Source of the DNA: an uncultured Planctomycetota bacterium
GTDB taxonomy: Bacteria > Planctomycetota > Planctomycetia > Isosphaerales > Isosphaeraceae
NCBI GenBank assembly: GCA_963761445.1
Contig: CAVXHV010000018.1
Location: forward strand, 545,359 to 577,358
Direction: 5' to 3'
DNA: 32,000 bases
Shown here: positions 1 through 32,000 of the stretch, piece after piece
How positions within the stretch are numbered: position 1 is the first letter of the stretch
Layout: each line of letters starts with the position of its first letter
Translations under genes and position numbers: made by a program
Notes under the pieces: model-generated
Seen by the model: the letters and a program-made list of their open reading frames with translations, nothing else
Databases searched by the model: none
What the model was told of the DNA's origin: nothing

Positions 1-282
1 CCGGGCCGTCAGGTATTCCAGGCGCTCCTCAAGGAGAAAGTCATCATCGGCCGGTCCTGGCCGTCGATGCCCGAGCATGTCCGCGTCACGATCGGCACGC
101 GTGATGAGATGGCGAAGTTCCGCACAGCCTTCGAGCGCAGTCATGAATGTCTGAACCGCCGAAGCGGCCGGCCCGGCCGCGCACGGAACGCTACGATTTG
201 CACGATCTGGCAGGAGACGCAATGGGCGGCGCCATCGCCGCGCTCGTTGCGCTCCCCTACGGCTTGGCCCTGGCGCGGATGA
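1..282 (+). CDS. Class I/II (HisC-like) aminotransferase, C-terminal end only; the 5' part lies outside the window
   Basis: Frame 1 reads ...QALLKEKVIIGRSWPSMPEHVRVTIGTRDEMAKFRTAFERS. This is the conserved C-terminal VRVTIGT..E...F block of histidinol-phosphate/aromatic aminotransferases. Beyond about nt 140 the frame continues as an Arg/Pro-rich tail to the stop at 280-282 and overlaps the next gene by 136 nt, so the true 3' end is uncertain. Confidence 0.55.
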   Translation, partial: PGRQVFQALLKEKVIIGRSWPSMPEHVRVTIGTRDEMAKFRTAFERSHECLNRRSGRPGRARNATICTIWQETQWAAPSPRSLRSPTAWPWRG

Positions 283-1445
283 TGGGGCTGCCGCCCGAGC
301 TGGGCCTCTTCACCTCGATCCTGACCGCGCCGGTGACTTCACTGCTCGGCCGCAATCCAGTCTTGATCGGCGGAACGGCCAGCGCCACCGTTCCGTTCAT
401 TGCCACCGCCGTCGCCTCTCAGGGCACCGGCGGCGCCGCCAAGGTCTGTCTGGCGGCATCGGTATTCATGATGATCTTCTGCATGTTGCGCCTGGGCCGA
501 TACGTGGCCAAGGTGCCGCATGCGGTCGTGTCCGGCTTCTCGTGCGGCGTCGGAGCCATGATGGTGATCCTCCAGCTCCGGACGCTTCTCGGCCTGACGT
601 CCCCTCGTGGGAGCCGCGCCGAGAGCTCGCTCCTCGAGCTTGTTCAGGTGGTTAAAATTCTCCCCCAGATGCGCTGGGAGCCATGCGTGCTCGGGCTGCT
701 CGTCATTGCCGGTGCACTGGTTGCCGCCCGTCGATGGCCGCGCTCGCCGGCACCTTTGCTCGGAGTCGTGCTGGCCGTCGCTGCCGCTGCGCTGCTCGGC
801 TGGCATGAGCGTGCGCTCGGGACCGTGTCGCTCTCTCTGCCGTCGTTCGCCGAGTTCACCTGGGGGCCAGCCGATGTTACCCAGGTATTGCCCGCCGCGC
901 TCGGCCTGGCGTTCGTCGCTTCGGTCAATATCCTGATCACCTCGCGTGTTGTCGAGCACTTTCAAGGCCGGCACAGACCCCTTCGCGCGGCCGACGCCGA
1001 CGCCGAGCTGGGCGCCTACGGAATGGCCAACCTCTGCGCCGGCGTGTTTGGAGCACCGCTCTCCGTCGGCATCCCCGCTCGCAGCCTGGCCAACTTGCGC
1101 TGCGGTGGAACCACCCGGCTTTCCAACCTGCTGCACGCGGTGTTTCTGCTGATATTGGCGGGGTTCGGTGCCAGCCTGATTGCGCGAATCCCCCTGGCTG
1201 CGCTCGCGGGCGTGACAGCCTACGTCGGTGTCAACCTCCTCGAATGGAGCACCTGGCGGCGACTGCCCCGCATGCGCCGGCTCGATGCCATCGCGTTCCT
1301 CGCCACCGCCGCCGCCGTGCTCTCGACGAACGCCGTCGCCGCCGTGGCCATCGGCTGCTCCTTCTATGTCATTCAACACTTCATCTTGAAGTTTGCACCG
1401 ATCCAGAACGTGTTCGCGATTGGGCCTCGCAACGTGGATTCCTGA
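147..1445 (+). CDS. SulP-family inorganic anion transporter, membrane domain only (no STAS domain)
   Basis: 432-aa ORF with an ATG start. It carries the N-terminal SulP signature DLAGDAMGGAIAALVALPYGLALARMMGLPPELGLFTSI, followed by hydrophobic segments along the whole length. The stop is at 1445 and the next gene starts at 1460, which leaves no room for the usual C-terminal STAS domain. Confidence 0.8.
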   Translation: MSEPPKRPARPRTERYDLHDLAGDAMGGAIAALVALPYGLALARMMGLPPELGLFTSILTAPVTSLLGRNPVLIGGTASATVPFIATAVASQGTGGAAKVCLAASVFMMIFCMLRLGRYVAKVPHAVVSGFSCGVGAMMVILQLRTLLGLTSPRGSRAESSLLELVQVVKILPQMRWEPCVLGLLVIAGALVAARRWPRSPAPLLGVVLAVAAAALLGWHERALGTVSLSLPSFAEFTWGPADVTQVLPAALGLAFVASVNILITSRVVEHFQGRHRPLRAADADAELGAYGMANLCAGVFGAPLSVGIPARSLANLRCGGTTRLSNLLHAVFLLILAGFGASLIARIPLAALAGVTAYVGVNLLEWSTWRRLPRMRRLDAIAFLATAAAVLSTNAVAAVAIGCSFYVIQHFILKFAPIQNVFAIGPRNVDS

Positions 1446-1459
1446 TCCGCTCAAGAACC

Positions 1460-2047
1460 ATGATCGCATCCAATGTGACCTTCTTCAAAACGCCCGCGGA
1501 ATTCCGCAAGTGGCTTGCGAAGTACGAATCCACTGCGCAAGAGCTGTGGGTCGGTTTTCACAAGAAAGATTCAGGCAAGCCCAGCATCACCTGGCCCGAG
1601 TCGGTCGATGAGGCGTTGTGCGCGGGCTGGATCGACGGCATTCGCAAGAACCTGGACGAGACCAGCTACATCATTCGCTTCACCCGGCGCAAGACCGGCA
1701 GCATCTGGAGTGCCGTCAACATCAAGCGCGCTCAGGAGCTCATCGCGCTCGGAAAGATGAAGCCCTCGGGTCTACAGGCCTTCGAGAACCGACGCGAGGA
1801 TCGGTCGCTCCGCGACTCGTTTGAACAGCAAGGCTCGCAGCTCGCCGGTGAGTACGAAGAAAAGCTGAGGTCCAATCCCGCCGCCTGGACGTTCTTCAAA
1901 TCACGGCCCCCCGGGTATCAGAAACTCGCCCTCTGGTGGGTCATGAGCGCAAAGAAGGAAGAAACCCGGCTCCGGAGGCTGGACCAGCTCATCGCGCACT
2001 CTGCGAGCAATCAAGTCATCGACTGGATGAAGTCCACCAAGAAATGA
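1460..2047 (+). CDS. YdeI/OmpD-associated (OmdA, bacteriocin-protection) family protein
   Basis: ATG at 1460 inside ORF 1244..2047; the upstream part of that ORF is Arg-rich read-through of the sulP 3' end. FFKTPAEFRKWLAKYESTAQELWVGFHKKDSGKPSITWPESVDEALCAGWIDGIRK...RFTRRKTGSIWSAVNIKRAQELIALGKMKPSGL...KKEETRLRRLDQLI fits the family along all 195 aa. Confidence 0.75.
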   Translation: MIASNVTFFKTPAEFRKWLAKYESTAQELWVGFHKKDSGKPSITWPESVDEALCAGWIDGIRKNLDETSYIIRFTRRKTGSIWSAVNIKRAQELIALGKMKPSGLQAFENRREDRSLRDSFEQQGSQLAGEYEEKLRSNPAAWTFFKSRPPGYQKLALWWVMSAKKEETRLRRLDQLIAHSASNQVIDWMKSTKK

Positions 2048-2099
2048 CAATCGCAAGTGAACCGATGGCGTCAAGATGATTCGCTCGGAGTATCCTCCC

Positions 2100-2714
2100 T
2101 CATTCGCCAGTCGCAGGCGATTCGAGGCCGGACCGCCGCAAGGCGCGATCCTCGAGCCGACTCCCGAGCAGGTCGCGGGCGCGCGTTATCCGGGAGGACA
2201 ACTGCACCGGGTTGCCAACGGGCTTGGCCAGTGCCAGGTTTGCGCGGTTCAAGTCAGCCTCGGCCTGGAGCGTGATGAACTCTACCTCGCGATCGCGGAG
2301 GTCTGCCCGGGCCCCTTCCAGCGCGCGGTCGGCGCGGGCAATCGCTGACTTCACCAGGTCAATCGCGGTGTCCAATCGAATCAGTTCGCAGTCTGAGTCG
2401 CACGCGAGCCTTGGGCCGCGAGCTTTGAGCTCGACCACAACGCACTCACGTTGCCGCTCCAGCGACTGCAATCGCGCCCAGAGGCCGTCGCGCAAGCCAC
2501 GAACAAACTCTGTGTCCTGCCGCTCGCGGTCCAGTTGTCCGGAAATTGCGCCGAGCTCGTGGTCGGCGAGGTGGTCCCCCAGCGCTCTCCAGCAGGTGAA
2601 CGCAGCCTCTTCGGCTTGCCGCATCACGGCGCACGGCCCGACGAACGCACCCAGGAAGATCGCTGACCCGATCGCGATCGACGCGTGTCCGATGAGGGAC
2701 TTGATCCGAGACAT
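2100..2714 (-). CDS. Hypothetical membrane-anchored coiled-coil protein (204 aa)
   Basis: I chose the internal ATG at 2714 (MSRIKSLIGHASIAIGSAIFLGAFVG...) because AAGGAG lies 7 nt upstream. It has one N-terminal TM helix followed by an Ala/Arg/Glu/Leu-rich helical region (LQAEADLNRANLALAK). No family was recognised. The 110 codons upstream in ORF 2100..3044 look non-coding. Confidence 0.5.
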   Translation of the reverse strand: MSRIKSLIGHASIAIGSAIFLGAFVGPCAVMRQAEEAAFTCWRALGDHLADHELGAISGQLDRERQDTEFVRGLRDGLWARLQSLERQRECVVVELKARGPRLACDSDCELIRLDTAIDLVKSAIARADRALEGARADLRDREVEFITLQAEADLNRANLALAKPVGNPVQLSSRITRARDLLGSRLEDRALRRSGLESPATGE

Positions 2715-3340
2715 GGTCGAGCTCCTTTGCGAAGACGGGCCCGTGCCCGACGGCTGGTTCGTCTGATTGCCGGCTTGTGTGAGTGGTCCATCAGATTGGG
2801 AGCCGCAGGTCTGCTCGGAACCGGAGCCTGCCCGTGATTCCGCGGGACGACCCGGGGCAATCGGCTTCCACGCCGATCCGTCACGGTTGTCGATCGAAGT
2901 GGGAAGCTCCCAGGGCATCGGGTTGTACGAACCACAAGATCGAGTGTGATCTGGGCCGCGATCGACGTGCGTATCGGGATGGTCGCGCATGGGTTGTTCT
3001 CCGTACGATGGATTGGTAACCAGTCGAAAAGCGGTCGAGCGCACTGACGGTTAAGCACGCAGGGGCATCGAGCCCCCGCGTCGAGCTGCCTCCGGTCGGG
3101 TGTGGAAACTCGATCGGGCCGGACTGCTCGGTTCAACACCACTGACTAAGGCCGAATGCGTGGAGTCTTTCTATTTTTTTTTTCGCTCGGCTGGATCATC
3201 GATCGCGCGTGTTCGCCGAAATCGCATTTTCTGAGCTTCAGGAAAAAAACCGGAAAGGAATTCGGCGTTCGGCCCTATACACGCGTAGGACTGGTGGTTC
3301 CCACTGACCGGGATCTCGGAGCATCGAGGGGATCTGAACG

Positions 3341-3736
3341 ATGGCGGCCAATGGCGCGTCCTTCCCTCAGCCGGGAAGACACCGAGCATTTCTGGAGTTC
3401 GTGCGAATGCACGAGAGCGAGCTGCGCGGCTTCGCCCGGAGCCGGGTCGGGTCCGAGCATGTAACCCAGGACATTGTGCAGACGACGTTCTTGAATGCCT
3501 GGACCGACGCAAGATTCGATCCCAGGCATCCTTACGCCCGCGCATGGGTTTTCACGACTGCTCGCCGGCTGATTCTTGATTGGCGGCGGTCGGAAGAGAG
3601 CAACTCCGTCAGCCTCGATGACTTGAGTGCGCGCGCGCCAGAGAGATGGCTCGCGGGGATCGCAGTCGGCGGTGCCCGTCGATCAGAGGACGCGCGATCC
3701 CCTGGGCTTGATGATCGAGGAGGAGAGGAACCGTAA
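3341..3736 (+). CDS. ECF sigma factor, region-2 fragment (apparent frameshift; continues in 3627..3965)
   Basis: ATG with GGGGA 8 nt upstream. FLEFVRMHESELRGFARSRVGSEHVTQDIVQTTFLNAWTDARFDPRHPYARAWVFTTARRLILDWRR is a sigma-70 region 2 of ECF type. After SVSLDDLSARA the frame turns into junk and stops at 3736. Confidence 0.8.
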   Translation: MAANGASFPQPGRHRAFLEFVRMHESELRGFARSRVGSEHVTQDIVQTTFLNAWTDARFDPRHPYARAWVFTTARRLILDWRRSEESNSVSLDDLSARAPERWLAGIAVGGARRSEDARSPGLDDRGGEEP

Positions 3737-3965
3737 GCTTGATCTCGCGCTGAGCATGCTTTCGGATGATCAGCGAGAGGTCCTCGAGCGATACTACCTC
3801 CGGAAGGAAGGAACCCAGTACGATATCGCGCAAGCGCTGGGCCTCACCATCGCTGCATTTAACAGCCGTCTCAATCGTGCCCGCAAGGAGCTGAAGCGCC
3901 TGATCCTGAAGGTTCGCGGGCATGACGAGGGATCTCGCAACGGCCATGACTTCCGAAACGGGTAA
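3627..3965 (+). CDS. ECF sigma factor, region-4 fragment (the other frame of the same gene)
   Basis: LMIEEERNRKLDLALSMLSDDQREVLERYYLRKEGTQYDIAQALGLTIAAFNSRLNRARKELKRLI is a sigma-70 region 4 HTH. This frame opens at 3627, immediately at a gcgcgcgcgcc run (3629-3639). Confidence 0.8.
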   Translation: MRARQRDGSRGSQSAVPVDQRTRDPLGLMIEEERNRKLDLALSMLSDDQREVLERYYLRKEGTQYDIAQALGLTIAAFNSRLNRARKELKRLILKVRGHDEGSRNGHDFRNG

Positions 3966-3971
3966 TACACT

Positions 3972-5309
3972 GTGCCCTGCGCCAGCCGGTTCTGGGAAGT
4001 CGCCGGAGGCGACTCCTGGCAAGCGAGCGAGCGCCTCCACATCGCGTCCTGCCCTCATTGCCGGGCCGCCGAGCGCGCGATCCGCTATGCCGTCGGCCGC
4101 GCGGTCGCGGAACCGGAGCCGTCGCATTGGATCGACGACGAAACTGTGGAAGACGCCGAGCAGACGTCTTCACGCTGGGTCGCCCCCGATTCCGTTGCCG
4201 TCTCCGAGGCGTCCGTTTCTCTCACTCGTCTCCACGCGGACGCCCATTCCACCGGGCCTCATGAGCCGGACGATTATTCGGGCCGCGATCATCGGATGGC
4301 CGAGAGAATCGCCAATCCGCCAGATTTCGTTGAGACGTTCGCATCCGGCAGCTTCACGCACTCGCCTGGTTCCTCCGTCAATACGGCCGGAAGCTGGTCT
4401 GGCCTGCCTGCCAGGTTCGGCGACTATCAGGTGATCGAACAGCTCGGCACCGGCGGCATGGGAGTCGTATTCAAGGCACGCGACGTCGCACTGAACAGGC
4501 TTGTTGCCATCAAGGTCATGCACCGCTTCGGCAGGTCGGACGAGCGGGCCATGGACCGGTTCCTCCGTGAGGCCCGGATCTCGGCTGGTCTCAACCATCC
4601 ATCGATCGCACGAATCTTCAACGTGAGTCAGATCGATGGCATGCCCTACATCGTCAGTGAGTTTGTCGAGGGCAAGTGCCTCTCCGATTGCACGCCTCCG
4701 CACGGTCGTATTGCGCCCGTCAATCTGGCAAGCATCATCGCTCTCGTTGCCGACGCCCTCCACCATGCACACAAGTCGGGCATCATCCATCGCGATGTCA
4801 AGCCATCGAACATCTTGATCGACCAGGAGCTCTGCCCCCACCTGATCGATTTCGGCTTGGCTCGGTCGCGTGTGGGCGGCGACGAGGCTTCACTTTCCCA
4901 TGCCGGCCAGATCGTCGGTACCCTGAGCTACATGAGCCCCGAGCAGGCACAAGCGCGAAGCGACGCCATCGGTCCGGCCACCGACGTGTATAGCCTCGGT
5001 GCCACGCTCTACACGCTTCTTGCCGGGCGGCCTCCGTTCCGTGGCGACGGTCCGCTCGAGACGATACAGCTACTCACCACCGTCGAGCCCCCTCCGCCCA
5101 GCCAGTTCAACCCGACGATCCCGCGTGACCTTGAAACCATCTGCCTCAAAGCATTGGCCAAAGATCCTCGGAAACGCTATGCGACGGCCAGCGATATGGC
5201 AGATGACCTGCGTCGATTCCAGCAAGGCAGTCCCATTTCTGCTCGCGCGCCGCGGCGCGCGAGCGTGCAGCTCGTCTGCTGCGCCGCCATCGGTTCTTGT
5301 TCCTCATGA
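3972..5309 (+). CDS. Ser/Thr protein kinase with an N-terminal zinc-finger anti-sigma-like (HxxxCxxC) segment; the C-terminus continues in another frame
   Basis: GTG start 7 nt after the sigma stop. The N-terminus carries HIASCPHC, which is H-x3-C-x2-C. Hanks kinase motifs are present: LGTGGMGVVFKARDVALNRLVAIKVM, HRDVKPSNILI, DFGLAR, SYMSPEQ. After DLRRFQQGSPISARAP the frame degenerates (VQLVCCAAIGSCSS, then stop). Confidence 0.85.
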   Translation: MPCASRFWEVAGGDSWQASERLHIASCPHCRAAERAIRYAVGRAVAEPEPSHWIDDETVEDAEQTSSRWVAPDSVAVSEASVSLTRLHADAHSTGPHEPDDYSGRDHRMAERIANPPDFVETFASGSFTHSPGSSVNTAGSWSGLPARFGDYQVIEQLGTGGMGVVFKARDVALNRLVAIKVMHRFGRSDERAMDRFLREARISAGLNHPSIARIFNVSQIDGMPYIVSEFVEGKCLSDCTPPHGRIAPVNLASIIALVADALHHAHKSGIIHRDVKPSNILIDQELCPHLIDFGLARSRVGGDEASLSHAGQIVGTLSYMSPEQAQARSDAIGPATDVYSLGATLYTLLAGRPPFRGDGPLETIQLLTTVEPPPPSQFNPTIPRDLETICLKALAKDPRKRYATASDMADDLRRFQQGSPISARAPRRASVQLVCCAAIGSCSS

Positions 5310-5827
5310 CCCTGATCGCCCTAGCGGCATCGATCTTCGGTGCGTGTTCCGCCCTCCTCGCGCTTCGGTACGGCAAATTTGGCCCCCACTCTGCGAACAC
5401 AACGGTGGTCGCAGTTGACGCAGAGAATCACCGGGACATTCGTCGGGCCGTCAATCGCGCGACGGAGGCCGAGCTCCGCAGGAACGCGAAGCTGGGCGAG
5501 GCACGAGTTCGCGATCAACCCAACCGACGTGATAACCTGCAATCGCTCGCCTCCACCTATCACCGGCTCGGTGACCTTTTCGTCAACACCGACCGGTTCT
5601 CCGAGGCCGAGTGGGCGTATGACAGGGCCGTCAAGCTTCTGCGGCAGTGTCTTCAGCTCGAGGCCAGCGATGCTTCGTCACACAAAGAGCTGGCCGACGT
5701 CCTTTGCAACGTCAGCGAAGTGGTGCGCGTCCTCGGCGAGACACACCACGCCCGCGAGCTTTCCCGAGAGGCCGAGGTGGTCCGCCGCCGCTTGGGCGCT
5801 GAATATGTCGATACCGAGCAATATTGA
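5297..5827 (+). CDS. Transmembrane helix plus TPR-like helical region; most likely the C-terminal part of the preceding kinase (frameshift)
   Basis: This frame is open upstream of the listed TTG and reads RAAARERAARLLRRHRFLFLMTLIALAASIFGACSALLAL. That is the Arg-rich juxtamembrane segment plus TM helix normally found right after the kinase domain in such receptor kinases. It is followed by helical repeats (LASTYHRLGDLFVNTDRFSEAEWAYDRAVKLL...). Confidence 0.6.
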   Translation: MFLMTLIALAASIFGACSALLALRYGKFGPHSANTTVVAVDAENHRDIRRAVNRATEAELRRNAKLGEARVRDQPNRRDNLQSLASTYHRLGDLFVNTDRFSEAEWAYDRAVKLLRQCLQLEASDASSHKELADVLCNVSEVVRVLGETHHARELSREAEVVRRRLGAEYVDTEQY

Positions 5828-5947
5828 GGTGCACGGGTTACCTCGATGTGCGTACCGATATAATCGAAATTCGGAGAAATTTGGAAGACCAGGGCCCGAG
5901 GATGGGATAAGAAGGATGTAGTTAACCGCGATCAGAGGGCCCTTTCG

Positions 5948-6514
5948 ATGTCAATCGCACGACGATGCACGGGCAATGATGACTTGTCGACGCTGTTTCG
6001 CCTTGGCGCAGCCGGCTCCCTGACCGACGAGGAGCTCCTCGCCCGGTTCACCGCCAAGAACGACCGCGGCCGATCCGAGGCGGCCTTCGCTGCGCTCGTG
6101 GCGCGACACGGTCGATTGGTACAAGGTGTCTGCCGCCGGATCTTGGGGTGTGCTCATGGGGCCGACGACGCCTTCCAGGCCACGTTTCTGATCCTGGCGT
6201 GCAAGGCTCACTCGGTGCGTGTGGATGACTCGCTGGGTCGCTGGCTTCACGGCGTCAGCATGCGCGTCGCCTGGCGAGCGAGGGCGATCGCGCGAGCGCA
6301 CCATCGCCACACGCAGCCGCTCGGGCGGATCGATCCGCCGGCTGCGTCGCAGACATTGGAAACAATCGAACACGATGAGCTCAGATTGGTTATCGACCAG
6401 GAGATTGCGCGGTTGCCGGCGCGATATCGATCGGTGATCGTGCTCTGCTGCCTTGAAGGTCTCAGCGACGACGTCGCTGCGCCGGCTGAAGTGCCCGATC
6501 GGCACGGTCCATAG
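5948..6514 (+). CDS. ECF-type sigma factor (extended planctomycete-like class), N-terminal fragment up to early region 4
   Basis: DLSTLFRLGAAGSLTDEELLARF...AAFAALVARHGRLVQGVCRRILG...DAFQATFLILACKAHSV...LGRWLHGVSMRVAWRAR...LPARYRSVIVLCCLEGLSDDVAA, then junk. It is a paralogue of the intact sigma domain at 21028..22164. Confidence 0.8.
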   Translation: MSIARRCTGNDDLSTLFRLGAAGSLTDEELLARFTAKNDRGRSEAAFAALVARHGRLVQGVCRRILGCAHGADDAFQATFLILACKAHSVRVDDSLGRWLHGVSMRVAWRARAIARAHHRHTQPLGRIDPPAASQTLETIEHDELRLVIDQEIARLPARYRSVIVLCCLEGLSDDVAAPAEVPDRHGP

Positions 6515-7883
6515 CCGGCTGAATCGAGCACGGGCACGCCTGCGCGACCGGCTGCTCCGGCGCGGACTCGCCCCCGCAGTCGGCGCCACGACGGCGCTTT
6601 CCGCCGCTATGACGTGCCGTGAGGCGGTCGCTCGGGGGCTCATTTCCTCGACGGCCGCCGCCGCAGTGCGGGTTGGAGCGCACGAAGCGACCATTGGGAT
6701 TGTTCCAGCCGCCGCCGTTGCCCTTGCGAATTCTGCACACAGGAGCACGTTCATGATTCGAGGAATTTGCGTGGCCGCGTCGGCCATTCTCGTTCTGGGA
6801 TTCGCCGCCCATGGCTCCGGCGCCGGGGGGTGGCAGGAACAAGGAGCCCAGCCAGGGGCCGATAGGTCGGCTCGCGAGAAAAGCAAGTCATCGAGTCATG
6901 AACTTCCATCCAGAAGGCCGACTCTCGAAGATCGCTATCGCGCCCTCGAAAAGGAATACGAATCGAAGAACGGCGCCTACCTCCACGAATATCAAAAGTT
7001 GACGGCCAGGGCCACGAGTTACGACGATCGCATGAAGGTCGCCTACGAGCTCAAAGATCTAGCCCCGGACAACCTCGCTTTTGCGAAGCGGTTCTTGGAG
7101 CTCGCACGGGAAAAACCCGACGATCCGATCGCCGGCGATGCAGCGTATTATGTTCATCAGATTATTCCGAAGGTGGCGCAGCTTCAACTGATCGACAAGA
7201 GTCGAGACGGCAAAGCCCTCTGGGCCGAGTACTGGAGTCCCTACGTCGAGTCGCTCACGCTCTTGCGCGAACATCACGCGCACAACCCCAGGATGGGTGA
7301 ATATCTTCAACAAATCGCTCTGTGCGCGAGCCCTGAGGCCGAGGCCCTGTTTCGGGAAGTATTGGCGAAAAATCCGTCTCGCTTGGCCAGGGGACATGCC
7401 CTGCAGGGGCTCGCGCGAGCCCTTGAGGACAAATCTCTGACCGTTCAGTCTTTTCTGGAGCACCCCGAGAAGGTCAAGGAGTCAGAGCTGAAGAACGGTG
7501 ACCGGATCATCCGCTGGGTTAACGGGCAGGACCCGGCAGCGCTCATGCTCGAGGTGGAGTCGCTGCACGAGCGAGTTCTCAAGGAGTATTCCGACGTTCG
7601 CACGTTCCCCACCTACCCAGACGACAAGCAAACGATCGACCGGGCGTCCCTGTACTGGTTGGCGAATCACCGTCAATTGATCGTTGGCGCGCGCGGCTCC
7701 CGAGATCGATGGCGTCGACATCAATGGGAAGCGGTTCAAACTGAGCGATTTCCGTGGCAGGGTCGTCGCCCTCGTCTTCTGGGCGAGCTGGTGCGGTCCG
7801 TGTCTGCAAGAAATCCCTCACGAGAAAGAACTGGCGAAACGGCTGGAAGGCAAGCCGTTTGCCCTGATCGGAGTCAACTGTGA
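6453..7883 (+). CDS. Continuation of the same sigma factor: rest of the region-4 HTH, a TM helix and a ~330-aa helical extracytoplasmic region
   Basis: RRLKCPIGTVHSRLNRARARLRDRLLRRGL completes the HTH. The TM helix is ICVAASAILVLGFAAHG, followed by a long helical region. The last ~65 codons (ARGSRDRWRRHQWE...) are junk, because the coding frame switches again near 7690. Confidence 0.7.
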   Translation: MKVSATTSLRRLKCPIGTVHSRLNRARARLRDRLLRRGLAPAVGATTALSAAMTCREAVARGLISSTAAAAVRVGAHEATIGIVPAAAVALANSAHRSTFMIRGICVAASAILVLGFAAHGSGAGGWQEQGAQPGADRSAREKSKSSSHELPSRRPTLEDRYRALEKEYESKNGAYLHEYQKLTARATSYDDRMKVAYELKDLAPDNLAFAKRFLELAREKPDDPIAGDAAYYVHQIIPKVAQLQLIDKSRDGKALWAEYWSPYVESLTLLREHHAHNPRMGEYLQQIALCASPEAEALFREVLAKNPSRLARGHALQGLARALEDKSLTVQSFLEHPEKVKESELKNGDRIIRWVNGQDPAALMLEVESLHERVLKEYSDVRTFPTYPDDKQTIDRASLYWLANHRQLIVGARGSRDRWRRHQWEAVQTERFPWQGRRPRLLGELVRSVSARNPSRERTGETAGRQAVCPDRSQL

Positions 7884-8139
7884 TTCTGACAGAGACAAGG
7901 CCAGCTCTGTTCTCGAAAAAGAGAAGATCACTTGGCCCAACTGGTTCGATGGCGCTCAGGATCGCAAGGGCGCGATCGCCGCTGTCTATCATGTCCAGGC
8001 AATTCCAACCTTCTATATCATCGACGGCGAGGGGATCATCCGGTTCAAGGACGTCCGAGGCGAGGCACTCGATCGAGCGGTCGACGAGACACTGAAGCGA
8101 ATCGAACGCAAGACGCCTGAGCCGCGCCTCGCGAGATAG
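7684..8139 (+). CDS. TlpA-like thioredoxin-fold (redoxin) domain; most likely the C-terminal domain of the same sigma-factor fusion
   Basis: APEIDGVDINGKRFKLSDFRGRVVALVFWASWCGPCLQEIPHEKELAKRLEGKPFALIGVNCD...VQAIPTFYIIDGEGII is a canonical TlpA/ResA-type redoxin with a WCGPC active site. The preceding frame ends ...LANHRQLIVGAR, which supplies the usual residues found before APEI. Confidence 0.8.
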   Translation: MARAAPEIDGVDINGKRFKLSDFRGRVVALVFWASWCGPCLQEIPHEKELAKRLEGKPFALIGVNCDSDRDKASSVLEKEKITWPNWFDGAQDRKGAIAAVYHVQAIPTFYIIDGEGIIRFKDVRGEALDRAVDETLKRIERKTPEPRLAR

Positions 8140-8164
8140 CGTGTGGCGCATCACTCGATTGATT

Positions 8165-11100
8165 TCACCGCAACCCAGCGAGAAACTCGAGCAGATCCGC
8201 AACCTGCTGCGCCGTCAGGTCGCGCAGCAACAGCTCGGGCATGAGCGACCGCGACTGGGGCACCATCCGCTCAATCTCGCCGTTTGACACTCTCACCGAT
8301 TTGCCCTGCGCGTCCTTGATCACCACGCCAGTCGCCGTCTTCTCGACAGCCAGGCCGGATATCACCTTCCCATCCTTGGTTTCCAGCAGATACGCGGTAA
8401 AGGCCGGGTCGATCGTCTTCGACGGCTCGAGGATTTGCTCGAGCATTTTCGCCTTGTCGTACTTCGCACCAATCTTACTAAGATCAGGTCCTATTGCTTC
8501 CCCCACGTCGCCCGCCTTGTGACACGTCTTGCACTGGGCGGCCGAATTGGCCGTGAAAACAAACTTGCCTCGAACCGCATCGCCGGAAAGGGCCAGGATG
8601 CTTGGCCCGTCGATCACGTCACCGAGCCTCTTGACCCGCTCCTCTTCGGGAATGAACCGTTCGAACAAGTCACGAACTTCCACACTCGGGCTCGTGCGGG
8701 CGATCGCTGCCACGTCATTCTTGAGCGGCGACCTGGCTGGCCCATGATTGATCAATCCCAGCAACAGCAAGGCGCCGCGCGTCGTCGCGGCCAGCCGTCG
8801 CACGGCCGCCGTGCGCTCCTCGGCTGAAAGCTGATCGAGCTTCCGCAGCGCGGCAAGGGCGTCGCGATCTTCTTTCGGCAGCGCCGCGGCCGGTTCCGTC
8901 GATCCGCCGGGGTCCGGCAGGCGCTCGATCCAGTTGGAGATCATCCGGGTCGCACGCTCGTCGACCTGGCTTGATCCCACGCGCGGCATGCGGCCGCCTC
9001 CGAGCTTGGACATGCGATAGTAGAGAATCGACCGCCCGGGATCACCGGGGGCGATGATCTTGGCCGCGGCGATGCCGAACGTTCCCTGGATCGGCCGGAT
9101 TCCGACCGTCTGCGTCGCCGGAAGTGGAATCTCGAACCCCAGCGCGATGTTCGCTGTGCCGCCGGCGTTGAACTGGTGGCAGTGGGCGCAGTTCGTCTGG
9201 AGATACGATCGAGCTCGGCGATCGAGCTCGGCCGATTCGTCGTTCGGATCGACCAGTTTGGGCAGACTCGCCACGTCCGGCGTCCACGCCAGAATGCCGG
9301 CTTCGTGCAAGACGGTGAGCTGGTTCGTCGTCCGCCCGGAACGAGTAAGCGGCTTGTTGAGCTGGGCCGCATTCACGCCCAGCGGCGATGCGGATTGGAT
9401 GCCGAAAATCGTCGTCTTCTTCTCAACCCAGGGGTTATGGCACAAAACACATTCAGACCGCGCGGCAACCCGGTATGCTCGCTTGTGCTTTGCCAGCGGC
9501 CCACCATCCGTGATCGTGAGAGTGGCTCCCCCGGCACTCACCAGTTCCGCGTCGTCCTGTGCGTCGTTCCAGAAGTAGGAGTAGGGCCGCCAGGCCTCGG
9601 ATTCCCGATGCAGGATCTGGGTTTCGACCCGGCGGCGGCTTGCCGGCTTGCCGGGCTCGAGCTCGAGCGAGACCGTGCGCGCCAGCACCGAGCCTTCGGG
9701 ATATTGCCAGACGCCCTGCCCATCGATACCGATCGTGCCGCTTCCTGGAATGGCCAGGAATCGCTCGGCGACCGCACCGTCAGCCCACAGCTCCGAGTTG
9801 ATTTCGTAGGGCAACACGCCCGGAGCAGGCCGTCCTTCGCGCATCGAGGCATAGAGCCCGCTCTCACTCAGCTTGCGCGGAAACGCGTTCTTCGACGTCG
9901 CGACCGGAGACCGCACCAGCTTGTAGATCTGGTGTGTTCGGTCGTGGTCGACCAGCAAGAGCTCGCCTCCGTTCGTTTCGGCGAACGCCACGAGATGAAG
10001 CGGTGTTCGCGCCAGCTCTGTCTGCCAGGTGACCTTACCTCCGGTTTCGCGCAGAGCCCAGATGATTCCTGTTTGAAAGTCGCCGTAAATGTAGGCACCC
10101 GAGAGCTCCGGAAGCCCCGTGCCGCGATAGACATAGCCGCCGGTGATCGAGGCCGCTTCCGAGTGAGGGTGCGCCTTGGTCGTGGGCAGAATGGGCGCTG
10201 GCCCACGCCGGGCTTCGACGTTGACCGGTTGCGGTCCCTCGACCACGCTCCACCCGTAGTTCCCGCCGCGCTCGACCTTGTCGACCAGCTCCCACAGCTC
10301 CCAGCCGACATCACCAACCCACAGGTCGCCGGTTTTCCGATCAAAGCTCATCTTCCATGGGTTGCGAAATCCGAACGCCCAGATCTCGGGCCTGACTCCC
10401 GCGAGGTTGGTAAAGGGATTGTCGGCCGGAATCGAATAGACGCGGCCCTCCCCCGGCCGATCGACGTCCACTCGCAGGATGCTCGAAAGCAAATCCGAGC
10501 AATCCTGTCCGGTCATCTTCGGGTCCGGCGGCGACGGGCTGGCGCCGTCCCCGGTGGATATATAAAGATATCCGTCTTTACCGAAAACAAGGCAGCCGCC
10601 GTTATGCCCCCCCGACCAGAAATTGAGGATGACCTGCTCGCTCTGCGGTTCGATCTCCGGGGGCTCCGTACGGCTCACCGTGAATCGGGAAACGACCGAT
10701 CCGTCCGGCACATCGTTCCGCCGCACATAGCAGATGTAGACGAAGCGGTTCTTGTCGAATTGCGGATGAAAAGCGATACCATAAAGTGCGGAGAAGTCGG
10801 GATGGAGCTTGCTCACGTCGAGCGCGAGGCGAGGTGTGCCCTCGGCCGGATCATCGAGAAAAGAGTAAATTCGGCCCTTCAATTCACCCACAAACAGCCG
10901 GTTCGTTCCCGCGGCGGGAACGAGCACGACCGGAAACTCGAATTTCAGTTTCGCAAAGGCGAGAGCAACCGTGAAGGGTGGTGGCGGGTCGGGTGTCCCG
11001 GTGAACCGCGAGCCGTTCCACCGGATACGCACCGGGGCCGCTCGCACTTGCTCGAGAGCCTCACCGGCCTTGGCCGAGTGATCCCAAGGCAAAAATCGGA

Positions 11101-11188
11101 GTGCCATGCAGGGTAGGAGCACCGTGGGCACGATGACCACGAGCGCGCTCGGCCAGATTCGTCGCGACATGCCCAGGCGGTGCCTCAA
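8165..11188 (-). CDS. Secreted or membrane-anchored PQQ-dependent sugar dehydrogenase-like beta-propeller fused to a tri-haem c-type cytochrome region (1007 aa)
   Basis: N-terminal signal/anchor MSRRIWPSALVVIVPTVLLPC. Glucose/sorbosone dehydrogenase-type motifs: LYGIAFHPQFDKNRFVYICYV, HNGGCLVFGKDGYLYISTGDG, FGFRNPWKMSFDRKTGDLWVGDVG, GGNYGWSVVEG. Three CxxCH motifs: CVLCH, CAHCH, CKTCH. The start could be 11188 or the ATG at 11170. Confidence 0.85.
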   Translation of the reverse strand: MRHRLGMSRRIWPSALVVIVPTVLLPCMALRFLPWDHSAKAGEALEQVRAAPVRIRWNGSRFTGTPDPPPPFTVALAFAKLKFEFPVVLVPAAGTNRLFVGELKGRIYSFLDDPAEGTPRLALDVSKLHPDFSALYGIAFHPQFDKNRFVYICYVRRNDVPDGSVVSRFTVSRTEPPEIEPQSEQVILNFWSGGHNGGCLVFGKDGYLYISTGDGASPSPPDPKMTGQDCSDLLSSILRVDVDRPGEGRVYSIPADNPFTNLAGVRPEIWAFGFRNPWKMSFDRKTGDLWVGDVGWELWELVDKVERGGNYGWSVVEGPQPVNVEARRGPAPILPTTKAHPHSEAASITGGYVYRGTGLPELSGAYIYGDFQTGIIWALRETGGKVTWQTELARTPLHLVAFAETNGGELLLVDHDRTHQIYKLVRSPVATSKNAFPRKLSESGLYASMREGRPAPGVLPYEINSELWADGAVAERFLAIPGSGTIGIDGQGVWQYPEGSVLARTVSLELEPGKPASRRRVETQILHRESEAWRPYSYFWNDAQDDAELVSAGGATLTITDGGPLAKHKRAYRVAARSECVLCHNPWVEKKTTIFGIQSASPLGVNAAQLNKPLTRSGRTTNQLTVLHEAGILAWTPDVASLPKLVDPNDESAELDRRARSYLQTNCAHCHQFNAGGTANIALGFEIPLPATQTVGIRPIQGTFGIAAAKIIAPGDPGRSILYYRMSKLGGGRMPRVGSSQVDERATRMISNWIERLPDPGGSTEPAAALPKEDRDALAALRKLDQLSAEERTAAVRRLAATTRGALLLLGLINHGPARSPLKNDVAAIARTSPSVEVRDLFERFIPEEERVKRLGDVIDGPSILALSGDAVRGKFVFTANSAAQCKTCHKAGDVGEAIGPDLSKIGAKYDKAKMLEQILEPSKTIDPAFTAYLLETKDGKVISGLAVEKTATGVVIKDAQGKSVRVSNGEIERMVPQSRSLMPELLLRDLTAQQVADLLEFLAGLR

Positions 11189-11668
11189 TGTCGTTGATCT
11201 AACTCGTTCCTCACCGGCGATTCAGTCCTTGGCGATCACGAACAACTGCAGGCTCCGCATCAGCCATTTGTCGCCTTGCTTTAAACGCATCTGAAAGTCT
11301 CCGAAGCAATGCTCGTCGGTCAGCAATCACGCAAAAACGTCCTCCAATTGATATCAAGAATCCATCGCTTAGTCGAGTCAGCGATCCGTTTCTCGGAGTC
11401 GGACTACGGCCTTGCGGCGATCACTCAAGGTCCCACCGGTTTGACCAGCTCGAACGAAACACTTACCGATCGTCCCATCCGACTGGCCTCCGATAACGAA
11501 AAAGACTCCGGTAACGAGCCAAACTCGGTCGGCTGGCGTACAATGAATGTAATGCTTGAAGCAGTCCGTTAATGCCACTAGACTCATTAGGGGGACGAGT
11601 GGCAAGACGTACGGGCTGCGTTGTATCGTGTTGTCGATAAGTTGTGCGACAGCGAGAGGAACGATTTC

Positions 11669-12829
11669 GTGGTGACCAAGCGGTGGCCTCTCCCGGTGGC
11701 CGTGTTGTTCAGTGGCGGCGAGACGCCGGGCATGAACGCATTTTTGCGAAACGTCGTCTGCCTGGGCCTGAACCGGCACGGAGCTCATGTGCTGGGCGTG
11801 AAGGGTGGCTTCGCCGGGCTGGTGCAAAGTGCAAAGCGGGTGCGCTCCGGGGAATTGACCGTCGCCGGTATTCAGGCTGAAATCGCCGGCCACCCGGGTT
11901 TGGCGGGTCTACAGCGCCCCAGCCAGAGCTTGGTGCTCATGGATAGCGACTCGGTCGGTGGGCTGCTCGAGCGCGGAGGAATCGTCCTGGGGTGTTCGCG
12001 CTGTCCGGAGTTTGCGGATCCGGAGGTTCGGTGGCGCGCGATCGAGTTGCTGTGGAACCTTGGAGTTGGAGCGGTAGTCGTGTGCGGCGGCGACGGATCG
12101 CTGGCTGGGGCGGCGTGCTTGGCCAGGGAGTCGGAGTTACGAGTTGTGGGCGTGCCGGCGACACTTGACAACGACGTGCCGATGACGGAAATCGCCCTGG
12201 GGGTGGACACAGCCGCCAACACCTTGGCAGCGGCGCTCGGGCACTTTTCGGACACGGCCGCGGGTGGGTATCGGATCGTGGTGCTGGAGGTGACGGGCCG
12301 AAACAGCGGTGAGCTGGCGCGGATGGCGGCCCTGGCTTCCGGGGCGGAAATCGTGGTCACGCCCGAGTGCGGGTTGTTCACCATGAATAAGATCAATGAG
12401 ATCGCGGCAGAGCTCGAGCGGGCGATGCTCCGCGGACGCCGGCACGCGGTGGTGCTCGTCGCCGCAGGCGTGCTGCTCGACCCGCAACTGGATGGTCAGG
12501 CGAGCGCGAATCCGACGATGCAACTGGCGCGCGAGCTGAGCGCCTATTTTCGCGCGCGATCGAGCTCGCTTCCCGGCCTCGATGTACAAGGCTGCGTTCT
12601 CGGGTCCTTACCGCGGGGCGGCGCGCCCTTGGTAGCCGACCGGATCCTCGCCGCCCGGTTCGCCGAAGCGGCCTGGGAAGTGATCACCAGCCCCGACGAA
12701 CGCAGTGGCGTGCTGGGCATGCACAACGGGTTGATGCTCTCGCAGGATTTCAAAGGCCGGATCGATCCCGAGCGTACCGAATGTGCCCGAAGGTTCTATA
12801 AGCTGCAGAAGGACGTCAGTAAAGTATAG
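11669..12829 (+). CDS. Phosphofructokinase-family protein (divergent PfkA-like)
   Basis: VAVLFSGGETPGMNAFLRNVV, VVVCGGDGSLAGA, GVPATLDNDV, GVDTAANT, VLEVTGRNSGELA and LPRGGAP parallel the PfkA motifs GGDAPGMN, GGDGS, TIDND, MGR and QRGG, with substitutions. I chose the GTG at 11669 (GAGAGGA 8 nt upstream). The ORF is open from TTG 11621, so the start is uncertain. Confidence 0.75.
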   Translation: MVTKRWPLPVAVLFSGGETPGMNAFLRNVVCLGLNRHGAHVLGVKGGFAGLVQSAKRVRSGELTVAGIQAEIAGHPGLAGLQRPSQSLVLMDSDSVGGLLERGGIVLGCSRCPEFADPEVRWRAIELLWNLGVGAVVVCGGDGSLAGAACLARESELRVVGVPATLDNDVPMTEIALGVDTAANTLAAALGHFSDTAAGGYRIVVLEVTGRNSGELARMAALASGAEIVVTPECGLFTMNKINEIAAELERAMLRGRRHAVVLVAAGVLLDPQLDGQASANPTMQLARELSAYFRARSSSLPGLDVQGCVLGSLPRGGAPLVADRILAARFAEAAWEVITSPDERSGVLGMHNGLMLSQDFKGRIDPERTECARRFYKLQKDVSKV

Positions 12830-12909
12830 ATACCAACGAGCGGGCCAGGAATCGCGCCGGTCTTACCCGAGCTTGGCCCGATGCCGGCTGTCGTCCCGGG
12901 AGCCTCATC

Positions 12910-13917
12910 ATGACCGAGAGCGAACGAATTCATGTCAACGTATCGGTCGCCATTGTGACCGACCAGAACAAGCGGGTTCTGCTAACCTTCAACGACAACT
13001 GGGGGATGTTCACGCTACCCATGACCCGGCGCCTCCAGGGACACCGAACCAAGGAACCGGCAACGCGGGCGGCGATTCGGGCCGCGGCGGAGGTCCTCGG
13101 CGTGCCGGTCCGGCTGGCCGAGGAGGATCAAGGTCCGAAACGTGTGCTTGCCCGTCTCGAGTCAGGGCGGCAGCTCACGGACAAGATCTACACTTACTTT
13201 GTCTATCAGGTCGAGCCGCATCCTGACTTCGCTGACGGCCTTCAGATTCGTCAGCCGTTTCTCTGGCTCTCGCCGCACCTCATCCTCTCCGGAGCTTACG
13301 ACCCGATCTCTGAATCGGCAAGGTTCATCCTGCGCGAGGTGCTCGCGGATTTCGAGATCCCGGCGCGAATCCAGCACACCAGCGTCTTGATCGTCCAGCG
13401 CCAGCATCCGGAGCGCGGCCTCCAGTTCCTGATGCGTCTGAACCCCGACTGGGGATACACTCTTCCCGCCAAGCGCTGGCAACCGCCCGAGCCGGCCAGG
13501 CTCGAGGCTCGCTCCGCACTTGCTCTGGCCGCGGCCCAGCGCGTGGCGCGCGAAGAACTGGGGCTAGAGCCGGGGACGGACGTAACGCTCAGCCCCGCGA
13601 GGGCCCCCGAATTCACCACCCACGGTATGAGCCAGACCCAGAATATCCCCGCCTTCGGCGAGACGGATTACGTGCATTGCGTCTTCGACGCCACGCTGCT
13701 CCACGCCGATAAACTGCAATCCGATCGCGCCTTGGCCTGGGTCACGCCGCGTGAAATTGACTACCGCTGGGCCGCCTCGTCCCATGGCGAACAACGAGTA
13801 CCTCCGGGCCGCTCGGGCCGCATATCCCGCACGGCCTACGACATCCTCGTGCACGAGGGATTGATTCCAGAAGAGGACGAACCCGATATCGATGAGCTTG
13901 GCGGTGTTCGAGGATAG
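12910..13917 (+). CDS. Hypothetical protein with two tandem Nudix-fold-like modules carrying eroded Nudix boxes (335 aa)
   Basis: ATG with GGGAG 7 nt upstream. Module 1: VSVAIVTDQNKRVLLTFNDNWGMFTLPMTRR...EPATRAAIRAAAEVLGV. Module 2: TSVLIVQRQHPERGLQFLMRLNPDWGYTLPAKR...AAAQRVAREELGL. Against the Nudix box RE[LIV]xEExG[LIV] these read RAAAEVLGV and RVAREELGL, and PGG is replaced by PMT and PAK. Confidence 0.55.
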   Translation: MTESERIHVNVSVAIVTDQNKRVLLTFNDNWGMFTLPMTRRLQGHRTKEPATRAAIRAAAEVLGVPVRLAEEDQGPKRVLARLESGRQLTDKIYTYFVYQVEPHPDFADGLQIRQPFLWLSPHLILSGAYDPISESARFILREVLADFEIPARIQHTSVLIVQRQHPERGLQFLMRLNPDWGYTLPAKRWQPPEPARLEARSALALAAAQRVAREELGLEPGTDVTLSPARAPEFTTHGMSQTQNIPAFGETDYVHCVFDATLLHADKLQSDRALAWVTPREIDYRWAASSHGEQRVPPGRSGRISRTAYDILVHEGLIPEEDEPDIDELGGVRG

Positions 13918-14024
13918 TCGCAGCTATTATGATCTTGCCCTGAGCCGGCTGGCGCCTTGTGAAATCCGCATGGCCAGGAGCAGTCGGGATCAGATCTGCC
14001 GGCTCTTTTGCAGGGGGAATGTTG

Positions 14025-14681
14025 ATGCCGTTGCGTTCGCTACATGTCGTGCACCTGCTCGTCCGGCACAACCGTCCGGATGGACAGACCGGTTTTCTGG
14101 TCTATCCCCACGAGCACTGGAAGGCCCCCGATGGCCAGCCGTACTTCGCCCTGCCGGCGAAGAAAACGGCGAGCGACCCGCTGGCCGAGCTCATCGAAGG
14201 CACGCCGCTCGATGGTTACGTCCAGGAGATCGCCTTGAAGGAATGGGGAATGCCATCGGACGCCTTTGCCGTGGACCAGGAATTCGAACCGGCAGAGTGG
14301 ACGATGCCTTCATCAGGACAGAAGGACGACGACTACCGCGCGCTGCCGACGCGATTTACGGTCCATCCGGTCGAGATCTGGCTGGCTCCCGAGCACCGCG
14401 AGCCGCTGCAGCAGCGCTTGCATGGTCGCTGGCTCACCGCACCTGAGGTGCTCGAGGAGCCGCGGCTCTCGCCAACGGCCCGGGGAGTATTCGTCGAGCT
14501 CACGAAGCGGCATGAACACCTCCAGTCGCATCCTCCCGGCCCCGAAGAAAAACACAAAGCGCAGCAGGCCGAGGCCCTCGCCCGTCTGTTCGGTCCGGTG
14601 TCTGACCGCCCCGGTACCGACGCCCGGCCGCGAGCTCTGCGCCACGGGGAAGGCGCAGGCGCGCACTTTGCCGGTGCATGA
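14025..14681 (+). CDS. Hypothetical protein with one Nudix-fold-like module (eroded box) and a low-complexity tail
   Basis: SLHVVHLLVRHNRPDGQTGFLVYPHEHWKAPDGQPYFALPAKK...LDGYVQEIALKEWGM has the same W/LPAK/helix-G layout as the two modules of the upstream protein. ATG 14025 has AGGGGGA 6 nt upstream. Alternative starts are ATG 14019 and GTG 13959. Confidence 0.5.
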   Translation: MPLRSLHVVHLLVRHNRPDGQTGFLVYPHEHWKAPDGQPYFALPAKKTASDPLAELIEGTPLDGYVQEIALKEWGMPSDAFAVDQEFEPAEWTMPSSGQKDDDYRALPTRFTVHPVEIWLAPEHREPLQQRLHGRWLTAPEVLEEPRLSPTARGVFVELTKRHEHLQSHPPGPEEKHKAQQAEALARLFGPVSDRPGTDARPRALRHGEGAGAHFAGA

Positions 14682-14772
14682 AGTCGGAGCAAGCTGCGGG
14701 ATTGAATCGAGGGAAGGCAAAACAGCGCACACGGCCCCTCCACAATCGCAAGGTGCTGCATCGAGCGATGAG

Positions 14773-15777
14773 ATGCACGATACCGAAGCCGATATGGCGC
14801 GCTGGCCGGCGCTTGAGCCGATGCTCAGGACGTGTGCTGAGGTCGTCGAGCCCGCGTTCCGCAGGGTCGATAAGGCGGCGCTGCGGCATCAGTGGAGTCA
14901 CCGGCAGCTTACCAAACTGGCAACGGTCTTCGGCGCCGCCGCGGTCATCTTCGCGATACTCCAGCTTGCCTTCGCCGACATGATCGGGGCGCACGTGCTC
15001 ACGATGCCCGAGCTCATCGCGGTGGTGCTTGCGTTCCTTGCCGTCGGGCTGGGAATTCGTGTCGCGTTTCAGGCCAACTGGCTGCTCGCCCGCAACAAGG
15101 CCGAGCGGCTCCGGCTTGCCAAGTTTCGGTTCCTGATTGATCCAGATCTTTGGAGTGGCGGCCCCAGCGTGCAGGCTCGAAAACGCGCGGAGCTGGAAGA
15201 AAAAGTCAGGATGATCCAGCAAAGCCGCCCTTCTGATCTGCATCACTGGGTCGAGCGCGACACCGTCCCCGACCCGCCACCTCCGGTGCTGGCCCTGCGT
15301 GCGCTGCCGCCCTCCGGCGGCGAGCTGCTCGATTACTACCGCACGCGGCGATTGCATTTTCAGCTCGCCTTCTTCCGCAAACGAGCCGACCAGAACTTCG
15401 CGATCAACAAATACACAAAACTCCTGTCGCCGATCCTGTTCTTCGGCAGCGTCGGGGCCGTCCTGATTCACTTCGGCTCCGACTTGAGGACCGGGGATGA
15501 AAAGCTCGACACCCTCAGCCGCTGGTTGATCGTGCTCGCGGCGTCGCTGCCGGTTTTAGGCGGAACGATTCGCACGTTCCACACCGCCTACGGGTTTGCG
15601 CCGAACACATACCGCTATCGGGCCAAGGCGGTCGCGCTGGCATCCATCGACTCGGTGCTGCAAAATGCGACCGACGCCGGCTCGCAGTTCCTCGAGCTTT
15701 GGCTCTGCGAAGAGACCCTCGAGACGGAACATCGCGAATGGCTGCGGCTCATGCTGGAAGCGGAGTGGTTCGCATGA
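14773..15777 (+). CDS. Four-TM membrane protein built from two SLATT/DUF4231-like 2TM units (334 aa)
   Basis: The predicted TM helices are LATVFGAAAVIFAILQLAF, LIAVVLAFLAVGLGIRVAF, LLSPILFFGSVGAVLIHFG and WLIVLAASLPVLGGTIRTF. Each pair is followed by an amphipathic helix (QANWLLARNKAERLRLAKFRF; NTYRYRAKAVALASI). The second pair is preceded by YYRTRRLHFQLAFFRKRADQNFAINKY, as in SLATT/DUF4231 families. The first ATG after the upstream stop is at 14773 and its SD is weak. The 169 codons upstream in ORF 14266..15777 are junk that overlaps the previous gene. Confidence 0.55.
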   Translation: MHDTEADMARWPALEPMLRTCAEVVEPAFRRVDKAALRHQWSHRQLTKLATVFGAAAVIFAILQLAFADMIGAHVLTMPELIAVVLAFLAVGLGIRVAFQANWLLARNKAERLRLAKFRFLIDPDLWSGGPSVQARKRAELEEKVRMIQQSRPSDLHHWVERDTVPDPPPPVLALRALPPSGGELLDYYRTRRLHFQLAFFRKRADQNFAINKYTKLLSPILFFGSVGAVLIHFGSDLRTGDEKLDTLSRWLIVLAASLPVLGGTIRTFHTAYGFAPNTYRYRAKAVALASIDSVLQNATDAGSQFLELWLCEETLETEHREWLRLMLEAEWFA

Positions 15778-15822
15778 CTCGCGTAGATCGATACGCACTG
15801 TTCAATTGAATTGAGGTGACTG

Positions 15823-16113
15823 ATGACTTACGAACCTCATCCTATCGACACGGACCCCGTCAAGCTTTCCCCGGAAATCGTCGCCTTGACCGAGCGGCTG
15901 GCGGCGCATTCTCACGATATCTGGGCCAGACAGCGCATCAAAGACGGCTGGAAGTTCGGTCCCGCCCGGAATGACCCCAACAAAGAGCACCCAAGCCTTG
16001 TGCCCTACGACCAGTTGTCCGAATCCGAGAAGCAGTACGACCGGAACGCGTCCTTGGAAACCATCAAGGCGATGCTGGCACTCGGCTACCAGATCACGCC
16101 GCCGCCTTCTTGA
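15823..16113 (+). CDS. Stand-alone RyR (ryanodine-receptor repeat, PF02026-like) domain protein (96 aa)
   Basis: LTERLAAHSHDIWARQRIKDGWKFGPARNDPNKEHPSLVPYDQLSESEKQYDRNASLETIKAMLALGYQI follows the RyR-domain consensus almost residue for residue. GAGG lies 6 nt upstream of the ATG. Confidence 0.8.
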   Translation: MTYEPHPIDTDPVKLSPEIVALTERLAAHSHDIWARQRIKDGWKFGPARNDPNKEHPSLVPYDQLSESEKQYDRNASLETIKAMLALGYQITPPPS

Positions 16114-16170
16114 TCGGGGGAAACAAAGGCGCGGACTTTCAAAGTAACGCCCCCGGACAAAAGGCGAAAA

Positions 16171-16398
16171 TCACCGTGTTCCCGCCTGAGCTTCCCTGTA
16201 TAGTCCCTGAGCCTCGATGTAAGCTTCCACGCCGCGTGGGACCATGTAGCGGATGCTCTTGCCGTCGCGCACTCGCCGGCGAAGGTCGGTTGAGGCGATT
16301 CCGATCGGTGGGATCGTGACCGCCGTGATCGGGCGTGCGTCCTCACCGAAGGAAGGTAACGCGAGAGGGTCGGCCTCTTCGATGCCGGGGCGATTCAC
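16171..16398 (-). CDS. nadD: Nicotinate-nucleotide adenylyltransferase, C-terminal fragment (other frame)
   Basis: This frame reads IARLATIVVVNRPGIEEADP...IGIASTDLRRRVRDGKSIRYMVPRGVEAYIEAQGLY, which includes the conserved NadD C-terminal ISST.IR....G.SIRYLVP block. The frame stays open upstream of 16398 to the CG run at 16425-16433. Confidence 0.85.
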   Translation of the reverse strand: MNRPGIEEADPLALPSFGEDARPITAVTIPPIGIASTDLRRRVRDGKSIRYMVPRGVEAYIEAQGLYREAQAGTR

Positions 16399-16781
16399 GA
16401 CGACGATCGTCGCCAGCCGGGCGATGCGCGCGGCTCGCGCCAGCTCGGTAAATCGTTCAGGCTGTCGCCACCGATCAAGAAGAACAGGTCGTCCTCCGGC
16501 CGCTCGCGTGACACGTATTCCAGCGTCTCCACGCTGTAATGCGGGCCGGGCCGTATCGCCTCGATCTCCGAGACCGCAAACGACGGGTGGCCGGCGACCG
16601 CGATCCGCGCCATTTCGAGTCGATGAGCGACCGCTGTCCGCTCGCCGCGCTTGTGCGGTGGCTCGCCGGCCACCACAAACCAGACACGCTCGAGCTCACA
16701 ACTCTCGCGACACTGGTCCGCCAGGACGAGATGCCCCAGATGGATCGGGTCAAACGTGCCTCCGAAAATTCCCAGTCGCAT
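16395..16781 (-). CDS. nadD: Nicotinate-nucleotide adenylyltransferase, N-terminal fragment (apparent frameshift)
   Basis: ATG at 16781: MRLGIFGGTFDPIHLGHLVLADQCRE...VWFVVAGEPPHK...VSEIEAIRPGPHYSVETLEYV...FFLIGGDSLNDLPSWREPR, then junk and a stop at 16395. It carries the GxFxPxHxGH nucleotidyltransferase motif. Confidence 0.85.
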   Translation of the reverse strand: MRLGIFGGTFDPIHLGHLVLADQCRESCELERVWFVVAGEPPHKRGERTAVAHRLEMARIAVAGHPSFAVSEIEAIRPGPHYSVETLEYVSRERPEDDLFFLIGGDSLNDLPSWREPRASPGWRRSSS

Positions 16782-16973
16782 TTGCGAGAAACCCTCATGC
16801 GCCCGCCCGCTTGCGTGGAAAACGAATCGCCGCTGGGCGCCGTTTTGGCGTGGACAGACGCGCACTAAACGAGTGTATTAGATATTCAACGCGCCGTCAC
16901 TCAGGTCTTGGCCGGACTGCGTCACAATCGCTTTCCGCAGAACATCCCAACTCTACCGCGACAGGTCATCAGA

Positions 16974-19388
16974 ATGGATCCCGAGCCAGGCGACGGCCAG
17001 AAGCACTCTGGAGAAGAAGACCAGAGTCGCGGCTTGGCTCCGGGCCCTGTCCCAGGTGACGACAGTCTGATCGCCCTTCGCCAGGGAACGTGGTTTGGCA
17101 TCTCGGATGCCCCTCCTTTGCCTGCGGGTCCGTACGCGGGCGTCGTTTTCAACCGGCCGATCGAGCAGGTCCTGTCCTACCACGTCCCCAGCCGGCTCGA
17201 GCGGATCATCCGCCCCGGACAGCGCCTGCGAGTTCCCCTGGGCCAGGGCAATAAGCTCACGGTCGGCTATTGTGTGCGAGTGGATGATGCCGCGCCGGCT
17301 GACCTCGATTCCGCGCGGATCAAGGATGTCGTGGAGGTGCTTGATCCGTCGCCGCTCATCGATTCCAAAATGCTGGCCCTCACGCGGTGGATGGCCGACT
17401 ACTACGCATGCTCCTGGGGGCAAGCGCTCGACGCCGCCGTGCCCGCCGGTGTCAAGAAGCATGCCGGGACTCGGATCGCCACTTTCTTGACGGTGCCCGA
17501 GGAAGTGCGCGAAGCGCTCGTGGCCGGCAAGATCGACCCACCGCTGACCCCCAAGCAGTCCGCCGTGATGGACGTGCTCCTCCGCGGCGATTTGCTGAGT
17601 GTCGGCGACGTATGCCGGCGGGCGAAATGCGCGCCGGGGCTTGTCCATGCCCTGCGCGGCCGCGGGTTGGTGCGTCCGGTGCGGAAGCGGCTTCCGGTCG
17701 GACTCGCGGGGGCGACCGCGGCTCGTGCCACTGATCCACTGCTCGATTCGGGCGCCCCCCCGGCCACAGACCGCGAAGAGCCGTTGACCTTGACCGCGGA
17801 ACAAGAAGCGGCACTGGTGCGGCTCGAAGCGGCGATCGCTGCGGGCAGCTTCGGTCCGTTCTTGATTCACGGAGTCACCGGCAGCGGAAAGACCGAGGTG
17901 TATCTGAGGGCGATTGAACAGGTGGTGGCGCAGGGACGTGAGGTGATCGTTCTGGTGCCCGAGATCAGCCTGACGCCGCAGACGATCGAGCGCTTCAGCC
18001 GGCGGTTCGGCAAGGTGTCCGTGCTGCATAGCCACCTTTCCGACGCAGAGCGCCACCGCTACTGGCAGAGCATCGCCTCCGGCGAGGTCCAGGTGATCGT
18101 GGGTGCGCGCTCGGCCGTCTTCGCGCCGGCCCGGCGACTGGGCTTGATCGTCATCGACGAAGAGCACGAAAGCACGTTCAAACAGGAGACTACCCCGCGA
18201 TACCACGCGCGCGACGTCGGCGTCAAGCGCGCCCAGTTGGAGGGGATTCCGGTGCTCCTGGGCTCGGCGACGCCCTCGCTCGAATCGTGGCAAAACGCCC
18301 AGCTCGGCCGATATTCCCTGGTCTCAATGCCGTTTCGAGTCAGCGGCCGGTCCCTGCCGGGAGTCGAAATCATCGACTTGCGGCACGAGAAGACGGCTCT
18401 TGGGTGCTTGAGCCAGCCGCTGCGCCAGGCGATGCACGACTCACTCTCTGCCGGCGGCCAGGTGATCCTGCTTTTGAACCGCCGGGGTTTCCATACCTTC
18501 GCTCTCTGTCCGCGATGCGGCGAAGTCGTCAAGTGCCATGCGTGCGACGTGGCGACGACGTACCATAAAAAACGCCACATTTTGATTTGCCACACCTGCG
18601 ATGCCGAACGCCCCTGCCCGCAGGCATGCCCGGGCTGTGGCGCGCCCAAACTTTACTATGGGGGCATCGGCACCGAGCGGCTCGAGCGCGAGATAGAGCT
18701 CGCGTTTCCGGGCGTTGCCTCGCGCCGGATGGATTCCGACACGATGCGCGGCAGCGGTAGCCACGAACGCGTGCTCAGGGCGTTCCAGACCGGTCAGGTC
18801 CGGATCTTGCTTGGCACCCAGATGATCGCCAAAGGGCTCGATTTTCCCAACGTCACCCTGGTGGGCGTCGTCAGCGCCGATACGGCGCTTCATTTGCCGG
18901 ATTTCCGCGCCGCCGAGAGGACGTTTCAGCTCATGGCACAAGTCGCGGGCCGAACCGGAAGGGGAGATCGACCCGGACGCGTGATCGTGCAGACCTTTTC
19001 ACCGGAGCACCCCGCGATTCAGCTCGCGGCCCGTCACGATTTCGTGGGATTTGCTCAAATCGAGCTGCCAGTCCGGAAAGCGTTCGGTGTTCCACCCTAC
19101 GGCAGACTGCTGCGGGTGATCGCGCGGGGCAGCAATGAAGCAAGCGTTCGATCATACATGGACGAATTGGGCGAGGCGTTCGCCTCCGAGTCTGACCCCT
19201 CCGTGCGGATCTTGGGCCCGGCGCCGGCGCCGGTCAAGAAGATTCGCAATCTCCATCGGTTCCATCTCCAGCTTCGTTGCCCGAACTCGAAGCCGCTCAA
19301 GCTGTTGGCAGGCGTGATACCACGCCGCTATCCGCCGCCGGAAGGTGTCGAGGTTGCCGTCGACGTCGATCCGATCTCCATGCTTTGA
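16974..19388 (+). CDS. priA: Primosomal replication-restart helicase PriA
   Basis: Motifs seen: YAGVVFNRPIEQVLSYHVP, LIHGVTGSGKTEVY (Walker A), VIDEEH, and the Cys-rich zinc region CPRCGEVVKCHACDVATTYHKKRHILICHTCDAERPCPQACPGCG. I chose the ATG at 16974; the ORF is open from TTG 16908. Confidence 0.9.
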   Translation: MDPEPGDGQKHSGEEDQSRGLAPGPVPGDDSLIALRQGTWFGISDAPPLPAGPYAGVVFNRPIEQVLSYHVPSRLERIIRPGQRLRVPLGQGNKLTVGYCVRVDDAAPADLDSARIKDVVEVLDPSPLIDSKMLALTRWMADYYACSWGQALDAAVPAGVKKHAGTRIATFLTVPEEVREALVAGKIDPPLTPKQSAVMDVLLRGDLLSVGDVCRRAKCAPGLVHALRGRGLVRPVRKRLPVGLAGATAARATDPLLDSGAPPATDREEPLTLTAEQEAALVRLEAAIAAGSFGPFLIHGVTGSGKTEVYLRAIEQVVAQGREVIVLVPEISLTPQTIERFSRRFGKVSVLHSHLSDAERHRYWQSIASGEVQVIVGARSAVFAPARRLGLIVIDEEHESTFKQETTPRYHARDVGVKRAQLEGIPVLLGSATPSLESWQNAQLGRYSLVSMPFRVSGRSLPGVEIIDLRHEKTALGCLSQPLRQAMHDSLSAGGQVILLLNRRGFHTFALCPRCGEVVKCHACDVATTYHKKRHILICHTCDAERPCPQACPGCGAPKLYYGGIGTERLEREIELAFPGVASRRMDSDTMRGSGSHERVLRAFQTGQVRILLGTQMIAKGLDFPNVTLVGVVSADTALHLPDFRAAERTFQLMAQVAGRTGRGDRPGRVIVQTFSPEHPAIQLAARHDFVGFAQIELPVRKAFGVPPYGRLLRVIARGSNEASVRSYMDELGEAFASESDPSVRILGPAPAPVKKIRNLHRFHLQLRCPNSKPLKLLAGVIPRRYPPPEGVEVAVDVDPISML

Positions 19389-19453
19389 GCGGATGCGACG
19401 ACCGTCCGCCGCCGGCCAATCCAGAATTCCTCCGATATTTCACTAAAGTTCGA

Positions 19454-19482
19454 TTTACAAGATTGCCGCCAGCGGTTATTTT
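19454..19482 (+). promoter_or_regulatory. Sigma-70-like promoter candidate: TTTACA - 17 nt - TATTTT
   Basis: It sits in an AT-richer patch of the 452-nt priA/PEP-CTERM intergenic region. The hexamers and the 17-nt spacing were read directly. The promoter consensus of this lineage is not known to me. Confidence 0.3.
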
Positions 19483-19517
19483 GCCGCCCGTTCGTTCACA
19501 CCCAGGATTCGTGACGG

Positions 19518-19539
19518 GGAAGCTTATGGACAAGCTTCC
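19518..19539 (+). other. Perfect 8-bp stem / 6-nt loop hairpin GGAAGCTT-ATGGAC-AAGCTTCC
   Basis: Read directly from the sequence. There is no T-run after it, so it is not a classical terminator. It lies within the putative long leader of the PEP-CTERM gene. Confidence 0.3.
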
Positions 19540-19808
19540 GCCAGTTCGGGCAGGGAGGCCGGGTATGCGAACAAGTCACTTTCGGCTTCCGTCTCCTGAT
19601 ACTCCAGGTCGCGACGATCCGGGCTCGGCCGCATGGTTGGTGCGGGCCCCGGCTGGTGTTGTGAGAGCCGCCATCCGTGTCGTTCGTTCAACCGGTTGCC
19701 GGGATCGGTCTTTCCCGGATTAACAGGGAGTCGGTCCGGAGCACTTCGGCCCCGGGGGAACGCCACACTTCACTTCCAGACGAAGACGTTGCGAAGTCGC
19801 CTAACGGA

Positions 19809-19833
19809 ATGCGACTATCCCATCGGTATTCAG
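19809..19833 (+). repeat. 25-nt repeat, copy A (ATGCGACTATCCCATCGGTATTCAG), directly upstream of the PEP-CTERM gene SD
   Basis: Read directly from the sequence. Its partner at 21159-21183 is the reverse complement with a single mismatch at the central base. Confidence 0.9.
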
Positions 19834-19840
19834 GAGGATC

Positions 19841-20545
19841 ATGATGCAGATGACACAGGGGTGGACCAGGCTACGAATCGTGGCCATCGCCCTGGGGCTG
19901 TTCACCTCGGCCACCGCAGGCGCAAAGGCCGACGGTATTCTGACCTACAGCACCTCGGGATACGTCAACGGGTCGACCGGAGTTTCGACCATGCTCGACG
20001 GCACAACCGTGGCTCCGACCACGAATGCGATCACGTACGCGTCCGTCAACAACACCACCGTTGACACGATCTCAAACCTGGCTCTTGGTGAATTCCAGGT
20101 GGCGCCGCTGGCTGCCAATATGACGACCACCTATACCAATACGCCATTCAGCTTCACGCTGATTCCCTCGGCCTACAATGGGGCAGCACTTTCCAACTTC
20201 ACGCCCCTGACGATCACCGGCGTGTTGAATGGAATGCTCACAGGTAGCACGCAGTCGAGTGTGATTGCCACGATCAGCTCGATTTCAGAAAACACTTTCC
20301 AGCTCGGCGGTGCGACGAGCACGCTGGCTGGCCTGCCGAATCAGGTGCTGCTCGTGCCCAACTCGGGCCCCAACTCGAACGGTGGCGTAACCACGCTGGA
20401 AGCCGCGATCAACACAGTCGGGACAGTGAATCCTGCCCAGGCGCCCGTGCCCGAGCCCAGCACCATCGCGTTGTTCCTGACCACGGTGGGCGGTCTGGCC
20501 CTTCGGAGATACGTTGTGGCCCGGCGCCCCCGCGCCCTGGCCTGA
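19841..20545 (+). CDS. PEP-CTERM sorting-domain protein (secreted, Thr/Ser/Asn-rich)
   Basis: AGGAGG lies 4 nt upstream of the ATG. The signal peptide is RLRIVAIALGLFTSATAGAKA. The C-terminus PVPEPSTIALFLTTVGGLALRRYVVARR has the PEP motif, a TM helix and a basic tail. Confidence 0.85.
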   Translation: MMQMTQGWTRLRIVAIALGLFTSATAGAKADGILTYSTSGYVNGSTGVSTMLDGTTVAPTTNAITYASVNNTTVDTISNLALGEFQVAPLAANMTTTYTNTPFSFTLIPSAYNGAALSNFTPLTITGVLNGMLTGSTQSSVIATISSISENTFQLGGATSTLAGLPNQVLLVPNSGPNSNGGVTTLEAAINTVGTVNPAQAPVPEPSTIALFLTTVGGLALRRYVVARRPRALA

Positions 20546-20651
20546 CTTGAAACGGGAGACGAAAGTCTCTCGCCCCCCGGAGAGCGGATCGAGCCGAGTT
20601 GACTGCTCGCCGCTTTCCCCCGGAATCCCTCGATCGAATCGATCACACCCC

Positions 20652-20687
20652 GGCCCTCGGCCGCGCCAGCGTCCGAGGGTCTTTTTC
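20652..20687 (+). terminator. Candidate intrinsic terminator downstream of the PEP-CTERM gene
   Basis: CCCTCGG (20654-20660) pairs perfectly with CCGAGGG (20673-20679) across a 12-nt loop, followed by TCTTTTTC. Confidence 0.45.
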
Positions 20688-20699
20688 GTTGAGTTCGAG

Positions 20700-21251
20700 T
20701 CAACGGCTACCGCCGGGTTTTTCCGTCCTGCCCTGTTGGAGCTCCGCGACTTTGCGCTCGAGCTCGCTCAAGCGCCCAAGGAGCGCGGCTTTCTCGGCCG
20801 CTTCCTTATCCATGATCTTCATCTCGTATTCCGCTTCGAGATGACGCTGGCGAGCTTCACTCAGGTCGGCGATCGTTCCCCTACCCACCTGAATCTCGGC
20901 ATCCTCGCGCTTCGCGATCTCCTCGAGAATGCTCACGTGGCGCTTCCGTATCTCCGCGCGGTCCGCGTCGGTCTTGGCGGCAAACAGCTCCGCCTTCTCG
21001 AGGCGCTCCAGACCATCAATAAAACGGTCAACTGTCATGCGCCCTTCTTCGTAATAAGCCTTCTGCGCATCGACCCGCGCGGGCTGCGGCAAGTAGCTTG
21101 GCAAGCTGCGGATCAACATCAACCGGCCTGCGAAGTGCGCCAGTCGTCGGCTTTCGTACTGAATACCGATCGGATAGTCGCATCTCTCCGCCGCTTTCGT
21201 CGGCAGCCGGTTTGGGGTCCTGCGCATGAGTTCTTCCCAGGAGCAGAGCAC
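20700..21251 (-). CDS. Coiled-coil domain ORF; probably the C-terminal extension of the sigma-factor gene 21028..22164 (frame change), or else a separate gene
   Basis: VDAQKAYYEEGRMTVDRFIDGLERLEKAELFAAKTDADRAEIRKRHVSILEEIAKREDAEIQVGRGTIADLSEARQRHLEAEYEM...LSELERKVAELQQG is clearly coding. The first ~60 codons of the listed ORF are of uncertain status. Confidence 0.6.
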   Translation of the reverse strand: MLCSWEELMRRTPNRLPTKAAERCDYPIGIQYESRRLAHFAGRLMLIRSLPSYLPQPARVDAQKAYYEEGRMTVDRFIDGLERLEKAELFAAKTDADRAEIRKRHVSILEEIAKREDAEIQVGRGTIADLSEARQRHLEAEYEMKIMDKEAAEKAALLGRLSELERKVAELQQGRTEKPGGSR

Positions 21252-22164
21252 CGCCCCCCGTGGTTGCGATCCCTAACGATAGGACGACACATCCGGCGAT
21301 CGTCAGTTTCTTGAGCAGCATGGTCGTGAGTACTCCCTGGGCCAGTTCCGCCGCGGCCACCGGCAACGAGCCAGCGGCGGCGGACTGGCCGAATGTGAAT
21401 TGTGTTGCCGTGCGGGCCACGGATGAGGCGAGCTGCTCCGGTAGAACCGCTGATGCGGCCGCCGCCGCTGACGCAGCCGCATCACCGACAAGCCAGGCGG
21501 CCAGGGGCCCGATGGCCGAGGGGGCCGAGATACCGCGGCGGGTCAATCGGAACCGAAGCGTGCTCCTTGCCCGCGAAAGCCGGCTGCGAACGGTCCCCAC
21601 CGGACAGCCCAGCCGCGTAGCAGCCTCCTCGTGGGTCAACCCCTCGAGGTAACAGAGAACGACCGGCGATCGGTACTTCTCGGGCAGCCGGCCAACCTCC
21701 TGATGCACCACCGCCGCGCCGTCGGCTCGTTCGATAGACGCACCGGCGCGTGACTCGAGCAGAGGCAGCACGACAGAACGCACCGCCCCGAGTACCCGTC
21801 GGTCGCGAATCTCCCGCCGGATCGAATTGGCCCGTCCCCGCGCCGCGACCCGGAGAGCGACCCCGTACAGCCAGCTCCCGACGCATTCCCGATCACGGAT
21901 CGCGCCAGCCCGGCGCGCCAGCACGAGGAAGGTCGCCTGAAACGCGTCGTGTAGTGCCAAGGGATCGGTCAGAAAATGCCGGCACACGCCCAGCACCATC
22001 GGCCCGTGCCGCGTTACCAGCGCCTCGAACGCCTGCTCACCGTGTTCCCCTCCGACTTCTTGGAATCGGTCGATCAACTCGCCGTCGGTCATCCCCGCGC
22101 ATGTGCCGACATCAAAGAGAGCTTGCAGATCGCCCGTCAGGCCTCGCGAAGATGAACCTGGCAT
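21028..22164 (-). CDS. ECF-type sigma factor (extended class) with a C-terminal TM helix
   Basis: DLQALFDVGTCAGMTDGELIDRF...AFEALVTRHGPMVLGVCRHFL...DAFQATFLVLARRAGAI...VGSWLYGVALRVAARGR...LPEKYRSPVVLCYLEGLTHEEAATRLGCPVGTVRSRLSRARSTLRFRL. The TM helix is LTIAGCVVLSLGIATTGGGALLLG. The last ~15 codons (GRCAEGLLRRRAHDS) look out of frame. Confidence 0.85.
   Translation of the reverse strand: MPGSSSRGLTGDLQALFDVGTCAGMTDGELIDRFQEVGGEHGEQAFEALVTRHGPMVLGVCRHFLTDPLALHDAFQATFLVLARRAGAIRDRECVGSWLYGVALRVAARGRANSIRREIRDRRVLGAVRSVVLPLLESRAGASIERADGAAVVHQEVGRLPEKYRSPVVLCYLEGLTHEEAATRLGCPVGTVRSRLSRARSTLRFRLTRRGISAPSAIGPLAAWLVGDAAASAAAAASAVLPEQLASSVARTATQFTFGQSAAAGSLPVAAAELAQGVLTTMLLKKLTIAGCVVLSLGIATTGGGALLLGRTHAQDPKPAADESGGEMRLSDRYSVRKPTTGALRRPVDVDPQLAKLLAAARAGRCAEGLLRRRAHDS
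21159..21183 (-). repeat. 25-nt repeat, copy B (minus strand reads ATGCGACTATCCGATCGGTATTCAG), inside the sigma-factor extension coding region
   Basis: Read directly from the sequence. It is 24/25 identical to copy A in inverted orientation. On the plus strand both copies have C at the centre. Confidence 0.9.
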
Positions 22165-22338
22165 GGCACCTCAACCCCTTCCCGCGCACTGAAGTCACTC
22201 TCCCGCAATAGTGCACCTGAAGTTGGTTTTCCGATCTGGTTTTTTCAGATTTGCGCAAGTCGCACTCGCGTTGGCAGTTGCTTTCGCTCACAGCATGCCG
22301 CGCGGCAAGAGCGTGCTCCCTACGCTACCGCCGCAGCG

Positions 22339-23979
22339 TCACCCGCTCCGGCCGGCTTTCATCTTCCGGAACCGATCTATCAGCGCATTGGTCGAGCTGT
22401 CATGACCGAGCTTCGCCTCGTCCTTGCTTTGCAGCTCGGGAATGATTTTCTTCGCCAGCGCTTTGCCGAGCTCGACGCCCCACTGGTCGAACGAGTTGAT
22501 CTCCCAGATCGTTCCCTGGGTGAACACGCTGTGTTCGTAAAGCGCGACCAGTGAACCCAGCACTTCCGGAGTGAGCCGCTCGCCCAGGATCACGTTCGTC
22601 GGCCGGTTGCCTTCAAACGTGCGGTGGGGGATCAGGAAATCGTCGACGCCCTCAGCCTTGAGCTGTTCGGCCGTCTTGCCGAACGCGAGCGCCTCGGCCT
22701 GAGCAAAGACGTTCGACATCAGCAGGTCGTGGTGGTCGCCCAACGGATTGAGCGAATGCCCGAACCCGATCAAGTCGCAGGGAATCAGCCGGGTTCCCTG
22801 ATGGATGAGCTGGTAGAACGAATGCTGGCCGTTCGTGCCGGGCTCGCCCCAGTAGACCGGCCCGGTCTGATACGCGACCCGCCGCCCGTCGAGCGTCACA
22901 CTCTTGCCGTTGCTCTCCATCGTCAACTGCTGAAGATAAGCCGGGAATCGCTTCAAGTACTGATCATATGGCAAAACGGCCGTCGTCTCCGCTCCCAGGA
23001 AGTCAGTGTACCAGACCGAAAGGAGCCCCATGAGCACCGGCAGATTCCGCTCGAATGGCGTCGTGCGAAAATGTTCGTCCATCGAGTGGAAGCCGTCGAG
23101 CATTCTCTGGAAATTGTCCGGGCCGATCGCGATCATCGTCGAGAGCCCGATCGCGGAATCCATCGAGTATCGCCCGCCGACCCAGTCCCAGAACCCGAAC
23201 ATGTTGGCCGTGTCGATCCCGAACTTGCTCACTTCGTCGTGATTGGTCGAAACCGCGACGAAATGGCGGGCCACCGCCTGTGAGTCTGCAAGCGCACGCA
23301 AGCTCCACTCGCGGGCCGTGCGGGCGTTGGTCATCGTCTCCAGCGTCGTGAATGTCTTGGACGAGATGATGAACAACGTTTCGGCCGGATCGAGGTCGAT
23401 CGTCGCCTCGGCGAAGTCGGTACCATCGACGTTCGACACGAAGCGGAACCGGAGCGCACGCTCGCTGTAATGCTTGAGCGCCTCATAAGCCATCACCGGC
23501 CCCAGGTCGGAGCCGCCGATGCCGATGTTGATGACGTTGCGGATCGGACGCCCGGTGTGGCCCTTCCATTCGCCACTCCTGATCCTCGAGGCAAACGTCG
23601 CCATCCGATCGAGCACCTCATGCACCTGCGGCACGACATCTTCGCCGTCGACCAGAATCGATTGTCCTCTCGGCGCGCGAAGCGCAACGTGCAGTACCGC
23701 GCGGCCCTCGGTGACGTTGATCTTCTCGCCCCGGAACATCGCGTCGATACGCTCGCGCAGCCCCGATTCCTCGGCGAGATTCTTGAGGAGGTGAAGGGTC
23801 TCATCGGTCACGCGATTCTTGGAATAGTCGAGGAAGAGACCGGCCCCGGAGGCGGTCAAGCGCTCGCCCCGGCCGGGGTCATCGTGGAATAAGCCGCGGA
23901 GATGCACCGCGATCGACTTCTGATGATGTTCTTCGAGTGCGCGCCAGGCCGGGCACTCGCGCAGAGGCTTCCGTATCAT
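22339..23979 (-). CDS. pgi: Glucose-6-phosphate isomerase
   Basis: ATG at 23979 ([20 protein letters not shown]...). Full-length PGI similarity: [68 protein letters not shown]. The 198 codons upstream in ORF 22339..24573 overlap pgm and are junk. Confidence 0.95.
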
Positions 23980-24014
23980 CGTCGGGCTCCAGGTGCAGGG
24001 ATGGTCTCGGGCCG

Positions 24015-24638
24015 TCAAGTGCTCAAAGCGTCGGTCACGATGCGCTGGGCTTCCGCGATGATGGCATCCAGGTGGGCCTGGTCGCGGAAGCTCTCGGCAT
24101 AGATCTTGTAGATATTCTCGGTGCCCGAAGGACGCGCTGCAAACCAGCCCGTCGCAGCGACGACCTTCAACCCGCCGATGGGGGCCCCGTTGGCCGGTGC
24201 GCGGGTCAGCTTGGCCACAATCGGCTCGCCGCCAAGGTCCGATGCTTTGACGTCCGACGGATCGAGCTTCTTCAGGCGCGCCTTCTGCTCGGGGGTCGCC
24301 TCCGCATCGATTCGCGTGTAGAACGGTGTACCGAACTCCTTGGTGAGCTCGTGGTAGTGCTCGCCCGGATCCTTGCCGGTCCGGGCGAGAATCTCCGCGG
24401 CGAGCAGGTCGAGGATGGGCCCGTCCTTGTCGGTCGTCCACACCGAGCCGTCGCGCCGCAGGAAACTCGCGCCGGCGCTTTCCTCCCCACCGAAGCAATA
24501 CGAGCCGTCCAGCAGCTTGGCGCAAACCACTTGAACCCCACCGGAACTTCGGCGAGCGGCCGGTTGAGGGCATTCACAACCCGGTCGATCAAGCTGCTGC
24601 TCACAAGGGTCTTTCCCACCTTGGCATGCGCCGGCCAT
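24015..24638 (-). CDS. pgm: Phosphoglucomutase (alpha-D-glucose phosphate-specific), C-terminal fragment (other frame)
   Basis: [63 protein letters not shown]...[30 protein letters not shown] parallels the E. coli Pgm C-terminal third. The part of the listed ORF upstream of about 24520 is junk. Confidence 0.9.
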
Positions 24639-25657
24639 TGGTCGCGGTGCGTGAGCAGATAGCGGATCGCGACGGCCAGATAATGGTTAGGGTTCATGAG
24701 GCCCGTGGACTTGGTGACAATCCCGTGCCGGTCGGAATCGGGGTCGTTCCCGAAGGCGACGTCAAACCGGTCCTTGAGCTTGACCAGACTGGCCATCGCA
24801 AACGGACTGGAACAATCCATCCGGATCTCGCCGTCATGGTCGAGCGTCATGAAACGGAATGTTGGATCGATCGCCGCGTTTGTGACCGTGATATCGAGGT
24901 CATAACGATCGGCGATCGGCTGCCAGTAATGAACGGCCGCCCCGCCCAGGGGGTCGACCCCGATCTTGACCTTCGCGGCCCGGATTGCCGGCATATCGAT
25001 GACGCTCGCCAGGTCGGCGACGTAGGGCTCGACAAAATCGACCTCGAGGGTGGTGCTCGCCCTGATCGCCGCGGCAAACGGCACACGCTTGATCGAGTCG
25101 ATGCCCGAGCGAAGCAGGCTGTTGGCGCGGTCCTCGATCCAGGAGGTGACGTCCGAGTCGGCTGGGCCGCCGTGCGGCGGGTTGTACTTGAACCCGCCGT
25201 CGCGGGGTGGGTTGTGGGACGGCGTGATCACGATGCCGTCGCACCTCCCGGTTGTGCGGCCGGAGTTATACGACAAGATCGCGTGCGAGATCACCGGTGT
25301 CGGTGTCACACCGTCGTCACGCTGCAGAATGGTCTCGACGCCCGCCGCGGAAAGCACTTCGAGCGCCGTTCGCTGCGCCGGCTCGGAAAGCGCATGCGTA
25401 TCCTTTCCCATGAACAGAGGACCGTCGATTCCGCTCATTTTGCGGTAATCGCAGATGGCCTGGGTCATGGCCACGATGTGCGACTCGGTGAAGGTGCAAT
25501 CGAGCGATGAGCCGCGGTGGCCGCTGGTGCCGAAGATCACCCGCTGCGCCGGCTCGGTGGGGTCGGGCCGATTGGCGTGATAGGCTCGCTCGAGCGCCGG
25601 CACATCGATCAGAGCGCTCTCGGGCGCGGGCTGTCCCGCCAGAGGATGATTGGCCAT
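24272..25657 (-). CDS. pgm: Phosphoglucomutase, N-terminal fragment (apparent frameshift)
   Basis: ATG at 25657 with AGGAG 8 nt upstream. Motifs seen: [10 protein letters not shown] (active-site Ser loop), [62 protein letters not shown]. After that the frame is junk to the stop at 24272. Confidence 0.9.
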
Positions 25658-25670
25658 CACGCTGCTCCTG

Positions 25671-28136
25671 TCATTCGACGTGGCACGGTTTGGTTCCCCA
25701 GATCTCGCTCGCGTACTGGGCAATCGTGCGATCGCTCGAGAACTTGCCCGAATGCGCGACGTTGAGCACAGCCCGCTGCGTCCACGCTTCCGGCTTCAAG
25801 TAAAGCGCGCCGAGGGAGTCCTGCGTCTGCCCGTAGCCGGCCAGATCGGCAAGGTGCATGTAGTGGTCGCCGCGGGGCAGCAGAGTGTCCCAGATCGGGC
25901 CGAAAATCCCCGGCTCGTGCGGACTGAAGGCGTTCGATGCGATCATGTCGAGCGCCCGCCGAGTCTCGGGCTCATGCTCGTAGTGCCAGTACGGGTTGTA
26001 CCACGATCGGCTCGATGCGACTTCTTCGGCGGTCAGACCGAATAGGAAGAAATTCTCTTCTCCCGCCTCCTGGGCCATCTCGATCGTGGCGCCGTCACGG
26101 GTCCCCACGGTCAAAGCGCCGTTCATCATGAACTTCATGTTGCCCGTGCCGCTGGCCTCGAAGCCGGCGGTCGAGATCTGCTCCGAAACGTCACTGGCGG
26201 GAATCAGCCGCTGGGCCAGGGTCACGTTGTATTCGCTCAGGAAGAAGACCTGGATCTTGCCCTTGGATAGGGGATCGACGTTGACCACCGAGGCAACATT
26301 GTTGATCAGCTTGATGATCAGCTTCGCCAGTGTGTACGCCGGCGCCGCCTTGCCCGCGAAGAAGAAGGTGCGCGGCGGTACTTCCAGCTTGGGATTGTCG
26401 CGCAGCCGATTGTATAAAATGATAACGTGAAGAATATTTAGTAACTGTCGTTTGTATTCATGGATGCGCTTCACCTGGCTATCGAAGATGGAATCGGGGT
26501 CGACGGCCAGTCCCGTCCCCATGCGCAGCCAGGAAGCAACGCGCACCTTGGCCGCCCGCTTGGCCGCGCGGAAGCCGTCCAGGAAGCCTGTGTCCTCCGC
26601 CAGCGGCACGAGCTTCTTGAGCTGGCTGAGATCGGCTATCCAGTCGTCGCCGATGGCGCTCGAAATCAATTTGGCCAGGTCGGGGTTGGCCAGGAGCAGC
26701 CAGCGCCTGGGCGTCACGCCGTTGGTCTTGTTGTTGAAGCGAGCCGGAAAGATCGCGGCCAGGTCCGAGACGACCGTGGTACGCAACAGCCTCGAGTGGA
26801 TCTCGGCGACCCCGTTGGTGCTGTGCGTGCCCACGATGGCCAGGTTCGCCATGCGGACCCGTTTTTCCCGGCCCTCCGAAATCAGGCTGACGCGCGCCAG
26901 GCGGCCGTTGTCGCCGGGAAACCGCGTTCGAACGTCGTCCAGAAAGCGACGGTTGATCTCGTAAATGATTTCGAGCAGCCGGGGAAACATGATCTCGAAG
27001 AGGTTTACCGGCCAGGTCTCAAGCGCTTCCGGCATCAGGGTGTGGTTGGTGTAGGCCAGGGTGCGCGTGGTCAGGTCCCATGCCTCGTCCCAGGGGATCG
27101 CCGCTTCGTCCACCAGGATCCTCATCAGCTCGGCGACTGCGAGCGACGGGTGAGTGTCGTTCAACTGAATGGCCACCTTGTCCGGAAGCGCGTGCCACTC
27201 ATTGCCGCGCCGCTTGAATCTCGCGACGATGTCTCCAAGCGAGCACGCGACCAGGAAGTATTCTTGTAGCAGCCGAAGGTTTCTGCCCCGGGGCGTCGAG
27301 TCATCGGGGTAAAGCACGCGTGTCACCACCTCGGCGGCAACCTTGTCGTGGACAGCATCGAAGAAATCACCCCGGCTGAATTCCAGGAAGTTGAAGTCGT
27401 CGTGGCTCGTGGAAGTCCAGAGCCGCAGCGTGTTGATGTTGCTGCCGCCGTAGCCGACGACGGGACGATCATATGGCACGCCGACGATCACGGTCGGCAC
27501 GTTGGGAACCACCGTCAGTCGCCCTTCCTTCATCTGGAAGGCACAGTTGAGACGAACTTCGACAGCCTCTCGCGGCCGCATGACCTCCCACGGATCGCCA
27601 TGACGCAGCCAGTTGTCCGGGTGTTCGATCTGCCTTCCGTCCTTGATCTCCTGGCGGAACATCCCGTACTCGTATCGCAGGCCGTATCCCACCGCCGGAA
27701 TCTCAAGGGTCGCCATCGAGTCCAGAAAACAGGCGGCCAGGCGGCCCAGGCCGCCGTTGCCCAGTCCAGCGTCCGGCTCAACTTCGTAAAGCGCCTGCAG
27801 GTCCTGCCCGATGTCCGAGGCGAAGTCGCTTTCCACGAAATCCTCGATCTGCAGATTGGTGATCGTGCTGGCCATGGTTCTACCGATCAGGAACTCCATT
27901 GACAGGTAATACACCTCCTTCGGGTTCTTGTGGTCGTAAGACCGCTGCGTCAAAATCCAGCGCTGCGCGAGCACGTCTCGGACCGAGTGCGCCATGGCCG
28001 CAAACCGGTCGCGCGCGCTTGCCCGGTCCAGCGCGGTGACGTGGTCGAAAAGAAGATGCCGGTCGTAGTAGTCCTCATCGTCAAATCGCAGCGGACCACA
28101 TTCATAGCGCTTCAAAGGATCGGCCGTCTGGTTCAT
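25671..28136 (-). CDS. glgP: Glycogen/maltodextrin phosphorylase
   Basis: Full-length similarity, including [20 protein letters not shown], the ...NDTHP... block, and the PLP site [29 protein letters not shown] chose the ATG at 28136 (GGAG 7 nt upstream). The alternative ATG at 28184 would overlap the upstream stop as ATGA. Confidence 0.93.
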
Positions 28137-28180
28137 TCCGGTACTCCGAATTCGCAGTTGGCGGCGAGGGAACGCGTCGA

Positions 28181-28780
28181 TCATAAACGGACGTGGCGAT
28201 CATCATTCCAGAGGCGGATCGCCGGCTCGTCCAGCGAATGCTCGTAACCTTGAATCGAGAGCGACGCCGTGCTCAGATACAACAGTCGCCCCGCTGAAGC
28301 CGGCTGACCCAGCCACCGCGCCGCCAGGACGCGGAAAAAGTGGCCGTGGCCGAAGAGCAGTTGCTGTCCATCGAAGGCTCGCAGCCGGCTGATCAGCCGG
28401 TCCGCCCGAGCGCCGACCTGCTCGACCGACTCGCCACCGGGGCAGCCGTCCCGAAACAGCGACCAGTCGGGATTCTCGCCGCGGATCTCGGCCGACGTCT
28501 TTCCGTCATAGGCGCCGTAATCCCATTCCATCAGGTCTTCGTCTGTGACGACGTCTTCGAGAAAGCCCGCCAGCTCGCAGGTCTGCCGCGCTCGCACCAG
28601 CGGGCTCGTCAGAACGCGATGAAATTTCATTCCACGCAGCCGGTCGCCCAGGCTGCGTGCGTTCGATTCACCGCGGATCGTCAGCGGAATATCGGACCGC
28701 CCGGTATGCTGGTGCGAGAGTGTCCAGGCCGTCTCTCCGTGGCGAGCCAGATAGATTTGGGGAAGCTCGTTGGACATCAT
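28181..28780 (-). CDS. Histidine phosphatase superfamily (phosphoglycerate-mutase-like) protein
   Basis: ATG at 28780: MMSNELPQIYLARHGETAWTLSHQHTGRSDIPLTIRGE...TSPLVRARQTCE...LLFGHGHFFRVLAARW. It has the RHGE catalytic motif and the distal His. Confidence 0.8.
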   Translation of the reverse strand: MMSNELPQIYLARHGETAWTLSHQHTGRSDIPLTIRGESNARSLGDRLRGMKFHRVLTSPLVRARQTCELAGFLEDVVTDEDLMEWDYGAYDGKTSAEIRGENPDWSLFRDGCPGGESVEQVGARADRLISRLRAFDGQQLLFGHGHFFRVLAARWLGQPASAGRLLYLSTASLSIQGYEHSLDEPAIRLWNDDRHVRL

Positions 28781-28927
28781 GAGTCTCGACGAATTCTCCG
28801 TGAATGGTCGTGGCCAAAGGCTACCGGCAAGCCGGCACGCATCGAGAAACCCCCCTGTAGCGCGCCAGAACGCCGTGGCCCCCATTGTCGGCGCCCGGTT
28901 CCAGAAATGCTAGATTCGCGAGCCGCC

Positions 28928-30151
28928 CTATTCCTTGAGCTGCACAAATCGCGCCAAATCCCGGGCGATGATCGATTCTTCGTCGGTGCGAATGACGCGG
29001 ACCGGTGTACGCGAGCTGTCGGTGGTGATCACGGGCTCATTTCCGCGATTACGCACGGGATCAATTGTGATTCCCAGGAAATCAAGGCCCGCGCAGGTTT
29101 CCTGGCGTATTTCGGGCGAATTCTCGCCGATGCCGCCCGAGAATACCAGAAGATCAAGCCCGCCCAGCGCTGCCGCCAGGGCGCCGATTCCCTTCCTGGC
29201 CTGGTAGCAGAACAGTAAAACGGCCTCCGCGGCGCGCTCGTCGTCGACCCGCCGGGCCAGGAGGTCGCGCATGTCGGAGCTGGTTTGCGAGACCCCGAGC
29301 AAACCCGACTCGTGATTGACCATTCGATGGAATACCTCGGCCGTCATGCCAGGGACGATCCGGGTGAGATACAGATAAAGCCCGGGGTCGATGTCGCCCG
29401 AGCGTGTGCTCATCACCAGGCCCGAGGCCGGCGTTAACCCCATCGTCGTATCGATTGGGCGGCCGTCATGCACGGCTGCAAGACTCGCACCGGAACCGAG
29501 ATGGGCCATGATGATCCGCCCCGCGGCGGCCGCGGCGCCGGCGACCCGCGCAATCTCCTCCATCAAGAACGCGTAGGACAGGCCGTGGAACCCGTATCGT
29601 TCGACTCCGGCCGCCTCGAATGTGCGCGGAATCGGCACAATCTTGGCCACTCGTGGCATATCATGATGGAATCCTGTATCGAAGCACGCGACTGCCGGCA
29701 GGTCCGGCAAGCGTTCCTGAAACCGTTCGATCAAAGCAATCTGTCCGGGCAAGTGGTCTTCGTCGAGCGGGATGATGCCGCGCAGCCCGGCGATGACCTT
29801 GGGCGTCACCCGCTCGGCCGCGTGATAAAGCTGCCCGCCGTGCACGACCCGAAAACCGATCCCCGCAATCCGCTGGCGGCCCAGATTGCCCTCGAGCCAG
29901 TCAATGACGAGACCGGCCGCGGCGCCCAGATCCGGCGCAATCACGTTCGGGATCCGAGCTTCCTGCTCCCCGGCAAGCTGGGCCGACAATTGCGCATCGG
30001 TTCGCCCGATGCGCTCGATCGTTCCGCGGCCGATTCGCGTGGGCGACCCCGCGCAGGTGGATTCCAGGTCATATAGTGCGAACTTGAGACTCGACGAGCC
30101 CCCGTTCACCGCAACCAACGCCGGACGCGCAGATTGCAGAGCGGATGTCAT
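28928..30151 (-). CDS. ackA: Acetate (propionate) kinase
   Basis: LVAVNGGSSSLKFALYD, VHGGQLY, CFDTGFHHDMP, YGFHGLSY, AHLGSGASL, SGDIDPG and VFSGGIGENS are the AckA family motifs, present in order over 407 aa. Confidence 0.9.
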   Translation of the reverse strand: MTSALQSARPALVAVNGGSSSLKFALYDLESTCAGSPTRIGRGTIERIGRTDAQLSAQLAGEQEARIPNVIAPDLGAAAGLVIDWLEGNLGRQRIAGIGFRVVHGGQLYHAAERVTPKVIAGLRGIIPLDEDHLPGQIALIERFQERLPDLPAVACFDTGFHHDMPRVAKIVPIPRTFEAAGVERYGFHGLSYAFLMEEIARVAGAAAAAGRIIMAHLGSGASLAAVHDGRPIDTTMGLTPASGLVMSTRSGDIDPGLYLYLTRIVPGMTAEVFHRMVNHESGLLGVSQTSSDMRDLLARRVDDERAAEAVLLFCYQARKGIGALAAALGGLDLLVFSGGIGENSPEIRQETCAGLDFLGITIDPVRNRGNEPVITTDSSRTPVRVIRTDEESIIARDLARFVQLKE

Positions 30152-30425
30152 TGCAGCTGCCGACCTTACCGGTTGATTTGCTCATAGGCCGCCAAAAGAT
30201 TCTATCGCGCCCGGAACATGCTCAAAAGAGTTCGTTACTTCCTTTTTGAGCGTCTGGCGCGGTCCAGGACTCTTTGTGTTAGTATCTGAACTAGGTTGCG
30301 AGCACAGTTCTCAGAAGAGGTTTTTCCTGGGAATCGGGTCCGGCGGCTGATCGATTGACGCCTATGCGGATAGGTGCGCGACTGCCCTCGGCCGCCCGGT
30401 AACATTGTAACGAGAGCCGAAGCGG

Positions 30426-31094
30426 ATGCCCGAAGGCCCCATTGACCTGCTGTCAAAGGCACGCGCGGGTGAAACGGAAGCCCTGGGCGAGTTGTGCGCG
30501 CTTTACCGGAATTATCTGCGGATGGTTGTGCGCACGGGGCTGGGTCCGCGACTGCGCGAGCGTGTCGAGATGTCGGACGTGGTTCAAGAAGTATTGGTGG
30601 AGGTGGTTCGGCAGTTTCCCCAGTTCACGGGTCAGAACGAGGCGGCCTTGGTCGGCTGGCTGCGACGGCTGGTCGGGCAGAAGCTGGCCGACCTGGGGAG
30701 GTATCACAGCAGGGCAAAGCGTGCCGGTGCGTCGACGGCTTTACCGCTTGATGGGGCGGCTTCGGAGCTTTCGGGTGGCTCGCGTTCGGGAGAGGAGAAC
30801 GGGCGGATCGTCGATATGCTGGCGCTGTCGCAGACCAGCCCAAGTCAGGCCGCCAGCCGCCGCGAGCAGATCATCTTGCTTGCCGACGCGCTGGCCGCGC
30901 TCCCGGATTCCGAGGCCGACGTGGTCTGGCTGTACGCGGCCGAAAACCTCTCGTTCGAGGCAATCGGCGAGCGGTTTGGATTAAGCCGAAAATCGGTGCG
31001 TGGCATCATGGCGCGGGGGCTCAAGAGCCTGAAGCGTTCGATGGAAGGTCCGCCTGGCGGATCTCTGAGGTTCAGCGATGGTCAAACCCACTGA
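30426..31094 (+). CDS. ECF sigma factor (kinase-associated type)
   Basis: LLSKARAGETEALGELCALYRNYLRMVV...DVVQEVLVEVVRQFPQF...LVGWLRRLVGQKLADLGRYH is region 2. ALPDSEADVVWLYAAENLSFEAIGERFGLSRKSVRGIMARGLKSLKRSM is region 4. It is intact. Confidence 0.85.
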   Translation: MPEGPIDLLSKARAGETEALGELCALYRNYLRMVVRTGLGPRLRERVEMSDVVQEVLVEVVRQFPQFTGQNEAALVGWLRRLVGQKLADLGRYHSRAKRAGASTALPLDGAASELSGGSRSGEENGRIVDMLALSQTSPSQAASRREQIILLADALAALPDSEADVVWLYAAENLSFEAIGERFGLSRKSVRGIMARGLKSLKRSMEGPPGGSLRFSDGQTH

Positions 31095-32000
31095 CGACAC
31101 GACTGTAGGTCCGGACGGCGGCTCCGGCTCGAGTTCCGGGTCCGGGTCCGGGTCCGACTCGGGTGACGACGATGATCGCGTCGGTGAAGCCGTCGAGCTG
31201 TACATGCTGGCGTGCGAGCAGGGCCCGCCGCCGAATCTGGATGAATTCGTGGCGCGCTTTCCTGGGCTGGAGGAAGACCTCCGGGCGGCCATTGATGGAC
31301 TGGAGCTGGTTCACGGCCTGCTCGGGCTCGGCTCGGCGACCGGCTCGGGGAGCGGTCGCCGGGGAGGCCTCGATCACCGCATCGAATCCGGCCAGCGGAT
31401 TGCCGGCTACCGGGTGGTGCGCGAGCTCGGTCGAGGAGGAATGGGCACGGTTTATGAGGCCGTTCACGTCGGGCTCGACCGGCCGGTGGCGCTCAAGGTC
31501 CTGGGCGTGCACGCTGCTCCCGATTCTTCGGCCCGTCGCCGGTTCTTGAACGAAGCACGCACGGCCGCAGGGTTGCACCACACGCACATCGTGCCGGTCT
31601 TCGACGTCGGTCAGGTCGGCGGGCTCTGTTATTACGCCATGCAGCGGATCGAGGGGAGCGGGCTCGACCGCGTGCTCAAACATCTGCGCCGGACGCGTCA
31701 GGTGGCTTCCGGCGGCGGTGAGGCACTTTCCAGCTCCGGGCTCCCCAGCTTCGTGGCCAGCGGACGCGGGAGGGCTCAAACAACTGCTCCCGCCGTGAGC
31801 CGATTCTGGCGCCGGTGGCCCGCGAGCTTGCTGCGCGGGCGTAAAAAGCTCGCCCGCTCGCTCGAGCGAGCAGCGGTCGTTGTGCCCCCGAGCGTGCCGG
31901 GCCAGGCGCATGAGCTCGCCCGCCAGAATGGCGTGCGATCGAGGGCGCTCTTGGAGGCCGATGGGTCGACGGCTTCGTGGGGAACCCCCTCGCGCGACGG
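31078..32000 (+). CDS. Ser/Thr protein kinase, N-terminal part (runs off the window end; not in the ORF track because it has no stop)
   Basis: The ATG at 31078 overlaps the sigma stop by 17 nt. Frame 1 reads MVKPTDDTTVGPDGGSGSSSGSGSGSDSGDDDDRVGEAVELYMLACEQGPPPNLDEFVARFPGLEEDL...YRVVRELGRGGMGTVYEAVHVGLDRPVALKVL...FLNEARTAAGLHHTHIVPVFDVGQVGGLCYYAMQRIEG, which covers kinase subdomains I-V. Confidence 0.85.
   Translation, partial: MVKPTDDTTVGPDGGSGSSSGSGSGSDSGDDDDRVGEAVELYMLACEQGPPPNLDEFVARFPGLEEDLRAAIDGLELVHGLLGLGSATGSGSGRRGGLDHRIESGQRIAGYRVVRELGRGGMGTVYEAVHVGLDRPVALKVLGVHAAPDSSARRRFLNEARTAAGLHHTHIVPVFDVGQVGGLCYYAMQRIEGSGLDRVLKHLRRTRQVASGGGEALSSSGLPSFVASGRGRAQTTAPAVSRFWRRWPASLLRGRKKLARSLERAAVVVPPSVPGQAHELARQNGVRSRALLEADGSTASWGTPSRD
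31135..31156 (+). repeat. In-frame hexanucleotide microsatellite (TCCGGG)x3 plus TCCG, encoding (Ser-Gly)n in the kinase N-terminus
   Basis: Read directly from the sequence: tccgggtccgggtccgggtccg. Confidence 0.8.

Follow-up and report, generated by a model that had tools for sequence, protein, structure and literature searches.

Interrupted genes in the window

The window, the whole stretch of 32 000 nucleotides that was analysed, belongs to a draft metagenome-assembled genome (MAG; labelled G000) of 16.07 Mb in 21 contigs, the longest of 6.1 Mb, with a marker completeness of 84.9%. The genes of the window whose reading frames are interrupted are listed below.

1–154, plus strand: 3' end of an aminotransferase gene; an extra break at 139, from one surplus base right after GAGCGC
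3341–3965, plus strand: ECF sigma factor gene; one surplus base at site 1 (3629–3639)
3922–5827, plus strand: Ser/Thr kinase gene; two breaks, at 3982 and at site 2 (5244–5261)
5948–8139, plus strand: gene of 733 aa for an ECF sigma factor, a transmembrane (TM) segment, a helical linker and a TlpA-like thioredoxin; sites 3 and 4
16171–16781, minus strand: nadD (nicotinate-nucleotide adenylyltransferase); site 5 at 16425–16436
20700–22164, minus strand: gene for an ECF sigma factor that carries a TM segment and, at its C-terminus, a coiled-coil extension; site 6 at 21074–21083
24015–25657, minus strand: pgm (phosphoglucomutase); site 7 at 24517–24524

An earlier, sequence-only reading had described seven frame breaks (sites 1 to 7), and all seven are present in the deposited sequence where it placed them. 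Translated across the junctions, the predicted peptides agree with intact orthologues at nearly every residue (for example LDDLSARA/QRDGSRG and LLAAARA/RVDAQKAYY, the slash marking the junction), and at three sites a Pfam domain spans the junction: Sigma70_r4_2 at site 3, CTP_transf_like at site 5 and PGM_PMM_III at site 7. Two further breaks were detected, at 139 and 3982, giving a total of nine. The count of seven broken genes has to be lowered to six: a single sigma–TM–thioredoxin gene contains both site 3 and site 4, and its orthologues, of 740 aa and 732 aa, are each one ORF.

The break at 139 removes the stop codon of the aminotransferase gene, and the ORF runs on to 282. In the plain ECF sigma factor gene, sigma-70 regions 2 and 4 are in different frames; intact orthologues have 207 aa. 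The N-terminus of the kinase carries HxxxCxxC, and the protein has a TM segment and ends in a TPR-like tail. Its gene lacks one base inside TGCGCC at 3982 (around codon 20), which masks the real start at ATG 3922, and is a net one base short at site 2; the orthologues, with 633 and 628 aa, are each encoded by one uninterrupted ORF. At site 3 (6476–6485) two bases are missing, the window reading GCGC where relatives have GCGCGC, and at site 4 (7686–7697) there is one base more than in relatives. nadD is one base shorter at site 5 than in three relatives. Site 6 is two bases short [(CG)3 in the window, (CG)4 in two 95%-identical contigs], and the orthologue of this sigma factor gene is a single 488-aa ORF. 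In pgm one base is missing from a G run that abuts GCGC.

Another break may lie at 14591–14759, between the ORFs 13959–14681 and 14266–15777. This region gave only weak SLATT_3/DUF4231 matches, below the Pfam cut-off, and no orthologue was present in the relatives fetched.

Intact relatives and selection on the broken genes

Five independent contigs from four other samples (JGI 3300062708, 3300062625 and 3300062626; NCBI GCA_052916165.1) served as intact comparators. They are 91–95% identical to the window at the nucleotide level and have the same gene order; the closest are 5–9% divergent and thus represent other strains. A contig search with the window's own PFK protein gave no match. In these contigs every affected gene is an intact single ORF, and all seven sites and the two extra ones are uninterrupted. 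The differences at each site amount to one or two bases in otherwise near-identical flanks; for sites 1 to 7 the length of the window differs from that of the intact contigs by +1, −1 (net), −2, +1, −1, −2 and −1. The same-genus sister assembly G001 (87% identity to the window, 91% complete) is intact at sites 1–6 and has the identical break at site 7.

Downstream of every break the shifted frame is free of stops, and substitutions in it fall mainly on third codon positions; the gene parts downstream of the breaks are under purifying selection. This includes the C-terminal part of pgm, where the codon-position counts are 9/4/39 and 36 synonymous differences stand against 11 non-synonymous ones, despite the break being shared by G001. 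Stop-codon differences are few, all at gene ends or between genes, with no excess of nonsense changes.

Breaks across the source genome and its sister assemblies

The source genome was sampled as 12 × 20 kb, and break density was counted over 272 kb on 12 contigs. At this G+C content the longest open ORF proved an unreliable guide to which of two genomes carries a break, and a codon-usage Viterbi frame finder was used in its place; as a rule the finder places a break within 0–20 nt (150 nt off at site 6). In aligned blocks, 21 of its 23 de novo predicted breaks coincide with a length difference to G001 that is not a multiple of three (non-3n). Coding alignments contain 54 clusters of non-3n gaps and 34 of 3n gaps.

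Frameshift-like switches occur at 22.4 per 100 kb in the source genome, 21.9 in G001 and 56.7 in G012, a relative from a different genus, compared with 0 in G014, 2.5 in G019, 2.5 in G020 and 4.2 in G017. Density parallels completeness, which is 85, 91 and 60% for the first three and 99, 99, 99 and 94% for the other four. In the source genome the spacing is about one break per 2.6–4.5 kb. The 78-kb alignment of the source genome with G001 holds 30 events broken in the former and 15 in the latter; two-base events make up only 1/30 genome-wide, the lesions being almost all one-base indels. G001 has breaks of its own at positions corresponding to 8819, 9303, 17608, 19227, 23587 and 28373, where the window is intact; at the last four of these the window agrees with the covering JGI contigs.

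Sequence context of the breaks

Alternating (CG)n runs had been proposed as the common context, with one CG unit gained or lost as a possible account of each break. Measured against intact relatives, loss of exactly one unit holds at sites 3 and 6 only and fails at the other five; compatibility with a unit change is in itself uninformative, as the arithmetic makes it true of any frameshift. The context that the sites do share is GCGC, which lies within 2 nt of all of them (9/9 indels in the window, compared with 8.7% of random coding positions). With a chance of 0.087 per random coding position, the probability that seven sites all lie this close is about 4 × 10−8.

With GCGC occurring about once per 90–100 nt, a test of motif content in the intervals open in both frames was underpowered, and motif statistics were taken instead from alignment-pinned indels between the source genome and G001. 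GCGC lies within 7 nt of 26 of the 41 single-gap events in the 78-kb alignment, against a background of 11.6% (p = 5 × 10−15), and is the top-ranked enriched 4-mer at breaks; homopolymers are not enriched at these single-gap events. Among isolated in-frame (3n) indels, taken as control, GCGC is nearby in 6/20. The different-genus relative G012 also has one GCGC-adjacent break. Most of the 363 GCGC sites and 37 (CG)≥3 runs of the window are unbroken. GCGC alone does not determine the error, since no more than some 2.5% of these tetranucleotides carry one. In the extended context of the approximately 26 GCGC events, GGCGC/GCGCC is frequent and TGCGCA-like sequences are also seen, the events being too few to define a longer motif. 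A literature search found no paper specifically on GCGC-linked indels.

Origin of the breaks

The breaks are very probably residual consensus indel errors of one or two bases in the draft MAG, systematic and linked to GCGC, and do not belong to the organism's DNA. Systematic sequencing or assembly error had been the preferred explanation of the sequence-only reading as well, ahead of real instability, and it is borne out by the near-identical independent contigs that are intact at all seven sites, by the occurrence of breaks throughout the genome and at other positions in sister assemblies, by purifying selection on the downstream parts and by a density that tracks low completeness. The association with sequence context has also stood up: none of the orthologues is naturally split, and the breaks in the alignment with G001 are strongly enriched at GCGC. 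The 6.1-Mb contig together with the low completeness suggests that the assembly would be long-read only, probably Nanopore, and GCGC would be miscalled either owing to a modified base in the motif or through a k-mer-specific bias of base calling or polishing. In the organism, nadD, pgm, the kinase gene, the plain ECF sigma factor gene and the two genes for fused ECF sigma factors are most likely intact and functional.

Real and recent frameshifts, in a strain that is pseudogenising or at a mutational hotspot targeted to GCGC, would also place the breaks in the deposited sequence, where they truly are, and a strain-specific change is conceivable given comparators that are 5–9% divergent. Nevertheless, we consider such an origin very improbable. 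At the observed spacing roughly one gene in three would have lost its function, nadD, pgm and pgi-neighbour genes among them, and this in a 16-Mb genome of the free-living type. Neither the lack of a nonsense excess nor the purifying selection downstream of the breaks fits such a loss, and the sister assemblies have breaks at equal density in other positions, the density following completeness and not phylogeny. Decay of pseudogenes was likewise rejected on the grounds that third-position bias is kept after every break and that the lesions are almost only one-base indels.

SSR contingency loci bring about phase variation by slipped-strand mispairing. Sites 3 and 6 resemble them in that a short tandem repeat changes length and shifts the frame, two of the nine sites differing by exactly one CG unit, and slippage in (CG)n could in principle switch the two fused ECF sigma factor genes off; relatives are one CG/GC unit longer at exactly these two sites, and both genes encode regulators. 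The tracts are, however, very short (2–5 units) and occupy the middle or 3' part of the coding sequence, whereas contingency genes have long tracts in the 5' coding or promoter region. At the remaining seven breaks a single base is affected in the same motif context, in some cases within a housekeeping gene, and the parts downstream of sites 3 and 6 are both under purifying selection. With two-base events so rare genome-wide and about 22 breaks per 100 kb, mostly of single bases, real slippage at sites 3 and 6 is hardly to be expected. The locus as a whole was not classed as phase-variable, whole-unit changes being confined to these two sites and nadD and pgm being among the targets.

The identical pgm break in two assemblies requires either a repeatable, context-specific error or coincidence; we estimate that about 0.25 coincident breaks are expected between the source genome and G001, and a single coincident error among approximately 22 breaks is no surprise. 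A conserved programmed ribosomal frameshift would account both for an identical break in two species 13% apart and for purifying selection on the C-terminal part in the shifted frame. Against this, pgm is uninterrupted (547 aa, identical flanks) in two contigs whose identity to the window (95%) exceeds that of G001 (87%), it is uninterrupted in G008 and, at site 7, in G012, and the junction has no canonical slippery heptamer (X XXY YYZ). The chance that the break is programmed is negligible.

Consensus error of this kind has precedent. Long-read-only MAGs of low coverage retain indels that fragment genes (PMC9262707; PMC13543314), and lineage-specific modification motifs lead to systematic Nanopore consensus errors (PMC10687267). 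As in the long-read MAGs (Sereika et al., 2022, PMC9262707; review, PMC13543314), isolated indels of one or two bases split conserved genes in the window, are dense in draft MAGs, lower marker-gene completeness and are without counterpart in independent assemblies. The classical context there is the homopolymer, whereas here it is GCGC and homopolymers are not enriched. In the cases addressed by Modpolish (Chiou et al., 2023, PMC10687267), too, the errors return at one short conserved motif, are common to related genomes and survive consensus, and close relatives can serve to put them right. Those cases differ in being mismatches, at GCAGC or GCTGG in Listeria, with a candidate methyltransferase system; here the errors are indels at GCGC in planctomycete (Isosphaeraceae-like) MAGs, and no C5 methylase was found in the source genome or G001.

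Base calling may be confused by a GCGC-specific DNA modification common to the Isosphaeraceae-like family and made without a classical C5 methylase, an idea that we hold to be possible but rather doubtful. Such a modification may be, for example, 4mC introduced by an N4-type enzyme, or of a less usual kind. A profile search found no C5 cytosine methylase (PF00145) in the source genome (85% complete) or in G001, which leaves methylation, the cause suggested in the sequence-only reading for cytosines, without a candidate enzyme except of the N4/N6 type; PF01555 (N4/N6 methylase) matches at several loci. The motif specificity, the break in G012 and the lack of PF00145 would also be compatible with a pure k-mer or polishing bias.

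Consequences for annotation

The finding is a data-quality problem and no biological discovery; the genes are neither decaying nor switchable. Consensus errors adjoining GCGC would split about a third of the genes in the source and sister assemblies. Gene calls, pseudogene counts, completeness, start codons (the kinase start is an example of an assignment affected by the breaks) and fused or split architectures should be distrusted in these assemblies unless frame-aware correction or short-read polishing has been applied. Most of the broken genes would be recoverable by motif-aware polishing or with close relatives as a reference. If modification is the cause, the GCGC methylome would be worth calling from the raw signal.

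Frame breaks in the window

Six-frame translation around seven proposed frame breaks (sites 1-7) returned exact matches to the junction peptides of the sequence-only reading. A Viterbi frame finder based on codon usage and trained on the window's long ORFs places direct same-strand frame switches at six of them (5274, 6473, 7696, 16451, ~21235 and 24519) and labels the part upstream of site 1 as non-coding. A single Pfam domain runs across the junction at sites 3 (Sigma70_r4_2), 5 (CTP_transf_like) and 7 (PGM_PMM_III); at sites 1, 2, 4 and 6 a multi-domain protein is divided into halves that lie in different frames. Peptides, switches and domain placements together therefore show that the breaks are present in the sequence. 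They do not affect seven genes, as had been stated, since sites 3 and 4 lie in the same one (5948-8139), and two more breaks, at 139 and 3982, had been overlooked.

Frame breaks in the window (indel sizes of the window measured against intact relatives)
3629-3639, site 1, ECF sigma: +1
5244-5261, site 2, kinase: net -1
6476-6485, site 3, sigma-TM-thioredoxin: -2
7686-7697, site 4, same gene: +1
16425-16433, site 5, nadD: -1
21074-21083, site 6, ECF sigma with coiled coil: -2
24517-24524, site 7, pgm: -1
139, immediately after GAGCGC: aminotransferase gene loses its stop
3982, within TGCGCC: masks the probable kinase start

The kinase most likely starts at ATG 3922, within the 3' end of the sigma gene (44-nt overlap), an arrangement shared with the intact 633-aa orthologues. 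The one-base deficit at 3982 alone makes GTG 3972 resemble a start. Other features are as follows.

5948-8139: ECF sigma, TM segment, linker and thioredoxin-like (TlpA-like) domain in one gene (sites 3, 4)
11621-12829: PFK
16908-19388: PriA
20700-22164: ECF sigma fused via a TM segment to a large C-terminal coiled coil (site 6)
22339-28184, - strand: glycogen-use cluster of glycogen phosphorylase (837 aa), pgm and pgi

The first gene is one 740-aa ORF in the same-genus sister assembly (G001) and one 732-aa ORF in an independent JGI metagenome contig. Both sigma-fusion architectures are conserved in relatives as single ORFs (732-740 aa and 488 aa). Synteny of the glycogen-use cluster extends to G001, G012 and the JGI contigs. 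ORFs 13959-14681 and 14266-15777 overlap but are read in different frames, and coding potential is interrupted at 14592-14758. Their sole matches, to SLATT_3/DUF4231, are weak and under the Pfam cut-off, and the relatives compared offer no orthologue. The pair may be a tenth frame break.

Intact copies and the nature of the breaks

The read-through proteins of pgm, nadD and the kinase have full-length relatives (97%, 92% and 90% identity respectively) on contigs from JGI samples 3300062708, 3300062625 and 3300062626 and from NCBI GCA_052916165.1. These contigs are syntenic with the window (DNA identity 91-95%), and their site flanks are near-identical to those of the window. The orthologues are not naturally split, being single ORFs (sigma 207 aa, kinase 633, sigma-thioredoxin 732, nadD 204, sigma 488 and pgm 547). 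G001 is unbroken at sites 1-6 and has its own breaks elsewhere, where the window is unbroken; at the four G001-specific positions covered by JGI contigs, the contigs side with the window.

Downstream of every break, substitutions stay biased to the third codon position of that segment's shifted frame, and stops are absent; as judged from such codon patterns, the segments past the breaks are under purifying selection. Gap clusters in coding DNA are more often non-3n (54) than 3n (34), and stop-codon differences occur only at gene ends or in intergenic gaps. Intact copies, the different positions in the sister, break density against assembly quality, purifying selection and the lesion spectrum agree in supporting an artefact, bearing out the sequence-only reading, which rated sequencing or assembly error as most likely; the evidence supports the view that the breaks are no true biological feature.

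Each break had been considered compatible with gain or loss of one CG unit, a compatibility that is arithmetic and true of any frameshift. A CG/GC unit is actually lost at sites 3 and 6 alone. The window contains 363 GCGC sites and 37 (CG)>=3 runs. Each of the seven indels pinned by alignment lies <=2 nt from GCGC (0.087 for a random coding position, ~4e-8 for seven), probabilities that are approximate because gap placement can slide by 1-2 bases. The breaks at 139 and 3982 also fit this context. Seven 1-base length differences from 95%-identical contigs (16840, 19436, 19519, 20662, 22239, 28846 and 30155) lie at gene edges or in frame-finder non-coding stretches, some adjoining GCGC and one at poly-T; because of these, errors are probably not limited to genes.

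Genome-wide pattern

The break pattern is not special to the window, which occupies positions 545359-577358 of G000 contig C18. The source assembly, G000 (16.07 Mb, 21 contigs, completeness 84.9%), has 53 frameshift-like switches in 240 kb sampled from its other contigs (12 x 20 kb). Break density tracks assembly quality rather than relatedness.

Frameshift-like switches per 100 kb, and completeness
G000: 22.4, 85%
G001: 21.9, 91%
G012: 56.7, 60%
G017: 4.2, 94%
G019: 2.5, 99%
G020: 2.5, 99%
G014: 0, 99%

In 78 kb of G000 aligned to syntenic G001 DNA (~87% identity), isolated non-3n indels were sorted by the genome in which the frame changes, giving 30 in G000 and 15 in G001; the G000 single-gap events are 21 insertions, eight 1-base deletions and one 2-base deletion. 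Of all 4-mers <=7 nt from the indel in the broken genome, GCGC shows the strongest enrichment (26/41 vs 11.6% background, p=5e-15). Homopolymers (>=3, >=4 or >=5 bases) are not enriched near indels in this alignment, and natural-looking in-frame indels (GCGC nearby in 6/20) lack such an excess. Only ~2.5% of the 788 GCGC sites in the aligned DNA are affected.

The pgm break common to G000 and G001

Site 7 has the same one-base deficit in both assemblies; of the 23 breaks predicted in the aligned DNA, no other is shared. An ancestral pseudogene is ruled out by clear purifying selection on the C-terminal part (changes by codon position 9/4/39; 36 synonymous, 11 non-synonymous). In two JGI contigs (95%) nearer to the window than G001, pgm is unbroken. 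Inheritance of the break is thereby ruled out, and with it a conserved programmed frameshift. Site 7 is also unbroken in the relatives G008 and G012. By our estimate ~0.25 shared breaks are expected by chance (~1% of GCGC sites affected in G001), and a repeatable context-specific error would raise the likelihood further. G012 (other genus, 60% complete) has its own pgm break ~40 codons upstream of site 7, at GCGC (GTGCGCTGG; L013:10400-10545, G012:C39).

Possible cause

High contiguity (a 6.1-Mb contig) coexisting with low completeness suggests that G000 is a long-read-only MAG. Low-coverage long-read-only assemblies retain gene-splitting indels (PMC9262707; PMC13543314). At short motifs, lineage-specific DNA modifications lead to systematic errors in Nanopore consensus sequences (PMC10687267), but these errors are mismatches, whereas the breaks here are indels. 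A C5 cytosine methylase gene (PF00145) was not found in G000 or G001 and several N4/N6-type methylase genes are present; methylation is thus a possible but unsupported cause.

Repeats elsewhere in G000

A ~70-bp hairpin-forming element (L023:9060-9155, G000:C9; stem GACCACGGTC...GACCGTGGTT) has >25 copies in G001 (identity 80-93%). It is no tRNA and resembles repeats of the REP or MITE type. A ~880-bp segment (L017:10140-11030, G000:C2) has >40 paralogous matches across G001 (identity 65-70%); this large gene or element family may account for part of the 16-Mb genome size.

Follow-up and report, generated by a model that had tools for sequence, protein, structure and literature searches.

A planctomycete locus coupling a tandem SLATT membrane protein to a RyR domain and Nudix-fold modules: a candidate second-messenger-gated effector

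A chromosomal locus of an uncultured planctomycete, in which a tandem SLATT membrane protein stands beside a small RyR-domain protein and proteins of the Nudix fold, is best read as a membrane effector of the Thoeris/SLATT kind, gated by an ADPR-derived second messenger and with no TIR gene in cis; we put the probability of this reading at about 0.55. A signal-triggered suicide or defense module is taken as most likely because SLATT and RyR recur together in many phyla, often beside TIR genes.

The locus lies within a 32-kb window (the whole stretch of DNA analyzed) from an uncultured Planctomycetota bacterium (Isosphaeraceae; GCA_963761445.1, contig CAVXHV010000018.1, 545,359–577,358, forward). 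A preliminary description of this DNA placed four open reading frames (ORF1–ORF4), separated by short gaps, downstream of a PFK-family gene and convergent with nadD; the positions, the gaps (101, 91, and 45 nt), and the placement were all confirmed (Table 1).

Table 1. Features of the locus and its flanking genes (positions in the window).
Feature	Position	Strand	Evidence or remark
PFK-family gene	11621..12829	+	Pfam PFK 7.9e-67; left border of variable island
ORF1, 335 aa, tandem Nudix fold	12910..13917	+	Pfam NUDIX, AF2/Foldseek, hhalign
ORF2 as assembled, 220 aa, divergent Nudix fold (residues 1–~200)	14019..14681	+	AF2 model
Single extra base, G in GCAGGCGCGC	14658	+	Separates ORF2 and ORF3 frames
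Reconstructed gene, 585 aa, base 14658 removed	14019..15777	+	Open throughout; collinear with L088–L091 proteins
ORF3, 334 aa, tandem SLATT (two 2TM units)	14773..15777	+	HMMs, hydropathy, homologs
ORF3 first TM hairpin, residues 49–67 and 81–99	14917..15069	+	Kyte-Doolittle peaks 2.28, 2.55
ORF3 second TM hairpin, residues 217–235 and 248–266	15421..15570	+	Kyte-Doolittle peaks 1.85, 1.57
ORF4, 96 aa, stand-alone RyR (R12-type) domain	15823..16113	+	Pfam RyR (PF02026), E 2.6e-34
nadD (context, outside system)	16171..16865	−	Pfam CTP_transf_like; two frames in this assembly

The assignment of ORF3 as a SLATT protein with two 2TM units holds. Hydropathy analysis (Kyte-Doolittle, 19-residue window) gives four hydrophobic segments in two hairpins, each covered by a stretch of SLATT-family HMM (residues 49–99 and 217–266), and the C-terminus carries a family-specific motif (E-H-R-E-W-L-R-L-M); the longest reading frame begins at 14266. 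The scores of ORF3 itself are sub-threshold for Pfam SLATT_3, DUF4231, and SLATT_1 (22.6, 21.1, and 16.2 bits) and for NCBIfam SLATT_1 (NF033634; 5e-9, 36.1 vs. cut-off 41). Homologs pass the thresholds (L013, SLATT_1 33.8 and DUF4231 30.6; P0260, DUF4231 34.7), and many of the 108 found carry precomputed PF18181, PF18184, or PF14015; the family numbers 475 representative clusters at E ≤ 1e-30 across bacteria and archaea.

ORF4 matches positions 1–90 of the 91 in the Pfam RyR profile, in keeping with its description as a near-consensus RyR domain, and aligns over its full length with all four repeats of the animal receptors (RyR1–3) and with B. thetaiotaomicron protein 3NRT. The view that no function has been assigned to RyR domains of bacteria has been overtaken by a preprint on phage RyR-domain proteins, which cleave 2′/3′cADPR or bind it with nanomolar affinity (PMC13232231). 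Four residues are named there for ligand binding/catalysis in RyDEP (H75, W78, H100, and D117), whose glycosidase activity depends on the H…D dyad and yields linear ADPR; seven of eight other RyDEP homologs assayed gave no signal cleavage, though the residues were conserved (PMC13232231). The four align with H31, W34, H56, and D73 of ORF4 at an overall identity of only ~27%, and the HWHD tetrad is retained in 49 of the 55 RyR genes adjacent to SLATT. On this alignment ORF4 has the residues of a RyDEP-type ligand pocket, and such a pocket is predicted.

RyR is found within 400 nt of, or fused to, a tandem SLATT in 55 of 76 genome loci, representing ~12 phyla including archaea (Acidobacteriota, Planctomycetota, Verrucomicrobiota, Gemmatimonadota, Myxococcota, Dormibacterota, and Vulcanimicrobiota; among archaea, Methanoperedens/Halobacteriota). 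Eight loci have an N-terminal fusion of RyR to SLATT, and RyR is present in 7 of 10 sampled members of the SLATT family with N-terminal extensions. The same N-terminal slot holds a Nudix-fold domain in L088–L091 and a domain weakly similar to a SLOG family in P0230, P0293, and P0303. Because the two are adjacent or fused in so many loci across phyla, comparative genomics supports SLATT and RyR genes as a real functional unit; judged by domain content and gene order, one large tandem-SLATT family has RyR as a near-constant companion, either in a separate protein or fused at the N-terminus. A search of viral contigs turned up no relatives, so the system is regarded as cellular. The preliminary description had cast the Nudix modules as the main sensor, a role for which RyR is the most constant candidate. 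Across phyla it is RyR–SLATT that recurs, whereas the Nudix genes, expected to travel with them, occur in one planctomycete lineage only. The four-gene set was also considered as a conserved core and rejected: the core is RyR plus tandem SLATT, and the set is confined to that lineage.

The neighbors of RyR–SLATT bear out the proposed context of nucleotide-signaling conflict. TIR_2 proteins (E 1e-20 to 1e-22) are present in 30 of 77 loci (~40%), often directly adjacent, and no TIR lies within ~10 kb in 47 of the 77; in one Acidobacteriaceae subclade RyR–SLATT is vertically inherited in a TIR-less context. RelA/SpoT-LSDAT(SLOG)-RyR giants adjoin SLATT in at least eight loci, L077, L087, and L101 contain TrkA_N-RyR proteins or pairs, and further neighbors include TPR-S-cyclases and CapV-like patatins. 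Within the 32-kb window, tblastn, a custom HMM, and Pfam searches of all large ORFs revealed no TIR, and the earlier remark that the window holds no nucleotide synthase stands. PADLOC-DB v2 (2023) likewise returned no known system, as had been expected: there was no match at E ≤ 1 for ORF1–ORF4, nor any for a RyR–SLATT fusion.

The Nudix folds proposed for ORF1 (two modules) and ORF2 (one) are supported. Pfam NUDIX (PF00293) matches the C-module of ORF1 (~residues 151–335) at residues 159–285 (E 4.6e-7, 30.4 bits, cut-off 21.1); the AlphaFold (AF2) model (pLDDT 88) contains two repeated Nudix-type modules, and hhalign relates the N-module (~residues 1–150) to the C-module with a probability of 81% (E 1e-5). 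ORF2 gave no HMM match in profile searches, and its fold assignment comes from the AF2 model (pLDDT 89, pTM 0.84; best Nudix structure match E 3e-6). For both models, all 50 of the 50 structure matches listed (Foldseek for ORF1, PDB for ORF2) were Nudix hydrolases or the Nudix-fold domain of MutY/MUTYH. Read by eye in alignments, none of the three modules contains the intact box of a catalytic hydrolase (GX5EX7REUXEEXGU). Its degradation, claimed for all three, was seen in the ORF1 N-module (G-x4-E-x7-R-A-A-A-E-V-x-G-V) and in ORF2, in which no glutamate of the box is invariant across the family; the ORF1 C-module retains R-x3-E-E-x-G, as R-x3-E-E-L-G and nothing else of the box. The ORF2 domain is thus probably non-catalytic on these alignments, and the partial box of the ORF1 C-module may be compatible with catalysis.

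By comparison with close relatives, ORF2 and ORF3 almost certainly belong to a single gene, because four independent contigs that are ~94% identical (L088–L091) each encode a single Nudix-fold-SLATT protein of 583–585 aa, because the frames in the window are separated by one extra base, and because nadD carries indels too. The four genes first described are therefore probably three. Base 14658 is the sole indel within the cassette genes relative to L089 and L090 (94.5% nucleotide identity), and the tail of ORF2 beyond residue ~213 is read in a frame other than that of close relatives; ORF2 starts at ATG 14019, within a longest reading frame that begins at GTG 13959. The extra base probably reflects either an indel introduced in assembly or a frameshift that happened very recently. 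Assembly error is favored because the essential nadD has similar damage: single nucleotides are missing at 16430 and 16839, in or beside the gene, which splits a frame that is intact (203 aa) in L088 and L089. The reconstructed protein consists of the Nudix-fold domain, a ~50-aa linker, and the tandem SLATT. ORF2 is homologous to the N-terminal half of ~370-aa Nudix-cupin proteins, and the fusion, limited to one ~94%-identical clade, looks as if it arose incidentally when a deletion took away the cupin half. The proposed tie between Nudix and SLATT is thus physical in these relatives, but the Nudix-cupin family normally partners TCAD9, not SLATT.

In related planctomycetes, the region from PFK to nadD/PriA is a variable island, with differing contents within the PFK…PriA frame in L078, L079, L080, L086, and L088–L090 and with fuller islands in L080, L078, and L088. 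Cargo recurring with Nudix-fold genes includes RyR, TPR-S, TCAD9, and TIR-STAND; ORF1 is found near RyR genes in L001, L077, L080, L085–L087, L089–L091, and L101, and keeps recurring beside them down to 36% identity. Nudix-fold genes are accessory parts, particular to this one lineage. All cassette genes are under purifying selection, with dN/dS of 0.11–0.31 (ORF1, 0.22 vs. L089; ORF2, 0.11–0.29; ORF3, 0.13; ORF4, 0.15–0.31), comparable to that of PFK (0.19).

For the preferred reading, that of a gated membrane effector, we infer a ligand, a direction of regulation, pore formation, and a role in defense as follows. Upon infection or stress, a cADPR-type signal would be produced by a TIR-type enzyme, whose gene is a direct neighbor in many relatives; since the window has no TIR, the enzyme would act here in trans, if at all. 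The signal would be bound by the RyR protein, a near-constant partner with a predicted pocket for an adenine/ADP-ribose-derived ligand, and/or by the catalytically eroded Nudix-fold domain that the SLATT protein bears at its N-terminus in this lineage. The bound sensor would then switch the executioner, the four-TM tandem-SLATT protein, into a membrane-breaching state, leading to abortive infection, and ORF1 may serve as an accessory, binding or trimming ligands of the same class. Points against this reading are the lack of a TIR or other nucleotide synthase in the window, the 47 TIR-less loci and the TIR-less Acidobacteriaceae subclade, the confinement of the fusion to one clade, the sub-threshold SLATT scores of the window protein, and the lack of detectable relation between the TIRs near these loci and two type VII Thoeris TIRs.

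Since the H…D dyad of the RyDEP glycosidase is conserved (H31/D73), RyR could instead degrade the signal: as a RyDEP-like glycosidase it would convert cADPR isomers to linear ADPR, which the Nudix proteins, especially the ORF1 C-module, would bind or hydrolyze, so that SLATT is kept silent (antitoxin-like) or immunity is switched off. This explanation, which appears unlikely, draws on the further conservation of W34 and H56, on the RyDEP product, a classic Nudix substrate (PMC13232231), on the R-x3-EE-x-G of an ORF1 module that scores above the Pfam threshold, and on L078 and L079, where a short ORF2 and RyR are retained as a pair without any SLATT; it is opposed by the N-terminal fusion of RyR to SLATT, a typical sensor–effector architecture, by the seven non-cleaving RyDEP homologs, and by the eroded boxes of the ORF1 N-module and ORF2. 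It is rather improbable that RyR–SLATT serves not in defense but in physiology, regulating membrane potential or permeability in response to endogenous nucleotide alarmones in stress or dormancy. The RelA/SpoT-SLOG-RyR giants, the TrkA_N-RyR proteins, the lack of PADLOC matches, and stable chromosomal settings (TIR-less in Acidobacteriaceae, between housekeeping genes in the window) are consistent with such a role, but TIR, STAND NTPase, patatin, TCAD9, and TPR-S genes are frequent neighbors and the islands differ strongly between close relatives, as is typical of conflict systems. A very improbable reading is that the cassette no longer works and is the remnant of a larger TIR-STAND/TCAD9/TPR-S/Nudix-cupin/SLATT/RyR island with a real frameshift at 14658, as the fuller islands of relatives, the lost cupin half, the missing TIR, and the broken frame of this assembly might suggest, but every part has dN/dS similar to that of PFK, the PFK-ORF1-fusion-RyR arrangement is identical and intact in three other contigs, and the indels in nadD point to assembly error.

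Tentatively, the gated-effector reading may extend to a widespread immune module of TIR, RyR, and tandem SLATT, in which RyR proteins would be cellular receptors for TIR-made cADPR-type signals and would gate the pore, with Nudix-fold or SLOG-like sensors interchangeable at the same position; such a module might be a prokaryotic antecedent of the control of animal RyR and TRPM2 by cADPR/ADPR. TIR+SLATT and phage RyR proteins were each characterized only in 2025–2026 preprints, neither of which links the two, and the comparative data presented here connect them on the host side. If RyR is the signal receptor, a new Thoeris-like type would be defined, phage-borne RyR-domain decoys or enzymes would be explained, and a tractable model would be at hand for the long-disputed direct action of cADPR on RyR-repeat domains.

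The preliminary description knew of no system of such composition. This is true only in part: the RyR–SLATT module is most likely undescribed, but TIR+SLATT is type VII Thoeris, in which a ThsB TIR is paired with the SLATT effector ThsH and activated by canonical cADPR (bioRxiv 10.64898/2025.12.03.692087). Shared features are a SLATT-family membrane effector, the TIR genes beside ~40% of related loci and, as expected here, an ADPR-derived cyclic signal with abortive-infection logic. However, type VII Thoeris is a two-gene system without RyR, whereas the loci described here add a RyR protein or fusion, and their effector is a tandem (4TM) SLATT, set apart from ThsH by description. The TIR_2 cluster of the related loci showed no significant similarity to two type VII TIRs from the preprint supplement. 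Membership in type VII was therefore rejected, given the extra RyR, the tandem SLATT, and TIRs without detectable relation to those two; nor is there a ThsB TIR in the operon, the window having no TIR and TIR_2 occurring in 30 of 77 related loci. Phage RyDEP belongs to the same Pfam family (PF02026) as ORF4 and shares its four ligand/catalytic residues, but is a viral counter-defense enzyme or sponge (PMC13232231), whereas ORF4 is cellular and genetically coupled to a membrane effector.

The same logic of architecture, a sensor plus SLATT, is seen in the SLOG/SMODS-SLATT conflict systems, but the sensor slot here is occupied by RyR or a Nudix fold rather than SLOG, and the SLATT is tandemly duplicated. 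Those systems, in the account of Burroughs and colleagues from 2015, reportedly set a cytoplasmic nucleotide sensor and a 2TM SLATT effector beside a nucleotide-generating enzyme. Type II Thoeris pairs TIR with a Macro-TM effector whose Macro domain is the sensor; it too couples a domain that binds an ADPR derivative to membrane-disrupting TM helices, but the sensor is Macro and the TM module is unrelated, not SLATT. In TRPM2 (NUDT9-H) and animal RyR, an impaired Nudix fold or an RyR-repeat domain is likewise found on membrane-conductance proteins that respond to ADPR/cADPR, a likeness that appears to be architectural only, as the membrane parts have no homology. Prokaryotic neighbors combine TRPM-type SLOG (LSDAT_prok) with RyR, and, with TRPM2, the Nudix-fold-SLATT fusion would make two cases in which a membrane-conductance protein carries an eroded Nudix fold.

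The four co-directional ORFs at 12910-16113 lie downstream of a PFK-family gene and converge on nadD, with intergenic gaps of 101, 91 and 45 nt, much as the preliminary description had laid them out. G+C content is even throughout the cassette region, the remaining genes of the window are housekeeping genes (PriA, PGI, PGM, glycogen phosphorylase, acetate kinase, ECF sigma factors), and the window holds no TIR gene; scanning the cassette against Rfam and for promoters and terminators gave no signal above background, and PADLOC and NCBIfam searches of the four proteins returned no system-level match, as had been expected of PADLOC. ORF4, read earlier as an RyR domain, is a full-length match to Pfam RyR (E 2.6e-34); each of the four animal RyR1-3 repeats can be aligned with it, as can 3NRT, a bacterial RyR protein of solved structure. 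The four hydrophobic segments of ORF3, previously described as two 2TM SLATT units, correspond to two hairpins (residues 49-99 and 217-266), the first under SLATT_3/DUF4231 and the second under SLATT_1; ORF3 itself scores below the curated cut-offs, but its clear homologues exceed them, thus its assignment to the SLATT family by profile appears sound.

The association of RyR with tandem SLATT, in part with TIR as well, is notable in being widespread, and no earlier description of it was found. A pattern scan across GTDB, with a single genome for each species, identified ORF3 relatives at 76 loci, in Acidobacteriota (39), Planctomycetota (13), Verrucomicrobiota (6) and archaeal MAGs (six), with further hosts in Lentisphaerae, Vulcanimicrobiota, Gemmatimonadota, Myxococcota, Dormibacterota, Nitrospirae, Chloroflexota and Bacteroidota. 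An RyR coding region lies ≤400 nt from the SLATT gene in 55 of these 76 loci and upstream of it in 53; among RyR-adjacent loci, the order SLATT then RyR is confined to the window's own clade. RyR is fused at the SLATT N-terminus in eight loci, and 7 of 10 N-terminally extended SLATT-family members recovered by exhaustive profile search are RyR fusions too. The tandem-SLATT family comprises 475 representative clusters at E≤1e-30; a scan of IMG/VR viral contigs found no relatives, and a phage origin of the family was rejected on that basis. One Acidobacteriaceae subclade has no TIR beside RyR-SLATT, which it keeps in stable synteny with DUF6982 and a PolyA_pol-type nucleotidyltransferase (L024, L044, L047, L049, L055, L057, L062, L064, L071, L074, L075); SLATT is seemingly fragmented in L074 and L075.

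Unsupervised clustering of all locus ORFs placed a TIR_2-domain protein as the next most frequent neighbour after RyR (30/77 loci), often directly adjacent, in the orders RyR-SLATT-TIR or TIR followed by an RyR-SLATT fusion. Other recurrent neighbours are CapV-like patatins (PADLOC phospholipase effector, 1e-43), TPR-S-guanylate-cyclase proteins and STAND NTPases. RyR also forms the C-terminus of 850-950-aa proteins with RelA/SpoT and TRPM-type SLOG (LSDAT_prok) domains, encoded beside a tandem SLATT gene; one of these matches PADLOC candidate PDC-S33 (7.7e-17). RyR is found fused to TPR-S and a guanylate/adenylate cyclase, and TPR-S-cyclase genes occur directly upstream of tandem SLATT, combinations that hint at a relay between two second messengers. 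At some archaeal loci (Methanomicrobia/Euryarchaeota), RyR-SLATT is followed downstream by a TIR that carries a fused PsbP-like domain. Three extended SLATT-family members (P0230, P0293, P0303) carry, fused to tandem SLATT, an N-terminal domain of ~200 aa with the motif G-x-T-G-H-R ... G-A-D-x-L, which elsewhere stands alone beside a patatin; its one match is weak (E 0.01), to YAcAr of the YspA/cpYpsA SLOG family. Labels of 'SLOG' given to neighbour clusters by eye were discarded: Pfam did not confirm them, and cluster 23 is partly TPR-S-cyclase.

The preliminary description counted four separate genes, of which ORF2 and ORF3 are probably one. In L088, L089, L090 and L091, independent metagenome contigs with ~94% DNA identity to the window, the two form a single 583-585-aa ORF, and L089 and L090 have the gene order of the window (PFK, ORF1, fusion, RyR, nadD). 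Global alignment of the window with L089 (4,073 columns) contains three indels only, of 1 base each: an extra G at 14658, which splits the fusion and whose removal leaves an uninterrupted 585-aa frame, and one deletion each at 16430 and 16839, within nadD or beside it. The nadD gene, normally essential, has an uninterrupted frame of 203 aa in L088 and L089 and is broken in the window. Because the related contigs have one ORF, nadD carries similar 1-base indels and the frame is otherwise open, the split most likely arose in assembly, as an indel, and is otherwise a mutation of very recent date; together, the three indels suggest that GC-rich runs of the assembly contain indel errors. The real protein would consist of a Nudix-fold domain, a ~50-aa linker and tandem SLATT. 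Elsewhere in the window, the PGI ORF is extended at its N-terminus by ~248 aa without Pfam match and runs into the 3' end of the PGM ORF, probably because its start is wrongly called too far upstream or because of a further frame problem.

Features of the window (W) and of related loci (L numbers)
Feature	Locus	Position	Strand	Remarks
ORF1, tandem Nudix fold	W	12910-13917	+	
ORF2, divergent Nudix fold	W	14019-14681	+	ATG just after GGGGG stretch; longest ORF begins at GTG 13959
ORF3, tandem SLATT	W	14773-15777	+	longest ORF begins at 14266
ORF4, RyR	W	15823-16113	+	last of the four
nadD	W	16171-16865	-	two reading frames
PGI ORF	W	22339-24573	-	
PGM ORF	W	24272-25723	-	
RelA/SpoT-LSDAT_prok-RyR	L005, L009, L017, L034	7630-10155, 2594-5173, 7248-9863, 6519-9182		also L015, L016, L051, L052
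RyR/TPR-S/cyclase	L085, L042	5673-7964, 7790-9787		also L040, L012
TIR-PsbP-like	L002, L004, L008	3143-4204, 11263-12297, 11228-12265		archaeal
G-x-T-G-H-R domain	L036	4983-5522		
RyR	L079	7701-8000		
Nudix-cupin/TCAD9	L081; L082-L084; L080; L088	9001-11446; 9001-12963; 4539-8122; 3143-5554		
Nudix-TIR_2-NB-ARC-TPR	L078	160-3923		STAND protein
TrkA_N with RyR	L077, L087, L101	3883-5671, 16418-17035, 6741-8708		
Island	L080			ORF1-like, TIR-STAND-TPR, TCAD9, TPR-S, Nudix-cupin, 501-aa gene, SLATT, RyR, second TIR
Island	L078			Nudix-TIR-NB-ARC-TPR, TPR-S, short ORF2, RyR; SLATT absent
Island	L079			short ORF2 and RyR only
Island	L088			TCAD9+TPR-S, Nudix-SLATT fusion, RyR; ORF1 as fragments
ORF1 homologue	L085			directly 3' of RyR-TPR-S-cyclase protein
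ORF1 homologue	L087			amid TPR-S, RyR, TrkA_N genes; no PFK gene
ORF1 homologue	L101			36% identity; between TrkA_N-RyR protein and stand-alone RyR (65% identical to ORF4)

All three modules proposed as Nudix folds have that fold by model or HMM. The C-module of ORF1 scores above the Pfam NUDIX threshold; the AlphaFold model of ORF1 (pLDDT 88, pTM 0.84) repeats its order of strands and helices twice and matched Nudix structures only, among the matches listed; its two halves are related by profile-profile comparison (81% probability, E 1e-5). A profile search of PDB sequences with ORF1 gave no match, the relation being visible by fold comparison only. ORF2 has no HMM match in Pfam, NCBIfam or PADLOC; its confident model (pLDDT 89, pTM 0.84) has 68 PDB matches at E≤1e-3 (best E 3e-6), and the 50 listed are all either Nudix hydrolases or MutY/MUTYH, matched in its non-catalytic Nudix-fold domain. 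ORF1-C and ORF2 correspond in consistent register (profile-profile comparison, E 4e-4). Family alignments show erosion of the Nudix box in ORF1-N (R-A-A-A-E-V) and ORF2, but ORF1-C retains R-x3-E-E-x-G, for which the earlier claim of degradation in all three modules was a slight overstatement.

ORF2 is homologous to the N-half of a ~370-aa family with a cupin-like C-half, and in the window it stops exactly at the cupin start. Distant full-length Nudix-cupin members adjoin TCAD9-domain and TPR proteins, and neither SLATT nor RyR accompanies them. Full-length homologues stand consistently beside TCAD9 proteins (TCAD9+APH, TCAD9+HD, TCAD9+TPR-S); Nudix-cupin with TCAD9 forms a distinct, uncharacterised system. 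In related Isosphaerales-type planctomycetes, PFK and nadD/PriA enclose a variable island, of which the window is a reduced form that has lost TIR-STAND, TCAD9 and TPR-S genes. The STAND protein of the L078 island immediately follows PFK, in the island position of ORF1, and its gene call is probably split by a frameshift. In L079, RyR is 88% identical to ORF4, compared with about 71% for the flanking PFK and 66% for ORF2, which suggests stronger constraint on RyR or recent RyR gene exchange. TrkA_N (RCK-type) and RyR occur as gene pairs or fusions, therefore regulatory domains of potassium-channel type are also among the companions of RyR domains in these islands.

ORF1 homologues (at least 36-41% identity) are limited to this planctomycete lineage, and a metagenome scan yielded 8 loci only, most of them short. 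They always lie within about 10 kb of an RyR gene, also where PFK is absent; a mere PFK-linked housekeeping Nudix was rejected as sole explanation of ORF1 by the copies in L085, L087 and L101, which are away from PFK and beside RyR/TCAD9/TPR-S (in L101, TCAD9+TPR-S and DUF4062-NB-ARC-TPR genes come next). ORF1 and ORF2 were not found beside SLATT outside one planctomycete lineage, so the four-gene cassette, for which co-occurrence across phyla had been envisaged, was rejected as a cross-phylum conserved unit. Purifying selection acts on every part of the cassette (dN/dS: ORF1 0.22, ORF2 domain 0.11-0.29, SLATT 0.13, RyR 0.15-0.31; PFK 0.19), and the ORF2 values reject a decaying pseudogene. 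Since they are under purifying selection and recur near RyR, and were not found beside SLATT elsewhere, the Nudix-fold genes are genuine and maintained accessories of this lineage's RyR-containing conflict islands, outside the universal core.

The best-supported reading is a sensor-effector module in which a cytoplasmic nucleotide-binding domain would control a membrane-damaging four-TM SLATT protein. The sensor would be RyR in most lineages and the Nudix fold in the window's lineage, and possibly a SLOG-like domain in P0230, P0293 and P0303, on the weak YAcAr match; the expected trigger is an ADPR-derived product of a TIR enzyme, and RyR might either activate or restrain the effector, with putative pore formation and a presumed role in defence. 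According to a May 2026 preprint (PMC13232231), RyR-domain proteins of phages act on 2'cADPR and 3'cADPR, by cleavage or tight binding, via H75, W78, H100 and D117; these residues of RyDEP (DyoEdafos gp78) align with H31, W34, H56 and D73 of ORF4, and the HWHD-type tetrad is kept in 49 of 55 SLATT-adjacent RyR genes. The conserved RyDEP catalytic dyad also favours the main rival, that RyR and Nudix proteins degrade or buffer the signal, as does the persistence in L078 and L079 of short-ORF2-RyR pairs that lack SLATT. Less likely than a sensor-effector module are a physiological, non-defence role and the status of an inactive remnant. The preliminary description was right at the domain level and essentially correct overall as observation; its interpretation is partly supported, in that the idea of a nucleotide-gated SLATT and the link with RyR stand, whereas neither sensing centred on Nudix nor the 'four-gene cassette' can be generalised.

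Type VII Thoeris consists of TIR and the SLATT effector ThsH, with canonical cADPR as activator, and a TPR domain is predicted to sense TIR signals (December 2025 preprint, 10.64898/2025.12.03.692087). This preprint and that on RyDEP render outdated two statements on prior knowledge in the preliminary description, among them that bacterial RyR domains have no assigned function. RyR is mentioned in neither the text nor the searched supplement material of the former, and cellular RyR-domain proteins with a coupled membrane effector are not taken up in the latter; a literature search found no paper with both 'SLATT' and 'RyR domain', and nothing relevant on TPR-S and TCAD9. Two type VII Thoeris TIR sequences (from the supplement) have no significant similarity to the TIR cluster of the SLATT loci. 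The RyR-tandem-SLATT(-TIR) association is of real interest for its parallel with cADPR and animal RyR, and the locus probably belongs with Thoeris/SLATT-type signalling immunity.

Follow-up and report, generated by a model that had tools for sequence, protein, structure and literature searches.

Inverted repeats of 10-30 nt that lie around about 1 kb of regulatory and coding DNA are known from the invertible switches, among them the hix and gix sites of Hin and Gin, the fim switch and the invertons of Bacteroides. In an invertible switch both arms are expected to be found in relatives, together with a recombinase, symmetry of the half-sites and a matching core. Inverted copies of a short stretch can also be made by mutation, and template-switch mutations that produce them, in coding genes as well as elsewhere, have been documented (PMC7202029, PMC7954356, PMC8604942). 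Quasipalindrome switching in E. coli (PMC7202029, PMC6357072), short-range switches (PMC7954356) and switches that change a protein (PMC8604942) all use a nearby template and copy it as the reverse complement. In templated insertions of the FoSTeS/MMBIR type (PMC5120786) the donor is kept, there is little or no homology at the junctions, and an in-frame insertion into a protein is possible. Filler DNA at end-joined breaks, as in bacterial Ku/LigD NHEJ and in polymerase- or RT-assisted MMEJ (bioRxiv 10.1101/2022.03.14.484287), consists of a short, locally derived insert with 0-1 nt of microhomology.

The locus described here lies in a stretch of 32,000 nt, referred to as the window, from a MAG of 16.07 Mb in 21 contigs (G000). 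A 25-nt inverted repeat encloses 1.3 kb holding a PEP-CTERM gene and the 3' part of a sigma factor gene, and the initial annotation offered three readings of it: (a) recombination sites of an invertible segment, (b) a shared site co-regulating the two genes, and (c) the footprint of a past duplication or insertion. The third of these was borne out. We put at roughly 80% the probability that the repeat was left by a single lineage-specific templated mutation, in which a piece of the PEP-CTERM leader was inserted, reversed, in the sigma gene. With the invertible switches the locus has its dimensions in common, but a nearby recombinase, symmetry of the arms, a matching centre, a second arm in the sister species and any sign of two orientations are all lacking. 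The nearby template, the reverse-complement product, the preserved donor and the scant junction homology are those of template-switch mutations and FoSTeS/MMBIR-type insertions, although the distance of 1.3 kb is longer than typical, no seeding quasipalindrome is present and the mechanism is read from the product only. Filler DNA is matched in the short local insert, the 0-1 nt of microhomology and the presence of Ku; here, however, a sign of a break is lacking and the Ku hit lies in two frames. The locus thus offers a clean, datable case of reverse-complement templated insertion over 1.3 kb, by which eight in-frame residues would have been added to a bacterial regulator. Template switching or break repair can make both inverted repeats and protein insertions, and comparative data are needed before a lone long inverted repeat is read as a DNA switch.

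The inverted repeat and the genes around it

Reading of the window and a repeat search placed copy A (ATGCGACTATCCCATCGGTATTCAG) at 19809-19833 on the plus strand and copy B (ATGCGACTATCCGATCGGTATTCAG) at 21159-21183 on the minus strand, inverted with respect to copy A and matching it at 24 of 25 positions, as first described. The sole mismatch is indeed at the centre, where the plus strand has C in both arms; read along the orientation of each arm, the two central bases are unlike. The early estimate that a chance match is negligible also held, with no comparable pair (up to three mismatches) in 100 dinucleotide-preserving shuffles of the window. When up to three mismatches were allowed, the whole 16.07-Mb genome contained copies A and B only. 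One copy of the 25-mer is present in the genome of a sister species of the same genus (G001, a MAG of 16.5 Mb); apart from that MAG, none was found in a collection of 185,579 species, and none in metagenome contigs. A dispersed repeat family (REP/MITE-like), for which the annotation had considered dozens of genomic copies, was accordingly dropped, with two copies in G000, one in the sister genome and none elsewhere.

Copy A forms the last 25-30 nt of the 5' leader of the PEP-CTERM gene. That gene (19841-20545, plus strand) encodes a protein of 234 aa with a signal peptide, a variable domain and a PEP-CTERM sorting tail, scoring 22.4 bits with TIGR02595 (cut-off 16) and just under the cut-off of Pfam PF07589. 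Its orthologues are present in 23 of 24 family genomes searched. The AGGAGG Shine-Dalgarno (SD) sequence of the gene occupies 19832-19837 and overlaps the final two bases of copy A, rather than beginning 1 nt beyond it as had been stated. A sigma-70-like promoter (TTTACA-17-TATTTT, 19454-19482, plus strand) would drive the gene together with its leader of about 360 nt (19483-19840, plus strand), which is apparently structured. The gene is followed by a hairpin resembling an intrinsic terminator (GGCCCUCGG...CCGAGGGUC and a U run, 20652-20690, plus strand; fold z = -3.1), 93-100% of which is kept in the sister genome. The PEP-CTERM and sigma transcripts converge, and they are probably separate because this hairpin and U run end the PEP-CTERM gene.

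Copy B lies within the coding sequence of the sigma gene, in the linker just past the TM helix, and the same motif is present in the sense orientation in both the PEP-CTERM and the sigma mRNA; both points agree with the initial annotation. The open frame at 21028-22164 (minus strand) encodes an ECF sigma factor with regions 2 and 4 and no region 3 (PF04542, PF08281 and TIGR02937, all above their cut-offs), followed by the TM helix and linker with which its C-terminal extension begins. The C-terminal coiled-coil (OEP-like) domain of the same gene (20700-21078, minus strand; PF02321, 25.9 bits) is carried by another open frame, at 20700-21251 on the minus strand, and is 86% identical to residues 355-480 of the sister protein. 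ECF sigma factors with fused C-terminal extensions are known (PMC7826278, PMC8999054), and this one is like them in that a single polypeptide, unbroken in the sister species, combines sigma regions 2 and 4 with a TM helix and a C-terminal domain; its extension is composed of the TM helix and the OEP-like coiled coil. ECF sigma genes with a TM helix and C-terminal extensions make up a very large set of paralogues (G000 has 271 first-look candidates, the sister genome 320), and the 26 candidates that were scored all gave E <= 1e-20 in many large family genomes.

Elsewhere in the window there are housekeeping genes (priA, pgi, glycogen phosphorylase, acetate kinase, PFK and others), as well as a kinase and a SLATT/Nudix cassette. 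Between 11390 and 16180 (PFK, the Nudix-like and SLATT-like genes and their neighbours) the window has no nucleotide counterpart at the syntenic site of the sister, which has about 1.4 kb in place of these 4.8 kb.

Origin of the second copy

The sister genome is colinear with the window over 17078-25000, at 85% identity and with gene order unchanged. Copy A is unchanged there (100% identical), and identity is 95-100% over the roughly 100 nt that surround it. At copy B, the alignment has a clean gap of 24 nt, corresponding to 21159-21182 of the window, ie copy B consists of a 24-nt insertion and the base at 21183, which was already present. This 25th base (T on the plus strand, the A of an ATG on the minus strand) predates the insertion according to the sister, so that common descent applies to 24 of the 25 nt and the templated stretch of copy A is 19810-19833. 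In the protein, the insertion adds eight in-frame residues, MRLSDRYS, to the linker past the TM helix: the sister linker reads ...SRGE|IRKPT..., and that of the window ...SGGE-MRLSDRYS-VRKPT.... The sister orthologue is a single unbroken frame of 482 codons that runs into the coiled coil and is without the eight residues. The closest sigma orthologues from four further genera likewise have linkers of the sister length without MRLSDRYS, and in the alignment of all six sequences the residues are unique to G000, being absent from the orthologues of five genera. Given the gap in the sister and the absence of the residues from the other genera, copy B was inserted in this lineage. The alignments show copy A to be ancestral and copy B to be derived and unique to G000, the insertion being seen in one assembled MAG consensus and its timing resting on one sister and the outgroups. 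The insertion site is flanked by a short direct repeat (window 21150-21210, minus strand), which in the sister reads ACGGAAGCCGA-GGAGAGAT-ACGAAAGCCGA.

The target is a poorly conserved stretch of linker, about 40% of which differs between G000 and the sister beside copy B. Copies A and B, 1.3 kb apart and inverted, match at 23 of the 24 inserted positions. A single difference in 24, set against a linker that is about 40% different between the species, suggests that the event was recent. Copy B also shows the leader variant specific to the genus (ATG..GGTATTCAG) and would therefore have been copied from the leader of its own lineage. Could the insertion be older than the species split and have been deleted precisely in the sister? 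The genus comparison includes two genomes only, in which strict parsimony sets one event against two. A precise 24-nt deletion, however, would have been guided by a flanking direct repeat of just 1 nt, and the low divergence of copy B from copy A again speaks for a recent event. We regard an older insertion as highly improbable; even with a deletion in the sister, the origin of copy B is still a templated insertion.

These comparisons also bear on the suggestion that recombination between the arms inverts the segment. The sigma factor would then be cut short after the repeat and followed by the PEP-CTERM gene, and the coiled coil would come to lie behind the PEP-CTERM leader. The geometry fits: a stop follows four codons past the repeat in the inverted form (...TCA GGA GGA TCA TGA), as had been predicted, and the ATG of the repeat would, after inversion, share the frame of the linker and coiled coil. 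One arm, however, is missing in the sister although gene order is alike, and the assembly and the sister each show one and the same orientation of the segment. As the annotation had noted, the window holds no recombinase gene; its Pfam-scanned ORFs gave housekeeping, kinase, SLATT and Nudix matches or no match at all. The 25-mer is without internal dyad symmetry (its half-sites match at 2 of 12 positions), the centres of the arms are mismatched when each is read in its own orientation, and the 16.07-Mb genome contains no further such sites. Nor would general recombination readily serve, since the arms offer perfect homology of only 12+12 nt, which is short for efficient RecA-mediated exchange. 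An invertible segment is thus left unsupported, and we judge it extremely improbable.

A templated inverted insertion would account for the locus as follows. The 24 nt of the PEP-CTERM leader at 19810-19833 would have been copied as their reverse complement into the ECF sigma gene, 1.3 kb away. The target would have been the variable linker right past the membrane helix, where 24 nt keep the reading frame and add the residues MRLSDRYS. A later or concurrent change from C to G on the sigma sense strand would then have given the central mismatch. Two routes may be envisaged. In the first, a replication template switch, a nascent strand would, for example, have moved to the other template strand within about the length of one Okazaki fragment and then returned (FoSTeS/MMBIR-like). 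In the second, a templated or filler fragment would have been captured during end-joining repair of a break. The mechanism is deduced from the product alone, and the two routes cannot be told apart because the junctions share only 0-1 nt. One end has 1 nt of identity; the other has 0 nt, with imperfect matches at 4 of 6 positions beyond it. Inspection of the junctions by eye under both strand models, for a longer microhomology or a seeding quasipalindrome, gave only this 0-1 nt. GC skew, considered for the direction of the fork, was too weak to choose between template-switch models. An AGGAG common to the sister target flank and the donor SD was considered as a guide, and was rejected as it would not yield the observed product.

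The span of 1.3 kb counts against a template switch of the short-range kind, for which tens to hundreds of bases are usual in the literature, and the microhomology at the junctions is minimal. A gene for Ku (PF02735) is present in G000 and makes end joining possible. It is the sole Ku hit in the genome (G000:C4:3008930-3009420) and is split in two adjacent pieces in different frames. Among the further indels of at least 10 nt in an alignment of about 18 kb between G000 and the sister, none has a remote inverted template. Copy B is the sole indel of this kind there and therefore points to a single event, with no pervasive process at work in this region. The inverted repeat itself is probably neutral because the linker that hosts it evolves fast.

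Frame breaks in CG runs

In the assembly of G000 the gene, which lies on the minus strand, changes frame between its sigma part (21028-22164) and its coiled-coil part (20700-21251). The description of the coiled coil as the 3' part of the sigma gene is upheld by the single frame of the sister, and does not hold for the frames of the present assembly. The two are one gene only if the loss of 2 nt at a CG run (21076-21083; CCCG--CGCGGG when aligned with the sister) is disregarded. Reading through this break gives ...LLAAARARVDAQK..., of the same length as ...LLAAAHVRVDAQK... in the sister. The nadD gene in the same window is broken by the loss of 1 nt at a similar GCGCGCGG run (16425-16433; GCG-CGCGG when aligned with the sister). 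The alignment also has 1-2-nt indels in the sister at sites within priA and pgi, and the pgi frame is visibly broken there. All of these lesions are likely to be systematic consensus errors of long-read MAGs, and that in the sigma gene is independent of the 24-nt insertion. In another genus, the orthologue of the sigma/coiled-coil gene (L020, G021:C20:127951-132081) is also in two frames, near an EEGRITVDRF motif.

Such breaks raise the question of whether copy B itself arose as an error of assembly or consensus in a long-read metagenome bin. Both genomes are MAGs, and their consensus has small frame-breaking indels, at nadD and the sigma gene in G000 and within priA and pgi in the sister. All of these are of 1-2 nt, whereas a reverse-complement copy of 24 nt with exact boundaries and one substitution would be another kind of error, and it is in frame and in a tolerant linker. 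An artefact is, in our view, distinctly unlikely.

The leader that supplied the copy

The donor of the inserted fragment is far more widely conserved than the repeat. The core of copy A (GCGACTATCCCATC) hardly varies among 18 genomes from many genera, and the arrangement ...CCAGACGAAGACGTTGCGAAGTCGC..GGATCGCGACTATCCCATCC.TTTCAGGAGG... is kept upstream of PEP-CTERM orthologues in other genera, the proteins of which are 40-54% identical. Conservation extends over the whole intergenic region of about 400 nt (window 19440-19840), including the promoter, TTTACA-17-TATyTT, both hexamers of which are kept across genera. Of 121 family genomes, 24 (from 14 of 53 genera) have a leader that is recognisable from its nucleotide sequence, one per genome, and it lies directly 5' of the PEP-CTERM gene wherever both positions were compared (G008, G012, G015 and G021).

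RNAalifold predicted 71 pairs from 15 leader sequences. When the predicted partners are taken together, 93.8% of the alignment cells form a pair, compared with 37-54% when the partners are slid by 1-3 columns. Sixteen pairs are changed on both sides, as against 6.7 +/- 1.9 in shuffles, none of 500 of which reached 16, and the hairpin at window 19518-19539 contains six covarying pairs. The predicted partner of the SD sequence is an invariant UUCGUCC some 165 nt upstream (GUCGUUCGUCC being the predicted anti-Shine-Dalgarno segment), and that of the UCCC within copy A is an upstream GGGA. Both of these helices are invariant, and covariation speaks neither for nor against them. The leader and both copies (region 19200-21400) gave no match in Rfam at E up to 1. 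Taken together, the pairing statistics indicate that the leader is probably a structured RNA, and it is a candidate for a new cis-regulatory RNA in which the SD is predicted to be sequestered. As a by-product of the analysis the leader is useful and of more interest than the repeat, and many large-genome Planctomycetota carry it.

Against this predicted structure, the copied stretch is an arbitrary fragment of the leader and no functional module, because copy A holds only the 3' arms of three helices (13, 16 and 17) together with the first two bases of the SD. A local RNA fold as the reason for the motif was rejected, copy A folding no better than shuffles (z = +0.3 to +0.7). The same structure bears on the suggestion that the 24 nt are a site for an RNA-binding protein, an sRNA or a DNA-binding protein, which would tie the sigma mRNA to the control of the PEP-CTERM leader, or a decoy for the 5' arms of the leader. 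The sense orientation of the motif in both mRNAs is in favour of such a site, as is the strong conservation and structure of the donor leader, in which the copied stretch is predicted to pair upstream and adjoins the SD; the insertion, moreover, preserved the reading frame. Copy B, however, is conserved nowhere and is present in one genome only, and so gives no sign of selection; the copied stretch is unlike any complete structural element of the leader, and an in-frame length is expected by chance in one of three insertions. The local fold of copy B is also only mildly better than that of shuffles (z = -2.2 over 81 nt and -0.7 over 141 nt). The comparative evidence hence leaves a shared co-regulating site unsupported, and we consider it quite unlikely.

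A templated insertion may itself have been followed by co-option of the pasted fragment, either as a decoy in the sigma mRNA or shared target of whatever reads the leader, or through an occasional inversion by which the two genes exchange their 3' ends. Such co-option appears very unlikely; if the decoy reading were true, an ECF sigma factor would be coupled to a cell-envelope protein. Two further features were seen in the PEP-CTERM gene downstream of the leader. At 20367-20378 there is a tandem-like duplication of 12 nt (CCCAACTCG..), which is without counterpart in the sister. Directly after its highly conserved signal peptide the protein is hypervariable, the nucleotide identity to the sister falling to 17-47% over window 19920-20015 compared with an average of 85%.
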